IMG/VR virus record: IMGVR_UViG_3300027834_000005
Location: 248,001 to 312,000 of that record
DNA length: 64,000 nucleotides
Direction: 5' to 3' (one strand)
Shown piece by piece: positions 1 to 64,000 of this stretch. The notes beneath the pieces are model-generated. The model worked only from the letters and a program-made list of their open reading frames with translations. It had not been told where the DNA came from and ran no database searches. The position numbers and the translations under genes were made by a program. Each line of letters opens with the position of its first letter. Position 1 is the stretch's first letter.

Positions 1-6
1 GACTCT

Positions 7-543
7 GTGAAGGATGTCGTGTCCACAGTCTTTGACTGGGACAGAGAAATGATGGAAGGCGCAACGCCTGAGTCAAGAGAATTTAGGGATGCAGTCGATC
101 AAGACTGGTCCGATATGTTAGGCGTAGAAATGTTTTCTCCTAGAAAAGCCATGCAGATGGTTGGCACGGATACGTTTAGAAATCACTTTAATAATAATAT
201 CTGGGTTTATAATACGATGCGTCGTGCGTCAAAGTACGAAAATACAGTAATCAGTGACGTAAGATTCGTCAATGAAGCTAACGCAATATTAGATGCCGGT
301 GGAGTTTTGATAAGAGTGTTTGGCAGCAAGACACCGTCGTGGTATGATGTGGCTCAAATGGCTGCTGAAGGCGACGAGATCTCTGAAATGTACATGGAGT
401 CCCACTATCCACACGTGCACAGAAGTGAATGGGATTGCGCAGCAGTAGAGGCCAATTACGTGATTGAGAACACCGGCACCAAGGATGATCTTAATAGTGT
501 AGTACTTGAAGTGCACGAAAGTGTGGAGGCTGTTAGACAATAA
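7..543 (+). CDS. deoxynucleoside monophosphate kinase (T4 gp1-like), probably 5'-truncated by the window edge
   Basis: VISDVRFVNEANAILDAGGVLIRV motif and MQMVGTDTFR are typical of phage dNMP kinases; the P-loop would lie upstream of the window. Confidence 0.75.
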   Translation: MKDVVSTVFDWDREMMEGATPESREFRDAVDQDWSDMLGVEMFSPRKAMQMVGTDTFRNHFNNNIWVYNTMRRASKYENTVISDVRFVNEANAILDAGGVLIRVFGSKTPSWYDVAQMAAEGDEISEMYMESHYPHVHRSEWDCAAVEANYVIENTGTKDDLNSVVLEVHESVEAVRQ

Positions 544-578
544 CCTATTCTGTTTGGGGTAGGTTTGAAGACCATTAT

Positions 579-586
579 GATAAATA
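579..586 (+). promoter_or_regulatory. late promoter motif GATAAATA upstream of tail sheath
   Basis: Resembles T4 late TATAAATA; recurs upstream of virion genes. Confidence 0.75.
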
Positions 587-620
587 CCTGTAGATTTTAT
601 AAACTATTAGGAGATTATCA

Positions 621-3353
621 ATGGCAAATCTTGTGTCACCAGGTTCACTGGTAACAGTCACCGATGAAAGCTTTACGGTTGGTACAGGTCCAGGCACTGT
701 TCCACTTATCTTTATGGCTACGGGCCAAGATAAATTGAACTCTGCTGGGGACGGTATCGCTGAAGGAACAACAAAGCAAAATGCCGGTAAATTATTCTTA
801 ATTTCTTCTCAGAGGGAATTATTACAAACATACGGACTACCCGACTTCAATGAAGTAGGCGGTAATTCACTAAACGCATTCCCATTAAATGAATACGGTC
901 TTTTGGCTGCGCATTCATATATGGGCATTGCAAACAGAGCTTATTGCTTAAGAGCAGACGTAGATCTAGACCAAATGGTGCCTTCTGATGTGCCACCTAC
1001 TTCATCGCCTACAAGCGGAACTTACTGGTTAGATGCTAATGGCGTCGATGCTGGAATGTTCGTTAGAGCTTCTGGAACATGGGTTAAAACTTCCGTTTAC
1101 ATGTACGATGGGATCGTTGACGAAAATACTGGTGCCCCTTTAGCTGCGCCTAACAACGAAGAATATGTAATGGTTGTCGGTAAAGTGGATATCACTACCG
1201 AAATTATTGAAAACCAAATCTGGAGACAGGTTGCTGGTGTTGGATACGTTAGAATGAACGACCAAACTATCTCTGAAGATCTTCAGTATAGTAAAGTTTG
1301 GCCTTCACTTCGTAGCAACGCAACTGCTCTTGTTGACGGTGACTACTGGATTAGCACGGACATTGCTGAGTACGACTTAAGCGTTTATAGCGCGACAAGT
1401 GGTAGTTTTGTAATTCAAACTGCTCCATTATTCGAAACAACTGCATTAGCTAATGACTTCTACGGAACTCCGGTAGCTGGCGATTTGTTCGTACAGTACA
1501 ACTCTGAAGATTTAGATCCAGCAACTTCTACAGTTTTCCAACATGCTATTCGTAGACATAACGGTAAAGCTACAGTTGAAGTTATTTCTACTCATCAGTT
1601 CTCTGTAACAAACCCAATGATCGCATCTGTTAGTTTTAACGGTGGCGCACCTATCGCTATCAACGAAATTACTGCACAAGCTGCGGCATTATATATTAAC
1701 CAAGCCTTAGTAACTCAAGGTAGCACAAACATCGAAGCTAGAGATGCAAACGGAACATTAGTTATTGCTGAACTGAATGGTGATGATTTAGATATTGACG
1801 TTACAAGCGGAAGCATGGGTATCCCATCAGACGTATATAGTAACTGGGAATCTTTATCTTATGAAGCTTCTTTATCTGCTCCTATTGGTGACCTTCCAGA
1901 AGGTACGCTTTGGTATAGCGCTGATTTTAAAGCTGATGTTATCATTGCTAACAATGGTGCTTGGGAAGAACTTCCATGGCCTGTACATGTACAGCCTGAC
2001 GCTCCAACAGCTCAATTTGAAAATGAAGTATGGATTGATTCAGATCAACTTTCTGATTATCCTGTGATGTATAAGTCTGATAGCTCTCTTAAGTGGGTTC
2101 TAGTAGACAATGCTGACCAGAGTACTCCAAACGGTGCTGTATTCGCAGACGCTAGACAAGAGCCATTGTACCCAGAAGGTCCAGTAGTTCCACCTCTACC
2201 TGTTATCACTCCGTCTCAAACTGCTAACTCTTTAGATAGTGACGCGCCTGACGCATTAGCTTACCCTACTGGTATCCTATTGTTCAATACACGTTACTCT
2301 ACTCGCGTAGTTAAAGAATGGAAACATGACCATGCTTATAAAATTGGTGATGGTCCATCTGCAATTGGTGATCGTTGGACATTGAAATCTGGCTTAAGCT
2401 ATGATGGATCTTTGATTACTGGTAACGACGCTATTAAGCAAGTTGTTGTTGAAGCTATGGCTGCTGCTATTGCGAGTAACGATGACATTAGAGCTGAAGC
2501 TGTGTTCTATAACCTAATCGCTGCACCTGGATATCCTGAGTTAATGGACGAGATGGTTGCATTGAATATCGACAGAAAAGAAACTGCATTCATCCTTGGT
2601 GATACGCCAATGACATTGAAGCCAAGTGGTACTGCTCTACAAGAGTGGGCATCTAACGCTAATGTTGTTCCTTCTACTGGTGATGACGGTTTAACTACTT
2701 CTGATGAAAATTTAGGTGTGTTCTATCCTTCTGGATTAGCGACTAACTTAGACGGTAACGAAGTTGTTGTTCCTGCTTCTCATATGGAACTTAGAACTTT
2801 CGCGTATAATGATCAAGTAGCTTACCCATGGTTTGCTCCAGCTGGTCTACAACGTGGCGTTATTCAGAATGCTTCAAGTGTTGGTTATGTTGATGATGAA
2901 GGTGAATACGTTGCAGTATCCTTGAACGAAGGACAACGTGATGTACTTTATACTAACAGCCTTAACCCTATCAGAACTATTCCTAACAGTGGCGTAGTAA
3001 ACTGGGGTCAAAAAACTCGTAGTCCTGTTCCTAACAGTGCATTGTCCAGAATCAATGTGGCTCGTTTGATCAACTATATGAGATATCAATTAGATCGTTT
3101 GGTTCAGCCATTCATCTTTGAGCCTAATGACGCACAGACTCGCGGTAACGTGAAGACTGCTGTAGATTCATTCATGGCTGAGTTGGTAACTCTACGTGGC
3201 GTAACTGACTTCGTAGTTGTTTGTGATCAAAGCAATAACACTCCAGATCGTATTGATCGTAATGAGTTGTGGATTGACATCGCAATCGTGCCTACTAAAG
3301 CAATTGAATTTGTTTATATTCCTATTCGTATTAAGTCTACTGGCTCAATCTAA
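621..3353 (+). CDS. gp18: tail sheath protein (gp18-like, 910 aa with large insertion)
   Basis: N-terminal LVSPG and C-terminal sheath domain (WFAPAG..RG, INVARL, FIFEPND..TR, IDRNEL.IDIAIVPTKAIEFVYIPI); AGGAG RBS. Confidence 0.95.
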   Translation: MANLVSPGSLVTVTDESFTVGTGPGTVPLIFMATGQDKLNSAGDGIAEGTTKQNAGKLFLISSQRELLQTYGLPDFNEVGGNSLNAFPLNEYGLLAAHSYMGIANRAYCLRADVDLDQMVPSDVPPTSSPTSGTYWLDANGVDAGMFVRASGTWVKTSVYMYDGIVDENTGAPLAAPNNEEYVMVVGKVDITTEIIENQIWRQVAGVGYVRMNDQTISEDLQYSKVWPSLRSNATALVDGDYWISTDIAEYDLSVYSATSGSFVIQTAPLFETTALANDFYGTPVAGDLFVQYNSEDLDPATSTVFQHAIRRHNGKATVEVISTHQFSVTNPMIASVSFNGGAPIAINEITAQAAALYINQALVTQGSTNIEARDANGTLVIAELNGDDLDIDVTSGSMGIPSDVYSNWESLSYEASLSAPIGDLPEGTLWYSADFKADVIIANNGAWEELPWPVHVQPDAPTAQFENEVWIDSDQLSDYPVMYKSDSSLKWVLVDNADQSTPNGAVFADARQEPLYPEGPVVPPLPVITPSQTANSLDSDAPDALAYPTGILLFNTRYSTRVVKEWKHDHAYKIGDGPSAIGDRWTLKSGLSYDGSLITGNDAIKQVVVEAMAAAIASNDDIRAEAVFYNLIAAPGYPELMDEMVALNIDRKETAFILGDTPMTLKPSGTALQEWASNANVVPSTGDDGLTTSDENLGVFYPSGLATNLDGNEVVVPASHMELRTFAYNDQVAYPWFAPAGLQRGVIQNASSVGYVDDEGEYVAVSLNEGQRDVLYTNSLNPIRTIPNSGVVNWGQKTRSPVPNSALSRINVARLINYMRYQLDRLVQPFIFEPNDAQTRGNVKTAVDSFMAELVTLRGVTDFVVVCDQSNNTPDRIDRNELWIDIAIVPTKAIEFVYIPIRIKSTGSI

Positions 3354-3384
3354 TAAGTATAATATATAATAATAAGAACTTCAG

Positions 3385-3406
3385 ACCCGCTACGGCGGGT
3401 TTTTTT
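3385..3406 (+). terminator. intrinsic terminator after tail sheath
   Basis: ACCCGC-TACG-GCGGGT hairpin with a cUACGg loop, followed by a T run. Confidence 0.85.
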
Positions 3407-3410
3407 ATGC

Positions 3411-3439
3411 TTGCGTATAAGTGAAATTTGTTGTAATAT
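3411..3439 (+). promoter_or_regulatory. possible sigma70 promoter
   Basis: TTGCGT-17 nt-TAATAT just after the terminator. Confidence 0.4.
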
Positions 3440-3468
3440 TACCGACATTATGTATTGGGAGAAATAAT

Positions 3469-3840
3469 ATGTGTATTAAAGAATACGCAATCAAAGAATT
3501 TAACGAAATTGCTTGTCTTTATGGAACAGATAAAGATGAAGGCGTGATAGAAGCCCTAATGGATAGGCTAAGCACGTTAGTAGAATATTTGTGTCTATGT
3601 AAAGAGAACCATGTTTTTACGGAAGCTGATAAAAAGCTAGTGAAAGACTTTATGGTTACAGGGTATGATCTCAAAAATGGATCTGTGGAAGATATGATTG
3701 AGCCTTTTCCAGATTATTTAGTGGTAGTGCCAATTTTGGTATTGGTGTTACGCTGGCATAAAATGCCTTTGGGAATGGCAAGCCGTGCATTCAAAGATGT
3801 CTTCCATCCTGTGTATGGCGTTTTAATACTTGATGATTAG
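3469..3840 (+). CDS. hypothetical protein
   Basis: ORF with GGAG RBS before ATG 3469 (start moved from 3421). Confidence 0.6.
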   Translation: MCIKEYAIKEFNEIACLYGTDKDEGVIEALMDRLSTLVEYLCLCKENHVFTEADKKLVKDFMVTGYDLKNGSVEDMIEPFPDYLVVVPILVLVLRWHKMPLGMASRAFKDVFHPVYGVLILDD

Positions 3841-3888
3841 CTATTAAGTTGAATATGATATATACTTGTCTAAAATTAGGAGATACCC

Positions 3889-4512
3889 ATGGATCTACAG
3901 CGTCGATATTCACCCAATGCAGTAACTACTTTACTGTCCATAAATGCAGCAGTTTTTATTTACACGTTCTTCTTCGGTAATATGATGGATTATGCCGCGT
4001 ACTCATGGGTACATGAAAGTTTCAAACTAGAAATGGTATTCACACATATGTTCGTACATAGTGGAATACTACATTTCGCATTCAATATGTTAGGTCTGTT
4101 TATGTTCGGTTCCCTAGTTGAGATGCGCTTGGGAACGGGACGATTCTATATGATGTATTTCCTCGCTGGACTATTTGCATATTTCCTCCATTGCGCGTTA
4201 GGTAGTCCCGCTGGTGGTATGGTAGGGGCATCTGGTGCCATAATGGGAGTATTAGGCGCATTCGTAGTTCTTAAGCCCAAAGAAAAGATCATCTTTATTC
4301 TGTTACCTTTTTGGCCAATCGAGGCTTGGAAGTTAATGTGTGCGTTAATGCTTATTGAGACTGTAATGGGATTTACCGGCGTCATGTCAGGTATTGGTCA
4401 CTTCGCTCATGTCGGTGGATTCATAGTAGGTGTGTCTACGATGTTAATATTGTTCGAAGGGCATAGATATATGTTAATCCATAGTATTAAGGTAATGCTT
4501 AAAAGAACTTAA
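3889..4512 (+). CDS. rhomboid family intramembrane serine protease
   Basis: Multiple TM segments; HMFVH..ILHFAFNM, catalytic GASG and AHVGG motifs; AGGAG RBS. Confidence 0.9.
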   Translation: MDLQRRYSPNAVTTLLSINAAVFIYTFFFGNMMDYAAYSWVHESFKLEMVFTHMFVHSGILHFAFNMLGLFMFGSLVEMRLGTGRFYMMYFLAGLFAYFLHCALGSPAGGMVGASGAIMGVLGAFVVLKPKEKIIFILLPFWPIEAWKLMCALMLIETVMGFTGVMSGIGHFAHVGGFIVGVSTMLILFEGHRYMLIHSIKVMLKRT

Positions 4513-4518
4513 CGATAT

Positions 4519-4541
4519 ATGGCCACTCAGATGGCCATTTT
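4519..4541 (+). terminator. possible terminator after rhomboid gene
   Basis: ATGGCCA-ctcaga-TGGCCAT hairpin followed by a short T run. Confidence 0.45.
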
Positions 4542-4570
4542 AATGCCGACTGATAAAACTCCTCCAAAGT

Positions 4571-4578
4571 GATAAATA
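4571..4578 (+). promoter_or_regulatory. late promoter motif GATAAATA upstream of tail tube
   Basis: Exact motif about 33 nt before ATG. Confidence 0.75.
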
Positions 4579-4611
4579 CTGGTAGTATATATTAACGGAG
4601 GAAAGACATAT

Positions 4612-5259
4612 ATGTCTACTTTATCAAAATTCGGTGTACAGGTTGCTCCTGGCGTTGGCGGTATTTTACAGCCTAAACTACCTTATAGATTCAGAGTTAG
4701 GTTCTATGGGTTCGGTGTATCTGGCGCAGACACATCCAAGTTAGTTCAGAATGTAGAATCATGTTCAAGACCTAAATTCAGCCAAGAACAAGTTGAAGTT
4801 CATTCTTATAATTCAAGAATTCGCGTTGGCTCTAAAGTTGACTGGGATGAATTGACCTTAGTAGTAAGAGATGACATTACGAATGGTTCTGTATCTTTAA
4901 TTGGTCAGCAAATTCAGAAACAATTTAACTTCTTTGAACAAACTAGTGCTATTGCTGGTAACGATTATAAGTTCAGAATGGAAATTGAATCATTAGACGG
5001 TACTCACGGTTCTGCTTTAGAAGTATGGAACGTAGAAGGCGCATGGTTAACAAGTGTTGAGTATGGTCAAGGCGATTACACTAGTACTAGTGAATCACAG
5101 AAAGTTACTATGACTGTTCGTTTCGACAACGCAACTCATGTATCTGGTAATAACGAGAACGTTGTGACTGATGGCGGTGATCCATTCACTCAGGAAGATC
5201 AAACCGTAATCGGTAACTTAGGTAACGCATTAGGCGGATTTGGCGATCCTACAACCTAA
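4612..5259 (+). CDS. gp19: tail tube protein (gp19-like)
   Basis: Follows sheath; YRFRV, RP..SQEQVEVH.YNS, WDELTLVVRDD, W.VEGAWLTSVEYG pattern. Confidence 0.88.
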   Translation: MSTLSKFGVQVAPGVGGILQPKLPYRFRVRFYGFGVSGADTSKLVQNVESCSRPKFSQEQVEVHSYNSRIRVGSKVDWDELTLVVRDDITNGSVSLIGQQIQKQFNFFEQTSAIAGNDYKFRMEIESLDGTHGSALEVWNVEGAWLTSVEYGQGDYTSTSESQKVTMTVRFDNATHVSGNNENVVTDGGDPFTQEDQTVIGNLGNALGGFGDPTT

Positions 5260-6575
5260 TGGGCATACTTAATTCACTTGGTGGTGCCGTATCTAAGGGT
5301 GCCACTAGCCTATGGAATGATTTAACAGGTGCCCAAGTAGAGTTATTCTTCAAAGACTCGGAGCAAACATCGTTTGACTTCGGGCAGAAGAGCGCATACT
5401 ACTTGGACGGACAACCACGTCTTAAATTCCAGTATTTCGCAAAGATAAAACTTAACCCTTTAGCCACTGATGGTAATGGTGATAAGTTTGTTGATCAGTA
5501 CTTGAATAAAGACGAAGTTGCCATGTTAGTTCCACTTGTCAGGTCGGTAGAATTACCTTCAATGACCATGGACACTAATATGCTGAACCAGTATAATCAC
5601 TGGAGAACATCTCAGACTAAGATTAAATTTGAGCCTGTTACTATGGAGATGCATGACGTCGCCGATGGTAAGACTCTTAGATTTTGGGAGATGTACTACG
5701 AGTATTATTTCAAGGATAACTTCTTAGATCTAAGTCAATTACCGAAAGAAACTGCTAAAGATTTTGATTCTAGCGGTAGTATATTGGACAGTGGAAGCGC
5801 ATACCTAGACTCAATAGTACATGGAGATAGCGAGGAATCTTTTGGTGGGGAATCTACCCCTACAGATCCTAAACTTTCTTTTGTTGATGGCACGCCAGAA
5901 TACGCTCAGCCTAATGCATATTCCGAAAAGTTCGATCCTATGCACGGTTTTAACTTAGAAACAGTCAAAAATCAAAAACATCTAATAGATTACGTTGAGA
6001 TATACCAGTTTCACGCCGGTAGATGGTCCGTGGTGCATTTAGTTAAGCCAGTGATCTCCAAGTTCCAACATGATACGCTGAGCTATGAGGACACTTCAGA
6101 CACCGCCAAGATGACATTCACTTTCGAATACGAATATGCTCTTTATCATAACTACTACACATTGTTTGATGAAGATGACACGAGAGAGAAGACTGGCGCT
6201 AAAGATTATTTCAAATTTAGTAATGGGTTGGAAATTGATCATCCGCCTAACTCGTCTGATTTCAATATTAGAAAGCGTAGAGCTGGTGATGCACCGGCAC
6301 TAAAAGAAGAATTTGGTACATTACCCAATGAGAGTTTATTAGGTAATCTAGTTTCCGACGTATCGGACATATTAACAACGTCTCCAGATAAGATAGGTGA
6401 TGCGGTTGTTAAAGGTGTTACCACAGGTGAGTGGGAATCCCCGATTGACGTTGAATCTATAAAAAATAGTTTCAAAAACAAAGGCGTTAATGGCATACAG
6501 ACCATAAGTACTAAAAACCTTAAGGCTACAGCGTCAGGATCATCTAAGGCTTTTGTAGATTTTAGGAGAACGTAA
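5259..6575 (+). CDS. tail tube-like / baseplate-tube junction protein
   Basis: Tube-fold-like pattern (VRSVELPS, NQYN, FEPVTMEMHD, MTFTFEYE); coupled to tube gene. Confidence 0.6.
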   Translation: MGILNSLGGAVSKGATSLWNDLTGAQVELFFKDSEQTSFDFGQKSAYYLDGQPRLKFQYFAKIKLNPLATDGNGDKFVDQYLNKDEVAMLVPLVRSVELPSMTMDTNMLNQYNHWRTSQTKIKFEPVTMEMHDVADGKTLRFWEMYYEYYFKDNFLDLSQLPKETAKDFDSSGSILDSGSAYLDSIVHGDSEESFGGESTPTDPKLSFVDGTPEYAQPNAYSEKFDPMHGFNLETVKNQKHLIDYVEIYQFHAGRWSVVHLVKPVISKFQHDTLSYEDTSDTAKMTFTFEYEYALYHNYYTLFDEDDTREKTGAKDYFKFSNGLEIDHPPNSSDFNIRKRRAGDAPALKEEFGTLPNESLLGNLVSDVSDILTTSPDKIGDAVVKGVTTGEWESPIDVESIKNSFKNKGVNGIQTISTKNLKATASGSSKAFVDFRRT

Positions 6576-7024
6576 TGGCTGAACGATTCAGTACGCAATT
6601 CTTAAAGCAGCAAGGTGCTAGGAGGAAAACTGTTGAAGACGCAGGACGCCTAGTGAATACGTTTCAAGACAGAAAAGGTTTTGAGCACGCACTTAACGCT
6701 GCTAACACTGCATTAATGGATAAGACGTTAGTGTCTTCTTCTCTAAATTCGGAGCAATACTTTTTTGCAAAGAGTTTTTTTCAGCAAAGAGGTTTAACTG
6801 AGACCACTGCCGCGACCATGGCGGTCCTATCTATGGATGCCGCTAAAATAATGGAAGTTAGCGTTATGGTATTCTTGGAACCAATGAGAAAGAACCCTGA
6901 TGCCAATCTGGATTTTGAAGCCTACGTAGCTGCTAATTTATTCAGACCAAACTCATCGCAGCAAACATACTTATTGCAAAAAGAAAATGTTAATAGCTTG
7001 CGTAGTAGAGACATTTTACCGTGA
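6575..7024 (+). CDS. hypothetical protein (virion cluster)
   Basis: Coupled ORF (TAATG overlap). Confidence 0.65.
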   Translation: MAERFSTQFLKQQGARRKTVEDAGRLVNTFQDRKGFEHALNAANTALMDKTLVSSSLNSEQYFFAKSFFQQRGLTETTAATMAVLSMDAAKIMEVSVMVFLEPMRKNPDANLDFEAYVAANLFRPNSSQQTYLLQKENVNSLRSRDILP

Positions 7025-7446
7025 GTAAGACACTAAAAGGTTTTTTTGAAGCAAAGAATGTTGGTAAGACTGGCACACCTAGGCCATATTACAAATCTTC
7101 ATGGGAGTTAGCTTTCATGAGGATGTGTGATGAGCATCCAGCTATCGTAAGTTGGGCATATGAGCCGATTAAGATCCCATATATGAATCCCTTCACTCAT
7201 AAGAGCACAGTGTACGTACCTGATTTTCTGGTTGTCTTTGTAGATAAACAGCAGAACCAAAAAGTACAGCTCATTGAAGTAAAACCATCCAAACAAGCAC
7301 ATATTGGCAATGCTAAGTCCAAAGATGATAAGTTGCAGTTAGCACTTAATGCGTCGAAATGGGAAGCAGCCAGTAAGTATGCAAAATCACATGGTATGAC
7401 GTTCAGAATAGTAACTGAATACGATATCTATAGAAATCCAAAATAA
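7021..7446 (+). CDS. gp4: head completion nuclease (T4 gp4-like, TnsA-N PD-(D/E)XK fold)
   Basis: YKSSWE..FM..CD....I..W..E...IPY, Y.PDF, LIEVKP motifs. Confidence 0.82.
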   Translation: MSKTLKGFFEAKNVGKTGTPRPYYKSSWELAFMRMCDEHPAIVSWAYEPIKIPYMNPFTHKSTVYVPDFLVVFVDKQQNQKVQLIEVKPSKQAHIGNAKSKDDKLQLALNASKWEAASKYAKSHGMTFRIVTEYDIYRNPK

Positions 7447-7481
7447 TCATCCCACGTTATTATGTCATTGTCTTTACGTGG

Positions 7482-7489
7482 CATAAATA
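7482..7489 (+). promoter_or_regulatory. late promoter variant CATAAATA
   Basis: 20 nt upstream of ATG 7510, with a GAGG RBS in between. Confidence 0.6.
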
Positions 7490-7509
7490 ATGACATAGAG
7501 GACACAGTC

Positions 7510-8004
7510 ATGACAAAAAAATTAGCAGAAACCTTAAATTTAGCAGACCCTGAAGATATGGAAGGAAACGAGCCTGAAGATATCAGAAGCGTTGACGACG
7601 TATTAGAAGAAGCGGAACTCATCAAAGAGGAACTAGCAACGACTGATAAAATAGACAATGCTCTAGCTTCTGTTGAGAGTTTACAACAACACGACGTTGA
7701 GATGGATGACATTGCAGAGAAAGCATTACAGTCATATAAAGATCTTTGTGACTTGAGTATGAATATGCAAGATAACTACGTTGCTAGGCTATATGAAGTA
7801 TCTAATGGAATGTTGAATACGGCATTAAAGGCTAGAGACTCGAAAATAAACAGAAAATTAAAGACTATTGAGCTGCAGATGAAGAAGATGAAGTTGGATA
7901 GGGACATTGGCGGCGACGATCCTAAATCGCAGAGCGCATCAGGCGCACAGTTCGACAGGAATGAGCTTCTTAAGTTGATTAAAGACAACAGCGACAAAAA
8001 GTAA
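7510..8004 (+). CDS. helical virion-cluster protein, possible small terminase subunit
   Basis: Coiled-coil-rich and late promoter; function inferred from size and position only. Confidence 0.4.
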   Translation: MTKKLAETLNLADPEDMEGNEPEDIRSVDDVLEEAELIKEELATTDKIDNALASVESLQQHDVEMDDIAEKALQSYKDLCDLSMNMQDNYVARLYEVSNGMLNTALKARDSKINRKLKTIELQMKKMKLDRDIGGDDPKSQSASGAQFDRNELLKLIKDNSDKK

Positions 8005-8023
8005 CGTATGTTTGGTTAATTCT

Positions 8024-8031
8024 GATAAATA
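8024..8031 (+). promoter_or_regulatory. late promoter motif GATAAATA
   Basis: Exact intergenic motif upstream of ORF 8060. Confidence 0.75.
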
Positions 8032-8059
8032 GTAGTAAAATTAAAGGACTTTATTTGCC

Positions 8060-8719
8060 ATGCAACAGTTTGTTGATTACTACAATGCTAATAAAAAGCA
8101 ATACAAATACACCATAAAAATTGCCCAGAACGATTTAAGCGCAAATGATGCCTCGACTCTGGAGCAATATCTAGAAAGATATAATCTTCTTGAATTTAGC
8201 CCATTCAGAAAAACCCCTATCCAACAAAACCCTATCGATTTTCCTAACGTGAGAGACTGTGAAGTTTATATTAACGACATCATCGTTGAATATCCTATCA
8301 CGCCTAATGCTTTACATAGAGAAGTGTCTAGTGCCATGGGTATCAATGAGCAAAGCATTGCCATTTACTCTGAGAATGATCCTCGTAAACAATACGAAGA
8401 AGAATGGTTGGAAAGAGTAGTAGGTAATGAAGAATTCAAGGATAAGTATAAGTCTAAGTTAGGTAGTCCAGAAAACTGGGAAGTAGAGCCTGCTTACGGC
8501 GAAGATTACAATAACGAATTCCTAAAAAGCTTAAATAGTGTTAGCGATAAGACTGAAGAAGTTAATAACGCACTTAGTCCTAAAGAGAAGAGAGATAGCG
8601 AAAAAGCTAAACCTGCTGAATTTGATGGCGAAGGTACGGACGCAGTGTTGAATGATAGATGGAGAAATGCTACTGAATACTCCCCTAGAAAGAACACCTT
8701 AATGTCTAAGGGCGACTAA
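8060..8719 (+). CDS. hypothetical late (probably virion) protein
   Basis: ORF with AAGGA RBS and late promoter. Confidence 0.65.
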   Translation: MQQFVDYYNANKKQYKYTIKIAQNDLSANDASTLEQYLERYNLLEFSPFRKTPIQQNPIDFPNVRDCEVYINDIIVEYPITPNALHREVSSAMGINEQSIAIYSENDPRKQYEEEWLERVVGNEEFKDKYKSKLGSPENWEVEPAYGEDYNNEFLKSLNSVSDKTEEVNNALSPKEKRDSEKAKPAEFDGEGTDAVLNDRWRNATEYSPRKNTLMSKGD

Positions 8720-8720
8720 T

Positions 8721-9215
8721 ATGGATCTGCAACGACTATTGTTATTATCTGGCCAAGGCGAAATGACTGAAGAAATTGTTTCTGAAGGAAAAGAACGTTT
8801 CGAATCACAGGCTGAAGATTTCTGGAATGAGCATATCATAGACAGGGATGAGATGATCGATAGTTACGAAGAGCTATATAGTTATGCTAACAGCGAACAT
8901 AATATTGACAACACTAAGTTAGTGGCCGTTAAATCTGATATTGACGATTTCACATCTGAATTAGCAAGCAAAGGCGACAAAGCCGGTATGGCAAGTAACG
9001 GCGAGAAAGCTATGCAAATGGTTTATGATGGATTGGCACAGATGGACGGCGGCGACACTGGTGAAGGTATAGAAACCATAAAACGAGCGTATAATATTGC
9101 AAAGGCATCATTAATTAGTTTTGATGAATTTGTGAGTGAATACAGCAATGACATATTGAATAGTATGGCAGACCCCTACGTGGAACATGGTGTAGACGGA
9201 AGCGATTTTATTTAA
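8721..9215 (+). CDS. acidic putative internal head protein
   Basis: N-terminal MDLQRLLLLSG motif; Glu/Asp-rich. Confidence 0.55.
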   Translation: MDLQRLLLLSGQGEMTEEIVSEGKERFESQAEDFWNEHIIDRDEMIDSYEELYSYANSEHNIDNTKLVAVKSDIDDFTSELASKGDKAGMASNGEKAMQMVYDGLAQMDGGDTGEGIETIKRAYNIAKASLISFDEFVSEYSNDILNSMADPYVEHGVDGSDFI

Positions 9216-9223
9216 GGACACAC

Positions 9224-9382
9224 ATGAGTAATTTTCAAGGTAAAGGCGATTGGCAAAGACCAACGCAAGTAAGTATGGCTGAAAGCGATTTACGCTGGGA
9301 GCTAATGAGTAGCAAGACTACTCAGGAACGTAAAGAAGAAATTTTATTAGTACTTGAATGTATGAAAGAAGAAAAAAAATGA
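9224..9382 (+). CDS. small hypothetical protein, 52 aa (not in ORF track)
   Basis: AAGGA RBS; MSNFQGKGDWQRP...; fills the gap exactly and overlaps the next ATG (ATGA). Confidence 0.65.
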   Translation: MSNFQGKGDWQRPTQVSMAESDLRWELMSSKTTQERKEEILLVLECMKEEKK

Positions 9383-9765
9383 GACTAAATGAATTTATAA
9401 CTGAAGGTAGAGTGGTAGGGTTAGATACGGAATACGTAGACGTCTCTGGTACATCTCTTAAAGGAAAAATTCAAGTACCATATCAAGCATTAGTTAATAT
9501 GTTTGGTGAGCCACAATCCTTCTATGATGATCCTCAATCGGATGTTAATGTCATGTGGGAAGTGGAACTGCAATATCAGGATGACACTACTGAGTACGGT
9601 GAAGGTCATGAATATGATACTGCAGCTACAACGATTTATGATCGTAGATACGATTATGATAAAGATAGGCGCATAGATCCAAATTCTATTACGGAATGGA
9701 ATATTGGTGCCAGATCTAACAACGAAGCTTGGATGCTGGAAAAATACATACGCAGCAATAGCTAA
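9379..9765 (+). CDS. putative internal head protein, phage GTSL.G..FGEP family
   Basis: Starts MRLNEFITE (start moved from 9358); GTSLKG...LVNMFGEP...EW.IGA pattern seen in T4-like hypotheticals. Confidence 0.55.
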   Translation: MRLNEFITEGRVVGLDTEYVDVSGTSLKGKIQVPYQALVNMFGEPQSFYDDPQSDVNVMWEVELQYQDDTTEYGEGHEYDTAATTIYDRRYDYDKDRRIDPNSITEWNIGARSNNEAWMLEKYIRSNS

Positions 9766-9786
9766 AATAAAATAAAGGATATTTTA

Positions 9787-11496
9787 ATGGATATTAATAA
9801 ATTACTAGAGTTAGCTGGCGTTACTCCTAGTGAAAAAACTAAGCTTGATGAGAATTGTGCTGGTGGATTTGCTGGAGTTATGGGTGGACAGGCTCAAGAC
9901 ATAGAAGAGACTGATGCTGAATCCCACACACAAGAAATTGAATACGATGAGACTATGGCTGAAGCTGAATGTCAAACACCGTATGACGATGGTCATGGTC
10001 AATATGGCGATAAATGTTTAGTTGGTGATTCTGCAGAATCAGCAGTTCCTGTGCCAGATCAAGTGTCAGGCGGAGAAGAAATTATAGTTGTTGATCTTGG
10101 AGAGAATGATTTCGAAGACGGCGGCGTAGACGATACTGAGCTAGAACTAGATTTCACTCAGAGTGGCGAGGAGCCAGAGATTTCAATGGTACAAAGTATT
10201 CCTAATGTTGGTGAAGTTCCTACTGACCATACAGTTGATCCATCTATGATGGTCCAAAAAATAGACACTATGCAACAAGGCGGAATGTCTTCAGACGTAG
10301 ATAGTCATGATATTGAAGAATTAATGGGTATGGCTTTAGATAGTATCACTGCTGTATATAATAAAGTTATGGGTAATGAACAGCCAGCTCCTATTGAAGC
10401 TCCTGCTCCAGAACAAGAACCAGCTCCTGTTGCAGCTCCTGCTCCAGAAGAACCAGCTCCTGTTCCGGCACCAGCACAAGGCGTTGAAAATGAGTTAGAT
10501 GAAAATCCATTAGCCGCTGCCGCAGCAGGCGCAGTTGCAGGTAAAGTTGCAGATAAGTTTATGGGTGAAGATGAATTTAGCGATGAATTCGATGATGACT
10601 TTAGTGGTGATGAATTTGGTCAAGAAGACGAACCTGATTTAGGTTATGGCGATGACGAAGTAGAAATGGATGCCGACTTTGGTTCTATGGACCCAACTAA
10701 CGACATGGCACCAGCTAGAACTATGGACCATAACGTTCAAGATAGTTCATCTATGGTTGCTAAGATTATGGCTATGCAAGACAGCGGAATGTCTTCTGCT
10801 AAAGCACAATACAATGCTGACTCATTAGTTAATATGAGTCCTGATATGTTGCTTAGAGTGCATAATAAAGTAATGGGTCAAGGCCTTGAAGAAGAAGATG
10901 ATAACTGGGGCGGAGAGTCTGGATACCAAACTCAACCAGATGATACAGAAGGCCATCTAAGAGGCACTTCACCTTATAATGGCGGAGAAGGTTTCCCTAC
11001 AGGCCAAGCAAGTAACGCAGCATCTCACATCGGTAATACTGGTGGTGATTTCAAAGATAATCCTCTAGGTAATAGCGATCCTGTTACTCAAGTAGAAGAG
11101 TCAACTGATGACATCCACAATAGACTTTCAGAAGCATTTGATTCTTTCTGTGAAGATTATGAATCTATGATTGAAGCTGAGTTAAACGAAATTGGCGGAA
11201 TGCGCATTGCTGGTGGACCTTCATCTATGAGGTCACGTGGTTATGGCCTAGGAAGTAAAAAGTCTGGCGGTAAAGTTGAACGTAGACGTAGTGAAGAGCC
11301 AGTTAAGAAAGAAAGACGTAATAAGCCAGAAGTTGATGAAGCAGGCTGTGAAGCAAGCGTTCAGAAAATGAAAGGTGATATGTCTCCTACTAAAGCTAAT
11401 TTCAGAGCTGCTACTGGTCATGATGACTACGAAGGCATGGAAGAAGGCGGCAATTTCACTAAACGTAATGAAGCGCCTAGAAAACCTAGAGGCTAA
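9787..11496 (+). CDS. large acidic low-complexity putative head/core protein
   Basis: MDINKLLELAGV start; very D/E-rich; Pro-Ala-Glu repeats; duplicated ~45-aa module. Confidence 0.6.
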   Translation: MDINKLLELAGVTPSEKTKLDENCAGGFAGVMGGQAQDIEETDAESHTQEIEYDETMAEAECQTPYDDGHGQYGDKCLVGDSAESAVPVPDQVSGGEEIIVVDLGENDFEDGGVDDTELELDFTQSGEEPEISMVQSIPNVGEVPTDHTVDPSMMVQKIDTMQQGGMSSDVDSHDIEELMGMALDSITAVYNKVMGNEQPAPIEAPAPEQEPAPVAAPAPEEPAPVPAPAQGVENELDENPLAAAAAGAVAGKVADKFMGEDEFSDEFDDDFSGDEFGQEDEPDLGYGDDEVEMDADFGSMDPTNDMAPARTMDHNVQDSSSMVAKIMAMQDSGMSSAKAQYNADSLVNMSPDMLLRVHNKVMGQGLEEEDDNWGGESGYQTQPDDTEGHLRGTSPYNGGEGFPTGQASNAASHIGNTGGDFKDNPLGNSDPVTQVEESTDDIHNRLSEAFDSFCEDYESMIEAELNEIGGMRIAGGPSSMRSRGYGLGSKKSGGKVERRRSEEPVKKERRNKPEVDEAGCEASVQKMKGDMSPTKANFRAATGHDDYEGMEEGGNFTKRNEAPRKPRG

Positions 11497-11536
11497 TTAG
11501 AACACTGGGAAGATTCGCTACCGACCCGTTGTACGT

Positions 11537-11560
11537 GGGGGCTTAACGGCCCCCTTTTTT
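11537..11560 (+). terminator. intrinsic terminator
   Basis: GGGGGC-TTAACG-GCCCCC followed by TTTTTT. Confidence 0.85.
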
Positions 11561-11571
11561 ATGGAGACAGA

Positions 11572-11985
11572 ATGAAGATCACAGAGATACTAAAAGAATA
11601 CGAAAGTCGATATGGCGAAGATGAAGGCCGTACATTAAAAAATCCATTACCGCATATAACTGGTGATGATAGGCTGTTCGGTCATATATTTGATTTGTAC
11701 GATGATACTGTTGGAGAAATAGCAAGTACCCTAGACATAGCAGATAATCCAACTAAATGGAAAAAAGCTACCTCAATGGCAGCTACAACACATACCGTGC
11801 CTATTAAAGATATTGTTGGTACGGAGAAATACCTTGACCCTCGTGGAGCTAAGTCTAGAGATTTACCAGTTCTGGTTTTGTATGAAGGTAAATATTACGT
11901 TCTTGACGGTAACCATAGAGTTTATGCCGCCCACGCAAATGGTGAGAAGGCTATACAAGCATCAGTTATACAGGTAGAAGACTAA
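11572..11985 (+). CDS. ParB/sulfiredoxin-like domain protein with putative capsid-targeting N-terminus
   Basis: LPVLVLYEGKYYVLDGNHRVYAA ParB-N motif; MKITEILKE start; GGAG RBS. Confidence 0.75.
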   Translation: MKITEILKEYESRYGEDEGRTLKNPLPHITGDDRLFGHIFDLYDDTVGEIASTLDIADNPTKWKKATSMAATTHTVPIKDIVGTEKYLDPRGAKSRDLPVLVLYEGKYYVLDGNHRVYAAHANGEKAIQASVIQVED

Positions 11986-12224
11986 TGAGATTATATGAAT
12001 TTATAGAACCAGATATGCTAGGTAAACCTACATTGTCCGCAGAAGAAGTTGCCGGTAAACATGGCGTTCCTTTAGAGGTTATAACGCGTCAGCTGGCCAT
12101 TGGCACACAGGTAGAAAAAGAACATACTGGTGACGAATCCATAGCAATGGAAATAGCTCTTGATCATTTGGCAGAAATGCCAGACTATTATAGTAGATTA
12201 CAGGATATGGAAAATGAAGCTTAA
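11985..12224 (+). CDS. DUF5661-like small protein with putative capsid-targeting N-terminus
   Basis: G..VEKEHT.D...A.EIALDHL.E.PDYY..L pattern; MRLYEFIE start. Confidence 0.65.
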   Translation: MRLYEFIEPDMLGKPTLSAEEVAGKHGVPLEVITRQLAIGTQVEKEHTGDESIAMEIALDHLAEMPDYYSRLQDMENEA

Positions 12225-12254
12225 CGAAATACAGTTTACTCTTACGAGAGTATA

Positions 12255-12527
12255 TTAGTCATATTCTGTGACAAGCATAAGGGCTATTCTAATATCGTTA
12301 AAGGACAGCCCTTTAAACCATTCCCCTTTAGTTCTGTATTTTTGTAGACTCCTATGAAGTTCCTTTTCAACTGCGTATGGATTTATTTTCCCTTCAGTAT
12401 ATTCCAATAAAAGCTCTTCGCTATTGCCTGTTTGTAACTGCCTAAGCCTATGCTCAGGGTTCTTAGCAACTCCAATTTTATATGCGTCTCCGCATGAAAT
12501 TATGTATACGAAACCGTTGTTTTCCAT
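12255..12527 (-). CDS. T5orf172/MUG113 (GIY-YIG-like) domain protein
   Basis: FVYII...AYKIGVAKNPEHRLRQLQTGN...EKELH...GEWF; start moved to MENNG. Confidence 0.8.
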   Translation of the reverse strand: MENNGFVYIISCGDAYKIGVAKNPEHRLRQLQTGNSEELLLEYTEGKINPYAVEKELHRSLQKYRTKGEWFKGLSFNDIRIALMLVTEYD

Positions 12528-12547
12528 AGTTATATCCCTAAAACCCC

Positions 12548-12574
12548 TATTTATCAAGGCTTTTGTGATAAATA
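12548..12574. promoter_or_regulatory. divergent pair of late promoter motifs
   Basis: TATTTATC at 12548-12555 (minus strand) and GATAAATA at 12567-12574 (plus strand). Confidence 0.7.
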
Positions 12575-12595
12575 AAATAAACTGCGGAGATAATT

Positions 12596-14176
12596 ATGGC
12601 AGGCATAGATGATACTAAATTCATTAAGAAACCAAATCAGCTTAGTGAATATACACCAGAACAACTAGAACATTTTAAAAAATGTACCGATCCGGTAGAC
12701 GGGCCTTTATACTTCATGGAGAACTTCATGATGATACAGCATCCAATATTAGGCTCATTACTTTTTGATCCATATGAATATCAAAAAGACCTTATCGCGT
12801 CCTATGTAAAACATAGACAGCAGATATCTTTACTGGGAAGACAGTTAGGAAAAACTACGTGCGCGGCAGGGTATCTTTTATGGTATGCTATGTTCATGCC
12901 GGATTCATATATACTAGTTGCGTCTAAGACAGGTTCGGATGCAATAGACATCATGGATAGGGTTAGATATACCTACGAGAACTTACCGGATTACATTAGG
13001 GCCGGTGTGCGAGAGTACAATAAAAAATCAATGAAGTTTGATAACGGTTCAACAATCGTGTCAACCACAACAACAATAAATACGGGTCGTGGTAAATCCA
13101 TATCCCTTATCTATCTCGATGAATTTGCGTTCGTTGATCCACCAAGAGTGGCAAAAGAATTATGGACTTCACTGTCACCTACATTGTCTACGGGTGGTAA
13201 AGTAATCCTAACAAGTACGCCTAACTCAGATACAGATCAGTTCGCTGAAATTTGGCATCAAGCCCAAGAGAAACATGACGAATACGGTAACTTATATCCT
13301 AACGATACCGGCATGAACGGATTCGGGTCATACTTTGCTACATACGAAGATCATCCAGAACGTGATGAAGAGTGGGCAAGAATAGAAAGAAATAAAATTG
13401 GCGATGAACGATTCAGACGTGAGCATTTGGCCGAATTTATTGTATTCGAAGAAACGTTAGTAAACTCTGTTAAATTATCAGATGCGAAGACTAAAGAGCC
13501 TTTCCGTAAGTCAGGACAAGTACGTTGGTTCAAACAAATCAGAGAAGATCAAACATATGTCGTTTCATTAGATCCGTGTATGGGTACTGGTGGCGATAAC
13601 GCTGCGATAACCATATGGGAAATGCCATCGATGGAACAAGTGGGCGAGTGGTATCATAACAAGACGTCCATTGAAGGACAAATGAAAGTGTTAAGAAATA
13701 TTTTACTTGAGATATGGGAACACGGCAAACCTGAGATCTATTGGTCATTAGAATCCAACACATTAGGTGAAGCGGCACTCGTTATTATCAGGGACACTGG
13801 GGAGGAGAATTTTCCAGGTACTTTCTTATCTGAACGTAAGAGTGATGGTGGTAATCGTAAGCGTAAAGGTTTCACTACGACCAGTAAAAACAAACTGAAG
13901 TCGTGCTCTAGGTTCAAGCAATGGTTCGAGAGTGGCAAGTTAACAATACATTCGTCTCCAATGATAACCGAATTGAAGAACTACATCGCTAGGGGTAACT
14001 CCTATCAAGCCAAAGAGGGCTGTAAGGATGACTTGGTGTCTTCTGCGCTAGTATTCATTAGGATGGTTGAGAGCATCTCAAGGTGGGACGAAGACACTTA
14101 CGGCACCATTAATAGTAACATTGATGATGATTACGATGAAGACGATGGTAGAATCCCATTGCCACTTATCATGTAA
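12596..14176 (+). CDS. gp17: terminase large subunit (gp17-like)
   Basis: RQLGKTT Walker A, IYLDEFAF Walker B, TSTPN, RNase H-like nuclease domain (SLDP, ESN, DDLVSS). Confidence 0.95.
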   Translation: MAGIDDTKFIKKPNQLSEYTPEQLEHFKKCTDPVDGPLYFMENFMMIQHPILGSLLFDPYEYQKDLIASYVKHRQQISLLGRQLGKTTCAAGYLLWYAMFMPDSYILVASKTGSDAIDIMDRVRYTYENLPDYIRAGVREYNKKSMKFDNGSTIVSTTTTINTGRGKSISLIYLDEFAFVDPPRVAKELWTSLSPTLSTGGKVILTSTPNSDTDQFAEIWHQAQEKHDEYGNLYPNDTGMNGFGSYFATYEDHPERDEEWARIERNKIGDERFRREHLAEFIVFEETLVNSVKLSDAKTKEPFRKSGQVRWFKQIREDQTYVVSLDPCMGTGGDNAAITIWEMPSMEQVGEWYHNKTSIEGQMKVLRNILLEIWEHGKPEIYWSLESNTLGEAALVIIRDTGEENFPGTFLSERKSDGGNRKRKGFTTTSKNKLKSCSRFKQWFESGKLTIHSSPMITELKNYIARGNSYQAKEGCKDDLVSSALVFIRMVESISRWDEDTYGTINSNIDDDYDEDDGRIPLPLIM

Positions 14177-14181
14177 AAATT

Positions 14182-14189
14182 GATAAATA
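14182..14189 (+). promoter_or_regulatory. late promoter motif GATAAATA
   Basis: Exact intergenic motif. Confidence 0.75.
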
Positions 14190-14213
14190 GAAGCAGATAA
14201 AGGGAATTATACT

Positions 14214-15890
14214 GTGATCGATCCGAAACGTGTAAAAGAGCGTGTATTTAAAGCGCTAAAAAGCCAAGGTTACCAAATCAAGATGTACGATGATGGCGGT
14301 ATGGCTACTGTGGATGCTGAGTTAGCATCCAGATTCTACGTTGAAGACCCTAATCTTCTCATCCATGTTGATGAAGAAGACGAAGAGGTCAATTTCAATA
14401 AGAACGGTAACATACCTCTTAGTGATTTTGAGAAAGCAATGTGGGCTGTTAAAGCGGTTGCGAAAGAATACATGTATAAATTCACGATAAGAGAATACGG
14501 TAAGCATATAACACCTAAAGATTTTTCATACCAGACAAAGAAAGGGGATCAAATGGAAAGCGTCCAAGAATCTGCCATGTACGGCACCAAAAAAACCAGC
14601 AGACAGATGATCGAAAATGTTTGTTTGGTAGTCAAGCATAAGAAAGAAGTAGATGAAAGCGTTAGAGGCGCAAGATCTAGAAATATCCAAAGTATCTTTT
14701 TGGAAAGCAACGGGGAAAGATATAAGTTTCCTCACACCAACTTGAACGGTGCTAGAGCAATGGCGCGTCACTTCGCTAACGGCGGATCTAGCCATGACGT
14801 TATTGGCGAGAGTATTGTAAACCTCACTGGAAAAATGTTAGAACTTAGAGAGTTCTACGTTTACTCTAAAAGAAATAAATTAGTAACCGAAGACACCACT
14901 GAAGTGATTGCTGCTCTTAGAGAGAGTATCAATGCTATTGCTGGTGACCTTAAATCAATTTACGGCAAGAAGAGTTACACTAGTGCTACTCAAAGAATTG
15001 CTGAACAAGAAAATTTTATAGCTGAAGACGACGACGGCATTGATTATAGAGATATGTTCACTGTTAAGAAATTCGATGAGAAATTCGAAGCAGTATTGCC
15101 TGTAGTCAGCAGCATTGTACAGGAAAGAAACATGAAATTAAGACGTATTGAAGAATCTTCTCTGGAAAGAGTAAAAGCAACATCTTTTAAGTTTACTGAG
15201 AGTGCTGCTGTTACCTTTGAAAGTAGTACTGTTAAAATGGGACACAGATTGAAAGCTGTGGCACTATCTATCAATGAGAATCCAGAATTAGCCACGTACA
15301 TCGGTTCTATCGGTGGCAAGATGATTTCTGAAGGTGACATTAGTGATTTCGAGAAGTCTGTAGTTAAGAACGTTCTAGAGAACATTACTATGGTATCTGA
15401 AGATGAGCCACAAGATCTTATTTCTGAGTCCGTACGTAAGTTAAGCGAGAAGTTAACAGATATCGAAGATAACGTATACGATAACTTCATTAATGAAGGT
15501 ATGGGTGATGCTATGTCTAGAACTAAACAAGGGGCTAAGTCATTCCAGCGTGAAGCTAATGATGAATTGATGGACCTTGGAACTAGACTTAAAGCTATTC
15601 AGCAGAAAATGAAACAAGGCGAAGGCGTTGAAGAAGGCGTGGAGCGCATGAGTAGCGACGAAGTACATAATTCTACTCTTATGCAATTCAGGCAAGCAGT
15701 GGATCGCTTCGAAGCTGCTAGAAGAGCCATGAAAATTGCTCATAAGCTTAAAGATAAACAGTCTAATGCTAGGCATCAGAAGCAGATCATGATAAACATG
15801 AATAAGCTAAGAGCTGACGTACAGCAACTTGAAAAGAGTTGGGGTATAGGAAGAAATGAAATACCTAACCATCTATTACCTCAAGAGTAA
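14214..15890 (+). CDS. large hypothetical virion/prohead protein
   Basis: 558-aa ORF after terL with late promoter; many xxES sites suggestive of Glu-specific head maturation. Confidence 0.55.
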   Translation: MIDPKRVKERVFKALKSQGYQIKMYDDGGMATVDAELASRFYVEDPNLLIHVDEEDEEVNFNKNGNIPLSDFEKAMWAVKAVAKEYMYKFTIREYGKHITPKDFSYQTKKGDQMESVQESAMYGTKKTSRQMIENVCLVVKHKKEVDESVRGARSRNIQSIFLESNGERYKFPHTNLNGARAMARHFANGGSSHDVIGESIVNLTGKMLELREFYVYSKRNKLVTEDTTEVIAALRESINAIAGDLKSIYGKKSYTSATQRIAEQENFIAEDDDGIDYRDMFTVKKFDEKFEAVLPVVSSIVQERNMKLRRIEESSLERVKATSFKFTESAAVTFESSTVKMGHRLKAVALSINENPELATYIGSIGGKMISEGDISDFEKSVVKNVLENITMVSEDEPQDLISESVRKLSEKLTDIEDNVYDNFINEGMGDAMSRTKQGAKSFQREANDELMDLGTRLKAIQQKMKQGEGVEEGVERMSSDEVHNSTLMQFRQAVDRFEAARRAMKIAHKLKDKQSNARHQKQIMINMNKLRADVQQLEKSWGIGRNEIPNHLLPQE

Positions 15891-15917
15891 TTAGGGGTTG
15901 TGTTGAGTCGTTGGGTG

Positions 15918-15926
15918 TGTTATAAT
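15918..15926 (+). promoter_or_regulatory. extended -10 promoter (TGtTATAAT)
   Basis: Exact extended -10 consensus upstream of gene 32. Confidence 0.5.
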
Positions 15927-16016
15927 AGCGCTCAGCGGCGTTATGACACATTATAGTAAGTATATAATAAATATTATAAAGTTGCAACAATAACCATTGT
16001 GTAACGCACGCTTTTG

Positions 16017-16025
16017 TGGTATAAT
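16017..16025 (+). promoter_or_regulatory. extended -10 promoter (TGgTATAAT) for gene 32
   Basis: Exact extended -10 consensus about 130 nt before ATG 16158. Confidence 0.6.
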
Positions 16026-16035
16026 AGCCGCATAA

Positions 16036-16125
16036 ACTGATGAGGGATAGCTCGAATCATCAGTATACGAAAAGAGCTTATGGGAACGTCCAAGAAGGAC
16101 CGACCTATCTGGAATATATCTAGAA
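16036..16125 (+). promoter_or_regulatory. structured 5' leader of gene 32 (hairpin, possible pseudoknot)
   Basis: ACTGATGA/TCATCAGT 8-bp stem; loop AGCTC complementary to downstream GAGCT; two further small hairpins. Confidence 0.4.
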
Positions 16126-16157
16126 AAAGAACTGGAATAATTAAAGGAATAATTATA

Positions 16158-17138
16158 ATGGCTACATTAGCTGAACTACGTGCAAAATTACAAAAAGCAG
16201 ACGAAAAATCCCAAGGTAAAGGTAAATCACGAGGCGATGGTCTCACTTTTCCATTCTGGGACGCCAAAACTGGCGACACCTCAACACTACGCTTCCTACC
16301 AGACGGTAACCAAGATAATACATACTTTTGGAAAGAGCGTCAAGTAATAAAATTGGAATTTCCAGGTATTAAAGGGCATGATGAGAATAAAGTCATCACT
16401 ATCCAAGTACCATGCATGGAAATGTGGGGTGAAACCTGCCCAATCTTACAAGAAATTCGTCCTTGGTTCAAGGGTGACAAAGAGCAAGAAGCCTTAGCAC
16501 GTAAGTACTGGAAAAAACGTACCTATATGTTCCAAGGATTTGTTCGTGACTCCGCTATTTCGGAAGACGAAGCGCCAGAGAACCCTATCCGTAAATTCAT
16601 CATTGGTCCACAGATTTTCGGTCCAATTAAGAATGCACTGTTAGACCCAGACATGGAGAATATCCCAACTGATTACCTATTAGGCACAGACTTCCGTCTT
16701 ACTAAAGGTAACAACGGGCAATACGCCGATTACGGTAACTCTGTATGGGCAAGAAAAGAGACTGCTTTGACTGAAATTGAAGCAGAAGCTGTAGAAAAGT
16801 ATGGTCTTGTTGATTTGGAAACATATCTTCCAGCTAAACCATCTCCAGAAGCACTAGCTGCTATCTTCGACATGTTCGAAGCGTCTGTTGAAGGTGAGTT
16901 GTACGATCCAGAGCAATTTGCTGAGTTCTACAAGCCTTACGGTTTCGAATACACCACTAGCGCTCGTAAAGCGACTGGCTCTGCTCCAGCAGCACAGGAT
17001 TCAACTCCAGCTGCACAGGATTCAACTCCAGCTGCACAGGAATCAACTCCAGCAGCACAGGATACAACTCCAGTGTCTACACCGTCTAGCGGTCAATCGG
17101 CTCAAGATATCTTAGCCAAGATTCGCGGCAACTCTTAA
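16158..17138 (+). CDS. gp32: single-stranded DNA-binding protein (gp32-like)
   Basis: MATLAELRAKL; LRFLP, VPC...GETCP, YWKKRTY, DFRLTK...YADY..S; start moved from 16080 (AAAGGA RBS). Confidence 0.9.
   Translation: MATLAELRAKLQKADEKSQGKGKSRGDGLTFPFWDAKTGDTSTLRFLPDGNQDNTYFWKERQVIKLEFPGIKGHDENKVITIQVPCMEMWGETCPILQEIRPWFKGDKEQEALARKYWKKRTYMFQGFVRDSAISEDEAPENPIRKFIIGPQIFGPIKNALLDPDMENIPTDYLLGTDFRLTKGNNGQYADYGNSVWARKETALTEIEAEAVEKYGLVDLETYLPAKPSPEALAAIFDMFEASVEGELYDPEQFAEFYKPYGFEYTTSARKATGSAPAAQDSTPAAQDSTPAAQESTPAAQDTTPVSTPSSGQSAQDILAKIRGNS
16984..17073 (+). repeat. in-frame 21-bp tandem repeat, 4 copies (TPAAQDS-like)
   Basis: CTCCAGCWGCACAGGAWWCAA repeated in the gp32 C-terminal linker. Confidence 0.9.
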
Positions 17139-17163
17139 TCTAACGCCAAACGGCGACTAAAAT

Positions 17164-17188
17164 ATGCGGGGCAAGGATAGCCCCGCAT
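17164..17188 (+). terminator. GC-rich hairpin between gene 32 and uvsX (terminator or processing stem)
   Basis: ATGCGGGGC-aaggata-GCCCCGCAT; weak U tract. Confidence 0.5.
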
Positions 17189-17208
17189 CCTCTTATAAGG
17201 ATGTTGTA

Positions 17209-18270
17209 ATGACAGCCCCTATTGATTTTACAAAATATAGAAAAAGCTTAACTAAGGCCATTCCAGGTATTAGTTCTGGCTTTAACGATCCAGATACTTG
17301 GATAAGTACTGGAAGCCATGCATTAAACTATCTTATTTCTGGCGATTTCCACCGAGGCATTCCTCTAAGTAAAGTATGTTGCTTTGCTGGTGAGAGTGGC
17401 AGTGGGAAATCTTTGATAGTATCCGGTAATATTGTGAAGCATGCACAAGAACAAGGCATTTTTTGTGTTGTTCTGGATACAGAAAACGCACTCGATGAAG
17501 ATTGGTTGCAAGCGCTAGGTGTAGATACCAGCGAAGACAAACTTATGAAACTTGGCGTATGCATGATCGATGATGTTGCAAGCATCATATCAGACTTTAT
17601 GAAGGCATACAATGCTGATTATGGTTCTATGGATCGTGAAGATAGACCTAAAGTGTTATTCGTTTGTGATAGCTTAGGTATGCTACTAACTCCTACTGAA
17701 ATTAATCAGTTCGAGAAAGGCGACATGAAAGGCGACATGGGACGTAAGGCTAAGCAGTTAAACGCGTTAGTTAAAAACGTTATCAACCTTATTGCCGAGC
17801 ACAACGTTGGATTCGTAGCAACAAACCACACATACGCATCACAGGACATGTTTGATCCAGATGACAAAATCTCAGGTGGTAATGGACCTATCTTCGCATC
17901 TTCCATTGTAGTTGCTTCTAAGAAACGTAAGTTGAAAGAAGATTCCGATGGTAAGAAAACTACTTCTGTGCAAGGTATAAAAGCTGACTGTAAAGTAGTT
18001 AAGAGTCGTTTCTCTAAACCTTTTGAAAGCGTAAAAATTAACATCCCTTGGGATGGAGGATTGGACCCATACTCAGGTCTGTTCGATATGTTTGAAACAT
18101 CTGGTCTGTTACAAAAGCAAGGCAACCGCTATCGCTATGTTAGTAGACAAACAGGTGAAGAATTCATTGAGTTCAGAAAGAACTGGGGTCCAGAATTGCT
18201 AGACGTGGTCATGGGTGAATTCACAGCTGACGACTTAGAAGTTGTTGATGTTGGTGAATTAGATGACTAA
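17209..18270 (+). CDS. uvsX: RecA-like recombinase UvsX
   Basis: AGESGSGKS Walker A, DTENALD, DSLGML, TNHTY, ISGG; start moved to MTAPIDF. Confidence 0.93.
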   Translation: MTAPIDFTKYRKSLTKAIPGISSGFNDPDTWISTGSHALNYLISGDFHRGIPLSKVCCFAGESGSGKSLIVSGNIVKHAQEQGIFCVVLDTENALDEDWLQALGVDTSEDKLMKLGVCMIDDVASIISDFMKAYNADYGSMDREDRPKVLFVCDSLGMLLTPTEINQFEKGDMKGDMGRKAKQLNALVKNVINLIAEHNVGFVATNHTYASQDMFDPDDKISGGNGPIFASSIVVASKKRKLKEDSDGKKTTSVQGIKADCKVVKSRFSKPFESVKINIPWDGGLDPYSGLFDMFETSGLLQKQGNRYRYVSRQTGEEFIEFRKNWGPELLDVVMGEFTADDLEVVDVGELDD

Positions 18271-18487
18271 TGATTCTGCATTTATATCTGAAATTTGGGC
18301 GATTGTTAAAGAAAACGTAGATGATTCCCAGTATATAGATATCTGTGACAGATTAGTTGAATTATTCGATGTGTATAACACGTCGGATGGTTTCTCTACC
18401 GATGTTGATTTCGATCAGCCTCTTGCTGTTGCCATATCTACTTACTTTGAGTTGTCAGATGAAGGAGAAGATAATGAAAATTTTTGA
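18263..18487 (+). CDS. hypothetical protein
   Basis: Coupled small ORF after uvsX. Confidence 0.65.
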   Translation: MTNDSAFISEIWAIVKENVDDSQYIDICDRLVELFDVYNTSDGFSTDVDFDQPLAVAISTYFELSDEGEDNENF

Positions 18488-18752
18488 AGACCTTGACGTG
18501 GCGATAACTGAAAAAGATATCGAAGAAGTCCGACGATTACTTGTTGAAATAAAACAAGAGATAGACACTGGCAATGTTGAAGTCGTAGAGCACGTAGCAA
18601 CACCAGCGAATCTTACTGTATTACAAGCGAGATTGTGCGATGAACTTGGCGTTAATAGAAGACTGTTGCAATTGCGTAACAGAGTTCCTAACGCAGTACA
18701 TAGGTCGTCGTTGTTTGTGCAAGCCATGATGAATGCCGTGGGGTATTTATAA
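18474..18752 (+). CDS. hypothetical protein
   Basis: GGAG RBS before MKIFEDL (start moved from 18357). Confidence 0.55.
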   Translation: MKIFEDLDVAITEKDIEEVRRLLVEIKQEIDTGNVEVVEHVATPANLTVLQARLCDELGVNRRLLQLRNRVPNAVHRSSLFVQAMMNAVGYL

Positions 18753-19216
18753 TGAGCAAATGGTATAGAAAAGTAACTGGTAGTGTTGCGGAAGTTCCTA
18801 ACTTCCTAACGTTCTTCGAGAATGAATTAGAAGACGCCAAGAAACAACTTTCTATGTCGGGTGTATCATTGGAAAGGCATGCAGCTATGATGCCAGGAAT
18901 AACAGAACATAGATTCAGTCAGCTTCAAGAAATAGAAGCTGTTCTTGAGTTTCTGAATATCGAAATGAAGAGAATTAGAGGTAGGCGCTTTAAGCACTAC
19001 TTCCAAGGTTATGATAAAGCATTAACGTCTAGAGATGCTGAGAAGTATGTTGACGGCGATGATGAAGTTATCGACCAAGCTCTATTGATTAATGAAGTCG
19101 CTCTGTTGCGAAACAAATACCTAGCAATACATAAAGGTCTAGAAGCTAAACATTGGCAAATAAACAATGTAGTTAGACTTAGATGTGCTGGCCTTGAAGA
19201 CGCGACGGTGGGTTAG
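18752..19216 (+). CDS. uvsY: recombination mediator UvsY-like
   Basis: Helical ~150 aa; L..RD.EKYVDGDDE and KGLEAKHWQI patterns; lies between uvsX and uvsW. Confidence 0.8.
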   Translation: MSKWYRKVTGSVAEVPNFLTFFENELEDAKKQLSMSGVSLERHAAMMPGITEHRFSQLQEIEAVLEFLNIEMKRIRGRRFKHYFQGYDKALTSRDAEKYVDGDDEVIDQALLINEVALLRNKYLAIHKGLEAKHWQINNVVRLRCAGLEDATVG

Positions 19217-20680
19217 ATGACTAATAAAGTATGTGACCTAGTTTTGAGAGATGAAGTTAATTGTCGTTTCGAAAATGTTGATCCGTCCACTCGAAGGAAG
19301 ATGTCTAAGAAATTAGAATTCTTTCTTCAGTACGCAAGACATACCCCAGCATACAAATTAGGACGCTGGGACGGCATGAAAAGATTTTTTGATGCCGGTG
19401 GAAGAACATATATCAATCTTATAGATGATGTGCTTCCTATTCTTCTTGACGAAGGATACGAGATAGATGTAGTGGATAAGAGATCATGTGACCGCATGTC
19501 TTTTAGTCCAATAACTGCGGATAGTTACTCACATGTTAAGTGGCCTGAAGGTCATGTATGTGAAGGCGAATCTTTAGTTATACGTGAACACCAAGTTGAA
19601 GCCATTAATGACTTTTTGGCTAACCCTTGTGGTATGGGAGAGATAAGTACTGGCGCTGGTAAAACAATTATCACCGCTGTGTTATCCGATCACATTGGGC
19701 AGTACGGTAGATCTATAGTTATTGTTCCTAATAAGGATCTGGTTACGCAAACCAGAAGAGACTATGAGCTACTAGGACTCGATGTAGGCGTGTATTACGG
19801 CGATAAGAAAGAGATAGGGCATATGCATACCATATGCACGTGGCAGAGCTTAGAGGCACTGGATAAGAAGAAGGACGGTAAGATAACGATGTCAGATATA
19901 TCTGATGGAGTCGTTGGTGTTATTGTCGATGAAGCTCATTCATGTAAAGCGGATAAATTGTTTAAGCACCTAACTAAGACATTTAGTCAATGTCCTATTA
20001 GATGGGCGATGACTGGTACTATACCGTTAGACCCAGCTGAAGCATTTTCTCTTAAGGCTGCAATTGGTCCTGTTATATGTCAAGTGTCCGCAAAGGAATT
20101 GCAAGACAAAGGTGTTCTGAGTAATCTTAACATTGACGTATTACAAGTCCAAGATTATTATTCTAACTTTCCTGATTATCAGGAAGAACTGAATTATTTA
20201 GTGACTGACGATAAGAGATTAAAATTTCTTACTGAGACGTTTATTATGCCTGCTCTAGAAACTGGAAACACATTGATTCTGGTTGATAGGATAGCCACTG
20301 GTAAAAAACTACAGGCGTTAATTCCTGATTCTGTTTTCATCAATGGTAACGTTAAGTCGGTAGACAGAAAGACTGAATATGACTCTGTGAAAAATGCAGA
20401 TAACAAACCTATAATTGCAACCTTCGCGGTAGCAAGTACAGGTATCGACATACCAAGAATATTTAACGTATTCATGTTTGAGTCAGGTAAAAGTTTTATT
20501 AAAGTTATACAGTCCATTGGTAGGGGAATTCGTAAAGCTAAAGATAAAGACTTCGTAAATATTTACGACGTATGTTCTAGTGCTAAGTACTCCAAGAAAC
20601 ATTTGACCGAAAGGAAAAAGTTTTATAAGAGTAAAGAATACCCATTTAAAATTAACAAAGTAAAAGGAGATTTCATATGA
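19217..20680 (+). CDS. uvsW: SF2 DNA helicase UvsW
   Basis: STGAGKT, DEAH, MTGT, STGIDIP, QSIGRG motifs. Confidence 0.92.
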   Translation: MTNKVCDLVLRDEVNCRFENVDPSTRRKMSKKLEFFLQYARHTPAYKLGRWDGMKRFFDAGGRTYINLIDDVLPILLDEGYEIDVVDKRSCDRMSFSPITADSYSHVKWPEGHVCEGESLVIREHQVEAINDFLANPCGMGEISTGAGKTIITAVLSDHIGQYGRSIVIVPNKDLVTQTRRDYELLGLDVGVYYGDKKEIGHMHTICTWQSLEALDKKKDGKITMSDISDGVVGVIVDEAHSCKADKLFKHLTKTFSQCPIRWAMTGTIPLDPAEAFSLKAAIGPVICQVSAKELQDKGVLSNLNIDVLQVQDYYSNFPDYQEELNYLVTDDKRLKFLTETFIMPALETGNTLILVDRIATGKKLQALIPDSVFINGNVKSVDRKTEYDSVKNADNKPIIATFAVASTGIDIPRIFNVFMFESGKSFIKVIQSIGRGIRKAKDKDFVNIYDVCSSAKYSKKHLTERKKFYKSKEYPFKINKVKGDFI

Positions 20681-21183
20681 GTAAGATTCTAACAGTTGAA
20701 AATAAAATGTATGACATAGACCACGTACCAGAAGTGGTAGATGACTTAAGATTTTGTGTATTAGATTGTACAGAGACCGACTACATAGATTTCTTCTTTC
20801 TTCCGCTGATCTACTTGGAGAGTTTCTATTCTCCAATGGTAGTTCTTTCTATAGGCAAGTACACAGTTAAGATGCCTTTAGATTGGTCGGTGATGGTATG
20901 CGATGAAGATTATAGCGCAATGGAAATTATGCCATTGACTAGCTTAAATGATAGAGGTTTCCATACCGTATTGTTTAATCCTTTGAAGCATTTCGTTCCT
21001 GAATCAAAAGAAGTTGTTATGATGGACGTGTACTCTGACGTGAAATGGTTTTTCCCTAAACTGAAGACAGGTAACATTTTAGTTGTCCCAGTTGAAGACG
21101 GAGATACACCTTTATGTGCATTGTTCGTTAAAGACCATACTAAAATACCTAATCCTTTAGATATTGGATTGATTTTTGAGTAG
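20677..21183 (+). CDS. conserved hypothetical protein
   Basis: Coupled ORF after uvsW (ATGA overlap). Confidence 0.65.
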   Translation: MSKILTVENKMYDIDHVPEVVDDLRFCVLDCTETDYIDFFFLPLIYLESFYSPMVVLSIGKYTVKMPLDWSVMVCDEDYSAMEIMPLTSLNDRGFHTVLFNPLKHFVPESKEVVMMDVYSDVKWFFPKLKTGNILVVPVEDGDTPLCALFVKDHTKIPNPLDIGLIFE

Positions 21184-21197
21184 AAACGTAGTATAAT
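21169..21197 (+). promoter_or_regulatory. sigma70-type promoter
   Basis: TTGATT-17-TATAAT. Confidence 0.65.
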
Positions 21198-21212
21198 AGG
21201 CAAGGTGAAAAT

Positions 21213-21695
21213 ATGGCAAAGGCAAGATTAAATAAGTTGAGCGATGTTCTCAATGCCATTGACTTCGGGAATACTGATTATCTGGGCGGTCTGCCCGACG
21301 ACAAGAAGGCGGACCTATCTAAGAATATCTGGCTAATGATGCGTTATTGTAGCGGTGTAAAACCTAACTATCGTAGCGATCATAGCCTTCATTACTTGAT
21401 TATGACACATAGTCTAGTGAATAAAGATTTCATGAAGGTCAGTGACCATCCAGAACTTCAATGGAAACTAATGGCTCATTGTGGCGTAGGTAATAAACAA
21501 TACCACGAATTGTTACCTCCCACTTCATCACGAAGAATTGACCCTAAAATAAAAATGTTGACATCTGTGTTCCCTGAAAAGAAACCGGACGATATAGATT
21601 TACTTATAAAGATAAACGACGTGAGTGAACTTAAGGAAATGTGTATAGATTATGGCTTCGAAACCAAAGACGTCAATAGTGCGTTCACGAGATAA
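21213..21695 (+). CDS. probable clamp loader small subunit (gp62-like)
   Basis: W.MMRY.S and HPELQWKL pattern, size and replication context. Confidence 0.5.
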   Translation: MAKARLNKLSDVLNAIDFGNTDYLGGLPDDKKADLSKNIWLMMRYCSGVKPNYRSDHSLHYLIMTHSLVNKDFMKVSDHPELQWKLMAHCGVGNKQYHELLPPTSSRRIDPKIKMLTSVFPEKKPDDIDLLIKINDVSELKEMCIDYGFETKDVNSAFTR

Positions 21696-22362
21696 CATAT
21701 GTAAATTCTGTAAGAAAGGATTTAGCTCTGAGAGAACTCTAGCAGCGCATATGTGTGTCAAGAAACGTCGATTTGCAGATAAAGATGCACCAGGATCTAT
21801 GTTAGGTTACAGGGTATTTCAAAGGTTCTATGAACTTACATCACGTAAGAGCGAACCAAAAAGCGTGTATGAATTCATAGACAGCTCCCACTACAACGCA
21901 TTCGTTAAATTCGCCAGATATATGGTAGATTTGAATCCGTTAGTTCCAGATCAATTCATAGACTACGTTATTACTAACGGAATCAAAATGAAGGACTGGG
22001 ATAAGCCATCCATTTACGATAAATTCTTAGGTGAATACATTCGTAAAGAGCCGGTGAAAAGAGCACTAGAAAGATCCATAATCGAAATGGATAAATGGGC
22101 ACAGGAAAACAATACGGAATTTACGAACTTCTTTGAGTACGTCCATCCTGTAGAGGCTGTGTACCTCATTAAGAGCGGTAGAATATCCCCATGGATAATC
22201 TACATATCTGATAACTCATCTAAGCTACTGAGCAGCTTTAACCAAGAACAGGTTAAGATGTTAGCTAATATCATGGACGTAAATTTATGGAACTTTGTGT
22301 TTCATAAGAAAGTTGATGATGTGAAATATGCAAGAGACATTATAAGCGCGGCAGGACTATGA
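21652..22362 (+). CDS. C2H2 zinc-finger-containing conserved hypothetical protein
   Basis: CKFCKKGFSSERTLAAHMC. Confidence 0.6.
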   Translation: MASKPKTSIVRSRDNICKFCKKGFSSERTLAAHMCVKKRRFADKDAPGSMLGYRVFQRFYELTSRKSEPKSVYEFIDSSHYNAFVKFARYMVDLNPLVPDQFIDYVITNGIKMKDWDKPSIYDKFLGEYIRKEPVKRALERSIIEMDKWAQENNTEFTNFFEYVHPVEAVYLIKSGRISPWIIYISDNSSKLLSSFNQEQVKMLANIMDVNLWNFVFHKKVDDVKYARDIISAAGL

Positions 22363-22943
22363 GTATTTTTAAAGGTGATATCGATATTGATGTGGCAAGT
22401 CGTGATGAGGCGCTGAAGAGCGTCCGTCATGTTCGTGCTATGATACGTACCAAAGATGATAAAGAACAAGTACATAACGTGGGTATCTATGTTCAAGATA
22501 TACCTGCTAACCCTATTACAGGGATGGCTACGTTCGAGTACAAGATAGCTGAAGAGTTAGGGTATCAGAAGATCGATGTCCTTAATAATTCGATATATGA
22601 AGAGGTTGAAGATGAAGCTCATCTTGATGCCCTTTGTGAAGAGTGCATGGTACAGTGGGACCTAATGGAACATGAAGAATTCGTGGATCAATTACCTCAC
22701 CTTACTGGTCACTTTGATATTGTTAATAGTATACGCCCACGTAATGTGGATGATCTAGCTGTGGCACTGGCTATTATACGACCAGCAAAGAGACACCTAG
22801 TTGGTAGATCTAGAATTGATATTGATAAAGAGATTTGGGATAAGCCTGCTGATGGCGGTTATCACTTCAAACGTGCGCATAGTTACGCTTACGCCATGTC
22901 ATTAGTAGTAAAAATGAATCTTATTACTGAGAAGATATATTGA
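22359..22943 (+). CDS. dnaE: minimal DNA polymerase III alpha (DnaE)-like protein, catalytic C-terminal fragment
   Basis: GDIDID (catalytic Asp pair), HNVGIYV, GYQKIDVL (third Asp), IIRP, YHFKRAHSYAY match DnaE palm and finger motifs. Confidence 0.78.
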   Translation: MSIFKGDIDIDVASRDEALKSVRHVRAMIRTKDDKEQVHNVGIYVQDIPANPITGMATFEYKIAEELGYQKIDVLNNSIYEEVEDEAHLDALCEECMVQWDLMEHEEFVDQLPHLTGHFDIVNSIRPRNVDDLAVALAIIRPAKRHLVGRSRIDIDKEIWDKPADGGYHFKRAHSYAYAMSLVVKMNLITEKIY

Positions 22944-23124
22944 TCATGTAGTACCGTGTTGGTTCATAGGTATCTGGGTTGACAGTTACGTACGTTTCTA
23001 CTATACCAAGAACATAGATGTCCTTCGGTACGCCTTCACGAATTTCACTTAATGACCTGTGTTCCAAATCTTCATAATATATGAAAGCGGAGTCATTAGC
23101 TAGATATTTAATATGAGATATCAC
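22924..23124 (-). CDS. hypothetical protein
   Basis: Coupled to the upstream minus-strand gene by GTGA overlap. Confidence 0.5.
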   Translation of the reverse strand: MISHIKYLANDSAFIYYEDLEHRSLSEIREGVPKDIYVLGIVETYVTVNPDTYEPTRYYMINISSQ

Positions 23125-23480
23125 TTTGGCTTTCTTACTAAAGTGATTTGACGCTTCTTAACTCTCTTACGTATAAGATTGTTTAAAGAAGTACATGGGC
23201 CAGAAATGACCTCTACGTCTTTTTTGTTAACAGTCCTAAGAAATGGCTTATATCTAGTCATCTCTTCTCTAAGAAAGATATTAATAGGTAGTAAGCGATT
23301 GCTCTCATGCCACCAAGTATCGCCAAGTTCTAATAATCTGGCCTTCTCTTCCTTGATAACGATGCTATCCAAGTCATAATAACTTAGAATTTTCTCGTCA
23401 CTGTTTTGTATAAGGCACAATTTCTCGCCGCCTTGTAAGGATATATGTGTTAAAAATGGGAATTCGTCTGTATTTGTCAT
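23121..23480 (-). CDS. conserved hypothetical late protein
   Basis: FPFLT...WWHESNRLLPINIFL pattern; start moved to MTNTDEF, 5 nt after GATAAATA. Confidence 0.65.
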   Translation of the reverse strand: MTNTDEFPFLTHISLQGGEKLCLIQNSDEKILSYYDLDSIVIKEEKARLLELGDTWWHESNRLLPINIFLREEMTRYKPFLRTVNKKDVEVISGPCTSLNNLIRKRVKKRQITLVRKPK

Positions 23481-23485
23481 AATAG

Positions 23486-23540
23486 TATTTATCATAGCTA
23501 AATCTATCAGCAGTAAAAATCATTCCGAAATCCATAAATA
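23486..23540. promoter_or_regulatory. divergent pair of late promoter motifs
   Basis: TATTTATC at 23486-23493 (minus) and CATAAATA at 23533-23540 (plus), each exactly 5 nt from an ATG. Confidence 0.7.
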
Positions 23541-23545
23541 GAGGT

Positions 23546-24487
23546 ATGTTATATGACTTATATAGATACGACAATTGGTATGATCTGCTGTTTGATAATA
23601 GTAGGTTCACTTGCGAGTGTAATTTGACGGACAACGCGCCTATGAACACAAGATTAGTAAAAATTCATAAAGGGGTCGATAACCTTCTGAAATTCAGAGT
23701 TTTCGATTCCGATAGAAAAAGAGCAAAAATAGACCACCTTAAAATAAGTGGCACATTAATTAATAAAGAGAACCGCGAACGCGTATTAACTGTTAAGGGA
23801 ACACTTGAATGTACTAGAGGTATATTCACAGTTGCTATTCCAGAAGGGCAGTTAGTAGATATCGCCGCTGGTTTCTATGACTTCGTTGTTACTGGCGAAG
23901 AAGACTTTATCCCTAGCCAAGCTGGTGAGATAGTATCTACCCCATTCTATACAGACGCTACTTCTAATATAAGATTAGAAGCTGAAGTGACTGATAGTGT
24001 TGAGAAGGCACCTATTCCAACCACAGAGATAATTGAATGGTCTTCGCAGTCAGTTGAGATAGAAGGCGTATATACTAAATTGTATTACAGCCACCCTATC
24101 GCAGCTAATAGACTAAGAAACCTTAAACATGGAACTCATACATTTACAGTCTCGGCTGAAAATTACCGTGGGTTATTCCAAGCACGTGGATCACTGGAAC
24201 ATATCCCTCCAGCTGCTTCGGATAGAGAAAAGTACTTCCCTCTTAACCTTACTGATTATAGTGAGTTCGCTAGATATGGCGATGTTGACGAGAATGGAAA
24301 ACTACAAACGTTTCATGGTATAGATGCATGGTCTATACAATCTAATGTGCTGTGGATTATTTTCTATTGGGTTGCTACTGATGATGCCGGTGTCCCACAC
24401 CCATCACATCTTGATCCGCCTGAGTTAATCTTAGATGACAATAGTGTCGTTGAGAATAAACTGGATAGAGTACAATTAAGATCATAA
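23546..24487 (+). CDS. putative virion structural protein (beta-rich, BppU-N/Ig-like N-terminus)
   Basis: VKIHKGVDNLLKFRVFDSDRK pattern; late promoter. Confidence 0.55.
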   Translation: MLYDLYRYDNWYDLLFDNSRFTCECNLTDNAPMNTRLVKIHKGVDNLLKFRVFDSDRKRAKIDHLKISGTLINKENRERVLTVKGTLECTRGIFTVAIPEGQLVDIAAGFYDFVVTGEEDFIPSQAGEIVSTPFYTDATSNIRLEAEVTDSVEKAPIPTTEIIEWSSQSVEIEGVYTKLYYSHPIAANRLRNLKHGTHTFTVSAENYRGLFQARGSLEHIPPAASDREKYFPLNLTDYSEFARYGDVDENGKLQTFHGIDAWSIQSNVLWIIFYWVATDDAGVPHPSHLDPPELILDDNSVVENKLDRVQLRS

Positions 24488-24508
24488 AAAAAGCGCCCTA
24501 GGCGCTTT
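24486..24508. terminator. bidirectional terminator between convergent genes
   Basis: A run-GCGCC-cta-GGCGC-T run. Confidence 0.75.
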
Positions 24509-24510
24509 AT

Positions 24511-25074
24511 TTATTTGTGTCTACCGCGATGGCCGCCTGCTGTTCTACTGTAGGTCTTATCGTTCCACCTTTTGTCAGTCTTCATTTTACTGGCTGCTCT
24601 TATGCCAGCATCATCACTAATGTCATTAGCTTTGTTGTTCATGGCACCTTCTATTTTTCTGAATCTTTCTACGCTTAATGAGCCATTCTTTTTCAACTCG
24701 ATAATTGCTTGCTTAGCGTTAAGGTTACCTTTCTTATTATCTAGAATATATTGGTATATTTCTGGATGTCCAGCTTTGAAGTCTTTAATGCTCTCATAAT
24801 CATCTGGATTATAACCCATGGATAGTTTACCCTCTACTTTGTCGGTGTAACCTTTACCATGACAATTGGTGCATATCTTAGTAGGGTTGGTGTCTCCACC
24901 TTGCATAAATTCGTTATTATTTCTCTGTAAAGGTCTGCTGATTCCCTCTTTACCGCTACCCTTACACTGTGGGCAAGTCTGCGCTATAGAGCCATCTGGT
25001 AAATTAATATGGTCTCCGCCTGTTCTGTAGTCAAGGCTAGAACCTTCTCTGTCTACGATTTCTGAAATGATCAT
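24511..25074 (-). CDS. late protein with DnaJ-type CxxCxGxG zinc-finger pair
   Basis: CPQCKGSG and CTNCHGKG; MIISEIV start; own late promoter. Confidence 0.65.
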   Translation of the reverse strand: MIISEIVDREGSSLDYRTGGDHINLPDGSIAQTCPQCKGSGKEGISRPLQRNNNEFMQGGDTNPTKICTNCHGKGYTDKVEGKLSMGYNPDDYESIKDFKAGHPEIYQYILDNKKGNLNAKQAIIELKKNGSLSVERFRKIEGAMNNKANDISDDAGIRAASKMKTDKRWNDKTYSRTAGGHRGRHK

Positions 25075-25097
25075 TGATAGTGTCCGTTAGTTTACTG

Positions 25098-25105
25098 TAT
25101 TTATC
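25098..25105 (-). promoter_or_regulatory. late promoter motif GATAAATA (minus strand)
   Basis: TATTTATC upstream of the 24511..25074 gene. Confidence 0.7.
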
Positions 25106-25111
25106 GTATAT

Positions 25112-25140
25112 TTGCTATAACGCGTAAGTTGTGGTATACT
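25112..25140 (+). promoter_or_regulatory. sigma70-type promoter
   Basis: TTGCTA-17-TATACT with extended TG. Confidence 0.65.
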
Positions 25141-25159
25141 TCCATTTTTGGAGAATACC

Positions 25160-25570
25160 ATGTCCGTGAATTTACAGGTCTATCGAGACAAATTAGAAAA
25201 AATAAAAAATATGAATAGGGTCTATAATAAAAGCGAACATGGCAGCGGCCTAACTAACTATGAAAACGGAAGTTACTCTATAAGTAACGACGGATCAACT
25301 AGATGGTACGATAAAGAAGGCAACCCACATAGGGGTGATGGTCTACCGGCTGTAATTGGACCAGGAAAATTAACACATTATCACCGTGGTAAACTACATA
25401 GAATAGATGGACCGGCACTCATTAGGCAAATTGGGTCCGACAAAGTCTATACTTGGTATGTAGATAATAAAAGAATAACCAGTTGGGAACAGTTCTCTGA
25501 CATGTCCGGCGTGCCATTAGAAGAAGTCATGTTAAAAGTTCTATCTGGGGATTGGCCACCTACGCCATAA
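25160..25570 (+). CDS. G-x-LHRxDGPA repeat protein (MORN-like beta repeats)
   Basis: GNPHRGDGLPAV and GKLHRIDGPAL repeats; GGAG RBS. Confidence 0.65.
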   Translation: MSVNLQVYRDKLEKIKNMNRVYNKSEHGSGLTNYENGSYSISNDGSTRWYDKEGNPHRGDGLPAVIGPGKLTHYHRGKLHRIDGPALIRQIGSDKVYTWYVDNKRITSWEQFSDMSGVPLEEVMLKVLSGDWPPTP

Positions 25571-25575
25571 ACATC

Positions 25576-25604
25576 TTGCCAAACTAGTGTTCCTATGTTA
25601 TAAT
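25576..25604 (+). promoter_or_regulatory. sigma70-type promoter directly abutting the primase ATG
   Basis: TTGCCA-17-TATAAT with extended TG; ATG follows 6 nt later. Confidence 0.75.
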
Positions 25605-25610
25605 AGCCGG

Positions 25611-26630
25611 ATGCTACTAGACACTATTATAGAAACAATTGTACCGAAGTTAGGCGGGTTAAAAGCGAGTCGTAAAGGCTGGCAAACCCGTAACTGTCCA
25701 CTGTGCCCTCATAGAGGACATGGTATAGACAAAAAAAGCAGATTCGGGATGAAGATAGAAGGCGGTACGTCCGTCGCTGTCCATTGTTTCAACTGTGCCT
25801 TCAAAGCCAAGTATGGCAGAGGTTCATTAATCAGCAAAGATTTTGCTTGGTTTATGGAGACTATAGGGGTTCCGTCAGACGATGTCAAGAAAATTAAGTT
25901 CCAATCTTTCAGAGAGAAAGAAGCAGGCGAGATTTTCCAAGATGTTAAGGTTACTGAGGACTCTAGGTCTAAGTGGAAGAAGGTGGATTTACCACCAGAT
26001 TCCCGCTCTGTATTATTCTGGCTGGAAGCCGGTTGTAACGACAAGAATTTGGTAAAGGTTGCCAACTACTGTCTGGAAAGGAAACTTGACCTTACGGATA
26101 TGTACTGGACACCTAACACAGAGCACTCAATGCACAAAAGAATCCTTATGCCTTTCTGGTATAAAGATGAAGTTGTAGGATACAGCGGGAGATACTATGT
26201 TGCGTCACCCGCAAAACACATACGCAGATACCTAAATTTGACTCCAGAAGATTTCATTTATAATCTGGATAAGCAATCTATGGACTATCCATTCATACTA
26301 CTTACAGAGGGCGTCATAGACGCGTATCTATGTAATGGTGTGTCTTGTATGGGAACAATGAACCAAGCGCAGATAGACATTATAAACAGTCTAGGAAAGA
26401 GAGTCATTGTCATCCCTGATAGAGATAAAGATGGTCAATCATTAGTGGACATAGCATTGGCTAATAAATGGGAAGTGAGTTTCCCTAACTGGCGAAAAGA
26501 TATTAAAGATGTGGGTAAGGCAGTTCAGGAATATGGAAGATTGCTGACTGTTAAATCGGTTATTGCCAGTGCCGAACATAACCCTATGAAAATAACACTA
26601 AAAAGGAAGATGGATAACTTTAATGAGTGA
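25611..26630 (+). CDS. gp61: DNA primase (gp61-like)
   Basis: Zn finger CPLC...HCFNC; TOPRIM LTEGVIDA and IPDRDKDG; start moved from 25587. Confidence 0.9.
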   Translation: MLLDTIIETIVPKLGGLKASRKGWQTRNCPLCPHRGHGIDKKSRFGMKIEGGTSVAVHCFNCAFKAKYGRGSLISKDFAWFMETIGVPSDDVKKIKFQSFREKEAGEIFQDVKVTEDSRSKWKKVDLPPDSRSVLFWLEAGCNDKNLVKVANYCLERKLDLTDMYWTPNTEHSMHKRILMPFWYKDEVVGYSGRYYVASPAKHIRRYLNLTPEDFIYNLDKQSMDYPFILLTEGVIDAYLCNGVSCMGTMNQAQIDIINSLGKRVIVIPDRDKDGQSLVDIALANKWEVSFPNWRKDIKDVGKAVQEYGRLLTVKSVIASAEHNPMKITLKRKMDNFNE

Positions 26631-28056
26631 TATAAAGGAATATACTGCTGATATTGAGAACATATTTATAAGATTTTTTGTGACCGACCCTTCACTATTC
26701 GTTAGATGCTTAGGTATCATCGATAGTGAGCATTATTCAGATGCTAATAATAGGAAAGTTGTATTCTTTTTGGCTGATTACGCCAAAGACTACAACGGAC
26801 TACCTACGTTAGAACAGATTAAGGCCGTTACGGGCGTCACAGTAGAAAAACTAACACAGTGCGATGACACGGAACGTGATTGGTTCTTAGATGAATATGA
26901 AAAGTTCGCAAGACATAAACAAATAGAAACAGCCATATTTGCTGCTCCAGATCTGTTGATAGAACACAGGTATGGCGAAGTAGAAGACATGGTAAAGCAA
27001 GCGGTGAGCGTAGGCTTAGTAAAAGACCTAGGTTTGGACTACTTTGCTGATCCCCTGCAGCGTCTTAATGACGTTGCTAATACCAGAGGTGCAATATCTA
27101 CTGGATGGGACGCGTTAGATGAGAAACTGTACGGCGGAGTGAATAGAGGTGAGCTATCTATATTCGCTGGACAATCAGGTGCCGGTAAATCTGTATTCTT
27201 ACAGAATATAGCTGTTAACTGGGTTGAGATGGGCCTGAACGTGATATACGTGACATTGGAACTTAGTGAGAATCTATGTGCCATGCGTATTGACGCTATG
27301 ATCACTGATCATGGAACCAGAGACGTTCTTAAGAATAGGGACGACGTACATCTTAAGCTAAACACCTTTAATAAGAAGTTTGGTGGATCACTTCGTATTA
27401 AACAGATGAAGAACGGATGTACAGCAAACGACATCAAAGCTTTCGTGAAGGAATATGAAATTCAAACTGGCATCAAAGTGGATGCGTTAGTATTGGATTA
27501 CTTAGATCTGTTCATGCCAACCAACGCTAAGATATCTCCAGAAAACTTATTCGTTAAGGATAAGTACGTAACGGAAAACTTACGTGATTTGGCAGTGGAA
27601 TTGGATACCCTATTAGCGACTGCGAGTCAGTTAAATAGATCGTCCCATGAAGACACCGTAGAGTTCACACACGCTAACATCGCTGGTGGTATGAGTAAGA
27701 TCAACACTGCGGATAACGTGTTTGGTATCTTTACTACGCCGACAATGAAAGAGAATGGTAGATACCAGCTTCAATTCATGAAAACGCGTTCTAGTGCCGG
27801 TGTTGGTTCTAAGATTGATCTTGGCTTTAATGTAAAAACGCTTAGGATACATGACTTGGCCCCAGACGCGGTAAGCTCTATACAGTTAAATACGACTGGA
27901 GTGATTAATAAGTTGGGAAGTGATCCTAGCGTAGTTACTGGTGGTACTGGTGCATCTCCTGCTCCTGCTCCTGCTGCTACTACAGATGATGATGGAAAGA
28001 CTCCGGCAGTTGGCGATTTCAATGCTTTACAGAGTATCATTAAGAAATTGAATTAA
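26623..28056 (+). CDS. gp41: replicative DnaB-like helicase (gp41-like)
   Basis: AGQSGAGKS, TLELSE, LDYLDL, TASQLNR, K.R motifs. Confidence 0.93.
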   Translation: MSDIKEYTADIENIFIRFFVTDPSLFVRCLGIIDSEHYSDANNRKVVFFLADYAKDYNGLPTLEQIKAVTGVTVEKLTQCDDTERDWFLDEYEKFARHKQIETAIFAAPDLLIEHRYGEVEDMVKQAVSVGLVKDLGLDYFADPLQRLNDVANTRGAISTGWDALDEKLYGGVNRGELSIFAGQSGAGKSVFLQNIAVNWVEMGLNVIYVTLELSENLCAMRIDAMITDHGTRDVLKNRDDVHLKLNTFNKKFGGSLRIKQMKNGCTANDIKAFVKEYEIQTGIKVDALVLDYLDLFMPTNAKISPENLFVKDKYVTENLRDLAVELDTLLATASQLNRSSHEDTVEFTHANIAGGMSKINTADNVFGIFTTPTMKENGRYQLQFMKTRSSAGVGSKIDLGFNVKTLRIHDLAPDAVSSIQLNTTGVINKLGSDPSVVTGGTGASPAPAPAATTDDDGKTPAVGDFNALQSIIKKLN

Positions 28057-28060
28057 ACTT

Positions 28061-28068
28061 GATAAATA
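28061..28068 (+). promoter_or_regulatory. late promoter motif GATAAATA
   Basis: Exact motif at the start of a virion-type gene block. Confidence 0.7.
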
Positions 28069-28079
28069 GGGAATGGAAG

Positions 28080-28496
28080 ATGTATAACCCAAGAGTAACT
28101 AAAGATTTCGACACTTTCAGGATGTTCTTAAAATCGGAAGATATTGTATTATCTGATGACGGCAACTTAAGAAGTACTGAAGGGAAGAATTTTGAAATAT
28201 TAAAGCAAACTATTGGACTGAGGGCAATTCCCGAAAGTGTATCAGCATTAAAGAAAGTTAGATCAGTGAAAGATTTAGGATCTGAAAACTTTAAAGGAAC
28301 TGGGTACGTTTGGGATTTTGCTATTGAAGCAGTCGATATTTTTCTTGGTGATGACGGCAATCCGGTAGGATTATTACAGGATGAACTGAACGATACGGTT
28401 CTACCTTGTGGAAATGTTTTGAAAACGTCTGGTGACGATTTGAATTTGGAATTCTTAAAGGGAGATTTTGATGTTGATAGCGGAGATATTGAGTGA
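28080..28496 (+). CDS. hypothetical late protein
   Basis: ORF after late promoter; start moved to MYNPRV. Confidence 0.55.
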   Translation: MYNPRVTKDFDTFRMFLKSEDIVLSDDGNLRSTEGKNFEILKQTIGLRAIPESVSALKKVRSVKDLGSENFKGTGYVWDFAIEAVDIFLGDDGNPVGLLQDELNDTVLPCGNVLKTSGDDLNLEFLKGDFDVDSGDIE

Positions 28497-28761
28497 AAGT
28501 GAAGACATCGATGAGTCTTTAGTATGGGGTCGTACTGGCACTAAGCTAAAAAAGAAATTCAGATGTACTAGTGGCCTTAGAAAAGGTCGCGTAGTATCCA
28601 GTCCAGAGCAGTGTAGTCTGCCCTTGGACATTGGTAAGAGCGTAAGCCTTAAAAAGACGAAGAAGAAATACGGAAGACGATTAGTTAAAAAAGCTAAGAA
28701 GACAAAACGTATAAATCCAGCGTCTAGAAAGTTGGTTATTATCAATAGGAGAAAGAAGTAA
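28468..28761 (+). CDS. small basic protein with acidic, probably cleavable N-terminus
   Basis: MLIAEILSESEDIDE followed by Lys/Arg-rich FRCTSG.RKGRVV region. Confidence 0.6.
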   Translation: MMLIAEILSESEDIDESLVWGRTGTKLKKKFRCTSGLRKGRVVSSPEQCSLPLDIGKSVSLKKTKKKYGRRLVKKAKKTKRINPASRKLVIINRRKK

Positions 28762-29402
28762 TGTTCGATAGGATCGTAAAGGGAATATTAAACGAGGATG
28801 TATCATCAATTTTATCTCAGACTTACGGAGTTGATTCTTCAAAGGCTAGAGAGTTATTAAGGCAAATGTCATTTAGTGACTACACCGATCTAAAAGACGC
28901 TATTGATGCTAACGATACTCCTAAAGTGAAAGCTATACTTCATAGTAAAATTGCCATGGAAGGTAACGCATACACTGCGGCTAGACAAGGCACACAAGAT
29001 CCTATGGCGAACCAAGACCAAGATGACGAAATGGTTAACTTGGCAGCACTACAAAGTGGAGATATGGTTTCTACTGGTAGTGGAGACAGCAAGATTTCAA
29101 GCGTATCTATGATGGGCGATAAAACGACCATGCAAACAGATGACGGACAGCATATTTCTATTTCAGATATGCCTGATATACCTAACGCGCCAATCACCAA
29201 TAGGGATGATGCCATGGCGGAGATAGATCGTATTAGACAGTTAGCTGGGATAGAAGATGAAGCTATGGGTGAAGAGATTGGGTCACCTACGCCGATGACG
29301 TGTAAAGCGATGTCTCGTGATGGAAGTACCACTCCGAATCAGATAATCAAACGACACAGAAAGAACGAGAAACCAGGTCCAAAAACGGGCAGGACTCGAT
29401 GA
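28761..29402 (+). CDS. putative internal head protein
   Basis: Coupled ORF; contains IDRIRQLAGI motif. Confidence 0.55.
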   Translation: MFDRIVKGILNEDVSSILSQTYGVDSSKARELLRQMSFSDYTDLKDAIDANDTPKVKAILHSKIAMEGNAYTAARQGTQDPMANQDQDDEMVNLAALQSGDMVSTGSGDSKISSVSMMGDKTTMQTDDGQHISISDMPDIPNAPITNRDDAMAEIDRIRQLAGIEDEAMGEEIGSPTPMTCKAMSRDGSTTPNQIIKRHRKNEKPGPKTGRTR

Positions 29403-29869
29403 ATACACATAATGGATTAATTAAAAAGGAAACTATCGTGGAAACAGTTCAGTTGCTGGAACAAAAGATCAAAACTTATCAGTTAGACCAATTGGAAGAG
29501 AAGATCAAGGACGGTGTTAGCGTTGGCGAATATGTCATTCACTCTACTAGTCTCGGTTACGACATTCATCTTGGTAAGTATAGCGTATGTAAGAATCTAT
29601 ATAGTCTAGATACTGCATTCCTTATCGTCCAAGTTAAGTTAAAATCACCACATAAGAATATTTCCGACATCGTAAAAGCGGACCATGAGTACGGTAAGTA
29701 TAAATACGATACTCTAGTCTACAGTAATACAATTGCCACATCAGATAATATGTGCGCAGTGATGGTTGCTGAAGATAGATTGAACGAAGCAGTTGATAGA
29801 ATGAAGGATGCTAAGAAGATTCTTAGTAAACTAAGAATAGATATCAATGCGCCTATTTTTGATAAATAG
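29399..29869 (+). CDS. hypothetical protein
   Basis: Coupled ORF. Confidence 0.6.
   Translation: MNTHNGLIKKETIVETVQLLEQKIKTYQLDQLEEKIKDGVSVGEYVIHSTSLGYDIHLGKYSVCKNLYSLDTAFLIVQVKLKSPHKNISDIVKADHEYGKYKYDTLVYSNTIATSDNMCAVMVAEDRLNEAVDRMKDAKKILSKLRIDINAPIFDK
29861..29868 (+). promoter_or_regulatory. late promoter motif GATAAATA
   Basis: Exact motif at the gene end, upstream of 29896. Confidence 0.6.
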
Positions 29870-29895
29870 TATGAAACTACAGGATATAACAGGAT

Positions 29896-30873
29896 ATGTA
29901 CCTTAATCAAATTGAAATACATGATAAAAAGAAGCTATCAAAGCTTAATAACTATCTAAGTGAAAATTTTAAGATTAGAGTAGATGTTGATGGCGACAGC
30001 AAAGAGCTTCTTTCGTTGAGAGAACACGTTATTAACGAAATACACGAGCTAAAGGTTGTGCGCGGTTGTACCCCTAAAGATGCCGATTTAGGCAAAAGCT
30101 TGGCAATGCTTGAGGCAATTGATCTAATTTTGGCAAACCGACGCGCAGTTGTGGAATCTTCTGAGCGATTTGGCCCTTACTCAGGCATCGTAGATAAGAT
30201 GTCAGATGCAGTGGCTAAGTACGTGAATCAGGGCGATGACTTAGATTCAGCCATTTCTGTAGCTATGAGAGAATACCGCTCTAGCAAATACAGATATCCA
30301 GATCACGAAGTAGAACAAGACGTACGTCACAGTGTAGCTTCTAAGCTTATCGGTGGTGTAAATGACGTAGATGAAACTCTAGTCAAAGGTCTTGGAGTAG
30401 AAGTAGATGAAGCCGGTGATTTCTATCATCCAAATACCGATCACGGTTCTTTAGATAGAAAACCTAGAAGATCAGCAGCTCAAGACGTCCCTACTGCATA
30501 TACGCAGAGAGGCCAAAAAGCAGCATTCGGTCCACGTGATAGTGGCAGAGAAACTACCCCAGCAAGATCAAAACTTAACATGAGCGAAGATGGCGGACAG
30601 TATATTTATTTAGCTGACGAACCAAAACTAGCTTTCAATCCCAATACCAGCAAAGGTAACGCTATAGCCATGACAGGCTTTGATAGCGGCGGCGAAGAAA
30701 TTTCCTATCCAGTTAGAGTTAGATTCGTATATGATGACGCTGCTGGTCTCGTTAATATTATTACTATCGTTGATGGTGATGGTAGCGAAACAGGTACTGA
30801 ACTTGATGATGCTGAGAAAGCAACATTAGGACAAAACATTTTAGATGAATTAATGGCAAAGGGCATTTACTAA
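29896..30873 (+). CDS. putative head/core protein
   Basis: 325-aa ORF with AGGA RBS in late block. Confidence 0.55.
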   Translation: MYLNQIEIHDKKKLSKLNNYLSENFKIRVDVDGDSKELLSLREHVINEIHELKVVRGCTPKDADLGKSLAMLEAIDLILANRRAVVESSERFGPYSGIVDKMSDAVAKYVNQGDDLDSAISVAMREYRSSKYRYPDHEVEQDVRHSVASKLIGGVNDVDETLVKGLGVEVDEAGDFYHPNTDHGSLDRKPRRSAAQDVPTAYTQRGQKAAFGPRDSGRETTPARSKLNMSEDGGQYIYLADEPKLAFNPNTSKGNAIAMTGFDSGGEEISYPVRVRFVYDDAAGLVNIITIVDGDGSETGTELDDAEKATLGQNILDELMAKGIY

Positions 30874-31454
30874 TGAATGAGAATAAAAGTTACGTTAAAG
30901 AATTAAGAATAATTCTTGAAGGCGAAGTCGAAGAAGCAGAAGTAATTATGGCTGCTAGAGGTTTCAGTAAAGAACTTCAAGATATGATTCAGAAAGTTGG
31001 TCGTTTGGCCAATGAACAGGTTGGTCCTGTTGTAGATCAAATGCGTTTGACCTATGGCAGTGATATGGCTAACTCTTTCCAAGACACTGTTAAAGGTGAA
31101 ATGGATGCAGTATTACAAACACTAGCACAAGCTAAAGATACTTTAGATGATGTTGTAACAGACATTAGCAATGGTACAGTTCCAGGTGGAGTAGACATGG
31201 ACGAGTTTGGCGGTGATGAGCTAGGCGGAGAAATCGACGCTGAGATTGGTTTTGATGACGATGGTATTGATGGCATTGAAGGCGAAGTCGAAGGCGAATT
31301 CGATATTGATCCTGTTGGTGATGGCGAAGAATCATTTGATGATGAGTTCGGTGCTGAAGAGCCTTTAGGTAGAGCAGCTTTAGAATCTCGTAGATATGCA
31401 GTTGCCAAAAAGATCATGGAAACGGAAGCTAAGCTCAAGTCAAAGAGTAAGTAA
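30873..31454 (+). CDS. acidic scaffold-like protein
   Basis: Helical N-half followed by D/E/G-rich tail ending LGRAALES. Confidence 0.55.
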   Translation: MNENKSYVKELRIILEGEVEEAEVIMAARGFSKELQDMIQKVGRLANEQVGPVVDQMRLTYGSDMANSFQDTVKGEMDAVLQTLAQAKDTLDDVVTDISNGTVPGGVDMDEFGGDELGGEIDAEIGFDDDGIDGIEGEVEGEFDIDPVGDGEESFDDEFGAEEPLGRAALESRRYAVAKKIMETEAKLKSKSK

Positions 31455-31783
31455 TGCGTTTATATCAGATCATTAAAGAAAACGATTCAGCCGACGATAT
31501 TATGTCGGCTTTGTCGTCTATGATTTCCGTGTTGAAATCAAAAGGACATGACAATATCCCTACTCAATATGCTGTACAGTATTTGAATAATATGGGACAA
31601 AATGTTGATGCTGAGTCACTTGCAAGTATTGCTGTTCAGAGTCCCTTTATTACTAGCGCTACTCCAGAAGAGTTGGTTATTGGTAATGAAGCTGAACAAG
31701 ATCTTGGCGCAGGAAATAACGAAATGAATCAGGACGTCGTCGGTCAGATGGCAACTGATACAGCTAAGAGGGATATAGGATGA
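31454..31783 (+). CDS. putative internal head protein
   Basis: MRLYQIIKE start. Confidence 0.55.
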   Translation: MRLYQIIKENDSADDIMSALSSMISVLKSKGHDNIPTQYAVQYLNNMGQNVDAESLASIAVQSPFITSATPEELVIGNEAEQDLGAGNNEMNQDVVGQMATDTAKRDIG

Positions 31784-32670
31784 GTGGTTGTTCTGGAAGT
31801 GGATTTTTGCCAGCTGTCGATGCTAGGTTAAAAGCTAGGAATGATAGAGTTATCTATGCGGAAATTTGCGCTATAGAACAACAAATCTTAGACACTATAA
31901 ATAATTGTACAGGCACGGCACCATTAGAAATTACTATCAATGGCGGAACTCCTATTACGACTCCTAACGGAATTGAATCTATCATGGTTCTTGACGGCGG
32001 ATCTCAATACATAGAAAGTTCCCCTACGGTAGCTATCACGTCAACAGCCGGTACAGGTTTTGCAGCTATTCCTCTAGTAGATTTAACTACTGGTGCGGTT
32101 ATCGGTTTCAATATCAGTGACCGAGGTTCTGATTATGAAGTTGGTGATGTTGTAGACGTAACACATGCCCTAGGCGCTACTGGAATTTTATTCGAAGGTG
32201 TTGTTAGTGCAGTAAGTGATGTTGCGCCTTTCGATGTTTTAGGTATTACTATCACCGTTGGTGGCACAGGTTACTTAGACACTCCATACGTTACTATATT
32301 AGATCCAGAATCAACAGGTTCAGGTTTCATAGGAACAATCGAATTAGACCCAGCAGATAATTCCGTAGTTGAAATTAGCATCCTTAACGGCGGCAGAAAC
32401 TACAGCACAAACTCAACAGCTATCATCGTAGGTGACGTAGGTGTAGGTGGCTCTAATGCTATTATAACCACTACTACACAGTCTTCTATGTATAATGTTA
32501 ATGTAGATCCTTCTCATTATTATGAAGTGTGGGCAGGTCTTGTTGATGATAAAGCTGTGAAGTTACAAATCGATACGATCCAACAGTATTTTATTAGTTT
32601 AGGATACAATTTTATTATCCAAGTTAACCCAGTTACCATGGATACTCTACAGTGGTATATTAGTTGGTAG
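31780..32670 (+). CDS. virion structural protein (baseplate/neck-type Gly-rich beta repeats)
   Basis: Repeated I.V.DGG..Y / GG.GY motifs. Confidence 0.6.
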   Translation: MSGCSGSGFLPAVDARLKARNDRVIYAEICAIEQQILDTINNCTGTAPLEITINGGTPITTPNGIESIMVLDGGSQYIESSPTVAITSTAGTGFAAIPLVDLTTGAVIGFNISDRGSDYEVGDVVDVTHALGATGILFEGVVSAVSDVAPFDVLGITITVGGTGYLDTPYVTILDPESTGSGFIGTIELDPADNSVVEISILNGGRNYSTNSTAIIVGDVGVGGSNAIITTTTQSSMYNVNVDPSHYYEVWAGLVDDKAVKLQIDTIQQYFISLGYNFIIQVNPVTMDTLQWYISW

Positions 32671-32674
32671 CGCT

Positions 32675-33556
32675 ATGTTCATCAATAACAAATACACTGA
32701 TACATATCACAGATTAATATACAAATGTTCCTCCTATAATAGGTCTCGTGAAGACGAGGTCTATTATGAGTCCCACCATATAATTCCCAAATCGATGGGA
32801 GGAAGCGATGAAAAAGACAATCTTGTATTTCTCACATCACGTGAACATTACGTAGCGCATTTACTTTTAGTTAAAATGACAGAAGGTGATAACTTCGTAA
32901 GAATGTCCAGAGCGGCACACATGATGATGCATGATAAATATGGCAATAAACTAAAAACCTCCAAGCTTTACGAAGATCTAAAGCATACGTTCATAACAGC
33001 TATTAGCGAAGAAAAGAAAGATAGGACAGTATACGAGTGGACACATGAAGTTTACGGCACGGCGGAATGTTCTATGTGGGATCTCCTAGAAAAATATCCA
33101 GACCATGGAATGACAGTATCTGCTATCAGAAATGTGAAGAATGGCTTCAATAAAACGTGCAAAGGGTGGCGTCTAAAGACGACAATCATTAATGAATATC
33201 ATCACAATACCGACCTTACGGAATATGACTGGTGGAACCAAGAATACGGTGTAGTCACTACGTCAACCCATAAAATGGTGAAAGATTTCAACCTGAACAT
33301 TGATTGTCTGAATTCGGTCAAAAAAGGATGCCAAAAATCTCATAGTGGTTGGTTCCTGTACAATGGCGAAGCACAGTCAGATAAAAGAAGTAAAAAAATA
33401 ATAGACGTAATTAAATGGTATCACGTTGAAAATGGGGATATAGTTTGCACGATAGATGAGTTGTGCGAGTCACACCCACACATAAGCAAAAATCATATAG
33501 CTAGAGTGGCAAAGGGAACTAGAAAATCCCACAAGGGATGGCGGCTAAGCTCATAG
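32675..33556 (+). mobile_element. free-standing HNH homing endonuclease with three C-terminal DNA-binding repeats
   Basis: ESHHIIPKSMGGSDEKDNLVFLTSREHYVAHLLL; three repeats ending KGWRL/SGWFL/KGWRL. Confidence 0.85.
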
Positions 33557-33599
33557 TCACCTTCAATATTATATAAGCTGGTAATAAGCGAGAAATCGC

Positions 33600-33628
33600 T
33601 TGTAATACCAGACCCAGTCTGGTATAAT
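33600..33628 (+). promoter_or_regulatory. sigma70-type promoter abutting exonuclease ATG
   Basis: TTGTAA-17-TATAAT with extended TG; ATG follows 7 nt later. Confidence 0.7.
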
Positions 33629-33635
33629 GTGCCAC

Positions 33636-34307
33636 ATGCACACACCAAAATATAATTACAAAGAATTACACAGACAATATTCAGATCACGGAAGATTTTA
33701 CGCGGTTGGTGGAGAGAGACCTCTCCCTTCAGTAACCACCGTAATGTCAAACACCAGTGACAAAGAATGGCTAACTCAATGGAAAGAACGAGTAGGTGAG
33801 GCAGAAGCCAAAGCTATCGTTGACGAGTCCGTTATGATCGGCCAAGGAATGCATGACTTATTAGAATCACACTATACCGGCATACACGTTGGTAAGGTCC
33901 CTGTCATCTCTAAAATCTTTGCAGATACCGTAATAAAGAAAGGTCTATCTAAGGTAGATGAAGTATGGGGCGTCGAAGCACCATTATTCTTTCCAGATCT
34001 TTATGCAGGCACAACAGATTTAGTTGGGGTCCATGAAGGTGAACCCGCAGTTATGGATTATAAGAACGCTAGGCAAGATAAGAAAGATGAAGATGTAGAC
34101 GATTATAAGATGCAACTTTGCGCGTATGGTGCCGCTCATGATGAGCTATATGGGACACGTATACGTAAAGGGGTAATAATGATGATGTGTAGATCCGGTA
34201 GATATAAGGAATTCATAATTCAGGGAAACGAATATGATAAGTATCGAAGGATGTGGTTTGCAACTTTAGAAAAATATTACGTAGAATATGGAATTCTATT
34301 ACCTTAA
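33636..34307 (+). CDS. PD-(D/E)XK exonuclease (Cas4/lambda-exonuclease-like)
   Basis: LPSVTTVM, G..MH..LE, E.PL, YAGTTDL, MDYK, Q..AY motifs. Confidence 0.85.
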   Translation: MHTPKYNYKELHRQYSDHGRFYAVGGERPLPSVTTVMSNTSDKEWLTQWKERVGEAEAKAIVDESVMIGQGMHDLLESHYTGIHVGKVPVISKIFADTVIKKGLSKVDEVWGVEAPLFFPDLYAGTTDLVGVHEGEPAVMDYKNARQDKKDEDVDDYKMQLCAYGAAHDELYGTRIRKGVIMMMCRSGRYKEFIIQGNEYDKYRRMWFATLEKYYVEYGILLP

Positions 34308-34310
34308 AAG

Positions 34311-34318
34311 CATAAATA
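34311..34318 (+). promoter_or_regulatory. late promoter variant CATAAATA
   Basis: Intergenic, upstream of the tail-type gene. Confidence 0.65.
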
Positions 34319-34344
34319 AAGGGTAAGAAACAGGGAAGTTAGAC

Positions 34345-36132
34345 ATGACTAGTTCATCATTTTCAGTGACAACTCCAAACGGAGTTATACAAGCTGGCGA
34401 CACAGTAGTTGCTAGAATTCAGAATAGGAGAGGTTATAAGATTAACCTTCCTCAACCATTAGCACCAGGAGAACTGGGCTGGTGTATCGATACTAAAGAG
34501 CTTTTCATTGGCTTGGATTCGTCCACGTCTAGTTCCTCTATCACTGTTACCGATCAGGTTGAAGTGCAGAGACTTTTAGATGAAGAGATGATTGAGTGTC
34601 AGAGCAAATGGTCATACCTCAATGGTACTGTTACCGGCTCAGTAGATAATGGCGGATCTAGTTTAACTGAAGAAGACTTCATTAGAAACTATTTGGCTAT
34701 GTCTCCAGAAGATTTCATTAATGGCACGTCAGTTATTGCAGACGTTGAAGATAATGTTTTCGTTCTAACACAATTCAAAAATGCCATTGCAAGTTCTGTG
34801 CCTGCCGGTCTACAACCAGAAATGGTTAGAGTGACGACTACAGAATCCACAGCGGTAGGAACAGCAAAAATCATCATAACCTCTATAGTCGGCGGTGTTA
34901 TCACCGGATATAGCGCGGCACCTGACGTACTAGTCGATAGTGACGCTGGTCTTGGTTACTTTGATGGTGACATTGTTGAGATTCCTAACGGAGCTGGCAC
35001 AAACGCTACATTCTCTATTACCGTATTAGATGACGGGCAAGGTAAAGTTACTACTTTTAACTTATTGTCTGGAGGTACTGGCTACGCTGCTATCGCAGGT
35101 AATACTAAGTTCACTGTCACAGGGCCTGATTTAAGCTCTAAGACGGCAGTTGCTGGCCCAACTACTATATCTGGTGGGGAATTAACTAGTGTTCCTTTAA
35201 TCAGTGGCGGTGGCGAATATAGAACTAAGCCTATTGTAGATGTTAATGGTGGTAGTGCTGTTGTTAATGCGGTAGTTGAAGCTATATGGGATAACGTAAC
35301 GAGAACTGTTACTGGCCTTACAATCGTTAGTGTTGGTTCTGGATACGTATCAGCGCCATCAGTTACTATCAGAGATCCTTTATCTAAGGTAATGTATAAG
35401 TTTAGATATGACTTAGGTTTGCCAACTGCAACACCTACAGACATTACTAATGCTAACGCAGCTTTTAATGCCGTAGACGATCTTACATTTCCTCTGTCTA
35501 AGCTTATCGACTCAGTGGCTAATTCACAGTCGCAGTTATTAGGTGCAGGCGGACAAGGCAAAGCAGTAATTATAGATTCTAGTGGACAAGCTGTCCTAGT
35601 AATGGACACGCCCAATCAGGCATCAGCTACCACTACAATCATCAATGAGATTAATAGTAGCTCAGCGTCATTGGCTCAATCAAGCCAGAACGTAGAAGTA
35701 CTAACAGAATACTCTACATTACCAACAGCGCCACCATCAGTTATCATACCGACTGAAGATTTAGAAAGTGGACAGTTAGTGGCAACTGGTGCTAACACAT
35801 GGACTAATGTAGAGATTGACGACAAGGATAATCCAGGTAATACGATTGTATTAGCTTATGATCCATTAGACTCTAATTCAATATTCCTGAAGTTTAGCGC
35901 TAAGCATTCTTCTGGTGATACGTTCTTAAGAAACGGATTCATGAACATCGTTGTGTACGATGGCGTGACTGACTTAACGACGTCAAGTACTGAAGTTAAA
36001 GCTCCTGCGTTGTCCGGCAATAACATTTATTTCAGAACCTTTATGGTTACTGGACAGGCAGTCCTTCAGTATTGGCATACATTCCCTAACGACGTGGAAT
36101 TAAAGTTTGCATCTACTGAATGGTTAGCTTAA
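34345..36132 (+). CDS. tail/baseplate-associated fibre-type structural protein
   Basis: RIQNRRG...LAPGELGWCIDTKELFIG (Mtd-N-like) start; Gly/Thr-rich GG.GY repeats. Confidence 0.7.
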   Translation: MTSSSFSVTTPNGVIQAGDTVVARIQNRRGYKINLPQPLAPGELGWCIDTKELFIGLDSSTSSSSITVTDQVEVQRLLDEEMIECQSKWSYLNGTVTGSVDNGGSSLTEEDFIRNYLAMSPEDFINGTSVIADVEDNVFVLTQFKNAIASSVPAGLQPEMVRVTTTESTAVGTAKIIITSIVGGVITGYSAAPDVLVDSDAGLGYFDGDIVEIPNGAGTNATFSITVLDDGQGKVTTFNLLSGGTGYAAIAGNTKFTVTGPDLSSKTAVAGPTTISGGELTSVPLISGGGEYRTKPIVDVNGGSAVVNAVVEAIWDNVTRTVTGLTIVSVGSGYVSAPSVTIRDPLSKVMYKFRYDLGLPTATPTDITNANAAFNAVDDLTFPLSKLIDSVANSQSQLLGAGGQGKAVIIDSSGQAVLVMDTPNQASATTTIINEINSSSASLAQSSQNVEVLTEYSTLPTAPPSVIIPTEDLESGQLVATGANTWTNVEIDDKDNPGNTIVLAYDPLDSNSIFLKFSAKHSSGDTFLRNGFMNIVVYDGVTDLTTSSTEVKAPALSGNNIYFRTFMVTGQAVLQYWHTFPNDVELKFASTEWLA

Positions 36133-36596
36133 TGGAATGGAATAATTGTACCTACATCGAAATGTTAAGGGAATGGAAGCAACATAGAGTAGATATTGTT
36201 GCTCTCCCTTTCGAAGATGCGATGAAAGCAGTCGCTAAATTTTGGGGAACGGTCCCCATACACACATCAAAAAATGTAAGATTATACGAACCGGAGACTT
36301 GGATGTCACCATGGGAAATCCTACATGAGAATTCGCTATGCGAAAACAAGGTAGCCATAATGATCTACCATACGTTAGTAGCAGCTTATGAAGATGACGA
36401 CGTCGATGTGACCATGAGAGTGGCATACGATAAGGGTGACGAGTTTCTCGTTGTCGCAGTAAACAGAACGTATATATCAGGGGACGCATGTACCTTGAAC
36501 TATATTACTGGAAGTCCAGTCATGGAAGACGACCAACCATCGATAAACTTCATACATACATTCGATGAGGACACTCCTCATCTTAGAGAAAAATAA
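36132..36596 (+). CDS. hypothetical protein, possible transglutaminase-like (BTLCP) fold
   Basis: W.SPWEIL....LCE...AIMIY.TL resembles the BTLCP W.TP.E...GDCEDYAI.KY..L motif. Confidence 0.4.
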   Translation: MEWNNCTYIEMLREWKQHRVDIVALPFEDAMKAVAKFWGTVPIHTSKNVRLYEPETWMSPWEILHENSLCENKVAIMIYHTLVAAYEDDDVDVTMRVAYDKGDEFLVVAVNRTYISGDACTLNYITGSPVMEDDQPSINFIHTFDEDTPHLREK

Positions 36597-36619
36597 AATA
36601 CAGTTAATCAGGAGATGTT

Positions 36620-37612
36620 ATGACTAAATTGACAAGATGTCAACAAAAACAGTCAGCGTATATCGTCACCTATCCAGATGCAGTTAACTTTGCTGAGATG
36701 CAATCTTCTATCGCGTGGCCTCCATTGGAGATCCCAGTAGAAGGTGACATACAGGAATTCTTAACCGGAGCAACGGAAAGTGATCGACACGCTGTTACTA
36801 CAGTCCTAAAGCTATTCACCAAATATGAATTAGTGGCAGGCAACGAATACTGGGGCAATAGAATTGCAAAACGTTACCCTAGAGTATGCATACAACGTAT
36901 GGCGAATTCATTTGCTAATGCAGAATTAAATATGCACGCGCCGTTCTATAACGAATTGAACAAGGTACTTAACTTAGACACTGAAGAGTTCTATAACAGT
37001 TACCTAGAAGACGAAACATTAACCGCACGTATGAAGCATATCGATTCAGTTGTTTCATCTAAGAATGACCTATTGTCAGTTGGTGCATTCTCTATTGTAG
37101 AAGGTGCGATTTTATATTCTGCCTTTGCTTTTTTAAAGCACTACAGAGTTGGCGGTAAAAATATGTTTAAGAATCTTATCTCAGGAATTAACTTTTCTGT
37201 TAGAGATGAGAACCTTCACTCAGAAGGCGGAGCATGGTTATTTAGAACACACAAAAAAGAACTTGAAGAAGCTGGACAACTTAGTTCAGAAGAACAAGAA
37301 TCTTTACGTGATGAAGTTTATGAATTTGCCACTACGGTATATGAGCACGAATGTAAGATCATTGAGATGTTATTTGAGAAAGGTAATATTCCAGGTATCA
37401 CATCCACACAGCTGAAGCATTTTGTAGAAAGTAGAATTAATATGTGCTTGAAAAACTTAGGTTACCCTGCGTTATTCAAAGTGTCCTATAACCCTATTGC
37501 AGAATGGTTCTACGATAATATCAACGCGGTTAAACTGCATGATTTTTTCGACACTACAGGTTCAGAATACAACAGAAGTTGGAACCAAGACAAATTTGAC
37601 GCATGGGATTAA
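36620..37612 (+). CDS. nrdB: ribonucleotide reductase class Ia beta subunit
   Basis: E..MHAPFY, VEG...YSAF, RDENLH di-iron and radical motifs; AGGAG RBS. Confidence 0.93.
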   Translation: MTKLTRCQQKQSAYIVTYPDAVNFAEMQSSIAWPPLEIPVEGDIQEFLTGATESDRHAVTTVLKLFTKYELVAGNEYWGNRIAKRYPRVCIQRMANSFANAELNMHAPFYNELNKVLNLDTEEFYNSYLEDETLTARMKHIDSVVSSKNDLLSVGAFSIVEGAILYSAFAFLKHYRVGGKNMFKNLISGINFSVRDENLHSEGGAWLFRTHKKELEEAGQLSSEEQESLRDEVYEFATTVYEHECKIIEMLFEKGNIPGITSTQLKHFVESRINMCLKNLGYPALFKVSYNPIAEWFYDNINAVKLHDFFDTTGSEYNRSWNQDKFDAWD

Positions 37613-37615
37613 AGC

Positions 37616-39367
37616 ATGGCCAAGGAAGATAACATATACGAAATTCTTTCAGAAGAGAGAAAGAAATTACAGGACGAAGGTAAATTACCAGAATGGTTTA
37701 CCACAGGCGGATGGCAGCTTTTCAAAGAGAAAGTAATGTATGACTGCGATGGATATATTCCTCAAGTAGTTAGAGTTGCTGAAGACTTAGCTAAGCACGC
37801 ACCTTCCTTCCCAGAGAAAGGACACAAACACGGAGATCTTCTTAGAGCTAACTACGGTGACAACTGGAAAGACGTTTTCATCGCATTGTTCAAGGATGGT
37901 GATTTAGCACCGTCTTCTCCATTAATCGCCAATGGCGGAACTGATAGAGGCTGTACAGTTAGTTGTTCAGGCGGAGTAATCCCTGACTCTATCGGTGGGT
38001 TCTATAAAGCTCAACATGAGACTGCTCTGTTGACTAAAGAAGGATTCGGTACAAGTGCATACTTAGGTGATATTAGACCTCGCGGTTTTACATTCGCTGG
38101 CGGTGGCACAGCATCAGGTACATACCCAGTACTACGTGACTTTGTACAACTAAGTAAAGATGTTAGTCAAGGCGCAGTACGTCGTGGCGCATGGGCAGGA
38201 TACATAGAAATCGATCATGATGATTTTGATGAATGGGCAGACATGTTACATAAAAATCCAGAAGGTATTAATATCGGTTGGGTTGTAACTAAAGAAGTAA
38301 TCCAGAAATGGGTTGATAAAGATCCAGAAATGATTCGTCGTTTCAAGAAAGCTTTATGGATTAAGTGTCAATCTGGTAAAGGTTACTTTTGGAAAGTAGA
38401 TCACGTAAATGATCAACAGCCGCAGATGTATAAAGACAAAGGTTTGGCCAATAAAGCTTCTAACCTATGTACTGAAATTACATTGCACGCCGATGATGAA
38501 CATACTTATACGTGCGTACTTTCTTCCATGAATGGTTATCACTATGACCGTTGGAAAGATACTGGTGCTGTCTTTGCATCAACAGTATTACTTGATTGTA
38601 ATGCTCAAGCTTTCTTAGAGAGAGCAAAAGGTATTGAAGGTTTGGAAAAATCTGTACGCTTCACCGAAAAGTCACGCGCTTTAGGTTTAGGACTACTAGG
38701 ATTCCATTCTTACTTACAGAAGAATATGGTTGCTATGGATAGCTTTGAAGCTCATCAGATCAACAATACAATGTTCAAGCACATGCACGATGAATCTCTA
38801 GCAGCTTCACAGTGGATGGCGGGTGAATGGGGCGAACCAGAATGGTGTAAAGGTTACGGCGTACGTAATACACATCGCATGGCAATAGCACCTAACATGA
38901 GTTCTGCTGTAATGGCTGGTCAAGTATCTCAGGGTATAGAACCAATCATTGCTAACGTTTACACTCAGGCTACGACTGCTGGTGAAATGCAACGTATCAA
39001 TCCAGAGTTCTTGAAGATTGCTAAAGAGCGCGGTAAGTACAATAAGACAACTATCCGTTCTATCATTGATAGATTGGGATCAGTACAGCACTTAGATTGG
39101 TTGACTGAAAACGAAAAGAATGTATTTAAAACTGCATTCGAAATCGATCAACGTCTATTACTACGTTTAGCTTCAACTAGACAGCAATGGATTGACCAAG
39201 GGCAATCTCTTAACTTGTTCTTCTCTGCAGATGAAGATGAATCTTACATTGCGGAAGTACACAGAGAGTTCTTCATGGATGACAGACTGAAAGGTTTGTA
39301 CTACTTGAGAACAATGGCCGGTGTTGATGCCGCTAAAGATAGTGATTGTGCAGCATGTGAAGGATGA
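37616..39367 (+). CDS. nrdA: ribonucleotide reductase class Ia alpha subunit (short, no obvious ATP cone)
   Basis: VSCSG, SNLCTEI, CVLSS, LGLG..G, AIAPN.SS, YYLR, C-terminal CAACEG. Confidence 0.95.
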   Translation: MAKEDNIYEILSEERKKLQDEGKLPEWFTTGGWQLFKEKVMYDCDGYIPQVVRVAEDLAKHAPSFPEKGHKHGDLLRANYGDNWKDVFIALFKDGDLAPSSPLIANGGTDRGCTVSCSGGVIPDSIGGFYKAQHETALLTKEGFGTSAYLGDIRPRGFTFAGGGTASGTYPVLRDFVQLSKDVSQGAVRRGAWAGYIEIDHDDFDEWADMLHKNPEGINIGWVVTKEVIQKWVDKDPEMIRRFKKALWIKCQSGKGYFWKVDHVNDQQPQMYKDKGLANKASNLCTEITLHADDEHTYTCVLSSMNGYHYDRWKDTGAVFASTVLLDCNAQAFLERAKGIEGLEKSVRFTEKSRALGLGLLGFHSYLQKNMVAMDSFEAHQINNTMFKHMHDESLAASQWMAGEWGEPEWCKGYGVRNTHRMAIAPNMSSAVMAGQVSQGIEPIIANVYTQATTAGEMQRINPEFLKIAKERGKYNKTTIRSIIDRLGSVQHLDWLTENEKNVFKTAFEIDQRLLLRLASTRQQWIDQGQSLNLFFSADEDESYIAEVHREFFMDDRLKGLYYLRTMAGVDAAKDSDCAACEG

Positions 39368-39471
39368 TTACTCGTAGGGGTAAGGTGATCTTTGTGGAGG
39401 TAGGGGATATGGCCACCGCCGAAGCAGAGATGTTACTGAAGAAGCTAAAGAGAAAGCGCAGGGCTAGATAA
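39364..39471 (+). CDS. 35-aa micro-ORF (not in ORF track)
   Basis: ATGA overlap with nrdA stop; MITRRGKVIFVEVGDMATAEAEMLLKKLKRKRRAR. Confidence 0.5.
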   Translation: MITRRGKVIFVEVGDMATAEAEMLLKKLKRKRRAR

Positions 39472-39511
39472 TCTAGTCCAGCTACACAAATAATTATACA
39501 CATACAAAAAG

Positions 39512-39519
39512 GATAAATA
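39512..39519 (+). promoter_or_regulatory. late promoter motif GATAAATA
   Basis: Exact motif ahead of the PAAR block; overlaps the RBS of 39523. Confidence 0.5.
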
Positions 39520-39522
39520 CAA

Positions 39523-39858
39523 ATGATTAAAGAAAAAACTACACTTATAGAAGAAGGCGCGATCATCGGAGTTAAATTTGTTTCTGGTGAAGACGTTATG
39601 GCAAAGATCGGAAAAATATTAGGTGACCAAGTAGAATTAATTCTACCTCACTCTTTGGTAACATCGCACGAAGGAGCAGCGTTTATGGCTTGGCCTTCAA
39701 TGGTGAGCGATGACTCGTTTTTCGTTCATAAGAATAAAATTATGATTGCCTATCCGTTAAGAGAAGATTTCTTAAACCAATACTCTCCACTTCATGGTGA
39801 AGTTGAGGAAGAAAAAGCTGGCATCTTTATGCCGCCAGAGAAGAAGATAATTTCATAA
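39523..39858 (+). CDS. small beta-barrel (Sm-like) hypothetical protein
   Basis: VKFVSGEDVMAKI pattern common in T4-like phage hypotheticals. Confidence 0.5.
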   Translation: MIKEKTTLIEEGAIIGVKFVSGEDVMAKIGKILGDQVELILPHSLVTSHEGAAFMAWPSMVSDDSFFVHKNKIMIAYPLREDFLNQYSPLHGEVEEEKAGIFMPPEKKIIS

Positions 39859-40151
39859 TGACTATTCCGGTATCCAGATTAGGAGATCTATCTACTCCAG
39901 ACCCATGTAAAGCTCCTCCAAGAGCTAGTATACAAGGTTCGGGTAATGTATTTGTTAATGGGATTCCGGTACATAGAGTCGGCGATGCTTGGGCACCACA
40001 TGCTTGCCCAGGTTCACCTCCGCATGCAGCCACCACCGCTGTCGGATCGGCAACAGTTTTTGTAAACGGTATGCCTATTTCAAGACTAGGTGATCTCATT
40101 AGTTGTGGTTCTACCATAGCTGTGGGTTCTGGGAATGTATTCGCGGGATAA
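39858..40151 (+). CDS. PAAR-repeat spike tip protein (gp5.4-like)
   Basis: Repeated R.GD, GS.NVFVNG.P motifs; H.C...PH; C.CG. Confidence 0.93.
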   Translation: MTIPVSRLGDLSTPDPCKAPPRASIQGSGNVFVNGIPVHRVGDAWAPHACPGSPPHAATTAVGSATVFVNGMPISRLGDLISCGSTIAVGSGNVFAG

Positions 40152-40153
40152 TT

Positions 40154-40975
40154 ATGGCTTATTTGAATGAAAATGGCGAGTGGGTTTTAGGCGATGCCGT
40201 AGAATCCACTACTCAGCCTGAAGAAGAATTACGTGATGAAAATGGGTGTCTACCCATTGATCCAACCCAACCTTATAAACCGCCTTGTTTTCTTCCCAGT
40301 GAAGAAGATTGCGTGTCCCCATATGTTATAAGACAGAAGAGTAGAGAAACAGTATCTGGATTTGTTTATAGATCAGTAGACACTGGAAAGAGACCTTATG
40401 TAAGTATGACATGGCAGTATCATAATGGCACGTCTTATGTTGATACAACTAATTATAATAATATGAAGATTACGTCAGCCGGTGCCGCTAACAAGCCAAG
40501 AGCTAAGTTCACTACATACGATGATAGTAATGGTTCCCAAGAAACTTTATACGGAAGTCATTATGAATTGACAGTTACTATACCTCCTGTGCTACCCGCT
40601 ACAGTTGGAACAACTGTAACAACATACGTAAATGCGATGAATGCCTCTACTACAGCGTTAAGTGCCAGCTCATTTGTAAGGTTGCCCAATGTTGATGAGC
40701 TAGAAAACTACACTAGAAATATTGATGGTGTCGGTGGATTTGAACCGTCCAGTATCACTACGTATTTTAGCAAGCAAAGATTGGAATATAATATTCCGGT
40801 GGATGGAGTTTCAACAGTAACAGAAATTGAAGACCCTACGTCATTAAGGACAGGTCCATTTGAGACTATCGCTTATGAAGGGTTGACAGAAGAGAACAAT
40901 GACATCGGTAGGTTAGAAGATGGTGTTGGTAAAGTAAGATATAATTATGTGACGTCCTTATGGGAAGAACTATAA
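40154..40975 (+). CDS. hypothetical virion protein
   Basis: Follows PAAR; start moved to MAYLNENG. Confidence 0.55.
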   Translation: MAYLNENGEWVLGDAVESTTQPEEELRDENGCLPIDPTQPYKPPCFLPSEEDCVSPYVIRQKSRETVSGFVYRSVDTGKRPYVSMTWQYHNGTSYVDTTNYNNMKITSAGAANKPRAKFTTYDDSNGSQETLYGSHYELTVTIPPVLPATVGTTVTTYVNAMNASTTALSASSFVRLPNVDELENYTRNIDGVGGFEPSSITTYFSKQRLEYNIPVDGVSTVTEIEDPTSLRTGPFETIAYEGLTEENNDIGRLEDGVGKVRYNYVTSLWEEL

Positions 40976-40981
40976 AACGAC

Positions 40982-41010
40982 TTGACAATTAGTTAGAGAG
41001 GTACTATAAT
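40982..41010 (+). promoter_or_regulatory. perfect sigma70 consensus promoter overlapping an RBS and start codon
   Basis: TTGACA-17-TATAAT; the -10 overlaps ATG 41009. Confidence 0.75.
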
Positions 41011-41233
41011 GTCGTACGGTAATACAGGAAGTAATAACAGCAACTACAATGAAAGAAAGCGTAGTGGCGGTGGTGGTAAAAGTGCATACGAGATCAGAAC
41101 AGATGTTTTGAAATTGGCAATGGAACTACATAACGTCAATAGTACTGGAAAGGGTGAAGAAATTGATCCTGACAAAGTTATTGAAACAGCTACTAAGTTT
41201 AACGACTTCATTTCTAAAAAGAATGACAAATAA
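41009..41233 (+). CDS. small hypothetical protein
   Basis: GAGG RBS; KSAYEIR..VLKLA pattern seen in T4-like phages. Confidence 0.65.
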   Translation: MSYGNTGSNNSNYNERKRSGGGGKSAYEIRTDVLKLAMELHNVNSTGKGEEIDPDKVIETATKFNDFISKKNDK

Positions 41234-41289
41234 CGCACAGTAACATTGATTGCTGTGCTCAATATGGTTATACACGAGGTAACGTGACC

Positions 41290-42051
41290 ATGGACATGAG
41301 TAAAGTAATCCTAGATCATATGGAAGGGTTCTTAGTCATCAGTGATATTCATGGAGAATATGACAAGATGATGGGGGCGGTTGAATATGCAAAAAGTCAC
41401 TACCTTCATATAGTCTTCTTAGGGGATTTGGTTGATGGTGGTGATAAGCCATATGAAACAGTTAAAGAAGTAAAGTCTCTTTTAGACAGCGGCATGGCAA
41501 CTTTTATCATGGGAAACCACGATTATAAATGGCACAGGGCTATCTTGGGAAACAAAGTAATCTTTACCGACTATATGGTTTCTACAATTTTTGATATACC
41601 TCTTGGTTCAGAACAAGACTTCATGGACACGTACAAATATGTATGTGAGCATAAAAACACATCAGTCCATGCGATATACATGGAATGGGCATTTGTTCAT
41701 GCTGCCATCGTTCCTAACGTATACACAGATGTAGATCTCACTAAGAAAGAGACTCATACTCTATTGTACGGTAGCACCAACGGTAGGCGTGATGACAGGG
41801 GATTCCCTGTGAGGTTATACGATTGGATAGATGATATCCCAAAGGGCCACAAAGCGATTGTGGGGCACGACAGAGCGCCTATGGGCAAGACTTTTGATGG
41901 TAGGCCAGAAATGTACGGTGGTGCATTAGGCGGGTTAGCCATTTTTACAGATACCGGATGTGGAAAGAGAGACGACGGGACATTAACAGTCACTAGTCTT
42001 AAGTTTGTATACGACATCGGGTTAACTTTTGATAGATTTATTTCATTTTGA
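41290..42051 (+). CDS. calcineurin-like metallophosphoesterase
   Basis: SDIHG, LGDLVD, GNHD, VHA, VGH, DTG motifs. Confidence 0.88.
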   Translation: MDMSKVILDHMEGFLVISDIHGEYDKMMGAVEYAKSHYLHIVFLGDLVDGGDKPYETVKEVKSLLDSGMATFIMGNHDYKWHRAILGNKVIFTDYMVSTIFDIPLGSEQDFMDTYKYVCEHKNTSVHAIYMEWAFVHAAIVPNVYTDVDLTKKETHTLLYGSTNGRRDDRGFPVRLYDWIDDIPKGHKAIVGHDRAPMGKTFDGRPEMYGGALGGLAIFTDTGCGKRDDGTLTVTSLKFVYDIGLTFDRFISF

Positions 42052-42058
42052 GGTGATT

Positions 42059-42280
42059 ATGAGCGAATTATGTGATATACTTGATTCTTTCGTCAGTAAT
42101 GTTTCTACCTACCCTTGCGGTAAGAGAGAGAACGAACTAATAAAACTACGGATGGGATTGAATGACAAATACTGTCCTTTGATCGTTGAAATGACTATTG
42201 GAAGGTATGTAAAAGATGGTAAGCTTACCCACTGCCAAAGCACTATTGATGCACTTGATGATGTTGTTCTCGTTAAATGA
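42059..42280 (+). CDS. hypothetical protein
   Basis: GAGG RBS before MSELCD. Confidence 0.5.
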   Translation: MSELCDILDSFVSNVSTYPCGKRENELIKLRMGLNDKYCPLIVEMTIGRYVKDGKLTHCQSTIDALDDVVLVK

Positions 42281-42749
42281 TGGACAAATAGATCAAGAAC
42301 AAGCGTACTGCATGGCTATAAATATTTACCACGAAGCTAGATCCGAATCTATTGCAGGTCAGATAGAAGTAGCTCACGCTACTATGGAACGTGTTAGGGA
42401 TAAAAGATTCCCTAGTACTATATGCGGAGTGGTATTACAAACGAACCGTGATTCTTTGGGTAGACCAAAGTTATATCGCTGTTCGTTTTCTTGGTTTTGC
42501 GATGGCAAGCCAGATGATATTGAATTTGTTAAGAAAGGCAAGTTCATGATCATAGATTACAGAAACTTTATGACGGCGTCTATGGTGGCGTTGAGAGTAA
42601 TAAACGGTGACTATAAAAGCGAGTGCGAAGGTGCTAACTTTTATTATAATCCTACTTTAGCTTCACCTCGGTGGGCTAAACACTACACATTAAAATGCAG
42701 GATAGGAAATCATGCATTTCACAGACGAGAGAAAGGAAGTCTTTTATGA
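42249..42749 (+). CDS. cell wall hydrolase (SleB/Hydrolase_2 family)
   Basis: CMAINIYHEARSE, V..R....FP.TICGVV, FSW, A.FYY, P.WA, IGNH.F. Confidence 0.88.
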   Translation: MHLMMLFSLNDGQIDQEQAYCMAINIYHEARSESIAGQIEVAHATMERVRDKRFPSTICGVVLQTNRDSLGRPKLYRCSFSWFCDGKPDDIEFVKKGKFMIIDYRNFMTASMVALRVINGDYKSECEGANFYYNPTLASPRWAKHYTLKCRIGNHAFHRREKGSLL

Positions 42750-43594
42750 AGAATTATCTTGAATTATTGCAAGATATTAAGGACAATGGAGTTGTCAAAG
42801 GAAGTAGATCAGGTAAAACCACATCCGTATTTGGCAGATCCCTTAGATGGGATCTTTCAGAAGGATTCCCCGCATTAACTACTAGAAGAGTACCCCTACG
42901 TTTCGCTTTTGAGGAAACATGGTTCTTCCTTAGTGGTAGCACAGACACTACCATCTTAGCAGACAAAAACATTCCCATTTGGGAAGGAAACACCACGCGT
43001 GAGTTTTTAGATGATAAAGGCCTTACTGATTTGCCAGTTGGCAGCTTAGGAACAGGCTATTCTCATCAGTGGAGAAACTTTGGTGGCGCTATAGGCGGTG
43101 ATGACGGCATAGACCAGATCACAGAGCTTGTAGAAGGCCTTAAGAACGATCCTAACTCAAGAAGGCACATTGTGTCGGGTTGGAATCCAAAGCAGTTAGA
43201 CGGCACTCCACTGCCTCCATGTCACGTATATAATCAATACTATATTGCAGAAGGCAAATTGCACTCCACATTCATGATGAGAAGCACAGACGTTCCGTTT
43301 GGTCTCCCATTTAATATGATGGGCTATGCACTTCTTAACATGGCGATTGCTAAGCTATTAGGATTGGAAGCTGGTGACTTGGTTTACTTCGGTAATGACG
43401 TTCATATCTATGAAGAGCAGATGCCTATGGTGGATGAGATGTTACAGCGCACACCTGACGCCATGCCTACTCTAATAATCAAAAAAGATCTGAAAACGAT
43501 TGACGATTTGCTGTCTATGGAGTATAATGATATTGAGCTGAAGGACTATGCGCCACAGCCAGATATAAAAAATAAGCCAAAGATGGCGGTGTAA
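42746..43594 (+). CDS. thyA: thymidylate synthase
   Basis: E..WF..G, YSHQWR, SRR, LPPCH, RS.D..FGLPFN, H.YE; start moved from 42695. Confidence 0.95.
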   Translation: MKNYLELLQDIKDNGVVKGSRSGKTTSVFGRSLRWDLSEGFPALTTRRVPLRFAFEETWFFLSGSTDTTILADKNIPIWEGNTTREFLDDKGLTDLPVGSLGTGYSHQWRNFGGAIGGDDGIDQITELVEGLKNDPNSRRHIVSGWNPKQLDGTPLPPCHVYNQYYIAEGKLHSTFMMRSTDVPFGLPFNMMGYALLNMAIAKLLGLEAGDLVYFGNDVHIYEEQMPMVDEMLQRTPDAMPTLIIKKDLKTIDDLLSMEYNDIELKDYAPQPDIKNKPKMAV

Positions 43595-43595
43595 T

Positions 43596-44024
43596 ATGGA
43601 AATTTCTAGGACGTTAGAGGAGCAACTCAGTTATTTAGAGATGGCTCTTTTCAATGGAGTATTCAGTGAAGATAAGCTTGCGGATCATTTGCAATGTGTG
43701 ATGCAAGATAAACTGGCAGGGCATGACCCTATGGCATATGATTCAGCTACGTGTAAACAGTTGAACCTAAATAAATATAGCGACCTGACAGATTACAGTA
43801 CCGTTTATCCAGCTAGGCATAGTATTTTTACTGAGATGGCTAATGAGATAACTATTCTGGTTAAACGTAATGAAGTATTAGAAGCCGAAGTAAAAACGTT
43901 ATGCGAAGACCGTACTAGACATGATAATAGATTACGTAATCTTGAAGATAAAGTGAATGTTTTAGTACAAACGCACAACGCTAAAGCAGAACATGAATCT
44001 GCTATACAGACGAGGATTTATTAA
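43596..44024 (+). CDS. hypothetical coiled-coil protein
   Basis: Coupled ORF. Confidence 0.55.
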   Translation: MEISRTLEEQLSYLEMALFNGVFSEDKLADHLQCVMQDKLAGHDPMAYDSATCKQLNLNKYSDLTDYSTVYPARHSIFTEMANEITILVKRNEVLEAEVKTLCEDRTRHDNRLRNLEDKVNVLVQTHNAKAEHESAIQTRIY

Positions 44025-45238
44025 TGAGTGAATTATGTACTTTTTGTGGTAAAGGAAAAGGCGAGGTTGATTTACTTATATCAGGACCGTTAGACTCTGA
44101 AGGTGTACCATCAGCCTACATTTGTAGTGAATGTACTGGTGTCGCTGAAGAGTTCGTATTAGAAATGAAAGCGGATGAGGCTGCACTTGATAAAGTTGAG
44201 TGTACCAAGTCCATTTTGTATCCTAATGATATTAAGAATCAATTAGATGAGTACGTGGTTGGTCAAAATAGCGCTAAAGAAAAGTTATCAGTGGCGATAT
44301 TCAATCATAAGAAAAGAATTGCCATGGTTAATCGTGGTGAGGACACAGTGGAAAAGTCAAATATTCTAATGGTAGGACCATCAGGTAGTGGTAAGACGTT
44401 ATTATTGAAGACTATTACTAAGATTGCTGACGTTCCGTGCATTGTCGCTAACAGCACCTCTCTCACTGAGGCAGGTTATGTAGGGCAAGACGTAGAAAGT
44501 ATCTTTGAGGACCTTCTTATGGCCGCTGACGGCGATATAGATAAGGCACAGCAAGGTATTGTGTTCTTAGATGAGATTGATAAGAAAGCTAAGGCAAAAA
44601 CAGGCGGTAGTGGTAGGGATATCTCAGGCGAAGGCGTACAGCAAGCTTTATTGAAGCTAGTTGAGGGCACAGAGCTTATGATCAACCCTAATCCGAAGAA
44701 TAAGCAACCATTAACGTTGGTTCCATTCAACACTAAGGACATTTTGTTCATAGCTGGTGGTGCATTCGTTGGGTTGGATGATATAGCTAAGAAAAGAGAT
44801 GCTGGCACGACCATGGGTCTATCTGCAACTCTTACTAATAGTGATGAGGCCACAGTGCCTAAGATATCATCTGAAGATTTGAGTAAGTATGGTCTTATAC
44901 GGGAATTCATTGGTAGATTCCCTATCATGGTAACTCTGCAACCACTAAGCGTGGATATGCTGAAAAGAATTATCGTGGAACCTAAGAATAGCATATTCTC
45001 TCAATTTAAAGACTTGTTTGCGGTTGAAGAAATAGAATTGGTATTCACAGAAGAATACCTAGAGTACTTGGCTTCAAAAGCCATAGAGCACAAGACTGGG
45101 GCCAGAGGCCTTAGAAGAAGTCTTGAAGAAGATCTTAGTGGCGTACAGTTCGATCTTAAAAAACATAAAAATGATAATGTCATACGTGTAGTCGTTGGAG
45201 ACAAAGGTATCATTACATTAGAAAAGGAAGATACATGA
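44024..45238 (+). CDS. clpX: ClpX AAA+ unfoldase
   Basis: C4 Zn-binding domain, GPSGSGKT, GYVG pore-1, LDEIDK, RDISGEGVQQALLK, GARGLR. Confidence 0.95.
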   Translation: MSELCTFCGKGKGEVDLLISGPLDSEGVPSAYICSECTGVAEEFVLEMKADEAALDKVECTKSILYPNDIKNQLDEYVVGQNSAKEKLSVAIFNHKKRIAMVNRGEDTVEKSNILMVGPSGSGKTLLLKTITKIADVPCIVANSTSLTEAGYVGQDVESIFEDLLMAADGDIDKAQQGIVFLDEIDKKAKAKTGGSGRDISGEGVQQALLKLVEGTELMINPNPKNKQPLTLVPFNTKDILFIAGGAFVGLDDIAKKRDAGTTMGLSATLTNSDEATVPKISSEDLSKYGLIREFIGRFPIMVTLQPLSVDMLKRIIVEPKNSIFSQFKDLFAVEEIELVFTEEYLEYLASKAIEHKTGARGLRRSLEEDLSGVQFDLKKHKNDNVIRVVVGDKGIITLEKEDT

Positions 45239-45471
45239 AAGGTCCAGTAAGGATAGAAGGTCTTGCGGTAGAAGTTAAAGGTAACTTCGAACGCGCATTA
45301 AGGATGTTCAGTAAAAAAGTACAAAGCTCAGGACTCATTCGTGAGTTGAGAGAAAGAGAGCACTACGAGAAGAAGACGTCTAAGCGAAAGAAAGATAAGG
45401 CAGCTGCAAGTCGTAGAGAGCAAAAGCGCGTCAGAGATAATAGCCCTGAAGCACAACACAGAAAAAGATAA
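45235..45471 (+). CDS. rpsU: 30S ribosomal protein bS21 homologue
   Basis: V.V..NFERALRMFSKKV..SG...ELRERE.YEK...KRK. Confidence 0.88.
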   Translation: MKGPVRIEGLAVEVKGNFERALRMFSKKVQSSGLIRELREREHYEKKTSKRKKDKAAASRREQKRVRDNSPEAQHRKR

Positions 45472-45515
45472 ATACTATTATCAGTTGTTTTTTTGATCTT
45501 ATTTGTAAATAAAGC

Positions 45516-45532
45516 TTCCCTTAACGGGGAAA
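45516..45532. terminator. hairpin between rpsU and clpS
   Basis: TTCCC-TTAACG-GGGAA; same loop sequence as the terminator at 11537. Confidence 0.4.
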
Positions 45533-45534
45533 GT

Positions 45535-45563
45535 TTGTTACAATAGCGCAAAATTAATATACT
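45535..45563 (+). promoter_or_regulatory. possible sigma70 promoter for clpS
   Basis: TTGTTA-17-TATACT. Confidence 0.45.
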
Positions 45564-45583
45564 GATGGTAGGAGATACCGACA

Positions 45584-45889
45584 ATGAGCACACAAACATG
45601 CGAAGACACTATGGTTTTGGAAGAAGTTCAGATTAAGGAACCTTCCACGTATCAAGTAGTTTTCTTGAACGACGATAAAACCCACATTGAATTTGTGGTG
45701 GATGTATTAGCTTCAGTATTTCACAAAACATTAGTGGATGCGGAAATGGTTACCTTACAGATTCATCATACTGGGCGTGGCATTGCCGGTGTATACAGTG
45801 AGGAAATTGCCGAGACTAAGCAAGAAGAGACTACGAAATTGGCTCGCGCCAATGGATTCCCTCTTCAAGTTGTGGTTGAGGAAGTGTAA
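45584..45889 (+). CDS. clpS: ClpS N-degron adaptor
   Basis: P..Y.V..LNDD.T..EFVV.VL, HH.G, AETK, A...GFPL; AGGAG RBS. Confidence 0.93.
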   Translation: MSTQTCEDTMVLEEVQIKEPSTYQVVFLNDDKTHIEFVVDVLASVFHKTLVDAEMVTLQIHHTGRGIAGVYSEEIAETKQEETTKLARANGFPLQVVVEEV

Positions 45890-46161
45890 TGAATAACTTT
45901 TTCATGATTTCAACATTATGTTTGTGTTTTGGATTGGCCTCCTTACTTATGGGTAGGGAAATAGGCCATAAAGAATCACGAATAGATGCTGATGCTGTGG
46001 TAAGTGTTTCTAAACTGACAATAGTGAAGATGCATTATGCATGTGGCGGAAGCCAATACGTTAATGAATTCAATTTTGACGTCAATACACTTACGGGTGA
46101 TTTCGGAACAGTCACTGTAATATGCAGAGACGGTACGGAAATTTCTTTGATAGACGAATAG
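45889..46161 (+). CDS. small exported or membrane-anchored hypothetical protein
   Basis: Hydrophobic N-terminus; coupled ORF. Confidence 0.55.
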   Translation: MNNFFMISTLCLCFGLASLLMGREIGHKESRIDADAVVSVSKLTIVKMHYACGGSQYVNEFNFDVNTLTGDFGTVTVICRDGTEISLIDE

Positions 46162-46227
46162 TACCGTAAAATATACCGTCATTATACGTGACGTACGATG
46201 GTGGTAATTATGTACAAGGAGTGTACC

Positions 46228-46506
46228 ATGAGAACCAGAGAACATTGGAAAGAATGCTTAAGTGATGAGCCGTATATTATGGCCCAGACAGTAGTTCTAG
46301 AGTTAAAAGACATTGCTAAAAACTCAGGATATGATCCTAGAGGAGTTAAGGTCCATAGTAAAGAAGAAGCTATGAGGCGTAACATCGGACGCGTTGGTGC
46401 ATTCATAACGTGGAATGAAGGTCCCATTGGTTGGACTGATTTCTGTGATTTGCCCTTCGAGTTTTGTGATGTGTATGAAGGTTCCATGCTAATATTTTAT
46501 GATTGA
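46228..46506 (+). CDS. hypothetical protein
   Basis: AGGAG RBS before MRTREH. Confidence 0.6.
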   Translation: MRTREHWKECLSDEPYIMAQTVVLELKDIAKNSGYDPRGVKVHSKEEAMRRNIGRVGAFITWNEGPIGWTDFCDLPFEFCDVYEGSMLIFYD

Positions 46507-46804
46507 TTTAAAAGAGGTCGGCGTTAAATACGTCGCCACAGATAAGAAAGGAAAGAAAATAACCTTCCAGATCATTTATTACGACAGTTTAATTGAGATG
46601 GTAGGTTTGAACGATTGTAACGTATACGATCTTGATGATTACCGAAAGAACGTGTACGATGCAGTGAAGGGATTCGTAGATAGCCCGTATGATATTACGT
46701 GGTATTCAGTGCCAAGCTACGAAAGTAACCTAGTTGATGCCGTAAAGGAGGCAATAACTACAGGCAACCATACCATAGTCATAGAATACACAGATATAGA
46801 TTGA
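46499..46804 (+). CDS. hypothetical protein
   Basis: Overlapping ORF in operon. Confidence 0.55.
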   Translation: MIDLKEVGVKYVATDKKGKKITFQIIYYDSLIEMVGLNDCNVYDLDDYRKNVYDAVKGFVDSPYDITWYSVPSYESNLVDAVKEAITTGNHTIVIEYTDID

Positions 46805-46822
46805 GAAAACATGTTGAAAACA

Positions 46823-46831
46823 TGTTATAAT
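46823..46831 (+). promoter_or_regulatory. extended -10 promoter TGtTATAAT
   Basis: Intergenic, preceded by a short direct repeat GAAAACATGTT. Confidence 0.55.
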
Positions 46832-46862
46832 TGATTCAGATTATCCATTAACAGAGGTATAT

Positions 46863-47096
46863 ATGACGACTCCCCAACATAACACAGGTCCTATCCCACC
46901 AGCCACAGAATGTGAGTGGCCGGTGTCGATAGACGAGCGTGGCATAGTTTTCTGCCATAGCAAGCAAATTAAATCTGGATCAAGTTACTGCGCTGAACAC
47001 CATTCAGAAGCCTATTACTCTCCATCTAACCAAGATGATATCGACTTAGCAGAAGTTGACACAAACACTGTTGAGATCGATCCACTGAGAGAATAG
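46863..47096 (+). CDS. small Cys/His protein (GcrA-C-like CxW..C..YC..H)
   Basis: CEWP...FCH....GSSYCAEH; GAGG RBS. Confidence 0.5.
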   Translation: MTTPQHNTGPIPPATECEWPVSIDERGIVFCHSKQIKSGSSYCAEHHSEAYYSPSNQDDIDLAEVDTNTVEIDPLRE

Positions 47097-47378
47097 ATGA
47101 CGTATCATGTAACTGGGTTGGTGTCGGAGCCGACGTTATTTTTCTCCGATGATGGCGTTTCATTGTTTACAGATCCAAACGAGAAGTGGTTTATTAGTGA
47201 AGTATTAGATCGTTTGGTATCAAAGGACACAAAAAAAGTGTATTCGGTGGAACTATTTGGTAAGAACGCCAATATAAATCCTGGTCTACGGCGCATGGAA
47301 CTATCTGTGCGACTTCAAGAGATTGATGATAGTGGAGCAGATAGTATTGACGATAAGGTTTTGGTGTATAGCAAATGA
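47097..47378 (+). CDS. hypothetical protein
   Basis: Abuts the previous stop codon. Confidence 0.55.
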   Translation: MTYHVTGLVSEPTLFFSDDGVSLFTDPNEKWFISEVLDRLVSKDTKKVYSVELFGKNANINPGLRRMELSVRLQEIDDSGADSIDDKVLVYSK

Positions 47379-47665
47379 TTGATGTGGCCTACGTATTTAT
47401 ATCACAGTTTTTTATGATTTTATTAGTGGGCCTCAATCAATTAAATGTGGTTCACAACCATATTTATATGGCAATGACGACATCACTGCTCATCAGTGTG
47501 TGTAGCTTTTATAACGTCAACGCCATATCACAGACAGAGGCATACTCACCTACATGGTTTGCTTTTATAATTGCCGGTGGTATAGCTATTGGGGCATCTA
47601 TGAAATTGCATCCTATAATGGTTAGAGCATTTAACAAGGCAGATAAAAATGACACAGATACTTGA
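47375..47665 (+). CDS. small membrane protein (about 3 TM)
   Basis: Hydrophobic segments; coupled ORF. Confidence 0.6.
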   Translation: MIDVAYVFISQFFMILLVGLNQLNVVHNHIYMAMTTSLLISVCSFYNVNAISQTEAYSPTWFAFIIAGGIAIGASMKLHPIMVRAFNKADKNDTDT

Positions 47666-48155
47666 GAATTTATCCCTTATCGCGGCGACTACGCAAGATG
47701 GCGGTATAGGGTCAGAAAATAGATTACCATGGAAATGTCCAGAAGACATGAAATTCTTTAAAGAATTCACCACTGGTAAATCAGTTATTATGGGACATAA
47801 CACGTTTGAGTCCATTGGTAGCAGAGCGCTACCTAACAGAGACAACTATGTTGTCACACGTCATGCTAATAGCACGCATGGTAGTTTGAGGTTTATGAAC
47901 TTTGATAGCATCCTTGAATTAGTTAAACTCCACAGCGATAAAGAATTTATCGTGATAGGTGGAGAAAAAACATACGCTGCTTTTATGAAACACATCAGTA
48001 AGGCATATATAACTACGATCAAAGATTCGTGCGTATATAAAGATATGGAAATAGATACGTTCTTGCCATCGTTATCGGAGTCATTCTTTTTGCAAGGTGT
48101 ACTCCGTTCCCATGACACTTGCGTTATTAGAAAATGGAGAACACCGAGAACTTAA
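47649..48155 (+). CDS. folA: dihydrofolate reductase
   Basis: IAA....GIG.EN.LPW..PEDMKFFK..T.G..VIMGHNTFESI..RALPNR.N.V, IGG, D.FLP. Confidence 0.93.
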   Translation: MTQILENLSLIAATTQDGGIGSENRLPWKCPEDMKFFKEFTTGKSVIMGHNTFESIGSRALPNRDNYVVTRHANSTHGSLRFMNFDSILELVKLHSDKEFIVIGGEKTYAAFMKHISKAYITTIKDSCVYKDMEIDTFLPSLSESFFLQGVLRSHDTCVIRKWRTPRT

Positions 48156-48157
48156 CA

Positions 48158-48400
48158 ATGAATACTTACACTCACATATATAACATCGTTGGTAAGCCTA
48201 CATGTACAGTAACTGTACATGAAGATTGCGCAGGCATGCATACATTTGCATCTAGCTCTCTAAAAAAATCGTCAAATAACCTAGCTAGTCCGAATATATT
48301 GGAGTTGTTAGTGTGGGTTAGCGAAAGAAAGAATGCTGAGTTGGAACTAAAGGAGTCAACGCGTAATGAAGGTGAGATTGAAGGAAAGTTCAAAGTTTGA
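48158..48400 (+). CDS. hypothetical protein
   Basis: ORF filling the gap after folA. Confidence 0.5.
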   Translation: MNTYTHIYNIVGKPTCTVTVHEDCAGMHTFASSSLKKSSNNLASPNILELLVWVSERKNAELELKESTRNEGEIEGKFKV

Positions 48401-49022
48401 TGATCTCCAAAGTATAAAAAGACGTTACTATGGTTACTTGGACGACACTAATATAAGGGCGCTGGCTTTTATGTTAACTGTCCCTATTGCCATTAGTCAT
48501 TTCATTAGATATTGCTTGCATAAATTTAAGTTTAGTGATAAAATAGTCATAGAGTCAAACGACGTGAAGAATGCCGATATAACAATGGCTAAAATTATAG
48601 TGCCATTATTGGAAAGGTTAAATGTTGAGAAGCAAGGTGTGCCTCCAGTTGATGACATGGACGTACCGGATGCTATTATGGATATAGGCGTTAAGTTCCA
48701 TGGTATAGACGTGTCTCGTAGCTTTAAGTGGGAATATGTCATGACTAGGATGATTATATCATTCAAGTACGTGTCTAATGAGTTAGCCGTAACATCCTGC
48801 GAGGAAGGTCTAGGAGACATTAGAATACCTGATGTTCTTAAGATACACACTGAGTTGATTCATGAAGAGATGGACACATTAAAGTCTCTTGAAGAAACAC
48901 ACGGCAAGATTAAGATGGAAGACTACTATGAGTTCATGGAAGTGGACCCGAACAATATTGAAAGGGTAGTCCAAGAAGGTCTTGATTTATTCTCCAAATA
49001 TTACTTGAGGTTATGGACATAA
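48366..49022 (+). CDS. hypothetical protein
   Basis: 218-aa ORF; ends GLDLFSKYY.RLW as in T4-like hypotheticals. Confidence 0.6.
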   Translation: MKVRLKESSKFDDLQSIKRRYYGYLDDTNIRALAFMLTVPIAISHFIRYCLHKFKFSDKIVIESNDVKNADITMAKIIVPLLERLNVEKQGVPPVDDMDVPDAIMDIGVKFHGIDVSRSFKWEYVMTRMIISFKYVSNELAVTSCEEGLGDIRIPDVLKIHTELIHEEMDTLKSLEETHGKIKMEDYYEFMEVDPNNIERVVQEGLDLFSKYYLRLWT

Positions 49023-49285
49023 TGTACATTAACGATGAAGACAAAAAAGATACAGCAAACAGCACACTAGGTATATACTACATGGGCGTATTACTTATTT
49101 TATTGCTCGCAGTATGTGGGTATCAGCGCTATATGTTAGATGATATGGGATATGGCAATAAGGAATACTCTGAGGTTAGAGAACTATGCGTGGAAGCGCA
49201 CAAGGAAGGTATCGGATGTAAAGTTGGCTTTGGCCCTTACGCCGAGTTTGAGCAAATGGAGTACACCAAGGAAGATGAGCGATAA
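49013..49285 (+). CDS. small membrane-anchored protein
   Basis: Single TM segment. Confidence 0.5.
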   Translation: MDIMYINDEDKKDTANSTLGIYYMGVLLILLLAVCGYQRYMLDDMGYGNKEYSEVRELCVEAHKEGIGCKVGFGPYAEFEQMEYTKEDER

Positions 49286-50099
49286 TATACACTTTTTACA
49301 GATCATGGAGCCTAATGTAGAAGGGAAAGACTTCGTTGTTGGGGACATCCATGGTCATTTCAGAAAACTTGATAATAAGTTGGAAGAAATAGGTTTTAAT
49401 TTCGAACAAGATAGGCTATTCGTAGTGGGTGACTTGATCGATAGAGGTCCGTACTCTCATGAGTGCTTAGATTATCTTAAAAAAGACTGGTTCTATTCCA
49501 TAAAAGGAAACCATGAAGAGTTTCTAGTTAGAGGAGTAGACTTTATGTTACGCGGCTGCCCTGCTGATGATATGACTGGTATCATATCATATAATACATG
49601 GATGGGTAACGGCGGAAGATGGTTCGAAGACTTAAAAACCGTGCACGGTGAAGACCTTGGAGTTAAAGAGCTTAAAGAATACATGGTCGCATTAGACGCA
49701 TTACCGTATTTCATGGAAATTCCGGTACAAGTCGATGGCACTATGAAGAAAGTTGCAATGGTACATGCTGAAATCAACGATACCTATGACTGGAACGACG
49801 TAGTGTCGGTGTCGAATGGTTTAGAAGTCGAATGTACTGATGCTAGTAGACTCATGCGAGACGCTGCTTGGAGCAGATCACGCATAGAGAGATGTGGAAC
49901 CTCAGTTATGTATGGTAAGGATCACTCTTGTGAAACTATGCTTAATATAGACGCTGTGTTCTGCGGACACACACCCATCATTGAGTATACAGATACTGCG
50001 CCGTTTACTATAGGTAATATTCACTATATAGACACGTGGGTATATGGGCAGATAGATAATAATTTTCAGATAATTGATCTGAAGGATTTTTTATCTTGA
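49275..50099 (+). CDS. Ser/Thr protein phosphatase-like metallophosphoesterase (PphA/NinI-like)
   Basis: VGDIHG, VGDLIDRGP, GNHE, NGG.W, VHA, GHTP, IDT; start moved to MSDNIH. Confidence 0.9.
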   Translation: MSDNIHFLQIMEPNVEGKDFVVGDIHGHFRKLDNKLEEIGFNFEQDRLFVVGDLIDRGPYSHECLDYLKKDWFYSIKGNHEEFLVRGVDFMLRGCPADDMTGIISYNTWMGNGGRWFEDLKTVHGEDLGVKELKEYMVALDALPYFMEIPVQVDGTMKKVAMVHAEINDTYDWNDVVSVSNGLEVECTDASRLMRDAAWSRSRIERCGTSVMYGKDHSCETMLNIDAVFCGHTPIIEYTDTAPFTIGNIHYIDTWVYGQIDNNFQIIDLKDFLS

Positions 50100-50124
50100 C
50101 TTGACTCATGAATGATGGTAAAAT
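50096..50124 (+). promoter_or_regulatory. sigma70-type promoter
   Basis: TTGACT-17-TAAAAT with extended TG. Confidence 0.7.
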
Positions 50125-50130
50125 ACACAC

Positions 50131-50178
50131 ATGATAAGGCAATTGGTGAGCCAGTTAATCAACACCACATTAGACTGA
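50131..50178 (+). CDS. possible leaderless 15-aa peptide MIRQLVSQLINTTLD
   Basis: ATG 6 nt after the -10 box; enclosed by promoter and terminator. Confidence 0.3.
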   Translation: MIRQLVSQLINTTLD

Positions 50179-50195
50179 TAATAAAATACCTTTTT

Positions 50196-50217
50196 GGGCA
50201 CTACGGTGCCCTTTTTT
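50196..50217 (+). terminator. intrinsic terminator
   Basis: GGGCAC-TACG-GTGCCC followed by TTTTTT. Confidence 0.85.
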
Positions 50218-50225
50218 ATGGACAT

Positions 50226-50570
50226 ATGAAGACAATAATAGCCGGTAGTAGAGACAACGTAGGACCAGAACATTTATTTGAGGCATTTGACATAATAGAT
50301 TATGAAATTACTCAAGTGATATGCGGATGCGCCAGAGGTGCAGACACAATAGGTAAGGCATGGGCCGACCTAGAAGGCATACCATGCTTAGAAATGCCTG
50401 CGGACTGGGATCTACACGGAAAGAAAGCTGGATCTATTCGTAATGAAGAGATGGCGTTAGAAGCAGAAGCTCTCATCGCGTTGTGGGACGGAGTAAGCAC
50501 CGGCACGGCTAACATGATAAACATAGCAGAACGTCTTGGGCTTCATGTCACTGTGATATACACACAATAA
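50226..50570 (+). CDS. SLOG superfamily protein (YspA/DUF2493-like)
   Basis: TIIAGSRD, ICGCARGAD.IG..WA, W..HGKKAG.IRN..M, LIALWDG.S.GT.NMI; start moved from 50112. Confidence 0.85.
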   Translation: MKTIIAGSRDNVGPEHLFEAFDIIDYEITQVICGCARGADTIGKAWADLEGIPCLEMPADWDLHGKKAGSIRNEEMALEAEALIALWDGVSTGTANMINIAERLGLHVTVIYTQ

Positions 50571-50573
50571 TAT

Positions 50574-50602
50574 TTGACAACAACTTTAAAATAGAATAGT
50601 AT
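50574..50602 (+). promoter_or_regulatory. sigma70-type promoter
   Basis: TTGACA-17-TAGTAT. Confidence 0.6.
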
Positions 50603-50625
50603 TATGCTTCTTAACGGAGAATACT

Positions 50626-51861
50626 ATGTTAGCTTTTTTATTAATACTTATCCCATTCGCAGCATTCTTGATTGCGAAATTATGTTTTAACCACAAATTT
50701 AACTTCCAAGAGGTCGTGATCGGTATCATCATATGTGCTGCTTCTGCGATAGCCGTTCTTGAAGTATCTAAAAATGGCAAAATGGCTGACAGAGAGATCT
50801 GGAACGGCAAAGTTACCTCCAAACAACCAGAGAAACGCAATTGTCCCGTACCAGACTACGATGGCTGGACAGATGAGTACTCATCCTTCTGTAGTGCCCA
50901 TGATGATGAAGAGCGTATTGTTGGGTATGAGACAGTATGTGACTCTTATAATGATAGCGGCAGCTGCACAAGCTCACATGAAGAGCCAATCTATGAAACG
51001 TACTACCGTTATTACTTTAGATACGAACAGCGTTGGTATGTAAACTCCAATCTGGTTAGCTGGGAAGAACCACGCGTAGGCGGACGTTATAAGCAAGGTC
51101 TAAAAGAGCCTAAGAGCTGGACTATTGTCAAGATTAACGACCCTGTGAGTGTCACTAGGCCATATGACAACTACGTCAGAGCCGTACCAGAGAGCTTATT
51201 CAATAATAAGGAAGTAAAGAACGCACATAGCGCTAGTGTTCCGGCATACCCAACAGTTCACGGCAGATATAAAGTGAATCGTGTACTATCGGTGGGATAT
51301 AAAGGTAATATCGACAAAAATAAGCTAAATTATGAGCTTGGTAAGGCATTAGGGCGATTAAACCCTGCAAAACAGGTAAATGTCATCGTTATCCTAACTA
51401 GTATAGGTGATATGTCATTCCGACATGCCGTAGAGAACAAATGGCTTGGTGGTAAGAAAAACGACGCTATTATCTTCATTAGTTTAGACACTAACGGTGA
51501 TATATTGTGGACAGACCTAATGACATTCGGAAAAAATAAGTTTAATGGTATATATACTGCTAATTTAACTGGCGCAATCAGTGATATGGAAAATATTACT
51601 AAAGATAATCAAGGTGAGCTGGTAGGCACTATAGAGAACTTAACTGCCAAGCATTATGATCGACCTGCAATGAAAGAATACTTTTATTTAGTGAAGCATA
51701 TACAACCTTCTACCGGAGCGCTTATATTTGCATTCATATTAGACATTCTTATTTGCGTAGGGTTGTTATGGGCATTCAATAAGTACGACTTTGATCCGAT
51801 AGGCAACTCATACAGACACATTAAGTGGAAATTTAATAGACGTAGAAGATTTAGAAGATAA
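50626..51861 (+). CDS. membrane protein with Cys-rich extracytoplasmic region and TPM-like domain
   Basis: 2 N-terminal and 1 C-terminal TM; VNVIVIL...W.GGKKND.IIFIS TPM-like pattern. Confidence 0.6.
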   Translation: MLAFLLILIPFAAFLIAKLCFNHKFNFQEVVIGIIICAASAIAVLEVSKNGKMADREIWNGKVTSKQPEKRNCPVPDYDGWTDEYSSFCSAHDDEERIVGYETVCDSYNDSGSCTSSHEEPIYETYYRYYFRYEQRWYVNSNLVSWEEPRVGGRYKQGLKEPKSWTIVKINDPVSVTRPYDNYVRAVPESLFNNKEVKNAHSASVPAYPTVHGRYKVNRVLSVGYKGNIDKNKLNYELGKALGRLNPAKQVNVIVILTSIGDMSFRHAVENKWLGGKKNDAIIFISLDTNGDILWTDLMTFGKNKFNGIYTANLTGAISDMENITKDNQGELVGTIENLTAKHYDRPAMKEYFYLVKHIQPSTGALIFAFILDILICVGLLWAFNKYDFDPIGNSYRHIKWKFNRRRRFRR

Positions 51862-51874
51862 ACGGAGAAGGGAA

Positions 51875-52042
51875 ATGGAAATTATTTTAGCGATAATCGT
51901 ATTAAACGGAGCATTCTCAAAAACTATTGAGTATGATATGTCTAGTCTCGCCGAGTGTGAGAGTCACAAGGAAGAGTTAGTGGAGCGATTACGCAAAGAT
52001 AACTTCGTACTTTCTGCAAAATGCAAAATAGAAGGAAAATAG
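51875..52042 (+). CDS. 55-aa small protein (not in ORF track)
   Basis: GGAGAAGGG RBS; MEIILAIIVLNG...C...C; fills the gap exactly. Confidence 0.6.
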   Translation: MEIILAIIVLNGAFSKTIEYDMSSLAECESHKEELVERLRKDNFVLSAKCKIEGK

Positions 52043-52043
52043 G

Positions 52044-52436
52044 ATGTCAAAAATATTAAGACTAAGTGAATGGATTAAAGGCCGTAAGAATAAAACCGAA
52101 ACTACACCTGCAAAGTATGCGAAAGGTGAAGAGAAGCCGGAGCCGGTGCAGGAACCGGAGTATTATTCAGCTATACATATACAACTGAAGAATAATAGAA
52201 CTCTAAACTTGGAGTTAAAAGTTGCGAAACCTGATGGTAAGTTTGGTGTTAGAGAGGCATGGTTGGATTTCATCAAATGGTATCACTGTAGAGAGTCATC
52301 TGAGGTATACACTTTTAAATATAGAGACGATACGTGTTGGACGTATCGATGCATAAAGAAATCAAACATTGAAGAGTACACCATTACTTCTAAAGAAATC
52401 AAACATTCGAAGAGTGCATCATTATTTCCAAAGTAA
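52044..52436 (+). CDS. hypothetical protein
   Basis: ORF with RBS in operon. Confidence 0.55.
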   Translation: MSKILRLSEWIKGRKNKTETTPAKYAKGEEKPEPVQEPEYYSAIHIQLKNNRTLNLELKVAKPDGKFGVREAWLDFIKWYHCRESSEVYTFKYRDDTCWTYRCIKKSNIEEYTITSKEIKHSKSASLFPK

Positions 52437-52464
52437 AGAAAAGATGGGCTTTTAGATAAAAGTG

Positions 52465-52493
52465 TTGACGGTAAGTGTAAAAGATTATATAGT
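52465..52493 (+). promoter_or_regulatory. sigma70-type promoter
   Basis: TTGACG-17-TATAGT. Confidence 0.65.
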
Positions 52494-52528
52494 GAACTCA
52501 TCAAATACATATCCCAACGGAGAAACAC

Positions 52529-53107
52529 ATGAAGCAATCAACAAAAACAACGCTAGCTATCGTAGTAACAGTATTGGTCTTAGTATTAGGTCCTATCATT
52601 GCATTTGGCGTAGCGTATATCGGGCATAAAGATACTGCAGTGGCAACTGAAGAAGGTATTGTAGGTCAATACAAGGCGGACGAGAACACATTGGCCCAGA
52701 TGTCATTGAAAGTAGTGGAAATGATGCAGGTAGCTAACTCACATACCGATGATATGGTGAAGTTAATTTCCGCAGCTATGAAAGGTAAGTATGGTGATGA
52801 CGGAGCAACGGCTAAGATGTTATGGTCGAATGAATCTACGCAGACTATTGATCCTTCTCTGAAGAAAGAAGTAATGCGTGCCATTAAAGGCGGACGTACT
52901 AACTTCGAGCAGATGCAGAATAACAGAATTGACATGTGTCGAGCGTATAAGACGACATTAAGACAGACAGTTAGTGGTTTCTTCTTATCACTGGCTAAGT
53001 TCCCCGAAATTGACTTGGCAACGTACTGTGAAATTGTAAGTTCATCTCATGCTCGTGAAGCTTTCGAGACGAAGATTGACAAAGGTTTAGATCTTAAGAA
53101 CCTATAG
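52529..53107 (+). CDS. membrane-anchored helical protein, LemA-like
   Basis: N-terminal TM followed by a helical bundle; ends FF...A.FP as in LemA-type proteins. Confidence 0.5.
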   Translation: MKQSTKTTLAIVVTVLVLVLGPIIAFGVAYIGHKDTAVATEEGIVGQYKADENTLAQMSLKVVEMMQVANSHTDDMVKLISAAMKGKYGDDGATAKMLWSNESTQTIDPSLKKEVMRAIKGGRTNFEQMQNNRIDMCRAYKTTLRQTVSGFFLSLAKFPEIDLATYCEIVSSSHAREAFETKIDKGLDLKNL

Positions 53108-53123
53108 CACTTACTTTATGAAC

Positions 53124-53147
53124 AAAAACCGCCTAGTGCGGTTTTTT
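53124..53147. terminator. bidirectional-type terminator
   Basis: AAAAACCGC-ctagt-GCGGTTTTT. Confidence 0.8.
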
Positions 53148-53163
53148 ACGTGGAGAACAAAGA

Positions 53164-53658
53164 ATGAGATCTATAATCGTACTGTCCACATGGTGGGGCG
53201 GTAAAAAAATAGAAATGAAATGTAAATCGGTAGATATGGTTGGTATTGATGCGGATTACGTAGCCGCAGGATTACAGATTGATGTTGAAAATGATGGAAA
53301 AATGAGACATGGGAAAACTTTCGTACTGAAGGTGAGAAATATCGAAGAGGTAGATGGTGAGAACATAGACGACTTCGAGAATACATTACGAGGCCTGAAA
53401 AAATACGCCATGGTCTTGCATTCATTCAGGTCATATGAGAAAGAAGATTTCATTTGTAAGGAAGTGTATGCCAAAGACGATAGAGATGCTGAAAATCAGA
53501 CGTCGTATTGGTTAATAAATGAGGAATACGATAGCGGATGCTGGGTTGAAATAGAAACCAATGAAACTATAACCAAAAAACCGGAACGTATTCACCAGAC
53601 ATCTAAAAGTTATGTTCCTTGTTGGTGGTGCAAGCTTAAATCCTTTATATTTGGATAA
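53164..53658 (+). CDS. hypothetical protein
   Basis: GGAG RBS. Confidence 0.55.
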   Translation: MRSIIVLSTWWGGKKIEMKCKSVDMVGIDADYVAAGLQIDVENDGKMRHGKTFVLKVRNIEEVDGENIDDFENTLRGLKKYAMVLHSFRSYEKEDFICKEVYAKDDRDAENQTSYWLINEEYDSGCWVEIETNETITKKPERIHQTSKSYVPCWWCKLKSFIFG

Positions 53659-53661
53659 GTC

Positions 53662-53690
53662 TTTACAAAAAAGTCGTGGTGTGGTAAAAT
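53662..53690 (+). promoter_or_regulatory. sigma70-type promoter
   Basis: TTTACA-17-TAAAAT with extended TG. Confidence 0.6.
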
Positions 53691-53724
53691 ACGCACCATA
53701 AAACATACCTAGAGCTTATTTATT

Positions 53725-53889
53725 ATGGAAGAAGACGTTATTGCAGAGTTAGAACGACATAAAAAGTTCATAGCTGGAATGTATGAAATATTATCTGCCG
53801 AAGGATACTTCGGTATAGCTACTCAGTGCGAAGAGCTTACTGAGAGCACAGAAAACTTAATTGAAAGACTAAAAAATGATAAACTTTGA
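53725..53889 (+). CDS. 54-aa small protein (not in ORF track)
   Basis: MEEDVIAELERHKK...; lies between the promoter and the next gene. Confidence 0.5.
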   Translation: MEEDVIAELERHKKFIAGMYEILSAEGYFGIATQCEELTESTENLIERLKNDKL

Positions 53890-54622
53890 TAATGTAACAA
53901 TAGTTAATACCGAAACAACTGGACTTGACTTCAAACAAGACCAAGTCATAGCATTATGCGTAGGATATAAGTCATCCACTGGTAAGTGGGATAATATGAC
54001 ATCTTATTGTAAAGCTGATGTTCCTATTACGCCAGAAATTTCATACCTACATGACATTACTGAAAGTATGTTAGGCGATAAGAGACTTCATGAGTTAGAT
54101 GGCGTTATACCTGACGTGAATGAATACGTTGTAATGTGTAATTCAACTTTTCATGCAGGCATGATTAACGGTAATGGCAGTAAAATGTTATCCGGTAAAA
54201 AATTGATATGCGTTAGTAGAATAAGTAAGAAGCTTGATGCGTTAGGTTTGGGCATGACTAATTATAAATTGCCATACTTGAATCATTTCTTCGGGGCGAA
54301 CATAAAAAGAAATGATTATGAAACCGACACTGCTATGCATAACGCCATCATAGGTAAAGTGTTCGAGAAGCAAGTAGAAATGATGAAGGCTTTAGGGCAG
54401 ATTCATGAATATAATCTTGAAGAGATCTATGAGTGGTTAGAAGCGCCTATTATATATGAAAATATGACGTTTGGTAAACATGTCGGTAAGCCTATGGTAG
54501 AAATACCTATTACTTACTGGACGTGGGCCTTAAGCAACATGGATTCATTGCAGGAAGATGGCGATAAGTACGATTCTGACTTAGCTGCCTCTGTGGCTGC
54601 CGCTTTAGATAAGATTCTATAG
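53876..54622 (+). CDS. DEDDh exonuclease X-like protein with DUF3820-like C-terminus, probably catalytically degenerate
   Basis: NTETTG in place of DTETTG; H.IT..ML; C-terminal MTFGKH.G....EIP..Y..W. Confidence 0.7.
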   Translation: MINFDNVTIVNTETTGLDFKQDQVIALCVGYKSSTGKWDNMTSYCKADVPITPEISYLHDITESMLGDKRLHELDGVIPDVNEYVVMCNSTFHAGMINGNGSKMLSGKKLICVSRISKKLDALGLGMTNYKLPYLNHFFGANIKRNDYETDTAMHNAIIGKVFEKQVEMMKALGQIHEYNLEEIYEWLEAPIIYENMTFGKHVGKPMVEIPITYWTWALSNMDSLQEDGDKYDSDLAASVAAALDKIL

Positions 54623-54961
54623 CGGAGTAGGAACATCTGGGGTATCTTGGACGAAATAGTCAGGGTCGAATCGTTGGTATTTGTCATGTGGCATACCAGC
54701 ATTAGCTTTAGCCTCTTCTCTTCCTCGATATCCAGCAGATTGCATATCACCTACGACTGGAGTAGAGGTCCAATCCTCTTCTTCGTTATCAACATCATCC
54801 GTGACTACGGGCGTGCCCCCTTTATTATCTTTGGCTTTCTTTTTAGCCTTAGATTCCTCTTCTTCTTTATAAGAAGATGATTCAGGGTTCAACTCAGCAT
54901 CCAATTCATTGGTGGCTGAAAAGTATTTGTCGTTTGTCTCGAAAAGTTCTATAAGTCTCAT
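54617..54961 (-). CDS. acidic putative internal head protein (solitary minus-strand late gene)
   Basis: MRLIELFE start 5 nt after GATAAATA (start moved from 55168). Confidence 0.65.
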   Translation of the reverse strand: MRLIELFETNDKYFSATNELDAELNPESSSYKEEEESKAKKKAKDNKGGTPVVTDDVDNEEEDWTSTPVVGDMQSAGYRGREEAKANAGMPHDKYQRFDPDYFVQDTPDVPTPL

Positions 54962-54966
54962 GCTAT

Positions 54967-54974
54967 TATTTATC
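54967..54974 (-). promoter_or_regulatory. late promoter motif GATAAATA (minus strand)
   Basis: TATTTATC. Confidence 0.7.
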
Positions 54975-54981
54975 AAAAACA

Positions 54982-55010
54982 TTGACCTTATGTGGTCTTT
55001 GTAGTATAAT
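54982..55010 (+). promoter_or_regulatory. sigma70-type promoter
   Basis: TTGACC-17-TATAAT. Confidence 0.75.
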
Positions 55011-55033
55011 ACACGCATTAAAGGAGAGCCACA

Positions 55034-55240
55034 ATGAAGAAAGATTATAAAATCAGTGACATCAGCCAAATAACCCGATATAATGGGTTCACTGAGATGC
55101 TCTTGCAAGAAGATTACAAGAAATTCAAAGAAGGTCAGTACTCTAGTGCCGTGTATGTTGCAGAACAAAAGCAGTTCTATGTGTATGGCGAGTTAACCTT
55201 CGAAAAAGTTAACGTAGATGAGAATCCATTCAATGATTAA
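55034..55240 (+). CDS. hypothetical protein
   Basis: AAAGGAG RBS. Confidence 0.65.
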   Translation: MKKDYKISDISQITRYNGFTEMLLQEDYKKFKEGQYSSAVYVAEQKQFYVYGELTFEKVNVDENPFND

Positions 55241-55520
55241 CGTAAACGGCATTGTAACCAACACAGACGCTATCGCTATAGACCCTTTGGAAGTATTTGT
55301 GCTCCTAACTATTAAAGCTTTAGTAGTAATCGACACTGAAAAGTTCGATGGTGCAGATAGTGTCGGTCTGGATATGAAAACAGACGAAGTTGTAGTTATT
55401 AAAGGTACAGGCGTTACACGTTATGGGCCTGATGATTTTGAATGTGAGTCTTATGATCGCATTGCCAACTTGTTAATCGGTAAACTTGAATTTTTAGAAG
55501 TAGCAAAAAATATTAGATGA
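55233..55520 (+). CDS. hypothetical protein
   Basis: Overlapping ORF; start moved to MINVNG. Confidence 0.55.
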   Translation: MINVNGIVTNTDAIAIDPLEVFVLLTIKALVVIDTEKFDGADSVGLDMKTDEVVVIKGTGVTRYGPDDFECESYDRIANLLIGKLEFLEVAKNIR

Positions 55521-55525
55521 TTATG

Positions 55526-55554
55526 TTGACACCAATATAAAAATCGAATAGAAT
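55526..55554 (+). promoter_or_regulatory. sigma70-type promoter for clpP
   Basis: TTGACA-17-TAGAAT. Confidence 0.75.
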
Positions 55555-55591
55555 TACAACTCAATACTTTCACTGACAAAAGAGAAAAAAC

Positions 55592-56236
55592 ATGAATACT
55601 CCATTATCTAGCTTAGTACCTATGGTCGTTGAACAAACCCCTAACGGCGAACGCTCTTACGATATCTTCTCACGTTTACTTAAAGAACGTATCATCTACG
55701 TAAGTGGTGAAGTCCATGACGGTATGGCTGATATTGTTACTGCGCAAATGATGTTCCTTGAAGCGGAAAATCCTGAAAGCGATATCAATATGTACATCAA
55801 TTCTCCTGGTGGTTCTGTTACTGCTGGCTTAGCCATCTATAACACCGCTCAATTTATCGAATGTGACGTGAAAACTATCGTTACTGGTCAAGCAGCATCA
55901 ATGGGTAGCTTCTTAGCTCAATCAGGTACTGCCGGTAAGCGTTTTGTAATGGGCGAATCACGTACTATGATCCATCGTGTTAGTGCCGGTACAGCCAACA
56001 CACAAGGTTCTATCCACGTTATGCGTGAAGAGTTGGAAGATATCAAACGTTCGGTTGAAGAAGGTGAGCGTTTGAACGAACGTTTGACTCAACTGTATGT
56101 TCAGCATAACTCTGTGGGTAAAACTTACGAAGAATTGTTCGAAACCATGCGTTACGACACGTTCTTATCAGCAGAAGATGCTGTTAAAGGCGGATTCGCT
56201 GACCGTGTAATCAGATCACGTGCCGACTTAACCTAA
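55592..56236 (+). CDS. clpP: ATP-dependent Clp protease proteolytic subunit
   Basis: [38 protein letters not shown] (Ser), MIH (His), DTFLSA (Asp). Confidence 0.96.
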
Positions 56237-56248
56237 GTCTGTGCATAG

Positions 56249-56273
56249 GGGTGGCACAGGAGTGCTGCCCTTT
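56249..56273 (+). terminator. probable terminator after clpP
   Basis: GGGTGGCAC-agga-GTGCTGCCC followed by TTT. Confidence 0.65.
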
Positions 56274-56296
56274 ATAATTTATATCAAGGAAGAAAA

Positions 56297-56707
56297 ATGA
56301 AAGACCAGAATATTTTAAAGAACTACACACATTTTGTTGACACACTTACTAGTGATGAAAGCACTAAATTTGAATCCTATATCGCACGTTTGACTCAATT
56401 GAATGAGCAAGGCTGTGATATTGCTAGATTGGACACAGCATCTCAAGGTATGTCGGCGGAAGCAGGCGAATTTGAAGAAGTTGTTAAGAAAATCAAGTAT
56501 CAGGGTAAAGAATACAACGAAGATAATATTTTCCACATGCAACGCGAGTTGGGTGATATCATTTTCTATTGGATCAACGCGTGTATGGCGTTAGATATCG
56601 ATCCGATCAAAGTTATAGAGATGAATGTCGAAAAGCTGGAAAGCAGATACCCAAGTGGATCATTCGACGTACATTTCAGTGAGAACAGGAAGGACGGTGA
56701 CGTGTGA
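56297..56707 (+). CDS. MazG-like nucleoside triphosphate pyrophosphohydrolase
   Basis: GMSAEAGEFEEVVKK...RELGDIIFY...N..KL..RYP. Confidence 0.88.
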   Translation: MKDQNILKNYTHFVDTLTSDESTKFESYIARLTQLNEQGCDIARLDTASQGMSAEAGEFEEVVKKIKYQGKEYNEDNIFHMQRELGDIIFYWINACMALDIDPIKVIEMNVEKLESRYPSGSFDVHFSENRKDGDV

Positions 56708-57039
56708 GCGTAGTATTAATAACAACCACGGGCGAAGCTTTGCCCTTGGTATGTGTATCGAATATCTACGAGCGTGACCAAGAAACAGAAAGTTTTTTAG
56801 AGTTTAAATTGTCATGTAGTCTTTTTATGGAAGGCGATAATTACTTAACAGTTAAAACTATCCACGGTGAATACGCACAGATAGATGTTAGAGACATGCA
56901 TAACAGTAGAGTTCTATCCCCTCTTGGGCTGATAGGTTCTGAGTACATGTATGACGGAACTCTAAAGAATAATCTGTATTGTATGTGGGCAACACTCATA
57001 GAACAAGGTATTATACATACCAAACCAACCAAAGACTGA
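56704..57039 (+). CDS. hypothetical protein
   Basis: Coupled ORF. Confidence 0.55.
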   Translation: MSVVLITTTGEALPLVCVSNIYERDQETESFLEFKLSCSLFMEGDNYLTVKTIHGEYAQIDVRDMHNSRVLSPLGLIGSEYMYDGTLKNNLYCMWATLIEQGIIHTKPTKD

Positions 57040-57050
57040 CGGAGAATACC

Positions 57051-57290
57051 ATGAGTAATTCATTAGGCGGCGAACCAGTTACAAGACGTTTCGAAAAAAA
57101 ATGGAACGAATTCATTGATGACTTTTGTTATCGTGAACTTGGTAATAAAGGTGCCAATATCATGACGCCAGAAGACTTCATGTTCTTGAAGTTATCTTCG
57201 ACTGATGAAATTGTCGTGGAAAACGACGGAGTAAAACCACCTGACGGTTATGAAATCGGTAGTGATGGATATGCCAAGCGTACTTGGTAA
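57051..57290 (+). CDS. hypothetical protein
   Basis: GGAG RBS before MSNSLGG. Confidence 0.6.
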   Translation: MSNSLGGEPVTRRFEKKWNEFIDDFCYRELGNKGANIMTPEDFMFLKLSSTDEIVVENDGVKPPDGYEIGSDGYAKRTW

Positions 57291-58242
57291 AAACTTAGTA
57301 ACGGAAATAATGCAAATGGGTAACTATTCGTGGTGGGCCGAAAACAATGGCGGTCAGTATGGAAGTAAAAATAAAACTAGAGCTGAATTGATACGTGACT
57401 TGGCGCAAAGAACAAAGCAAAAAGAACGTATCAATATAGTAGAGGCTGCCATCAAAAAAGGCACGTTATTTGACGTGTGTAATGTGGACTCTATGAATGA
57501 CCAAGACCTTATTGGTCTTATTGATGCCGGTATCATAGATTACACTGTTCTGTCTAACCGTAAAGGTTACATGTCTAGGCATGTAAGGATAGGCCTGTTT
57601 GCAGCTAAGCCAAATAACGAAACATATAAGTTGATATCAGATCGTATTCCTAGTAAGGATGAATATGGTGTCCTTGTTAGAGGGAAAGCTGGATTCAAAC
57701 TTAAGAAGTATGGACTTTCAGACACTCTTAAGCTTCATTGTTATGATTGGGGCGAATATGTGTCTAAAGGTAGAAAATCTACTGATGAAAGACTCGCTGA
57801 GTTTAAATCTGTATTCCATACCTTTAGGAATAAGTCAGATGTTAGGGCTATGTTATTCAATACGCCTTTATTAATGTCTGTCCTTGATACGTCTGACTAC
57901 CAACGTAGTCCTTTAACTGCCAAGGAGCTATGCTCGTTCATTAACCGTGACTTGAAACGTGCAGATAGAAAAGATGTGATAACTCGTGATCTTTATGAAT
58001 GGTTAGAGCAAGAGATATTCATGGAAACGTTGAGTGGGAAGTCTAAAGTGTCTAAGCCTATGCAGAAGAATCTCGATGAGCTTCTAGAAATATTGGAAGA
58101 GAAGGAAGATCCTAACTACGGTATGGAATCTGAAGGTGAATCCGCAGTGATTGAATATCAAGATCATGATAGTGATGATATTGATGCGATGGTTGAAATA
58201 TTAGCTGCTCACCACGAAGATAAAGGCTACGTGAAAAAATAA
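57250..58242 (+). CDS. hypothetical protein (start uncertain)
   Basis: 330-aa ORF in operon. Confidence 0.6.
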   Translation: MKSVVMDMPSVLGKNLVTEIMQMGNYSWWAENNGGQYGSKNKTRAELIRDLAQRTKQKERINIVEAAIKKGTLFDVCNVDSMNDQDLIGLIDAGIIDYTVLSNRKGYMSRHVRIGLFAAKPNNETYKLISDRIPSKDEYGVLVRGKAGFKLKKYGLSDTLKLHCYDWGEYVSKGRKSTDERLAEFKSVFHTFRNKSDVRAMLFNTPLLMSVLDTSDYQRSPLTAKELCSFINRDLKRADRKDVITRDLYEWLEQEIFMETLSGKSKVSKPMQKNLDELLEILEEKEDPNYGMESEGESAVIEYQDHDSDDIDAMVEILAAHHEDKGYVKK

Positions 58243-58244
58243 TA

Positions 58245-58273
58245 TTGACCGTGAATGTAATTGTTGGTATTAT
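58245..58273 (+). promoter_or_regulatory. sigma70-type promoter
   Basis: TTGACC-17-TATTAT with extended TG. Confidence 0.65.
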
Positions 58274-58296
58274 TTAAAAAAGTGGAGAATGATGTT

Positions 58297-58632
58297 ATGG
58301 CTAAGAAGAAAAAATTAATGATGGATCAGTACATATCAGGCAAAGACTATCGTATGTTCATAGTTAAGTGTGATGATATTGCTGAAGTAAAGAAAGTTGT
58401 GCGTTGGTCTCGTAAGGGTTGCATAGGAACATTCTGTACATCTCAAATTCTTTCTGAAAAACAGACATTTCACTCTCGTATGAGCGGAGCTAAATCTGAA
58501 TTTTATGCATATGTTGGTTTTACCAATGACGATGATTCTATGGCAATGCAGCTATCTTTTGATATGGCCAAAGAAGTTCCTATGTGGCCATCCACCACAC
58601 GATTTAGTGTGTATGTGATGTCAGATGATTGA
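58297..58632 (+). CDS. hypothetical protein
   Basis: GGAG RBS; start moved to MAKKKK. Confidence 0.6.
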   Translation: MAKKKKLMMDQYISGKDYRMFIVKCDDIAEVKKVVRWSRKGCIGTFCTSQILSEKQTFHSRMSGAKSEFYAYVGFTNDDDSMAMQLSFDMAKEVPMWPSTTRFSVYVMSDD

Positions 58633-58942
58633 TCAACCTTACTCTGAATTAGAATGGCCATTATGCGGTAAAAAAATCGACATAGGTGGTCCAGACGGTA
58701 ACGTTTTCTTCCTTATAGGTAAGGTGTCTGGCGCTATACGAAGTGTTTACGGTAATGATGATGCCGAAGCTTACTCTGAAGGTGCTCACGGTAGAACTTT
58801 CAAGGCTATGGGATTTACCGATTGGACTTATGAAGACGTTCTCAAGTATACCATAGACTCCACTGGTATCGAACTCACCGCTGATAGAGATATTGGCATT
58901 AATGAAATACTATATACCATTACTAGGAATGATTACCTATGA
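58625..58942 (+). CDS. hypothetical protein
   Basis: IDIGGPDGNVFFLIG pattern common in phage hypotheticals. Confidence 0.6.
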   Translation: MIDQPYSELEWPLCGKKIDIGGPDGNVFFLIGKVSGAIRSVYGNDDAEAYSEGAHGRTFKAMGFTDWTYEDVLKYTIDSTGIELTADRDIGINEILYTITRNDYL

Positions 58943-59271
58943 ATACTGACGAACCTTATAGCCTTAGTGTCCAAAAGCGTCGTGTATTCGGCGTAACTAT
59001 GAAACTGAACCTGTATATGTTGGTTCAGGGTCTTTTGGGTCTTATATCATTCACGATGTTCAAGCGTTGTTTGACGACTGGTCCTTCTCAGGAACTAGCA
59101 AGAGAACGTGCTATTCTCAGAACTATGAATATTGATGATAAAGATAAATCTGAAGAGTCACGTCAACGTGCACGTGTGCTAAAAATGGATGATGAAGAGA
59201 AGAGTGATGAATTCCTTCGTATGATGTACGGTGACGACTACGAAAAGATTCTGGAGACACAGGAGGGGTAG
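58939..59271 (+). CDS. hypothetical protein, possibly membrane-associated
   Basis: Coupled ORF. Confidence 0.55.
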   Translation: MNTDEPYSLSVQKRRVFGVTMKLNLYMLVQGLLGLISFTMFKRCLTTGPSQELARERAILRTMNIDDKDKSEESRQRARVLKMDDEEKSDEFLRMMYGDDYEKILETQEG

Positions 59272-59272
59272 T

Positions 59273-59410
59273 GTGATCATAACTTTCATAAATATAGTAA
59301 TAAGCGCAGAGAAGTCTGTGAAACGTGAGAATTTGCTAAGATGGGCGGCTATTGATATGTCTCTCATCTGCATTGCTATGGGAGCATTCATGTTATTGAC
59401 TTATACATAA
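59273..59410 (+). CDS. 45-aa hydrophobic small protein (not in ORF track)
   Basis: AGGAGGGG RBS and GTG start; C-terminal TM-like segment; an internal CATAAATA suggests an alternative shorter start. Confidence 0.4.
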   Translation: MIITFINIVISAEKSVKRENLLRWAAIDMSLICIAMGAFMLLTYT

Positions 59411-59414
59411 GGAA

Positions 59415-59729
59415 ATGTATATGTATGATCTAATAGATCCTAAAGATTTAAGTGATGAGGAACTCATGGCGAAGTTACTGAAGAGTAACCAGATGCTAAT
59501 GAATTACCGAGGCACGCAATTCCAAGGAATGGTGGATAGTCTTGAATCATTGATTGGCGTACTAGGCGAAGAAGCTGAATATCGTCAACAAATGAAACAA
59601 GAAGAAGCCAATAAAGAACGCGAAAAGCAGAGTGCTGGTCGCTATGGCAGAAAGAAAAAATCCAAGAAGAAAAAACCAAATCCCAACGTTGTGGCTACTC
59701 TTGGTCATATCAAAGGCGTTGATGATTGA
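59415..59729 (+). CDS. hypothetical coiled-coil protein with basic tail
   Basis: AAGGA RBS. Confidence 0.6.
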   Translation: MYMYDLIDPKDLSDEELMAKLLKSNQMLMNYRGTQFQGMVDSLESLIGVLGEEAEYRQQMKQEEANKEREKQSAGRYGRKKKSKKKKPNPNVVATLGHIKGVDD

Positions 59730-59736
59730 GGAATCT

Positions 59737-60468
59737 ATGATAGACGAAAATATTCACGTGTATAACACGATTGAACACAATTTCAGCGGCATCAGGTCGT
59801 TCGACAGACACATGTACCCAGTTAATTGGGAACTAGTCATAAAACTCGCCGGTAAGGCACAAGAAGGCATCTCCGAAGAAGACAAAGAAGCCCAAATGAG
59901 GGATATAACAGTATCCTATCAACGCGTAAAGTGGTGGTTGCAAAACTTCATGATGGATATCTTTGCATGTGGATCTACAGACGTACCTACACTCGAAGCA
60001 TTTTTTACTGGTGACTTCGACAATGTATTTGTGTCTACTCCCCAAGAACCAACTGACAGCATACTTAGTGAAGCCTTATTCAAGAAAGTATCGGTATTGT
60101 CTGGTGATAACATAGAGGTGCTTCAAGTATCCCTTAAATCAACAGATTTTGAATCTACCTTTTACTTCAGTGATAAAGCTGGCTATCAGATTAACATGGA
60201 CAATAGCGTGTTTGAAGGTAAGTCTCTATATACAGAGCCTTGGTGGGCAAGATATGACTGTGATACGTGGGAACCAATGCACGTAGAAGGTATGTCTAAT
60301 GATGACTTGCTTGAGAGCTTAGAGACTGCTTCGGATCTAAACCAAATCACCAAATTAATCCATGACACTACCTACGGTGCTGCCGAGGAAGGTGAGATAG
60401 AGGTCCCTGACAAACTAACATCTACTATTGCTATGGCGGACTTGAAATGGAAACCAACGAAAACTTAG
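59737..60468 (+). CDS. hypothetical protein, possible degenerate QueD/PTPS T-fold
   Basis: W.LVIKL.G ... EPTDSILSEALF...L.V.L pattern; start moved from 59632. Confidence 0.4.
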   Translation: MIDENIHVYNTIEHNFSGIRSFDRHMYPVNWELVIKLAGKAQEGISEEDKEAQMRDITVSYQRVKWWLQNFMMDIFACGSTDVPTLEAFFTGDFDNVFVSTPQEPTDSILSEALFKKVSVLSGDNIEVLQVSLKSTDFESTFYFSDKAGYQINMDNSVFEGKSLYTEPWWARYDCDTWEPMHVEGMSNDDLLESLETASDLNQITKLIHDTTYGAAEEGEIEVPDKLTSTIAMADLKWKPTKT

Positions 60469-60974
60469 ATGAATATGGAAGGTACTTACTGAGTAGTAAC
60501 GACGCGGTTGAGTTGATGCTACACGGTAAAGATGTTTCAGGTTGTTTTTTCCTTGACGAACAGGACGTATTAATGTATAATACGAACTGTAGTCAGGTTT
60601 TAGGTGAAACTGGACTTAATATCTACGAGAAGAATGAAACATCCTTTGAGGACTTTCATGCTGAGCAAGTCAATAAGTGGAATATCCCTTGGGAGTACCA
60701 AATACTTGATATCAAACATCATATAATGAATTTATGTGATGGTCAAGAAGAAATTGACAGAGTTACTCATGAGATGGAGCTATTTGAGAAATTTAATTTA
60801 CTTAATATGCTTAGGTTCATGAAATACTTCGTAGATACCATGAGAAAAGAAAGAACAGTGTGGGGCGTCGGACGTGGCTCTAGTGTATCCGTTTATACTT
60901 TGTATTTAATGGGCGTGCATAGGGTTGACAGTATCAAGTACAACTTAGACTGTAAAGAATTTTTTAAGGAATAG
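60447..60974 (+). CDS. dnaE: DnaE-like protein, N-terminal palm fragment
   Basis: RV..E..LF......F..Y.VD......VWGVGRGSS......YL.GVH..D.....L...EF matches DnaE RL..EL...GPGRGS...LGIT.IDP..L.FERF. Confidence 0.8.
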   Translation: METNENLDEYGRYLLSSNDAVELMLHGKDVSGCFFLDEQDVLMYNTNCSQVLGETGLNIYEKNETSFEDFHAEQVNKWNIPWEYQILDIKHHIMNLCDGQEEIDRVTHEMELFEKFNLLNMLRFMKYFVDTMRKERTVWGVGRGSSVSVYTLYLMGVHRVDSIKYNLDCKEFFKE

Positions 60975-61000
60975 CAACACACTAAAACAAAGGAGTTTTT

Positions 61001-61393
61001 ATGAGCAACATAAGAAAAACGGCCAACGGAAGGCCTATTGATATGGAAGCGTTAGCAGCCAAACACAAAGATAAAGTAGCTTTGGGTAATATGGGTGTTA
61101 ATGCCGGTGGTGATAAACTTGGTAAGGGCGGTGAAGTTGTTAAGACTTCCAGTGAACGCGTCAAAGATTACTACACTTCAAACCCTAATACCACAAGAAA
61201 AACAGTGAGTGTTAAAGGTACTGATGAAGTAGACGTAAATCTTGAAGAAGATGCTAAAACAACCGTGAAAGCCAAGGCTAAGAAGAATGAGAAGAAGTCC
61301 AACCAAGGGAAAAAAGCGGTTATCGAGAAGGAACTGCCAGATGGCTCGATTGAAGTCCTCGACCCAGAAAACGACGAAGGGAACGACCTCTAG
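61001..61393 (+). CDS. conserved hypothetical protein
   Basis: AAGGAG RBS; G..IDM..L, LGNMGVNA.GD.LG.GG. Confidence 0.65.
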   Translation: MSNIRKTANGRPIDMEALAAKHKDKVALGNMGVNAGGDKLGKGGEVVKTSSERVKDYYTSNPNTTRKTVSVKGTDEVDVNLEEDAKTTVKAKAKKNEKKSNQGKKAVIEKELPDGSIEVLDPENDEGNDL

Positions 61394-61434
61394 TACAGAG
61401 GTTGACCCAACACACATACAGAGCGTAGACAAAG

Positions 61435-61728
61435 ATGAGTAGTAAAAGACCCCTATACGATAAGATTCTAGTAAAAGCAGAAGCGACACTTGAAAAAACG
61501 TCTGCTGGTATCTTTTTGCCTAAGAATAATGAAAAATCTAAACTCGGCGAAGTCGTTCAAGTAGGCGCAGGAATCAAATTGAAAGATGGTGGTATTAAAC
61601 CCCTAACTGTTCAAATAGGTGACACTGTGATGTTTGAAAAAGACGCTGGGTATCTAATGAACGTTGATGGTGAGAAGCTTCTCTTGATGAAAGAAGAAGA
61701 AGTTCAATGCATCATCGATAAAGAATAG
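61435..61728 (+). CDS. groES: GroES co-chaperonin
   Basis: PLYDKILVK...EKTSAGIFLP...GEVV.VG.G...VQIGD.V.F. Confidence 0.92.
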   Translation: MSSKRPLYDKILVKAEATLEKTSAGIFLPKNNEKSKLGEVVQVGAGIKLKDGGIKPLTVQIGDTVMFEKDAGYLMNVDGEKLLLMKEEEVQCIIDKE

Positions 61729-61730
61729 TC

Positions 61731-62000
61731 ATGAGTGACGATAAAGAAATGGTAACTCGAAGCACGTGGGACGAGTTTAGAAATTCTAAAATGCTATGGT
61801 TCGCCAATAGACTTCTACATGTCTTTGGTTGGGCTATAGTTGTCGATGTTGATGCAGATGGTGCCGTAACAGGTGCCTACCCAGCAAGAGTTAGATTCCG
61901 TGGGTTTGGCAATGAGTCTGAAGAGAAAGGTTTCATTGGTATAACTGAATACATGGTAGAAAATGCCGAACAATTATTACAAGAGGCCAAGGATGAGTGA
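61731..62000 (+). CDS. hypothetical protein
   Basis: LWFANRLLHVFGWAIV pattern; lies between the GroES paralogues. Confidence 0.6.
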   Translation: MSDDKEMVTRSTWDEFRNSKMLWFANRLLHVFGWAIVVDVDADGAVTGAYPARVRFRGFGNESEEKGFIGITEYMVENAEQLLQEAKDE

Positions 62001-62343
62001 ATTTAAGCCATTAGGCTCTACTGTCCTAGTAGAATCTATGAAGAGCGGAGAAAGGAAAGTTGGTAGAATTATAATTGCCAACGACGACGGTAAAGAACAC
62101 GGTGTTAGACCAAGATGGGCCAAAGTGAAATATATTGGTCCAGAAGTCGAGTTGCTTAAAGAAGGCGATTGGGTTTTGGTAGATCACGGTAGATGGACAA
62201 GGGAGATCAAAGCCAGAGGTTTAGAAGGCGATGAACTTAGAGCGATTGAGTACCCAGAGAGTGTGCTATTGGTGAGTGAAGATGAGCCAGAAGACGACAT
62301 GGTTATGAATTCGACTGAACACGGAAAATTACGTAGGTTTTAA
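61993..62343 (+). CDS. second, divergent GroES-like co-chaperonin (gp31-like)
   Basis: FKPLG..VLV, G.III..DDG, A.V..IGP, GD.VLV; start moved from 61963. Confidence 0.7.
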   Translation: MSEFKPLGSTVLVESMKSGERKVGRIIIANDDGKEHGVRPRWAKVKYIGPEVELLKEGDWVLVDHGRWTREIKARGLEGDELRAIEYPESVLLVSEDEPEDDMVMNSTEHGKLRRF

Positions 62344-62345
62344 AA

Positions 62346-63275
62346 GTGAAAGAAATTTGGAGCGAACATTACAGACCAGATGACATAGAAGGTTATGTCT
62401 TCAAGGATGAAGGTCTCAAGCTTAGAGTCAAACAATGGATTGAAGACGGTGTTCTTCCTCACGTAACGTTTTGTGGACCGGCAGGGACAGGGAAAACTAC
62501 TTTAGCTTTCCTTATCCTTAAAGAGTTAGAAGTTGACGAGTGTGATATTTTATATATCAATGCGTCGATTGATAATGGTGTCGATCACATCAGGAATCAA
62601 GTTGTTGGGTTTGCTGAAACTATGCCTTTTGGTGATTATAAGTATGTGCTTCTAGACGAAGCAGACTATGTGACCCATAATGGCCAAGCAGCACTTCGTG
62701 GGGTCATGCAAGACTTCGCGGATACAACTAGGTTCATATTAACGTGTAACTTCGTAGGGAAGCTTATGGAGCCGATTGTGAGTAGGTGCCCACCTATCAC
62801 TATTGATGCGCTAGATGTCACTGAGTTTACAGCCAGAGCTGCTTCTGTACTTTTGACGGAAGGTATACATTTTGGTGAAGAAGACTTAGAAAACCTGAAC
62901 GAATACGTTAAGCACACATACCCCGATTTACGTAAATGCATTAATAAGTTGCAATTAAGTTGTGTTGGTGGTAAAATACTGCCATTCTCGGACGATGAGA
63001 GCGGAAGTGAGAAAGAAATTTTCTTAGAAATGATATCTTTGTTCAAGAAAGGCCAAATCAGTGATGCTAGAACATTAGTATGCAAAGGCATAAGCCCAGA
63101 CCAGTACGTAAGTGCATATAGGTTCTTATATGAGAACGTGTCCATGATTGCGAGAGATGTTACGCATGAATGTGAATGTTTATATGCAATCAAAGAAGGC
63201 TTAGTTGACCACGCAGGTTCTGGTGATCCAGAAATATGTTTGAGTGGTACAATAGCGAAACTGTTTATATTATAG
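62346..63275 (+). CDS. gp44: clamp loader large subunit (gp44/RFC-like)
   Basis: WSEHYRP, GPAGTGKTT, INAS, LLDEAD, ALR, TCN, SRC, PDLRK..N.LQ. Confidence 0.92.
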   Translation: MKEIWSEHYRPDDIEGYVFKDEGLKLRVKQWIEDGVLPHVTFCGPAGTGKTTLAFLILKELEVDECDILYINASIDNGVDHIRNQVVGFAETMPFGDYKYVLLDEADYVTHNGQAALRGVMQDFADTTRFILTCNFVGKLMEPIVSRCPPITIDALDVTEFTARAASVLLTEGIHFGEEDLENLNEYVKHTYPDLRKCINKLQLSCVGGKILPFSDDESGSEKEIFLEMISLFKKGQISDARTLVCKGISPDQYVSAYRFLYENVSMIARDVTHECECLYAIKEGLVDHAGSGDPEICLSGTIAKLFIL

Positions 63276-63283
63276 AGGAATTT

Positions 63284-63490
63284 ATGAAAGATAAAAATGG
63301 ATATAAAGAATTATACGACGATACCGTGGCATGTAGTAAGACTGCATGTCGTTTAACGGGCCTAACCATTCTTGGTTCTTGCTTGTTAGCGTCAGCGATA
63401 CCATTAGCGTATTTATCAGCGTGTGAAGATAGCGTGAATATGATGATGGGTAAATTCAACCGAGGTACTGATGATGAATCAGCCTCCTGA
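63284..63490 (+). CDS. small hydrophobic hypothetical protein
   Basis: GAGG RBS before MKDKNG. Confidence 0.5.
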   Translation: MKDKNGYKELYDDTVACSKTACRLTGLTILGSCLLASAIPLAYLSACEDSVNMMMGKFNRGTDDESAS

Positions 63491-64000
63491 AAGTAAGATA
63501 ATCCTAACTGACGTTGATCATTGTCTAACCTCATGGATACATTCATTTCATGGCTACATGGATGAACTTGGACATGCTAGAGTCGATGATCACCACCAAC
63601 ACTTTTTTGTGAATGATAAGTATAACATCGACTTCGATCACGCAGAAGAGTTAGTTGCGGAATTTAACCTTACGGACAGTATCAAGACATTATCCCCTTT
63701 TAAGGACTCTCAGGAGTACGTGGGGCGCTTGAAGGACGAAGGCTTTGAGTTTCATGCGGTTACAAGCATAGGCACTCATAAGACCACTGTGGCTAATAGA
63801 ATCCACAACCTTGAGATGTTATTTGGCGAAGATACTTTCTCTTCGGTTAATTGCATACCAGTGTTTGGCGATAAGAGTCAAATATTGAAGCGTTGGAAAG
63901 ATGAAAAGTATATGTGGATTGAAGATTGTCCTAAGAATGCTGAAGTCGGACTGAATTTGGGATTATTCCCTATCTTGATAATGCATCCTGAAAATGCTCA
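63471..64000 (+). CDS. HAD-superfamily 5'(3')-nucleotidase-like protein (runs off the window)
   Basis: Open frame to the window end; ILTDVD (DxD), AVTS, DK, WIEDCPKNA; not in ORF track. Confidence 0.75.
   Translation, partial: MMNQPPESKIILTDVDHCLTSWIHSFHGYMDELGHARVDDHHQHFFVNDKYNIDFDHAEELVAEFNLTDSIKTLSPFKDSQEYVGRLKDEGFEFHAVTSIGTHKTTVANRIHNLEMLFGEDTFSSVNCIPVFGDKSQILKRWKDEKYMWIEDCPKNAEVGLNLGLFPILIMHPENA

What the first reader, a model, noticed from the sequence alone, without database searches (positions are those of the whole stretch)
3889..4512. Intact rhomboid intramembrane protease inserted between tail sheath and tail tube genes
A complete rhomboid with catalytic GASG Ser and AHVGG His sits with a hypothetical gene in a cassette between the sheath terminator and the tube late promoter. 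Rhomboids cut membrane-anchored substrates. In a lytic phage it could release phage membrane proteins, destroy receptors (superinfection exclusion) or cut membrane-bound defence sensors. Candidate phage substrates in the window are 50626, 52529, 45889 and 49013. The functional role is inference.
Basis: partly seen in the sequence, partly recalled or inferred. Interest (0 to 1): 0.6.

Follow-up and report, generated by a model that had tools for sequence, protein, structure and literature searches.

The report
Jumbo phage carries intact rhomboid protease
A 347-kb marine jumbo phage carries an intact, probably active rhomboid membrane protease as an add-on gene between its tail sheath and tail tube genes; such phage rhomboids are rare, have been annotated before and have never been studied, so what it cuts is unknown.

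Summary
ORF 3889-4512 (+) encodes a 207-aa protein that matches Pfam Rhomboid (E 1.8e-30). It keeps H57, H62, N66, the GASG serine (S115) and the AHVGG histidine (H174), and it models with confidence as a six-helix GlpG fold.

It sits with an ORFan gene (3469-3840) between the sheath terminator and a GATAAATA late-promoter-like motif in front of the tube gene. In 80 of 80 related viral contigs the sheath and tube genes lie 10-141 nt apart, so the cassette is a lineage-specific insertion. PA5oct and Atu_ph07 carry other genes at the same junction.

It is not a recent capture. No protein among 5.8 billion exceeds 44% identity, and GC content and codon usage match the phage. A roughly 90%-identical relative in a second marine study keeps the rhomboid without indels but lacks the ORFan.

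Rhomboids recur in phages: at least 47 IMG/VR contigs, two ~640-kb phage records, and the published DLP5/DLP3 annotations. This makes it a new member of a known, unstudied kind.

Substrate, timing of expression and role are not shown. My best guess is cleavage of single-pass inner-membrane proteins of the host.

The parts
579..586 (+). GATAAATA late-promoter-like motif, 42 nt before the sheath start
621..3353 (+). tail sheath gene (910 aa), the left border of the insertion site
   Evidence: Pfam Phage_sheath_1C and phrog_10581, E 2.6e-236. 51% identical to the PA5oct sheath.
3383..3409 (+). intrinsic terminator after the sheath gene: an 8-bp GC-rich stem followed by a T7 run
   Evidence: dG -13.8 kcal/mol, z -3.2.
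3469..3840 (+). ORFan gene (123 aa) with one hydrophobic segment at about residues 76-94. It is absent from the related phage in run X2.
   Evidence: No Pfam, PHROG, NCBIfam or PADLOC family. No relative among 5.8 billion proteins. The X2 contig joins 3450 to 3873.
3849..3876 (+). weak sigma-70-like hexamer pair (TTGAAT, 16 nt, TAAAAT; 9 of 12), at noise level
3878..3882 (+). AGGAG ribosome-binding site, 6 nt before the rhomboid ATG
   Evidence: read from the sequence
3889..4512 (+). rhomboid intramembrane serine protease gene (207 aa, six TM helices). Key residues are H57, H62, N66, S115 and H174.
4519..4538 (+). 7-bp hairpin after the rhomboid stop, with a short T-run; a weak terminator candidate
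   Evidence: dG -10 kcal/mol, z -2.05. Not called by the terminator scan.
4571..4578 (+). GATAAATA late-promoter-like motif, 41 nt before the tube start
4612..5259 (+). tail tube gene (215 aa), the right border of the insertion site
   Evidence: phrog_4542, E 1.1e-53. 385 related viral loci.

Best explanation
Shown: the gene encodes a minimal six-helix rhomboid-family intramembrane serine protease with every catalytic residue in place. It is a long-resident accessory gene of a virulent marine jumbo myovirus. It was inserted at the sheath-tube junction, where PA5oct and Atu_ph07 also carry extra genes, and it is kept in a related phage.

Inferred: once made in the infected Gram-negative cell, it inserts into the inner membrane with both ends in the cytoplasm and its active site open to the periplasmic leaflet. 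There it clips single-pass membrane proteins inside or just outside their transmembrane helix. My most likely target class is host inner-membrane proteins, so that the phage remodels the envelope proteome: blocking further infection, disabling membrane-anchored host functions or defences, or retuning secretion. The gene has no late-promoter motif, so it is probably not co-regulated with the tail genes around it.
For: Identity and fold:
- Pfam Rhomboid E 1.8e-30.
- H57, H62, N66, G113-A-S115-G and A-H174-V-G-G are invariant across 24 sequences.
- The AF2 model has pLDDT 88.7 with six long helices.
- Its best PDB matches are E. coli and H. influenzae GlpG, probability 1.0, TM 0.63-0.74.
- Charged ends (RR at the N-terminus, KxxxKR at the C-terminus) fit an in/in topology.

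Insertion:
- In 80 of 80 IMG/VR relatives the sheath-tube gap is 10-141 nt, against 1,258 nt here.
- PA5oct has a homing endonuclease at this junction and Atu_ph07 has four genes there.

Long residence and retention:
- The best identity among 5.8 billion proteins is 41-44%.
- The terminal branch is 1.2-1.8 substitutions per site.
- GC and codon usage match the phage.
- The relative in run X2 covers the whole gene at about 90% nucleotide identity with no indel, while the neighbouring ORF is deleted.

Regulation:
- The GATAAATA motif stands before the sheath and tube genes but not before the cassette.

Recurrence in phages:
- At least 47 IMG/VR contigs carry rhomboid relatives, in three synteny types.
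- The best single hit, P0005, lies on a phage-like contig.

Virulent lifestyle:
- No integrase or resolvase in the genome.
Against: No activity, substrate or transcript has been observed.

The WR motif of the L1 loop, conserved in GlpG-type rhomboids, reads E48-M49 here. This is also so in a bacterial clade that may be its sister group.

Between the two phage strains the gene diverges faster than the sheath or tube: 9-10% against 1-6%. That could mean relaxed constraint.

No convincing promoter was found. The sigma-70-like scores of 8 and 9 out of 12 are at noise level, so the timing of expression is open.

Host-directed rather than phage-directed cleavage is pure inference, and the host is unknown.
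Confidence: 0.55

Rival explanations
1. The protease matures or removes the phage's own membrane proteins, for example holin/antiholin-type lysis timers or other single-pass phage proteins, rather than host proteins.
For: The genome encodes about 49 ORFs with one hydrophobic segment and 26 with two or three. The rhomboid is the only ORF in the genome with four or more TM segments.
Against: No candidate is linked to the rhomboid by position or co-conservation. The only adjacent membrane ORF is missing in the relative that keeps the rhomboid. The candidates have no recognisable families.
Confidence: 0.2
2. It is dispensable cargo. The gene landed at a permissive junction and persists with little or no benefit, possibly drifting towards loss of activity.
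For: It is absent from all 83 more distant relatives examined. The junction also takes up selfish genes such as the PA5oct homing endonuclease. It diverges faster than its neighbours. It has a long branch, and the WR motif is absent.
Against: All five catalytic and oxyanion residues are kept despite the long branch. There is no indel across about 10% nucleotide divergence, while the neighbouring ORF was lost or gained. Composition is fully ameliorated. Rhomboids are conserved within other huge-phage lineages.
Confidence: 0.15
3. It works without cutting. It would act as a membrane adaptor or dislocation helper, as derlins and iRhoms do or as the adaptor side of B. subtilis YqgP does, handing membrane proteins to host proteases such as FtsH.
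For: Members of the rhomboid superfamily do work this way. The model also matches iRhom and derlin chains weakly.
Against: Pseudoproteases have lost the Ser/His dyad, whereas here it is intact and invariant. There is no extra soluble domain to dock a partner, since the protein is only 207 aa.
Confidence: 0.05
4. The neighbouring 123-aa ORF is the dedicated substrate or partner of the rhomboid.
For: It lies immediately upstream on the same strand. It has one hydrophobic helix containing a proline, a feature that rhomboid substrates often have.
Against: The X2 relative joins 3450 to 3873 and so lacks this ORF but keeps the rhomboid. The ORF has no relatives anywhere and no paralogue in the genome.
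Confidence: 0.05

Closest known systems
GlpG of E. coli and H. influenzae (rhomboid proteases, MEROPS S54; PDB 2ic8, 2nr9)
   Same: Six-helix core fold, a GxSG serine on TM4, a histidine on TM6 and an HxxxN on TM2. H. influenzae GlpG is similarly minimal at 192 aa.
   Different: Only 19-23% identical. It scores 39 bits against the 250-bit cut-off of the GlpG equivalog model. It has no cytoplasmic N-terminal domain, its WR motif is replaced by E-M, and it is encoded by a virus.
Annotated phage rhomboids: Stenotrophomonas phages DLP5 and DLP3 ('rhomboid membrane protein', listed as a moron gene), PHROG 16931, and BFVD entries
   Same: These are rhomboid-family genes carried by tailed phages with no known function (PMC5834331, PMC7326821).
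   Different: DLP5 and DLP3 are ~96-kb siphoviruses (DLP5 is described as temperate), and in DLP3 the gene lies close to cell-envelope sugar-modification genes. This one is in a virulent-looking jumbo myovirus, inside the tail module. They were not similar enough to be found by tblastn.
Rhomboids of huge phages (LR756502 and LR745206, ~640 kb; IMG/VR contigs of 200-480 kb)
   Same: Short (185-200 aa) catalytically intact rhomboids in very large phages, 35-44% identical to this one. In one of two trees they form a clade with it.
   Different: In several of the largest contigs examined (313-483 kb) the gene lies in a conserved block: topoisomerase IV-A, a ~120-aa ORF, the rhomboid, then an NIF-type phosphatase. 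None of those neighbours occurs in this genome. Placement in the tree depends on the model.
Rhombosortase (TIGR03902) and AarA of Providencia
   Same: Bacterial rhomboids with defined substrates (GlyGly-CTERM proteins; the TatA pre-protein) show what a small rhomboid can do in a Gram-negative inner membrane.
   Different: It scores 28 bits against the rhombosortase cut-off of 84. No GlyGly-CTERM or TatA-type partner was looked for or seen.
Hef-like homing endonuclease between the sheath and tube genes of Pseudomonas phage PA5oct
   Same: Foreign DNA inserted at the same junction in the closest cultured relative.
   Different: The cargo differs: a selfish nuclease there, a membrane protease plus an ORFan here.

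Membership tests
Rhomboid family (Pfam PF01694, MEROPS S54) | Profile match above the curated cut-off | tested here: met
   106.5 bits against 22.6, E 1.8e-30, profile positions 7-141 of 143
Rhomboid family (Pfam PF01694, MEROPS S54) | Catalytic serine in a GxSG motif on TM4 | tested here: met
   G113-A-S115-G116, invariant in 24 sequences. It aligns with the GlpG/H. influenzae active-site GxSG.
Rhomboid family (Pfam PF01694, MEROPS S54) | Catalytic histidine on TM6 in an AHxxGG context | tested here: met
   A173-H174-V-G176-G177, invariant
Rhomboid family (Pfam PF01694, MEROPS S54) | TM2 HxxxN (oxyanion hole) and the preceding conserved His | tested here: met
   H57, H62 and N66 are invariant
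Rhomboid family (Pfam PF01694, MEROPS S54) | Six-transmembrane GlpG-like fold | tested here: met
   AF2 pLDDT 88.7, pTM 0.84. Foldseek gives GlpG chains at probability 1.0, TM 0.63-0.74.
Rhomboid family (Pfam PF01694, MEROPS S54) | WR motif in the L1 loop | tested here: not met
   The positions that align with GlpG W136-R137 are E48-M49. Most relatives have W-Q, and a bacterial clade also lacks the motif. It is a common hallmark rather than a catalytic requirement.
Rhomboid family (Pfam PF01694, MEROPS S54) | Intramembrane proteolytic activity | not testable with these tools
   Needs a cleavage assay
GlpG equivalog (TIGR04239 / NF008155) | Score above the equivalog cut-off, and a cytoplasmic N-terminal domain | tested here: not met
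   39.3 bits against 250, and 37.4 against 335. There are only 10 residues before TM1.
Rhombosortase (TIGR03902) | Score above the equivalog cut-off | tested here: not met
   28.4 bits against 84
Rhomboid pseudoproteases (iRhom / derlin type) | Loss of the Ser/His dyad | tested here: not met
   The dyad is present, so this is not a pseudoprotease by sequence.
Known anti-phage defence proteins (PADLOC) | Match to any model | tested here: not met
   No match for either cassette protein

The most novel reading that the evidence does not exclude
Phage-borne rhomboids are a phage-adapted tool for intramembrane proteolysis of host proteins. They could destroy membrane-anchored defence effectors or sensors, or receptors. 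That would be a counter-defence or exclusion mechanism not yet described for any phage. The fast evolution of this copy would then reflect an arms race.
Probability: 0.12. Interest if true: 0.8.

Novelty: new member of a known kind. Interest (0 to 1): 0.45.

Why it matters
Bacterial rhomboids are nearly universal, yet only a handful have known substrates, and no phage-encoded rhomboid has been studied. In the library I searched, the only papers found that mention one are two genome descriptions.

This copy is minimal and catalytically complete. It is clearly phage-resident and is kept between strains, which makes it a good entry point for asking what a virus gains from cutting proteins inside the host membrane.

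If the targets are host proteins, it would add intramembrane proteolysis to the known means of host takeover or counter-defence. If they are phage proteins, it would be a new way of timing a membrane event such as lysis.

Tried and rejected
Searches for close relatives that found none:
- Megablast of the cassette against 50,697 phage records gave no match.
- Searches with the single protein in IMG/VR and in JGI metagenomes found only the same phage again, plus one 35% relative.
- A fragment search with residues 104-207, meant to recover the X2 allele for dN/dS, found nothing. dN/dS could therefore not be computed. Read laying lists only 40 of 292 differences, none inside the gene.

Donor and phylogeny:
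- The nearest cellular relatives are spread over many phyla at 28-45% identity.
- Tree placement flips with model and sampling. It falls with a phage clade (SH-aLRT 88) under LG+C20 with 135 rows. It is sister to a mixed bacterial/archaeal clade (99/97) under LG+G4 with 73 rows and under LG+C20 with 95 rows.
- An AU test on the large set did not finish in 576 s, so I name no donor.

Promoters:
- The sigma-70-like hexamers before both cassette genes are at noise level. I therefore dropped my first idea of an 'early host-RNAP promoter'.

The neighbouring ORF as partner:
- I rejected it as an obligatory partner because of the X2 deletion. For that reason I did not run complex prediction, since the report claims no binding.

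Other points:
- Rhombosortase and GlpG equivalog membership are both below cut-off.
- The big representative search was not used. The claim of no close relative rests on the word search, which is sensitive at 50% identity or more.
- Read laying was given 5,901 letters.

Full report
WHAT IS THERE

The window is bases 248,001-312,000 of a 347,232-bp viral record that CheckV rates 94% complete. The ORF at 3889-4512 (+) starts at an ATG, 6 nt after an AGGAG, and encodes 207 residues. It matches Pfam Rhomboid (PF01694) at E 1.8e-30, 106.5 bits against a cut-off of 22.6, and PHROG 16931, a family of unknown function.

Upstream lies the tail sheath gene (621-3353; phrog_10581, E 2.6e-236). Downstream lies the tail tube gene (4612-5259; phrog_4542, E 1.1e-53). 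The sheath is 51% identical to that of Pseudomonas jumbo phage PA5oct. The genome has no tyrosine integrase and no serine recombinase. This is therefore a virulent-looking jumbo myovirus. The DNA occurs in a marine metagenome, which is probably its source.

IS THE ENZYME INTACT?

I aligned the protein with 23 relatives. The following are invariant: T52, F55, H57, H62, N66, G113-A114-S115-G116, A173-H174 and G176-G177. These are the rhomboid catalytic serine (GxSG on TM4), the histidine (AHxxGG on TM6) and the HxxxN of TM2. In the HMMER alignment to H. influenzae GlpG (PDB 2nr9, E 1.5e-8), the TM2 HxxxN and the serine and histidine motifs line up with the corresponding GlpG motifs.

An AlphaFold2 model built on that alignment has mean pLDDT 88.7 and pTM 0.84. 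It has six long helices plus a short basic C-terminal helix. Its best matches among solved structures are about 30 GlpG chains at probability 1.0 and TM 0.63-0.74.

Only ten residues precede TM1, so this is a bare catalytic core. The basic residues at both ends fit the usual in/in topology, which is inference from the sequence.

One hallmark is missing. The L1-loop WR motif of GlpG aligns with E48-M49.

The protein is neither a GlpG equivalog (39 bits against 250) nor a rhombosortase (28 against 84). It matches no PADLOC defence model.

THE CASSETTE AND ITS BORDERS

A strong intrinsic terminator follows the sheath stop, at 3383-3402 plus seven T's (dG -13.8, z -3.2).

The octamer GATAAATA resembles the T4 late promoter; that resemblance is from my own knowledge. 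It occurs in 21 upstream regions against 1.4 expected. It sits 29-42 nt before many start codons, including the sheath's (position 579) and the tube's (position 4571). It does not occur before either cassette gene.

The sigma-70-like hexamers in front of the two cassette genes score 8 and 9 out of 12, no better than random windows. By contrast, 29% of the other upstream regions without the late motif score 10 or more, against 5% of random windows. The phage therefore seems to use host-type promoters elsewhere, but I cannot say how or when the cassette is transcribed.

A modest hairpin follows the rhomboid stop (dG -10, z -2.05).

IT IS AN INSERTION

In all 80 IMG/VR loci that carry a tube gene 40-48% identical to this one, the sheath and tube genes are 10-141 nt apart. 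In Klebsiella phage Muenster the gap is 133 nt. Here it is 1,258 nt. None of those loci has a rhomboid or a relative of the ORFan.

The same junction holds a Hef-like homing endonuclease in PA5oct, and four other genes in Agrobacterium phage Atu_ph07. The junction has therefore taken up foreign DNA more than once.

HOW OLD, AND IS IT KEPT?

Among 5.8 billion proteins, the only sequence above 44% identity is the protein itself, found on five contigs that are assemblies of the same phage.

GC content is 40.4%, against 40.0% for the genome. Synonymous codon choice has a z of -1.0 in a genome-wide distribution with mean 0.08 and sd 2.15.

In trees the protein sits on a terminal branch of 1.2-1.8 substitutions per site, three to four times the median.

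Its placement is unstable. With 135 rows and a site-heterogeneous model it joins 13 phage rhomboids, P0005 and one 3-kb MAG contig (SH-aLRT 88). With 73 rows and LG+G4 (99/97), and with 95 rows and LG+C20 (SH-aLRT 95), it is sister to a mixed bacterial/archaeal clade. It shares with that clade the F-x-x-E motif in place of WR, the A-W after the L4 proline, and GGFIVG. The two candidate sister groups are themselves neighbours (93/90). I name no donor.

The best single hit (P0005, 41%) lies on a 16-kb contig of small same-strand ORFs. These include a LAGLIDADG (faint hit), a Dam methylase and a MazG-like protein (weak hit), which is phage-like content.

The most useful datum came from reads. A marine-sediment metagenome from a different study (X2) holds a relative of this phage at depth ~100:
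- Its contigs cover the sheath with 2-6% differences.
- The tube piece shown (4732-5028) differs by 1.3%.
- The rhomboid differs by 9-10%. There is no insertion or deletion anywhere in 3873-4761.
- One contig joins 3450 directly to 3873 with a single G between.

That relative therefore has the rhomboid with its own ribosome-binding site, but lacks the 123-aa ORF. The rhomboid is the retained cargo and the ORFan is dispensable.

The higher divergence of the rhomboid can be read as relaxed constraint or as fast adaptive change. Without the allele's sequence I could not compute dN/dS. A fragment search for it found nothing.

THE NEIGHBOURING ORF AND THE PROPOSED SUBSTRATES

The 123-aa ORF (3469-3840) has a GGGAG ribosome-binding site, typical codon usage (z 0.1) and one hydrophobic stretch containing a proline. 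It has:
- no family in four libraries;
- no relative among 5.8 billion proteins;
- nothing useful in the ESM Atlas;
- no paralogue in the genome.

A hydropathy scan of 549 greedy ORF calls gives 49 ORFs with one hydrophobic segment and 26 with two or three. The rhomboid is the only ORF with four or more.

Nothing ranks them above the rest.

RHOMBOIDS IN OTHER PHAGES

A tblastn search finds 14 of 50,697 phage records. Several of these are 'UNVERIFIED_ORG' or bacterial records. Two ~640-kb uncultured phage records are genuine hits.

A two-pattern scan of IMG/VR confirms 47 contigs, including contigs of 198-483 kb. All 41 distinct proteins of normal length keep a GASG motif.

Three syntenies recur:
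- In several huge phages: topoisomerase IV-A, a ~120-aa ORF, the rhomboid, then an overlapping NIF-type phosphatase.
- In a second group: an ECF-type sigma factor, an ~80-aa ORF, the rhomboid, a two-TM ORF, then a DUF2201 metallopeptidase/VWA protein.
- In a third group: the rhomboid, followed after a 125-aa ORF by a 1,220-aa collagen-repeat protein.

BFVD holds about eight viral rhomboid-fold models, some from giant viruses.

In the literature library I searched, the only papers found that mention a phage rhomboid are the genome descriptions of Stenotrophomonas phages DLP5 and DLP3, where it is listed as a moron gene (PMC5834331, PMC7326821). Three jumbo- and huge-phage surveys, and a 2026 preprint on envelope-related proteins of large phages, do not mention rhomboids.

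HOW IT MOST LIKELY WORKS

Shown: this is an intact rhomboid-fold protein with a complete active site, encoded by a long-resident and retained accessory gene.

Inferred from what is established for GlpG, AarA, YqgP and rhombosortases: it sits in the inner membrane and cuts single-pass proteins in or near the outer leaflet.

I put most weight (about 0.55 for the whole statement, less for the target class alone) on host membrane proteins as targets. My reasons are:
- the gene is carried independently of any phage partner;
- it is not tied to the late structural programme by the late motif;
- it recurs in unrelated large phages in different contexts;
- it evolves fast.

Rivals are processing of phage membrane proteins (0.2), dispensable cargo (0.15), a non-catalytic role (0.05) and the neighbouring ORF as its substrate (0.05).

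VERDICT

It is a new member of a known but unstudied kind. It is moderately interesting as a clean test case, not a surprise in itself.

Noticed in passing
window 7021-7446 (+): A 141-aa ORF inside the tail-gene run matches the TnsA-like endonuclease N-terminal domain (PF08722, E 9.6e-23). It is probably a free-standing, homing-type nuclease, and so a second sign that this structural module takes up mobile genes.
   Followed up: partly
window 3451-3872, and position 3356: The related phage in the marine-sediment run X2 lacks these 422 nt, which hold the whole 123-aa ORF, with a single G in their place. It also lacks 3 nt just after the sheath stop. It is abundant there, at depth about 100.
   Followed up: partly
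genome-wide; in the window at 579, 4571, 8024, 12567, 28061, 29861 and other places: (T)GATAAATA(G/C)T lies 29-42 nt before many start codons (21 upstream regions against 1.4 expected). It is a T4-late-like promoter candidate for this phage lineage.
   Followed up: partly
L173:4992-6166, L177:4965-6094, L188:4881-6061: In huge phages (313-483-kb contigs among them), the rhomboid gene overlaps the start of an NIF/FCP1-type phosphatase gene (PF03031, E 1e-31 to 1e-34). It follows a topoisomerase IV-A gene and a ~120-aa ORF. This is a conserved block of unknown meaning.
   Followed up: partly
L176:3851-7841 (the same order in L175, L182, L183, L185-L187, L189, L193, L196): Another set of viral contigs has this order: an ECF-type sigma factor, an ~80-aa ORF, the rhomboid, a two-TM ORF, then a DUF2201 metallopeptidase/VWA protein. 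The arrangement is reminiscent of regulated intramembrane proteolysis of an anti-sigma factor. I did not check whether these contigs are phage or host flanks.
   Followed up: no
genome positions 226,671-229,720 (outside the window): A run of five adjacent ~130-aa ORFs, each with two or three hydrophobic segments. It could be a paralogous membrane-protein family or a lysis/holin-like cluster.
   Followed up: no
L087 (JGI24723J26617_10000007): The same phage is assembled as a 410,284-bp contig in a JGI metagenome, against 347 kb elsewhere. The extra 63 kb may be a concatemer or terminal repeat, or it may be sequence missing from the 94%-complete record.
   Followed up: no

What the first reader, a model, noticed from the sequence alone, without database searches (positions are those of the whole stretch)
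9379..54961. Unrelated cargo proteins share an N-terminal M-[RK]-[LI]-x-E-[FIL] putative capsid-targeting signal
N-termini seen are MRLNEFITE (9379), MKITEILKE (11572), MRLYEFIE (11985), MIISEIV (25074, minus), MLIAEILSE (28471), MRLYQIIKE (31454) and MRLIELFE (54961, minus). The bodies behind the tag are unrelated: ParB/Srx, DUF5661-like, DnaJ-type zinc finger, a basic peptide and acidic disordered proteins. T4 internal proteins use a 10-aa signal (MKTYQEFIAE) that is removed after Glu by gp21. The two tagged minus-strand genes lie outside the virion operons yet each has its own GATAAATA promoter, which is independent support for late expression. Inference: a modular protein-packaging and injection system that recruits new effectors by adding a short tag.
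Basis: partly seen in the sequence, partly recalled or inferred. Interest (0 to 1): 0.78.

Follow-up and report, generated by a model that had tools for sequence, protein, structure and literature searches.

The report
Head-targeting tag on jumbo-phage proteins
Seven otherwise unrelated small proteins of an uncultured 347-kb T4-related jumbo phage begin with the same ~9-residue tag, which most likely works like phage T4's capsid targeting sequence, loading them into the phage head; this could allow packaged (possibly injected) proteins to be predicted from sequence alone.

Summary
All seven N-termini are at the stated coordinates. A loose form of the motif hits exactly those seven among 809 ATG-started ORFs in the window. 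The bodies behind the tag are unrelated.

The window is part of a 347-kb metagenomic jumbo phage distantly related to Pseudomonas phage PA5oct. Its own genome has a T4-type head module: portal, a small gp67-position protein beginning MKKSDIINE, an S77 (gp21-family) prohead protease, a scaffold-position gene and the major capsid protein.

A scoring matrix trained only on the seven window tags gives three independent results:
- In PA5oct its top hit is the post-portal protein gp333, which was detected in virions.
- In 12 distinct relatives it picks out the first gene after the portal.
- It finds tagged ADP-ribosyltransferases, like T4 Alt, inside another relative's head module.

Two body families occur both with and without the ~10-residue tag. 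The consensus is M-[KR]-[LI]-x-[ED]-φ-φ-x-E, which contains the gp21 cleavage motif L/I-x-E and resembles T4 Alt (MELITELFDE) and IPIII (MKTYQEFIAE). Tagged genes sit in late operons or behind their own GATAAATA late-promoter box.

Verdict: a T4-type capsid targeting sequence in a new, large phage clade. The concept is known; this clade is not described. Encapsidation, cleavage and injection are untested.

The parts
9379..9765 (+). Tagged gene (128 aa, acidic), N-terminus MRLNEFITE. The body belongs to a family of 65 representatives, some tagged and some not.
   Evidence: The ATGA overlap with the upstream ORF fits translational coupling (inferred).
11572..11985 (+). Tagged gene (137 aa), N-terminus MKITEILKE. 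The C-terminus has a DGNHR motif; a ParB/Srx assignment is unconfirmed.
   Evidence: A terminator-like hairpin lies just upstream.
11985..12224 (+). Tagged gene (79 aa), N-terminus MRLYEFIE, followed by a linker and a complete DUF5661 domain (residues 19-78).
   Evidence: Pfam E 1.7e-18; 8 of 12 homologues carry the tag and 4 do not.
24511..25074 (-). Tagged gene (187 aa, basic), N-terminus MIISEIVDRE, with two CxxCxGxG zinc-finger motifs. It has no homologues. This is the weakest member of the tag set.
   Evidence: MNIFEIVDRE starts another protein of the same genome.
25098..25105 (-). GATAAATA late-promoter-like box, 23 nt upstream of the 25074 start codon.
28061..28068 (+). GATAAATA box heading the operon that contains the 28471 gene.
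28471..28761 (+). Tagged gene (96 aa), N-terminus MLIAEILSE, then an acidic linker and a very basic body (pI 10.8, 30% K+R). It resembles a T4 internal protein.
   Evidence: Its neighbours are orthologues of the PA5oct virion proteins gp250 and gp249.
29861..29868 (+). GATAAATA box heading the operon 29896-32670, which contains the 31454 gene.
31454..31783 (+). Tagged gene (109 aa, acidic), N-terminus MRLYQIIKE. It is the orthologue of PA5oct gp246, which begins (M)KIKDILVE and was detected in virions.
54617..54961 (-). Tagged gene (114 aa, acidic), N-terminus MRLIELFE. It is the orthologue of PA5oct gp213 (MKIKEIILE at an internal start), which was not detected in virions.
54967..54974 (-). 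GATAAATA box exactly 5 nt upstream of the 54961 ATG. This predicts a leaderless late mRNA. The same geometry occurs at PA5oct gp213.
8024..8031 (+). GATAAATA box heading the virion-gene run 8060-11496, which contains the 9379 gene.

Best explanation
The shared N-terminus is a prohead-core (capsid) targeting propeptide of the T4 type. Its consensus is M-[KR]-[LI]-x-[ED]-[IFL]-[LIFY]-x(0-1)-E.

Proposed mechanism (every step below is inferred):
1. Tagged proteins are made late in infection.
2. The tag makes them co-assemble with the scaffolding core that forms on the portal. The tag mimics the N-terminus of the small core protein encoded just after the portal gene, in the T4 gp67 position.
3. 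Once the shell has closed, the phage's S77 (gp21-family) prohead protease removes the tag after a Glu of an [LI]-x-E motif. The most likely site is the Glu at position 8-9.
4. The mature cargo stays in the head with the DNA and, as with T4 IPs and Alt, probably enters the next host cell.

Because the tag is short and lies outside the folded domain, unrelated genes can be recruited simply by acquiring it.

Shown here: the motif, its enrichment, its link to head modules and to virion-detected orthologues, its modular presence or absence, the presence of the protease, and late-promoter-like boxes.
Not shown: binding to the core, cleavage, retention in the virion, and injection.
For: 1. Specificity. 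The loose motif hits exactly 7 of 809 ORF starts in the window, against 6 of 9,940 in related DNA. Leave-one-out ranks are 1, 1, 1, 1, 2, 7 and 15 among 802.

2. Machinery in the same genome. About 89 kb upstream of the window lie a Portal_T4 gene, a 78-aa post-portal protein beginning MKKSDIINE, a Peptidase_S77 gene (E 6e-28), a scaffold-position gene and a Gp23-family capsid gene.

3. A matrix trained only on the seven tags gives:
- in PA5oct, the top hit of 4,215 starts is gp333, the protein directly after the portal, which was detected in virions; the second hit is gp213, the orthologue of the 54961 protein;
- in 82 head-module loci, 12 of the 21 distinct hits are the first gene after the portal (OR 8.2, p = 5e-6).

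4. Virion detection. Seven of the 14 top-scoring annotated PA5oct starts are MS-positive (gp333, gp254, gp246, gp135, gp279, gp105, gp104), against a background of 93/461 (p = 0.012). The 31454 protein is the orthologue of MS-positive gp246.

5. Effector-type cargo. Locus L123 has five consecutive tagged genes after its portal. Two are ART-PolyVal ADP-ribosyltransferases (E 3e-18 and 5e-24), paralleling T4 Alt.

6. Modularity.
- In the 9379 body family, 21 of 60 representatives are tagged. They are about 11 aa longer, and the conserved GTS motif sits about 10 residues later.
- In the DUF5661 family, 8 of 12 homologues are tagged.
- The DUF5661, KTSC and ART domains all begin after the tag plus a linker.

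7. Likeness to T4.
- IPII/IPIII begin MKTYQEFIAE and Alt begins MELITELFDE.
- gp21 cuts after L/I-x-E, and Alt is processed at ITE-6.
- Six of the seven tags have [LI]-x-E at residues 3-5, and five of the seven have a second [LI]-x-E ending at residue 8-9.

8. Late expression. GATAAATA boxes lie 12-35 nt upstream of the sheath, tube, TerL and other virion genes. All five stand-alone tagged genes found in this genome have their own box. ATAAATA is the predicted late promoter in the related phage CBB.
Against: - There is no direct evidence from this phage. It is a metagenomic contig with no virion proteome, so encapsidation, cleavage and injection are all inferred.
- PA5oct gp213, the orthologue of the 54961 protein, and half of the top-scoring PA5oct starts were not detected in virions.
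- The tag was almost absent from 1 Mb of TerL-flanking DNA of relatives.
- In the Rak2-like phage CBB the post-portal protein begins MLDEIFE, a shifted register. The exact consensus is therefore clade-specific.
- The post-portal protein of this genome scores only 4.6 bits on the matrix (K at position 3, D at position 5).
- 25074 is a weak member (leave-one-out rank 15) and has no homologues.
- The 11985 tag would leave Pro at P1' if cut after Glu 8, which may not be cleavable (inference).
- Likeness to the T4 CTS over 8-10 residues cannot prove homology.
Confidence: 0.7

Rival explanations
1. The tag does direct proteins into the prohead core, but the tagged proteins are disposable core or scaffold accessories. 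Like T4 gp67 and gp68, they would be chopped up and expelled during maturation rather than delivered to the next cell as effectors.
For: The best-conserved tag bearer is the gp67-position protein itself. Several window cargos are acidic and low in complexity, like scaffold proteins (31454, 54961). In T4, gp67 and gp68 are cut into fragments that leave the head.
Against: PA5oct orthologues and analogues (gp246, gp254, gp135, gp279, gp333) were detected in mature virions. Some bodies are folded enzyme-like or DNA-binding-like domains: ART-PolyVal, DUF5661, KTSC, a zinc finger, and a highly basic IP-like protein. These are not typical of scaffolds.
Confidence: 0.15
2. The N-terminus is a recognition signal for something other than the head. 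One candidate is a degron or adaptor tag read by the phage-encoded ClpX/ClpS/ClpP system. Another is a shared docking helix for a chaperone.
For: The window encodes ClpX (zf-C4_ClpX plus AAA_2), ClpS (E 1e-27) and ClpP (E 2e-57). PA5oct is annotated with ClpX, ClpS, ClpA and a protease (gp212) at the position of the window's ClpP. From general knowledge, N-terminal ClpX recognition motifs exist in E. coli.
Against: This idea does not explain several findings: the tag marks the first gene after the portal in many relatives, tag bearers are enriched among virion-detected proteins, tagged genes carry late-promoter boxes, and the tag contains the S77/gp21 cleavage motif. No test here links the tag to Clp.
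Confidence: 0.08
3. The resemblance is chance, a general N-terminal composition bias (MK/MR starts in an AT-rich genome), or a nucleotide-level translation-initiation feature.
For: The motif is short. The loose pattern was fitted after the fact. Three of the seven tags miss the strict pattern.
Against: The motif is absent from about 800 other ORF starts in the window, and the background is 0.06%. Leave-one-out ranks are high. Codons differ while the residues are conserved. The tag is conserved in distant orthologues. A matrix trained on the window finds head-module genes elsewhere.
Confidence: 0.03

Closest known systems
Phage T4 capsid targeting sequence (CTS) of internal proteins IPI, IPII and IPIII (Mullaney & Black 1996, as reviewed in PMC9026906 and PMC3012670)
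   Same: Both are ~10-residue tags at the extreme N-terminus of otherwise unrelated small proteins. Both are hydrophobic and acidic and end in an L/I-x-E site for a gp21/S77 prohead protease. Both sit in a T4-type head module (portal, small core protein, protease, scaffold, capsid protein). Cargo includes a very basic IP-like protein. Genes are expressed late and scattered around the genome.
   Different: The consensus differs: M-[KR]-[LI]-x-E-φ-φ-x-E against MKTYQEFIAE. There are many more tagged genes, at least 12 in the 165 kb read, against four in T4 (IPI-III and Alt). The tag is shared with the gp67-position protein. Several tagged genes have a promoter box 5 nt from the ATG, which predicts leaderless mRNAs. 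Targeting and cleavage are experimentally shown in T4 and untested here.
T4 Alt, a packaged and injected ADP-ribosyltransferase (N-terminus MELITELFDE, processed at ITE-6)
   Same: The Alt N-terminus is the closest sequence match to the window tags (compare MRLIELFE and MKITEILKE). Relative L123 carries tagged ART-PolyVal ADP-ribosyltransferases inside its head module.
   Different: No ART domain was found among the seven window proteins. The L123 enzymes belong to the ART-PolyVal family; I did not scan T4 Alt against Pfam, so a shared family was not tested.
T4 gp67/gp68 prohead core proteins
   Same: A small gene immediately after the portal gene and before the protease. In this clade it is the most consistent bearer of the tag.
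   Different: T4 gp67 begins MEGLIEAIKS, which scores poorly on the matrix, and no sequence homology was established.
Long N-terminal propeptides of ejection proteins in phiKZ/SPN3US-type giant phages
   Same: Propeptides removed by a diverged gp21-like protease after Glu are thought to target proteins into the head.
   Different: Those propeptides are 80-130 residues long and are cut at S/A/G-x-E or A-x-E. Here the tag is ~9 residues with L/I-x-E, as in T4.

Membership tests
T4-type capsid targeting sequence (CTS) system | A short (~10 aa) signal at the extreme N-terminus of the cargo | tested here: met
   All seven tags start at Met1. The conserved part spans residues 1-9. The DUF5661, KTSC and ART domains start after the tag plus a linker.
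T4-type capsid targeting sequence (CTS) system | The signal contains or ends in the prohead-protease site L/I-x-E | tested here: met
   [LI]-x-E occupies residues 3-5 in six of seven tags. A second [LI]-x-E ends at residue 8-9 in five of seven tags.
T4-type capsid targeting sequence (CTS) system | The same genome encodes a gp21-family (Peptidase_S77) prohead protease within a T4-type head module | tested here: met
   L226: Portal_T4, Peptidase_S77 (E 6.4e-28) and a Gp23-family capsid gene, on the same 347-kb contig as the window.
T4-type capsid targeting sequence (CTS) system | The same signal is carried by otherwise unrelated proteins | tested here: met
   No pairwise BLAST similarity between bodies beyond residue 12. 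Tagged and untagged members occur in two body families.
T4-type capsid targeting sequence (CTS) system | Late expression, together with the head genes | tested here: inconclusive
   GATAAATA boxes lie upstream of virion genes and of all stand-alone tagged genes. No transcript data exist for this phage. 11572 and 11985 follow a terminator-like hairpin and have no box of their own.
T4-type capsid targeting sequence (CTS) system | Tagged proteins are present in the virion | tested here: inconclusive
   Tested only through PA5oct. gp246 (orthologue of the 31454 protein), gp333, gp254, gp135, gp279, gp104 and gp105 are MS-positive. gp213 (orthologue of the 54961 protein) is MS-negative.
T4-type capsid targeting sequence (CTS) system | The tag is necessary and sufficient for encapsidation, and is removed by the protease | not testable with these tools
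   This needs reporter fusions and N-terminal mass spectrometry.
T4-type capsid targeting sequence (CTS) system | Sequence homology to the T4 CTS itself | tested here: inconclusive
   The patterns look alike (MELITELFDE and MKTYQEFIAE against MRLIELFE and MRLYEFIE), but T4 tags score negative on the window matrix because their register is shifted. The segment is too short to establish homology.
ClpX/ClpS N-terminal degron | A tag read by the Clp unfoldase or adaptor, leading to degradation | not testable with these tools
   Only the phage ClpX, ClpS and ClpP genes are shown to be present. No link to the tag was found.

The most novel reading that the evidence does not exclude
The tag may be a clade-wide, sequence-readable address label. 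In the large uncultured PA5oct-like jumbo-phage clade (at least 590 capsid-gene loci in IMG/VR), any protein starting M-[KR]-[LI]-x-[ED]-φ-φ-x-E would be packaged into the head and injected with the DNA. Scanning genomes for the tag would then reveal an untapped repertoire of first-strike host-takeover and anti-defence proteins. Candidates include ADP-ribosyltransferases, ParB/Srx-like proteins, DUF5661, KTSC and zinc-finger proteins. Many of these genes would be transcribed as leaderless late mRNAs from a promoter box placed exactly 5 nt before the ATG.
Probability: 0.35. Interest if true: 0.75.

Novelty: new member of a known kind. Interest (0 to 1): 0.6.

Why it matters
Proteins packaged in a phage head and injected with the DNA are the first phage products to meet host defences. 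In T4, IPI* blocks the GmrSD restriction enzyme and Alt modifies the host RNA polymerase.

For jumbo phages outside the phiKZ group, almost nothing is known about which proteins are packaged. A short, recognisable tag would help in three ways:
- Packaged proteins could be predicted directly from genomes and metagenomes.
- It would give a handle for loading foreign proteins into jumbo-phage heads, as has been done with the T4 CTS.
- It would show that the T4 targeting-and-processing logic is older and more widespread than the T-even phages.

It also gives a testable hypothesis for a cultured model, PA5oct, whose published virion proteome already contains several tag bearers.

Tried and rejected
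- The strict and loose regexes gave only 6 hits in 1 Mb of TerL-flanking loci of relatives. The tag is therefore not generally enriched near TerL in relatives. The head-module loci were the informative ones.
- Two related-loci scans, with the PA5oct portal and with a capsid-protein alignment, did not return the window's own contig.
- I instead walked along the contig with the look-up of encoding contigs and reached its head module about 89 kb upstream of the window. One downstream step showed only tail genes.
- The protein encoded after TerL (14214-15890) is the orthologue of PA5oct gp278, not of the tagged gp279. 28471 is not homologous to PA5oct gp259.
- Word-indexed homologue searches for the 25074 and 11572 proteins found only the proteins themselves.
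- Pfam and PHROGs gave nothing for 9379, 28471, 31454 or 54961, and no ParB/Srx hit for 11572 or its look-alike outside the window.
- The PA5oct supplementary tables (peptide coverage, promoters) are not held, so N-terminal peptide coverage could not be checked.
- I considered a nucleotide-level cause (a shared 5' cassette) and rejected it because codons and upstream DNA differ.
- Cleavage at Glu 5 would expose an N-degron (Phe or Leu) for the phage ClpS. I considered this but do not favour it, because in the wider tag set the Glu at position 8-9 is the more plausible cut site.
- The Rak2-like phage CBB has a register-shifted variant (MLDEIFE). The exact consensus is therefore clade-specific.

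Full report
**What the window is.** The 64-kb window is part of IMGVR_UViG_3300027834_000005, a 347-kb metagenomic phage contig. The same genome was also assembled in an ENA and a JGI sample. Its large terminase is 59% identical to that of Pseudomonas jumbo phage PA5oct (Arenbergviridae) and 43-49% identical to Atu_ph07 and the Rak2-like phages. No phage record matches at the DNA level. Gene order follows PA5oct: tail sheath, tube, neck and virion genes, TerL, gp32-like SSB, UvsX, helicases, a block of small virion proteins, ribonucleotide reductase, ClpX/ClpS, a DNA polymerase exonuclease subunit and ClpP.

**The observation.**
- All seven N-termini are present as written.
- Only four fit the strict M-[RK]-[LI]-x-E-[FIL].
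- The looser M.[LIV].[EQ][FILV][FILV].{0,2}E hits exactly these seven among 809 ATG-started ORFs of at least 40 codons in all six frames, and every hit is a plausible gene start.
- The same pattern hits 6 of 9,940 such ORFs in 1 Mb of related phage DNA.
- In leave-one-out scoring, four tags rank first among 802 other candidates. The others rank 2nd, 7th (54961) and 15th (25074).
- Codons and upstream DNA differ, so the likeness is at the protein level.
- The bodies share no detectable similarity.
- A matrix scan including GTG and TTG starts found no further member in the window; the next-best score was 7.8, against 13.5-19.8 for the seven.

**The same genome has T4-type head machinery.** Walking along the contig, I reached its head module about 89 kb upstream of the window. 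The module contains:
- a Portal_T4 gene;
- a 78-aa gene beginning MKKSDIINENYD;
- a 290-aa gene;
- Peptidase_S77, the T4 gp21 family (E 6e-28);
- a 361-aa scaffold-position gene;
- a Gp23-family capsid gene.

This is the T4 order 20-67-68-21-22-23. PA5oct has the same order, and its gp331 is also S77.

In the 165 kb of this genome that I could read, five more genes carry the tag or a close variant:
- the post-portal gene (MKKSDIINE);
- MRFKDLFE (233 aa);
- MRLLEFNN (112 aa, with a DGYHR motif);
- MRLLEFNTT (118 aa);
- MNIFEIVDRE (116 aa, KTSC domain).

**Independent tests with a matrix trained only on the seven window tags.**
- PA5oct. Among 4,215 candidate starts the top hit is gp333 (MKINDIITE). 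This is the 73-aa protein directly after the portal, and it was detected in virions. The second hit is gp213 (MKIKEIILE), the syntenic orthologue of the 54961 protein (E 2e-13).
- PA5oct virion proteome. Of the 14 top-scoring annotated starts, 7 are flagged ESI-MS/MS in the record (gp333, gp254, gp246, gp135, gp279, gp105, gp104). The paper reports 93 virion-associated proteins among 461 coding regions, giving a binomial p of 0.012.
- Head-module loci. In 82 loci from IMG/VR, 12 of the 21 distinct hits scoring at least 7 bits are the first gene after the portal (33-165 nt downstream). The odds ratio is 8.2 and the Fisher p is 5e-6.
- Locus L123. Five consecutive tagged genes lie after its portal (MKIKELL, MRINEIV, MRINEII, MRINEII, MVLNELF). 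Two are ART-PolyVal ADP-ribosyltransferases. This is the same kind of enzyme T4 packages as Alt.

**Orthologues and modularity.**
- The 31454 protein is the orthologue of PA5oct gp246, which begins (M)KIKDILVE and was detected in virions.
- DUF5661 family (the 11985 protein): 8 of 12 relatives begin MRLYEF, MRLDEI, MNINEI or MRFSEI. Four lack the tag or have a different N-terminal extension. The Pfam domain starts only at residue 19.
- The 9379 body: an exhaustive HMMER search found 65 representatives. Of the 60 with at most 200 aa, 21 start with the tag (for example MRLTEILKE, MRFKEIINE, MKLRQILNE) and 39 do not. Tagged members are about 11 residues longer, and the conserved GTS motif lies about 10 residues further in.
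- One distant tagged member sits right after the gp13 neck gene in another PA5oct-like contig.

The tag is therefore an add-on in front of pre-existing domains.

**Consensus and likeness to T4.** Fifty-seven tags independent of the window seven give M-[KR]-[LI]-[NK/x]-[ED]-[IFL]-[LIFY]-x-E. The T4 sequences were read from NC_000866:
- IPII and IPIII begin MKTYQEFIAE.
- IPI begins MKTFKEFTST.
- Alt begins MELITELFDE.

According to the literature:
- The first 10 residues of IPIII suffice for targeting.
- Residues 4 and 7 matter for targeting, and residues 8 and 10 for processing.
- gp21 cuts after L/I-x-E, and Alt is cut at ITE-6.

The window tags contain [LI]-x-E at residues 3-5 in six of seven cases. 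Five of the seven have a second [LI]-x-E ending at residue 8-9. In the larger set the second Glu, followed by N, S or G, is the more plausible cut site (inference).

**Late expression.**
- GATAAATA occurs 15 times in the window. About 5-6 are expected from base composition, scaled from the figures.
- Ten copies lie 12-35 nt upstream of start codons, including those of the sheath, tube, 8060, TerL, 14214, 28080 and 29896 genes.
- CATAAATA precedes the 34345 gene.
- The T4 late box is TATAAATA at -13 to -6. ATAAATA is the predicted late promoter in the related phage CBB.
- 9379, 28471 and 31454 lie in such operons. 25074 has its own box 23 nt upstream, and 54961 has one 5 nt upstream.
- 11572 and 11985 follow a terminator-like hairpin and have no box of their own. 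This is a gap in the argument.
- All five stand-alone tagged genes found in the 165 kb have a box.

**A side observation.** In three tagged genes (54961 and two outside the window), and in PA5oct gp213, the box lies exactly 5 nt before the ATG. By the T4 geometry, +1 would then be the A of the ATG, so these mRNAs are predicted to be leaderless. The same spacing occurs at window 23480(-) and 23546(+, CATAAATA).

**Interpretation.** The best-supported explanation is a T4-type capsid targeting propeptide. It would be shared with the gp67-position core protein and removed by the S77 protease, and it would load a varied set of small proteins into the head. The set includes a very basic IP-like protein (28471, pI 10.8), DUF5661, a zinc-finger protein, ParB/Srx-like candidates and acidic proteins.

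Delivery into the next host is inferred by analogy with T4 IPs and Alt and from the ART cargo in L123. Encapsidation, cleavage and injection remain untested.

Rivals:
- Tagged proteins are disposable core components rather than effectors. This is plausible for the acidic ones.
- The tag is read by the phage Clp system. I found no supporting link.
- Chance or a translation-level feature. This is strongly disfavoured.

**Novelty.** The CTS concept and its role in recruiting diverse internal proteins are established for T4 and the T-even phages. Full-text searches found no description of such a tag in PA5oct, the Rak2-like phages or other non-phiKZ jumbo phages. The PA5oct paper mentions neither a CTS nor GATAAATA promoters. 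I therefore rate this a new member of a known kind. It has practical value as a sequence-based predictor of packaged proteins in a very large uncultured clade (at least 590 capsid-gene loci in IMG/VR).

Noticed in passing
window 54967-54974(-) before the ATG at 54961; window 23480(-) and 23546(+); outside the window L222:9493-9831(-) and L214:2841-3191; PA5oct gp213 (L079 about 30252): A late-promoter box ([GC]ATAAATA) lies exactly 5 nt before the start codon. With the T4 geometry (box at -13 to -6), transcription would start at the A of the ATG, giving leaderless late mRNAs. The spacing is conserved between this phage and PA5oct and is found at three tagged genes.
   Followed up: partly
window 8721-9215 and 9787-11496; PA5oct gp281 (L001:18431-19927): A second shared N-terminus occurs on two neighbouring virion genes: MDLQRLLLLSGQ and MDINKLLELAGV. 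PA5oct gp281, which was detected in virions, begins MFNINDILRLAGV. One DUF5661 homologue (P0005) ends in ...INDILRLAGIL. This may be another assembly or processing signal.
   Followed up: no
window 44024-45238, 45584-45889, 55592-56236: The phage encodes its own ClpX (with zinc finger), ClpS adaptor and ClpP protease. The PA5oct protein at the ClpP position (gp212) is annotated 'head maturation protease', although the true prohead protease there is the S77 enzyme gp331.
   Followed up: partly
window 3889-4512: A Rhomboid-family (PF01694) membrane protease gene sits between the tail sheath and tail tube genes.
   Followed up: no
window 12255-12527(-) and 12541-12574: A T5orf172/MUG113-type (GIY-YIG-like) gene lies on the minus strand just upstream of TerL. 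Two GATAAATA boxes sit back to back, one facing this gene and one facing TerL.
   Followed up: no
L218:10810-12528 (same genome, about 17 kb upstream of the window): A 114-aa ORF resembles the N-terminal part of the Gp23-type capsid protein. Next to it lie a papain-like Peptidase_C1 gene and a tagged 118-aa gene (MRLLEFNTT) with its own GATAAATA box.
   Followed up: no
L123:12908-16974 (IMGVR_UViG_3300050034_000187): Five consecutive tagged genes lie between the portal and the rest of the head module. Two are ART-PolyVal ADP-ribosyltransferases. This resembles an expanded T4 internal-protein/Alt locus.
   Followed up: partly
PA5oct NC_071039: gp213 (179881-180267, minus strand) and gp246 (157529-157843): The annotated start of gp213 is probably 5 codons too far upstream. 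The conserved tag, and a GATAAATA box 5 nt before it, mark the ATG at 180252. gp246 is annotated with a GTG start that yields the tag (M)KIKDILVE.
   Followed up: partly
window 11500-11571: A terminator-like hairpin (GGGGGC...GCCCCC followed by a T run) separates the 9787-11496 virion gene from the tagged genes 11572 and 11985. These two genes have no late-promoter box of their own, so how they are transcribed is unclear.
   Followed up: no
window 32675-33556: A homing (HNH-type) endonuclease gene is inserted between virion genes and the exonuclease gene. PA5oct has different homing endonucleases at other sites in the syntenic region.
   Followed up: no

What the first reader, a model, noticed from the sequence alone, without database searches (positions are those of the whole stretch)
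22359..60974. Minimal DnaE-like polymerase core split into two genes about 37.5 kb apart, with no intein
60447..60974 carries the DnaE segment up to the GRGS...FERF motif and ends EFFKE. 22359..22943 starts MSIFKGDIDID, the motif that immediately follows in DnaE, and carries all three putative catalytic Asp. Together they total 369 aa against roughly 1160 aa for E. coli DnaE. PHP, most of the fingers, HhH, OB and clamp-binding regions appear absent. Such a stripped beta-nucleotidyltransferase is unlikely to be a processive replicase and may be a primer-synthesis, repair or template-independent enzyme. Short DnaE-like genes are annotated in some other jumbo phages, so the split may be known, but I know of no established function.
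Basis: partly seen in the sequence, partly recalled or inferred. Interest (0 to 1): 0.75.

Follow-up and report, generated by a model that had tools for sequence, protein, structure and literature searches.

The report
Split minimal Pol III polymerase core
A marine jumbo phage encodes the catalytic heart of the bacterial replicative DNA polymerase (Pol III alpha) as two small genes 37.5 kb apart. The finding is real, but the arrangement was already described for this phage group in 2021 and its function is still untested.

Summary
ORF 60447..60974 (175 aa) is the first half of the Pol III alpha palm and ends just after the GRGS nucleotide-binding loop. ORF 22359..22943 (194 aa) starts with the DxDxD catalytic strand. 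It also carries the third catalytic Asp and a shortened finger helix with the steric-gate His. By structural alignment the break lies at E. coli alpha residues 394/396, which leaves no room for an intein. The two halves are predicted to bind (ipSAE 0.89, best control 0.00). Rare natural 375-376 aa proteins, found on four metagenome contigs, carry both halves fused head to tail. The genome has no PHP, thumb, full finger, HhH or OB part, but it does have a T4-type family B polymerase.

This is the "minimal split DNA polymerase III alpha" that Iyer et al. (Viruses 2021, PMC7824862) reported for group 2.2 jumbo phages, so it is already known.

- the natural fused forms, which are derived from split ancestors;
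- the invariant steric-gate His, which points to dNTP use;
- a C2H2-type zinc-finger protein kept just upstream of the C-half, even in the deepest branch of the family;
- an epsilon-like exonuclease kept in the same phage clade.

The most likely role is a heterodimeric, distributive DNA polymerase for recombination and repair synthesis. That role is inferred, not shown.

The parts
60447..60974 (+). N-half of the minimal Pol III alpha core (175 aa). Residues 1-78 form a phage-specific subdomain. Residues 79-175 are the first part of the Pol-beta-like palm and end with the GRGS nucleotide-binding loop.
   Evidence: Pfam PF07733 E 1.7e-7 and phrog_11127 E 1.5e-44. AF2 model pLDDT 87. VIA-align Z 10-12 to alpha 280-394. 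Invariant GVGRGSSV.
22359..22943 (+). C-half of the minimal Pol III alpha core (194 aa). It carries the DxDxD strand (D7, D9, D11), K71/D73, an RPxK motif (141-144), and a finger helix with H174, the steric-gate position. The thumb and most of the fingers are deleted.
   Evidence: phrog_11778 E 5.9e-60. AF2 model pLDDT 93.7. Foldseek top 14 hits are all Pol III alpha. VIA-align 1-194 = E. coli alpha 396-780. Invariant residues. PDB profile alignment.
21652..22362 (+). Candidate accessory protein (236 aa): an N-terminal C2H2/C2HC zinc finger (C17, C20, H33, C35 invariant) followed by a roughly 200-aa phage-specific domain. Its stop codon overlaps the C-half start codon (ATGA).
   Evidence: phrog_11058 E 9.5e-60. 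Found upstream on the same strand in 71 of 72 related viral loci, in 93 phage records, and in the deepest sister clade (L172). Its function is not known, and binding to the polymerase was not tested.
53876..54622 (+). Candidate partner: a stand-alone DEDDh 3'-5' exonuclease of the DnaQ/epsilon/ExoX family (248 aa).
   Evidence: NCBIfam Pol III epsilon model E 2e-15, below its cut-off. Pfam RNase_T E 7.5e-5. Present in 82 phage records of the same clade, lying near one half or the other. The link to the split core is an inference only.
23121..23495 (-). Conserved convergent neighbour of the C-half (124 aa, phrog_11637, unknown function).
   Evidence: Immediately downstream in 80 of 80 related loci and also next to the fused gene in L006. 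The Atlas search gave no lead.
61001..61393 (+). Conserved neighbour directly downstream of the N-half (130 aa, Lys-rich, phrog_14844, unknown function).
   Evidence: Within 0-83 nt downstream in most of the 78 loci (of 80 N-half loci) that carry it.

Best explanation
The two ORFs are the two halves of one enzyme: a heterodimeric, stripped-down C-family (Pol III alpha-type) nucleotidyltransferase.

What each half contributes:
- The N-half supplies the first part of the Pol-beta-like palm and the GRGS loop, which holds the triphosphate of the incoming nucleotide.
- The C-half supplies the metal-binding Asp residues (the DxDxD strand plus D73), the Lys next to D73, and a shortened finger helix that carries the steric-gate His.

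Neither half has a complete active site, so activity needs the non-covalent complex. In that complex the C-terminus of the N-half sits next to the N-terminus of the C-half, as in the uninterrupted chain.

Shown by computation: homology and fold of both halves, the exact break point, conservation of the catalytic residues, a confident predicted interface, and natural fused variants.

Inferred: the complex is an active, dNTP-using, DNA-templated but distributive polymerase. It would do short-patch synthesis (D-loop extension, gap filling, repair) beside the phage's T4-type family B replicase. It may work with the conserved zinc-finger protein and the epsilon-like exonuclease.

My confidence that this is a split Pol III alpha core that works as a heterodimer is about 0.95. 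My confidence in the recombination/repair polymerase role is about 0.45.
For: Identity as Pol III alpha:
- Pfam, PHROG and NCBIfam hits.
- PDB profile searches return only Pol III alpha, and colinearly.
- Foldseek and VIA-align return only C-family polymerases. The N-half (79-175) aligns to alpha 280-394 and the C-half (1-194) to alpha 396-780.

One enzyme:
- Complex prediction gave ipSAE 0.89 against a best control of 0.00, with about 190 contacts that include the GRGS loop and the DxDxD strand.
- Three distinct natural 375-376 aa proteins, on four contigs from four samples, carry N then C with a linker of about 8 residues.
- In the fused form the Pfam PF07733 match runs straight across the junction.

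An active enzyme under selection:
- The family has 604 representatives at 50% identity and at least 598 viral contigs.
- D7, D9, D11, K71, D73, R141, P142, K144, K171 and H174 are invariant, as is GVGRGSSV.

dNTP use:
- H174 aligns with the FNKSH motif of alpha.
- Its E. coli equivalent, H760, is the proposed steric gate and is invariant in Pol III alpha (PMC8485763).

Not the replicase:
- The genome has a family B polymerase and a clamp loader.
- It has no PHP, finger, HhH or OB part.

Context:
- The C-half lies inside the block gp32 - UvsX - UvsY - UvsW - x - x - ZnF - C-half ... primase - DnaB-like helicase.
- The N-half lies 1.4 kb upstream of the clamp loader.
Against: - No biochemical or genetic data exist for any member. 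Two literature searches found nothing after the 2021 description.
- The thumb is missing, and so is the finger segment between the RPxK motif and the steric-gate helix. In E. coli alpha that segment is about 115 residues; here it is about 25. How primer and template are held is therefore unexplained.
- The high complex score may partly reflect the model's memory of single-chain Pol III alpha structures, as the tool itself warns.
- Gene order is conserved across this whole phage group, so neighbourhood is weak evidence for a functional link.
- No expression data could be obtained for this phage or for PA5oct.
Confidence: 0.55

Rival explanations
1. It is a second replisome polymerase that shares bulk replication with the family B enzyme, for example by synthesising one of the two strands. 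This is the first option offered by Iyer et al. 2021.
For: The C-half lies two to three genes from the primase and the DnaB-like helicase, and the N-half lies just upstream of the clamp loader. The pair is universal in the clade alongside PolB.
Against: There is no clamp-binding, HhH or OB domain, no thumb and no PHP. At 369 aa it is closer in size to gap-filling enzymes. T4-type replisomes use the family B polymerase on both strands (established knowledge).
Confidence: 0.15
2. It is not a templated polymerase. Instead it is another Pol-beta-fold nucleotidyltransferase activity, such as terminal tailing, de novo priming, or synthesis of a nucleotide signal or anti-defence molecule.
For: The parts of alpha that grip duplex DNA are lost. 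Small Pol-beta-fold enzymes often have such roles (general knowledge).
Against: Features specific to Pol III alpha and tied to templated dNTP insertion are retained and invariant: the steric-gate His, the RPxK motif and K71. The genes sit among replication and recombination genes, not among defence or counter-defence genes.
Confidence: 0.15
3. The two ORFs are decaying or non-catalytic remnants of an ancestral dnaE gene.
For: One early genome paper described such a phage protein as appearing 'truncated' (CBB paper).
Against: Hundreds of diverged homologues keep every catalytic residue. Both halves fold with high confidence. Both genes are kept in about 92-96 phage genomes.
Confidence: 0.03
4. 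The halves are joined covalently after translation by a split intein, as in cyanobacterial DnaE, or by some other splicing.
For: Split dnaE genes joined by inteins are a known precedent (general knowledge).
Against: No intein or Hint family was hit. The chains abut at alpha 394/396 with no spare residues. The fused natural forms have only a linker of about 8 residues.
Confidence: 0.01

Closest known systems
Minimal split DNA polymerase III alpha of group 2.2 jumbo phages (Iyer, Anantharaman, Krishnan, Burroughs, Aravind, Viruses 2021;13:63, PMC7824862)
   Same: It is the same thing. The N-terminal NTP-binding part and the C-terminal Mg/DNA-binding part are separate proteins from distant genes. 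No other Pol III domain is present, and a family B polymerase is. Homologues of both halves occur in RaK2-like phages, PA5oct, Atu_ph07, Phosso, SCTP-2, XacN1 and others, 34 to 224 kb apart.
   Different: This copy is from an uncultivated marine phage and is at most 49% identical to any isolate's protein. I did not see the following in that paper's text: the natural fused variants, the conserved zinc-finger neighbour, the steric-gate conservation, or a scored complex prediction.
Bacterial Pol III alpha (DnaE) and PolC, the C-family replicases
   Same: It shares the Pol-beta-like palm with the DxD...D catalytic Asp residues, the GRGS loop, the Lys beside the third Asp, and the finger helix with the steric-gate His. 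Structural Z scores are 8-12.
   Different: It totals 369 aa against about 1160. PHP, thumb, most of the fingers, the beta-clamp-binding part, HhH and OB are all absent. It is split into two chains, and the N-half has a phage-specific 78-aa N-terminal subdomain.
Split-intein DnaE of cyanobacteria (DnaE-n / DnaE-c)
   Same: A dnaE-type polymerase encoded by two distant genes.
   Different: There the two products are full-size pieces spliced by a split intein into one chain. Here there are no intein sequences, and the halves must work as a non-covalent pair.
Minimal Pol-beta-fold repair polymerases (family X, e.g. the 174-aa Pol X of African swine fever virus). This is an analogy drawn from general knowledge.
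   Same: A virus-encoded, very small Pol-beta-fold polymerase lacking standard DNA-gripping domains, present beside a family B replicase. It shows that such a small enzyme can do templated gap filling.
   Different: It belongs to a different family (X, not C) and is a single chain. This is a functional analogy only and was not tested here.
PHP-less single-chain DnaE-like polymerases of 551-563 aa in related phage contigs (L048 15127-16818, L086 16951-18606)
   Same: Phage-encoded C-family polymerases without a PHP domain.
   Different: They are single chains with the full palm and finger Pfam domains, and in L086 the gene lies next to a DnaB-like helicase. They co-occur with the split C-half in the same contigs, so the split enzyme is not simply their equivalent.

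Membership tests
Split minimal Pol III alpha of group 2.2 jumbo phages (Iyer et al. 2021) | Two separate proteins, the NTP-binding N part and the Mg/DNA-binding C part, encoded by distant genes | tested here: met
   ORFs at 60447 and 22359, 37.5 kb apart. The break maps to alpha 394/396.
Split minimal Pol III alpha of group 2.2 jumbo phages (Iyer et al. 2021) | No other Pol III alpha domain in the genome | tested here: met
   PF02811 and PF17657 gave no match. The full-length dnaE model TIGR00594 hit only the N-half.
Split minimal Pol III alpha of group 2.2 jumbo phages (Iyer et al. 2021) | A jumbo phage with a T4-type replication set that includes a family B polymerase | tested here: met
   A 347 kb virus record. 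PF00136 matches across the record ends. gp32, UvsX, UvsY, UvsW, primase, DnaB-like helicase and clamp loader are present.
Split minimal Pol III alpha of group 2.2 jumbo phages (Iyer et al. 2021) | Orthology to the proteins of RaK2-like, PA5oct and Atu_ph07 phages | tested here: met
   tblastn found 96 records for the C-half and 92 for the N-half, at 33-49% identity and about full length. Both halves fall in the matching PHROG families.
C-family DNA polymerase catalytic core (Pol III alpha / PolC) | Pol-beta-like palm with three catalytic Asp residues and the GRGS nucleotide-binding loop | tested here: met
   D7, D9, D11 and D73 are invariant, as is GVGRGSSV. They align to the PDIDID motif and to alpha 322-392.
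C-family DNA polymerase catalytic core (Pol III alpha / PolC) | Steric-gate His in the finger helix (E. coli H760) | tested here: met
   H174 is invariant and aligns to FNKSH of DnaE1. Its role in E. coli is described in PMC8485763.
Full-length DnaE/PolC replicase architecture | N-terminal PHP domain | tested here: not met
   No PF02811 match anywhere in the genome. N-half residues 1-78 have no alpha counterpart.
Full-length DnaE/PolC replicase architecture | Thumb, complete fingers, clamp-binding, HhH and OB domains | tested here: not met
   The 194 residues of the C-half span alpha 396-780. There is no PF17657 match, and nothing beyond the N-half matches TIGR00594.
Full-length DnaE/PolC replicase architecture | DNA-templated, processive polymerase activity | not testable with these tools
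   Needs biochemistry.
Split-intein DnaE | Intein (Hint) halves at the break that splice the two products | tested here: not met
   No intein or Hint hit. There are no unaligned residues at either side of the break.

The most novel reading that the evidence does not exclude
The two halves may be only the catalytic centre of a larger, phage-specific modular C-family polymerase built from four small proteins. On this reading the C2H2 zinc-finger protein, which stays just upstream of the C-half even in the deepest branch of the family, replaces the missing thumb and DNA-gripping parts. The clade-wide epsilon-like DEDDh exonuclease would proofread. This would be a 'Pol III core in pieces' dedicated to recombination-dependent or repair synthesis. 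Because the active site is composite, activity could be gated by when each half is expressed.
Probability: 0.2. Interest if true: 0.7.

Novelty: already known. Interest (0 to 1): 0.4.

Why it matters
This would be the smallest C-family polymerase core known. It is the only one that occurs naturally as two non-covalently paired chains, and it is kept by a large, widespread group of jumbo phages that already have a family B replicase.

If it proves active, it would define the minimal parts of Pol III alpha needed for catalysis. It would give a natural two-piece polymerase for enzymology and engineering. It would also bear on how the bacterial replicase arose; Iyer et al. see it as a model of the ancestral state.

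Because the discovery is published, the value here is confirmation plus a few new handles for experiments: the fused natural variants, the steric-gate conservation and the candidate partners.

Tried and rejected
- I looked for further dnaE pieces in the 347 kb genome (PHP, fingers, the full-length dnaE model). None were found. There is no family A polymerase either.
- I looked for loci where the two halves lie close together. The two apparent N-half hits within 10 kb of a C-half (L048, L086) were a different gene, a 551-563 aa single-chain PHP-less DnaE-like polymerase.
- In the sister clade of the fused forms I suspected that the 200-aa gene overlapping the C-half start was an adjacent N-half. 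It is the zinc-finger family protein instead.
It has one tblastn hit among isolates, hits in 13 of 80 viral loci, and a weak PA5oct homologue. Its only look-alike is a T-fold/PTPS lead below the reliability marks. I do not count it as part of the system.
- Atlas and PDB profile searches on the zinc-finger protein and on the convergent 124-aa neighbour gave nothing beyond a single classical zinc finger.
- Expression data could not be obtained. The PA5oct supplements are not held. Sequencing runs that hold this phage are marine DNA metagenomes only, with no RNA run shown.
Full report
**1. The observation**

Both ORFs are present at the stated coordinates.
- The N-half is 60447..60974 on the + strand, 175 aa, and ends EFFKE.
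- The C-half is 22359..22943 on the + strand, 194 aa, and starts MSIFKGDIDID.
- Together they make 369 aa, and the genes are 37.5 kb apart on the same strand.
- The C-half start codon overlaps the stop codon of the upstream ORF (ATGA).
- The N-half start lies 22 nt inside its upstream ORF.

**2. Are both halves Pol III alpha?**

Yes, by sequence and by fold.

N-half:
- It passes Pfam's own threshold for DNA_pol3_alpha (E 1.7e-7, profile positions 22-94).
- It belongs to phrog_11127 'DNA polymerase' (E 1.5e-44).
- It hits several NCBIfam Pol III alpha models.

C-half:
- It has no Pfam hit.
- It belongs to phrog_11778 'DNA polymerase' (E 5.9e-60).

Profile searches:
- Profiles built from 58 C-half homologues (A1) and 57 N-half homologues (A2) return only Pol III alpha chains from the PDB.
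- The E-values are weak but the alignments are colinear.
- N-half 104-174 matches E. coli alpha 322-392.
- C-half 4-15, 55-140 and 163-177 match M. tuberculosis DnaE1 413-424, 565-663 and 773-787.

Structure:
- The AlphaFold models are confident, with pLDDT 93.7 for the C-half and 87.4 for the N-half.
- Foldseek's first 14 PDB matches for each half are all Pol III alpha.
- VIA-align puts the whole C-half (1-194) on E. coli alpha 396-780 (Z 8.9), Taq alpha 457-837 (Z 10.1), DnaE1 415-807 (Z 10.0) and PolC 967-1295 (Z 9.5). The first non-polymerase hit has Z 3.5.
- N-half 79-175 lies on E. coli alpha 280-394 (Z 10-11) and DnaE1 305-414 (Z 12.1).

Neither side has unaligned residues, and no intein family is hit, so a split intein is excluded. 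N-half residues 1-78 have no counterpart in alpha.

**3. What is kept and what is lost**

Kept and invariant across the family:
- the DxDxD strand (D7, D9, D11);
- K71 and D73, which match the strand carrying the third catalytic Asp (E. coli D555);
- R141-P142-x-K144;
- K171 and H174;
- in the N-half, G-V-G-R-G-S-S-V.

H174 aligns with the His of the FNKSH motif. In E. coli this is H760, the proposed steric gate against ribonucleotides, which is invariant in Pol III alpha. The same paper names D401, D403 and D555 as the active-site residues (PMC8485763).

Lost:
- PHP;
- the thumb: about 60 residues lie between the DxDxD strand and D73, against about 150 in E. coli;
- most of the fingers: about 25 residues lie between the RPxK motif and the steric-gate helix, against about 115 in E. 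coli;
- everything C-terminal of alpha residue 780.

The Pol III finger domain gives no match in the genome, and the full-length dnaE model finds nothing beyond the N-half itself.

**4. One enzyme from two chains**

The complex prediction gave ipSAE 0.89-0.90 in three runs, against 0.00 for all three controls. It showed about 190 contacts. These include the GRGS loop (N-half 135-148) and the first 14 residues of the C-half. The tool notes that such a score can come from likeness to solved structures. Here that likeness is the point: the halves fit together as the two parts of one alpha palm.

Independent support comes from natural fusions.
- A profile search of 1.84 billion representatives found 604 relatives. 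Nearly all of the 150 best that were listed are about 190 aa or shorter. One is 375 aa (P0254).
- Its residues 30-181 match the N-half to its last residue, and residues 190-368 match the C-half from residue 6.
- Two further fused proteins are 78-81% identical to it.
- The fused gene occurs on four contigs from four samples.
- The Pfam domain match runs across the junction.

In a maximum-likelihood tree the fused trio is one clade (100/100). It nests among stand-alone C-halves inside a deep 12-member clade (100/100). The fusion is therefore a secondary event in a split lineage, unless the root lies on the fused branch.

**5. Distribution**

Homologues of the C-half occur in 96 phage records, and homologues of the N-half in 92. 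These include RaK2-like phages, PA5oct, Atu_ph07, Phosso, SCTP-2, XacN1, RsoM2USA and a Vibrio phage.

The two genes are always far apart:
- about 34 kb in RaK2, GAP32 and CBB;
- about 44 kb in PA5oct;
- 116 kb in SCTP-2;
- 182 kb in Atu_ph07;
- 224 kb in Phosso.

At least 598 (C-half) and 586 (N-half) IMG/VR contigs carry relatives. In 80 of 80 C-half loci no true N-half lies within 10 kb. The window's own phage is an uncultivated marine virus of 347 kb.

**6. Context**

The genome has a family B polymerase. Its gene is cut by the ends of the record. There is no family A polymerase.

The C-half sits in a T4-like recombination and replication block:
- gp32 at 16080
- UvsX at 17164
- UvsY at 18752
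- a UvsW-like helicase at 19217
- two unknown genes
- the zinc-finger protein at 21652
- the C-half at 22359
- a convergent unknown gene
- a virion protein
- primase at 25587
- a DnaB-like helicase at 26623

The N-half is followed by an unknown Lys-rich protein, two GroES-like genes, and the clamp loader at 62346. PA5oct has the same order.

Across related viral loci:
- the zinc-finger protein lies upstream on the same strand in 71 of 72 loci, with a gap of -3 to about 7000 nt;
- the convergent 124-aa gene is adjacent in 80 of 80 loci;
- the Lys-rich protein follows the N-half in 78 of 80 loci, and the clamp loader in 72 of 80.

The link between the zinc-finger protein and the C-half also holds in the deep sister clade, where the two genes overlap by 20 nt (L172).

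A DnaQ/epsilon-family DEDDh exonuclease (53876..54622) is present in 82 records of the same clade. It lies near the C-half in RaK2-like phages, and near the N-half in PA5oct and here.

Gene order is conserved throughout this phage group. These linkages are therefore leads, not proof of partnership.

**7. What is already known**

Iyer et al. [quoted passage not shown] They suggest a role in synthesis of one strand or in repair.

Earlier genome papers had noticed a 'truncated' Pol III alpha and an epsilon subunit in CBB and Atu_ph07. Two literature searches found no experimental follow-up. The finding is therefore real but already known.

**8. Most likely mechanism**

The enzyme is an obligate heterodimer with a composite active site. 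The N-half provides the triphosphate-binding loop. The C-half provides the metal ligands and the sugar-selecting finger helix.

Three things point to a distributive, dNTP-using, DNA-templated polymerase for recombination-associated or repair synthesis beside the family B replicase:
- the invariant steric-gate His;
- the position of the genes among recombination and replication genes;
- the lack of any clamp-binding or duplex-gripping domain.

Very small viral Pol-beta-fold repair polymerases are a functional precedent (general knowledge). This role is an inference, at about 0.45.

The rivals are:
- a true second replisome polymerase (0.15);
- a non-templated nucleotidyltransferase (0.15);
- inactive remnants (0.03);
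- covalent joining of the two halves (0.01).

The unexplained point is how the primer-template is held without a thumb. The conserved zinc-finger protein is the obvious candidate to test.

**9. Verdict**

Interest is 0.4. The object is unusual and its function is open and directly testable, but the discovery itself is in the literature.

Noticed in passing
window 21652..22362 (+): A C2H2/C2HC zinc-finger protein (236 aa, phrog_11058) whose stop codon overlaps the C-half start (ATGA). It lies upstream on the same strand in 71 of 72 related viral loci, occurs in 93 phage records, and is also upstream in the deepest sister clade (L172 627-1229, overlapping by 20 nt). Outside the finger it resembles nothing known.
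   Followed up: partly
window 53876..54622 (+): A stand-alone DnaQ/epsilon/ExoX-family DEDDh exonuclease (248 aa). Homologues occur in 82 phage records of the same clade. They lie about 5 kb upstream of the C-half in RaK2-like phages, and 6-8 kb upstream of the N-half here and in PA5oct.
   Followed up: partly
L048 15127-16818 and L086 16951-18606: Two related viral contigs that carry the split C-half also encode a separate single-chain, PHP-less DnaE-like polymerase of 551-563 aa with full Pfam palm and finger domains. In L086 it lies directly after a DnaB-like helicase. Some relatives may therefore have two different C-family polymerases.
   Followed up: partly
L005-L008 (metagenome contigs): Natural fused N+C proteins of 375-376 aa on four contigs from four samples. 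In L007 and L008 a C5 DNA methylase gene ends 4 nt inside the fused gene. In L006 the convergent phrog_11637-like neighbour is retained.
   Followed up: yes
window 23121..23495 (-): A 124-aa protein of unknown function (phrog_11637) with a basic C-terminal tail. It is convergent with the C-half and adjacent to it in 80 of 80 related loci. Structure and feature searches gave no lead.
   Followed up: partly
window 59737..60468 (+): The ORF overlapping the N-half start by 22 nt is fast-evolving. It is a weak homologue of PA5oct EST35_0287 (21% identity, E 3e-6). Its only look-alikes are T-fold / 6-pyruvoyl-tetrahydropterin-synthase clusters (feature score 0.89, TM 0.48), which is a lead only.
   Followed up: partly
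window 61001..61393 (+): A Lys-rich, probably disordered 130-aa protein (phrog_14844). Among 80 related loci, 78 carry it downstream of the N-half, most within 0-83 nt. GroES-like genes and the clamp loader follow it.
   Followed up: no
window 61435..61728 and 61963..62343 (+): Two GroES-like co-chaperonin genes sit between the N-half and the RFC-like clamp loader at 62346..63275.
   Followed up: no
G000:C1 346225..347232 and 41..589: The family B DNA polymerase gene runs off one end of the virus record and resumes at the other. The Pfam positions overlap (148-196 and 175-343). The record therefore looks like a circularly permuted or terminally redundant assembly rather than one with true ends.
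   Followed up: no
window 21213..21695 (+): A 160-aa ORF (phrog_11758) overlaps the zinc-finger ORF by 44 nt and precedes it in 67 of the 80 related loci. Its function is unknown.
   Followed up: no
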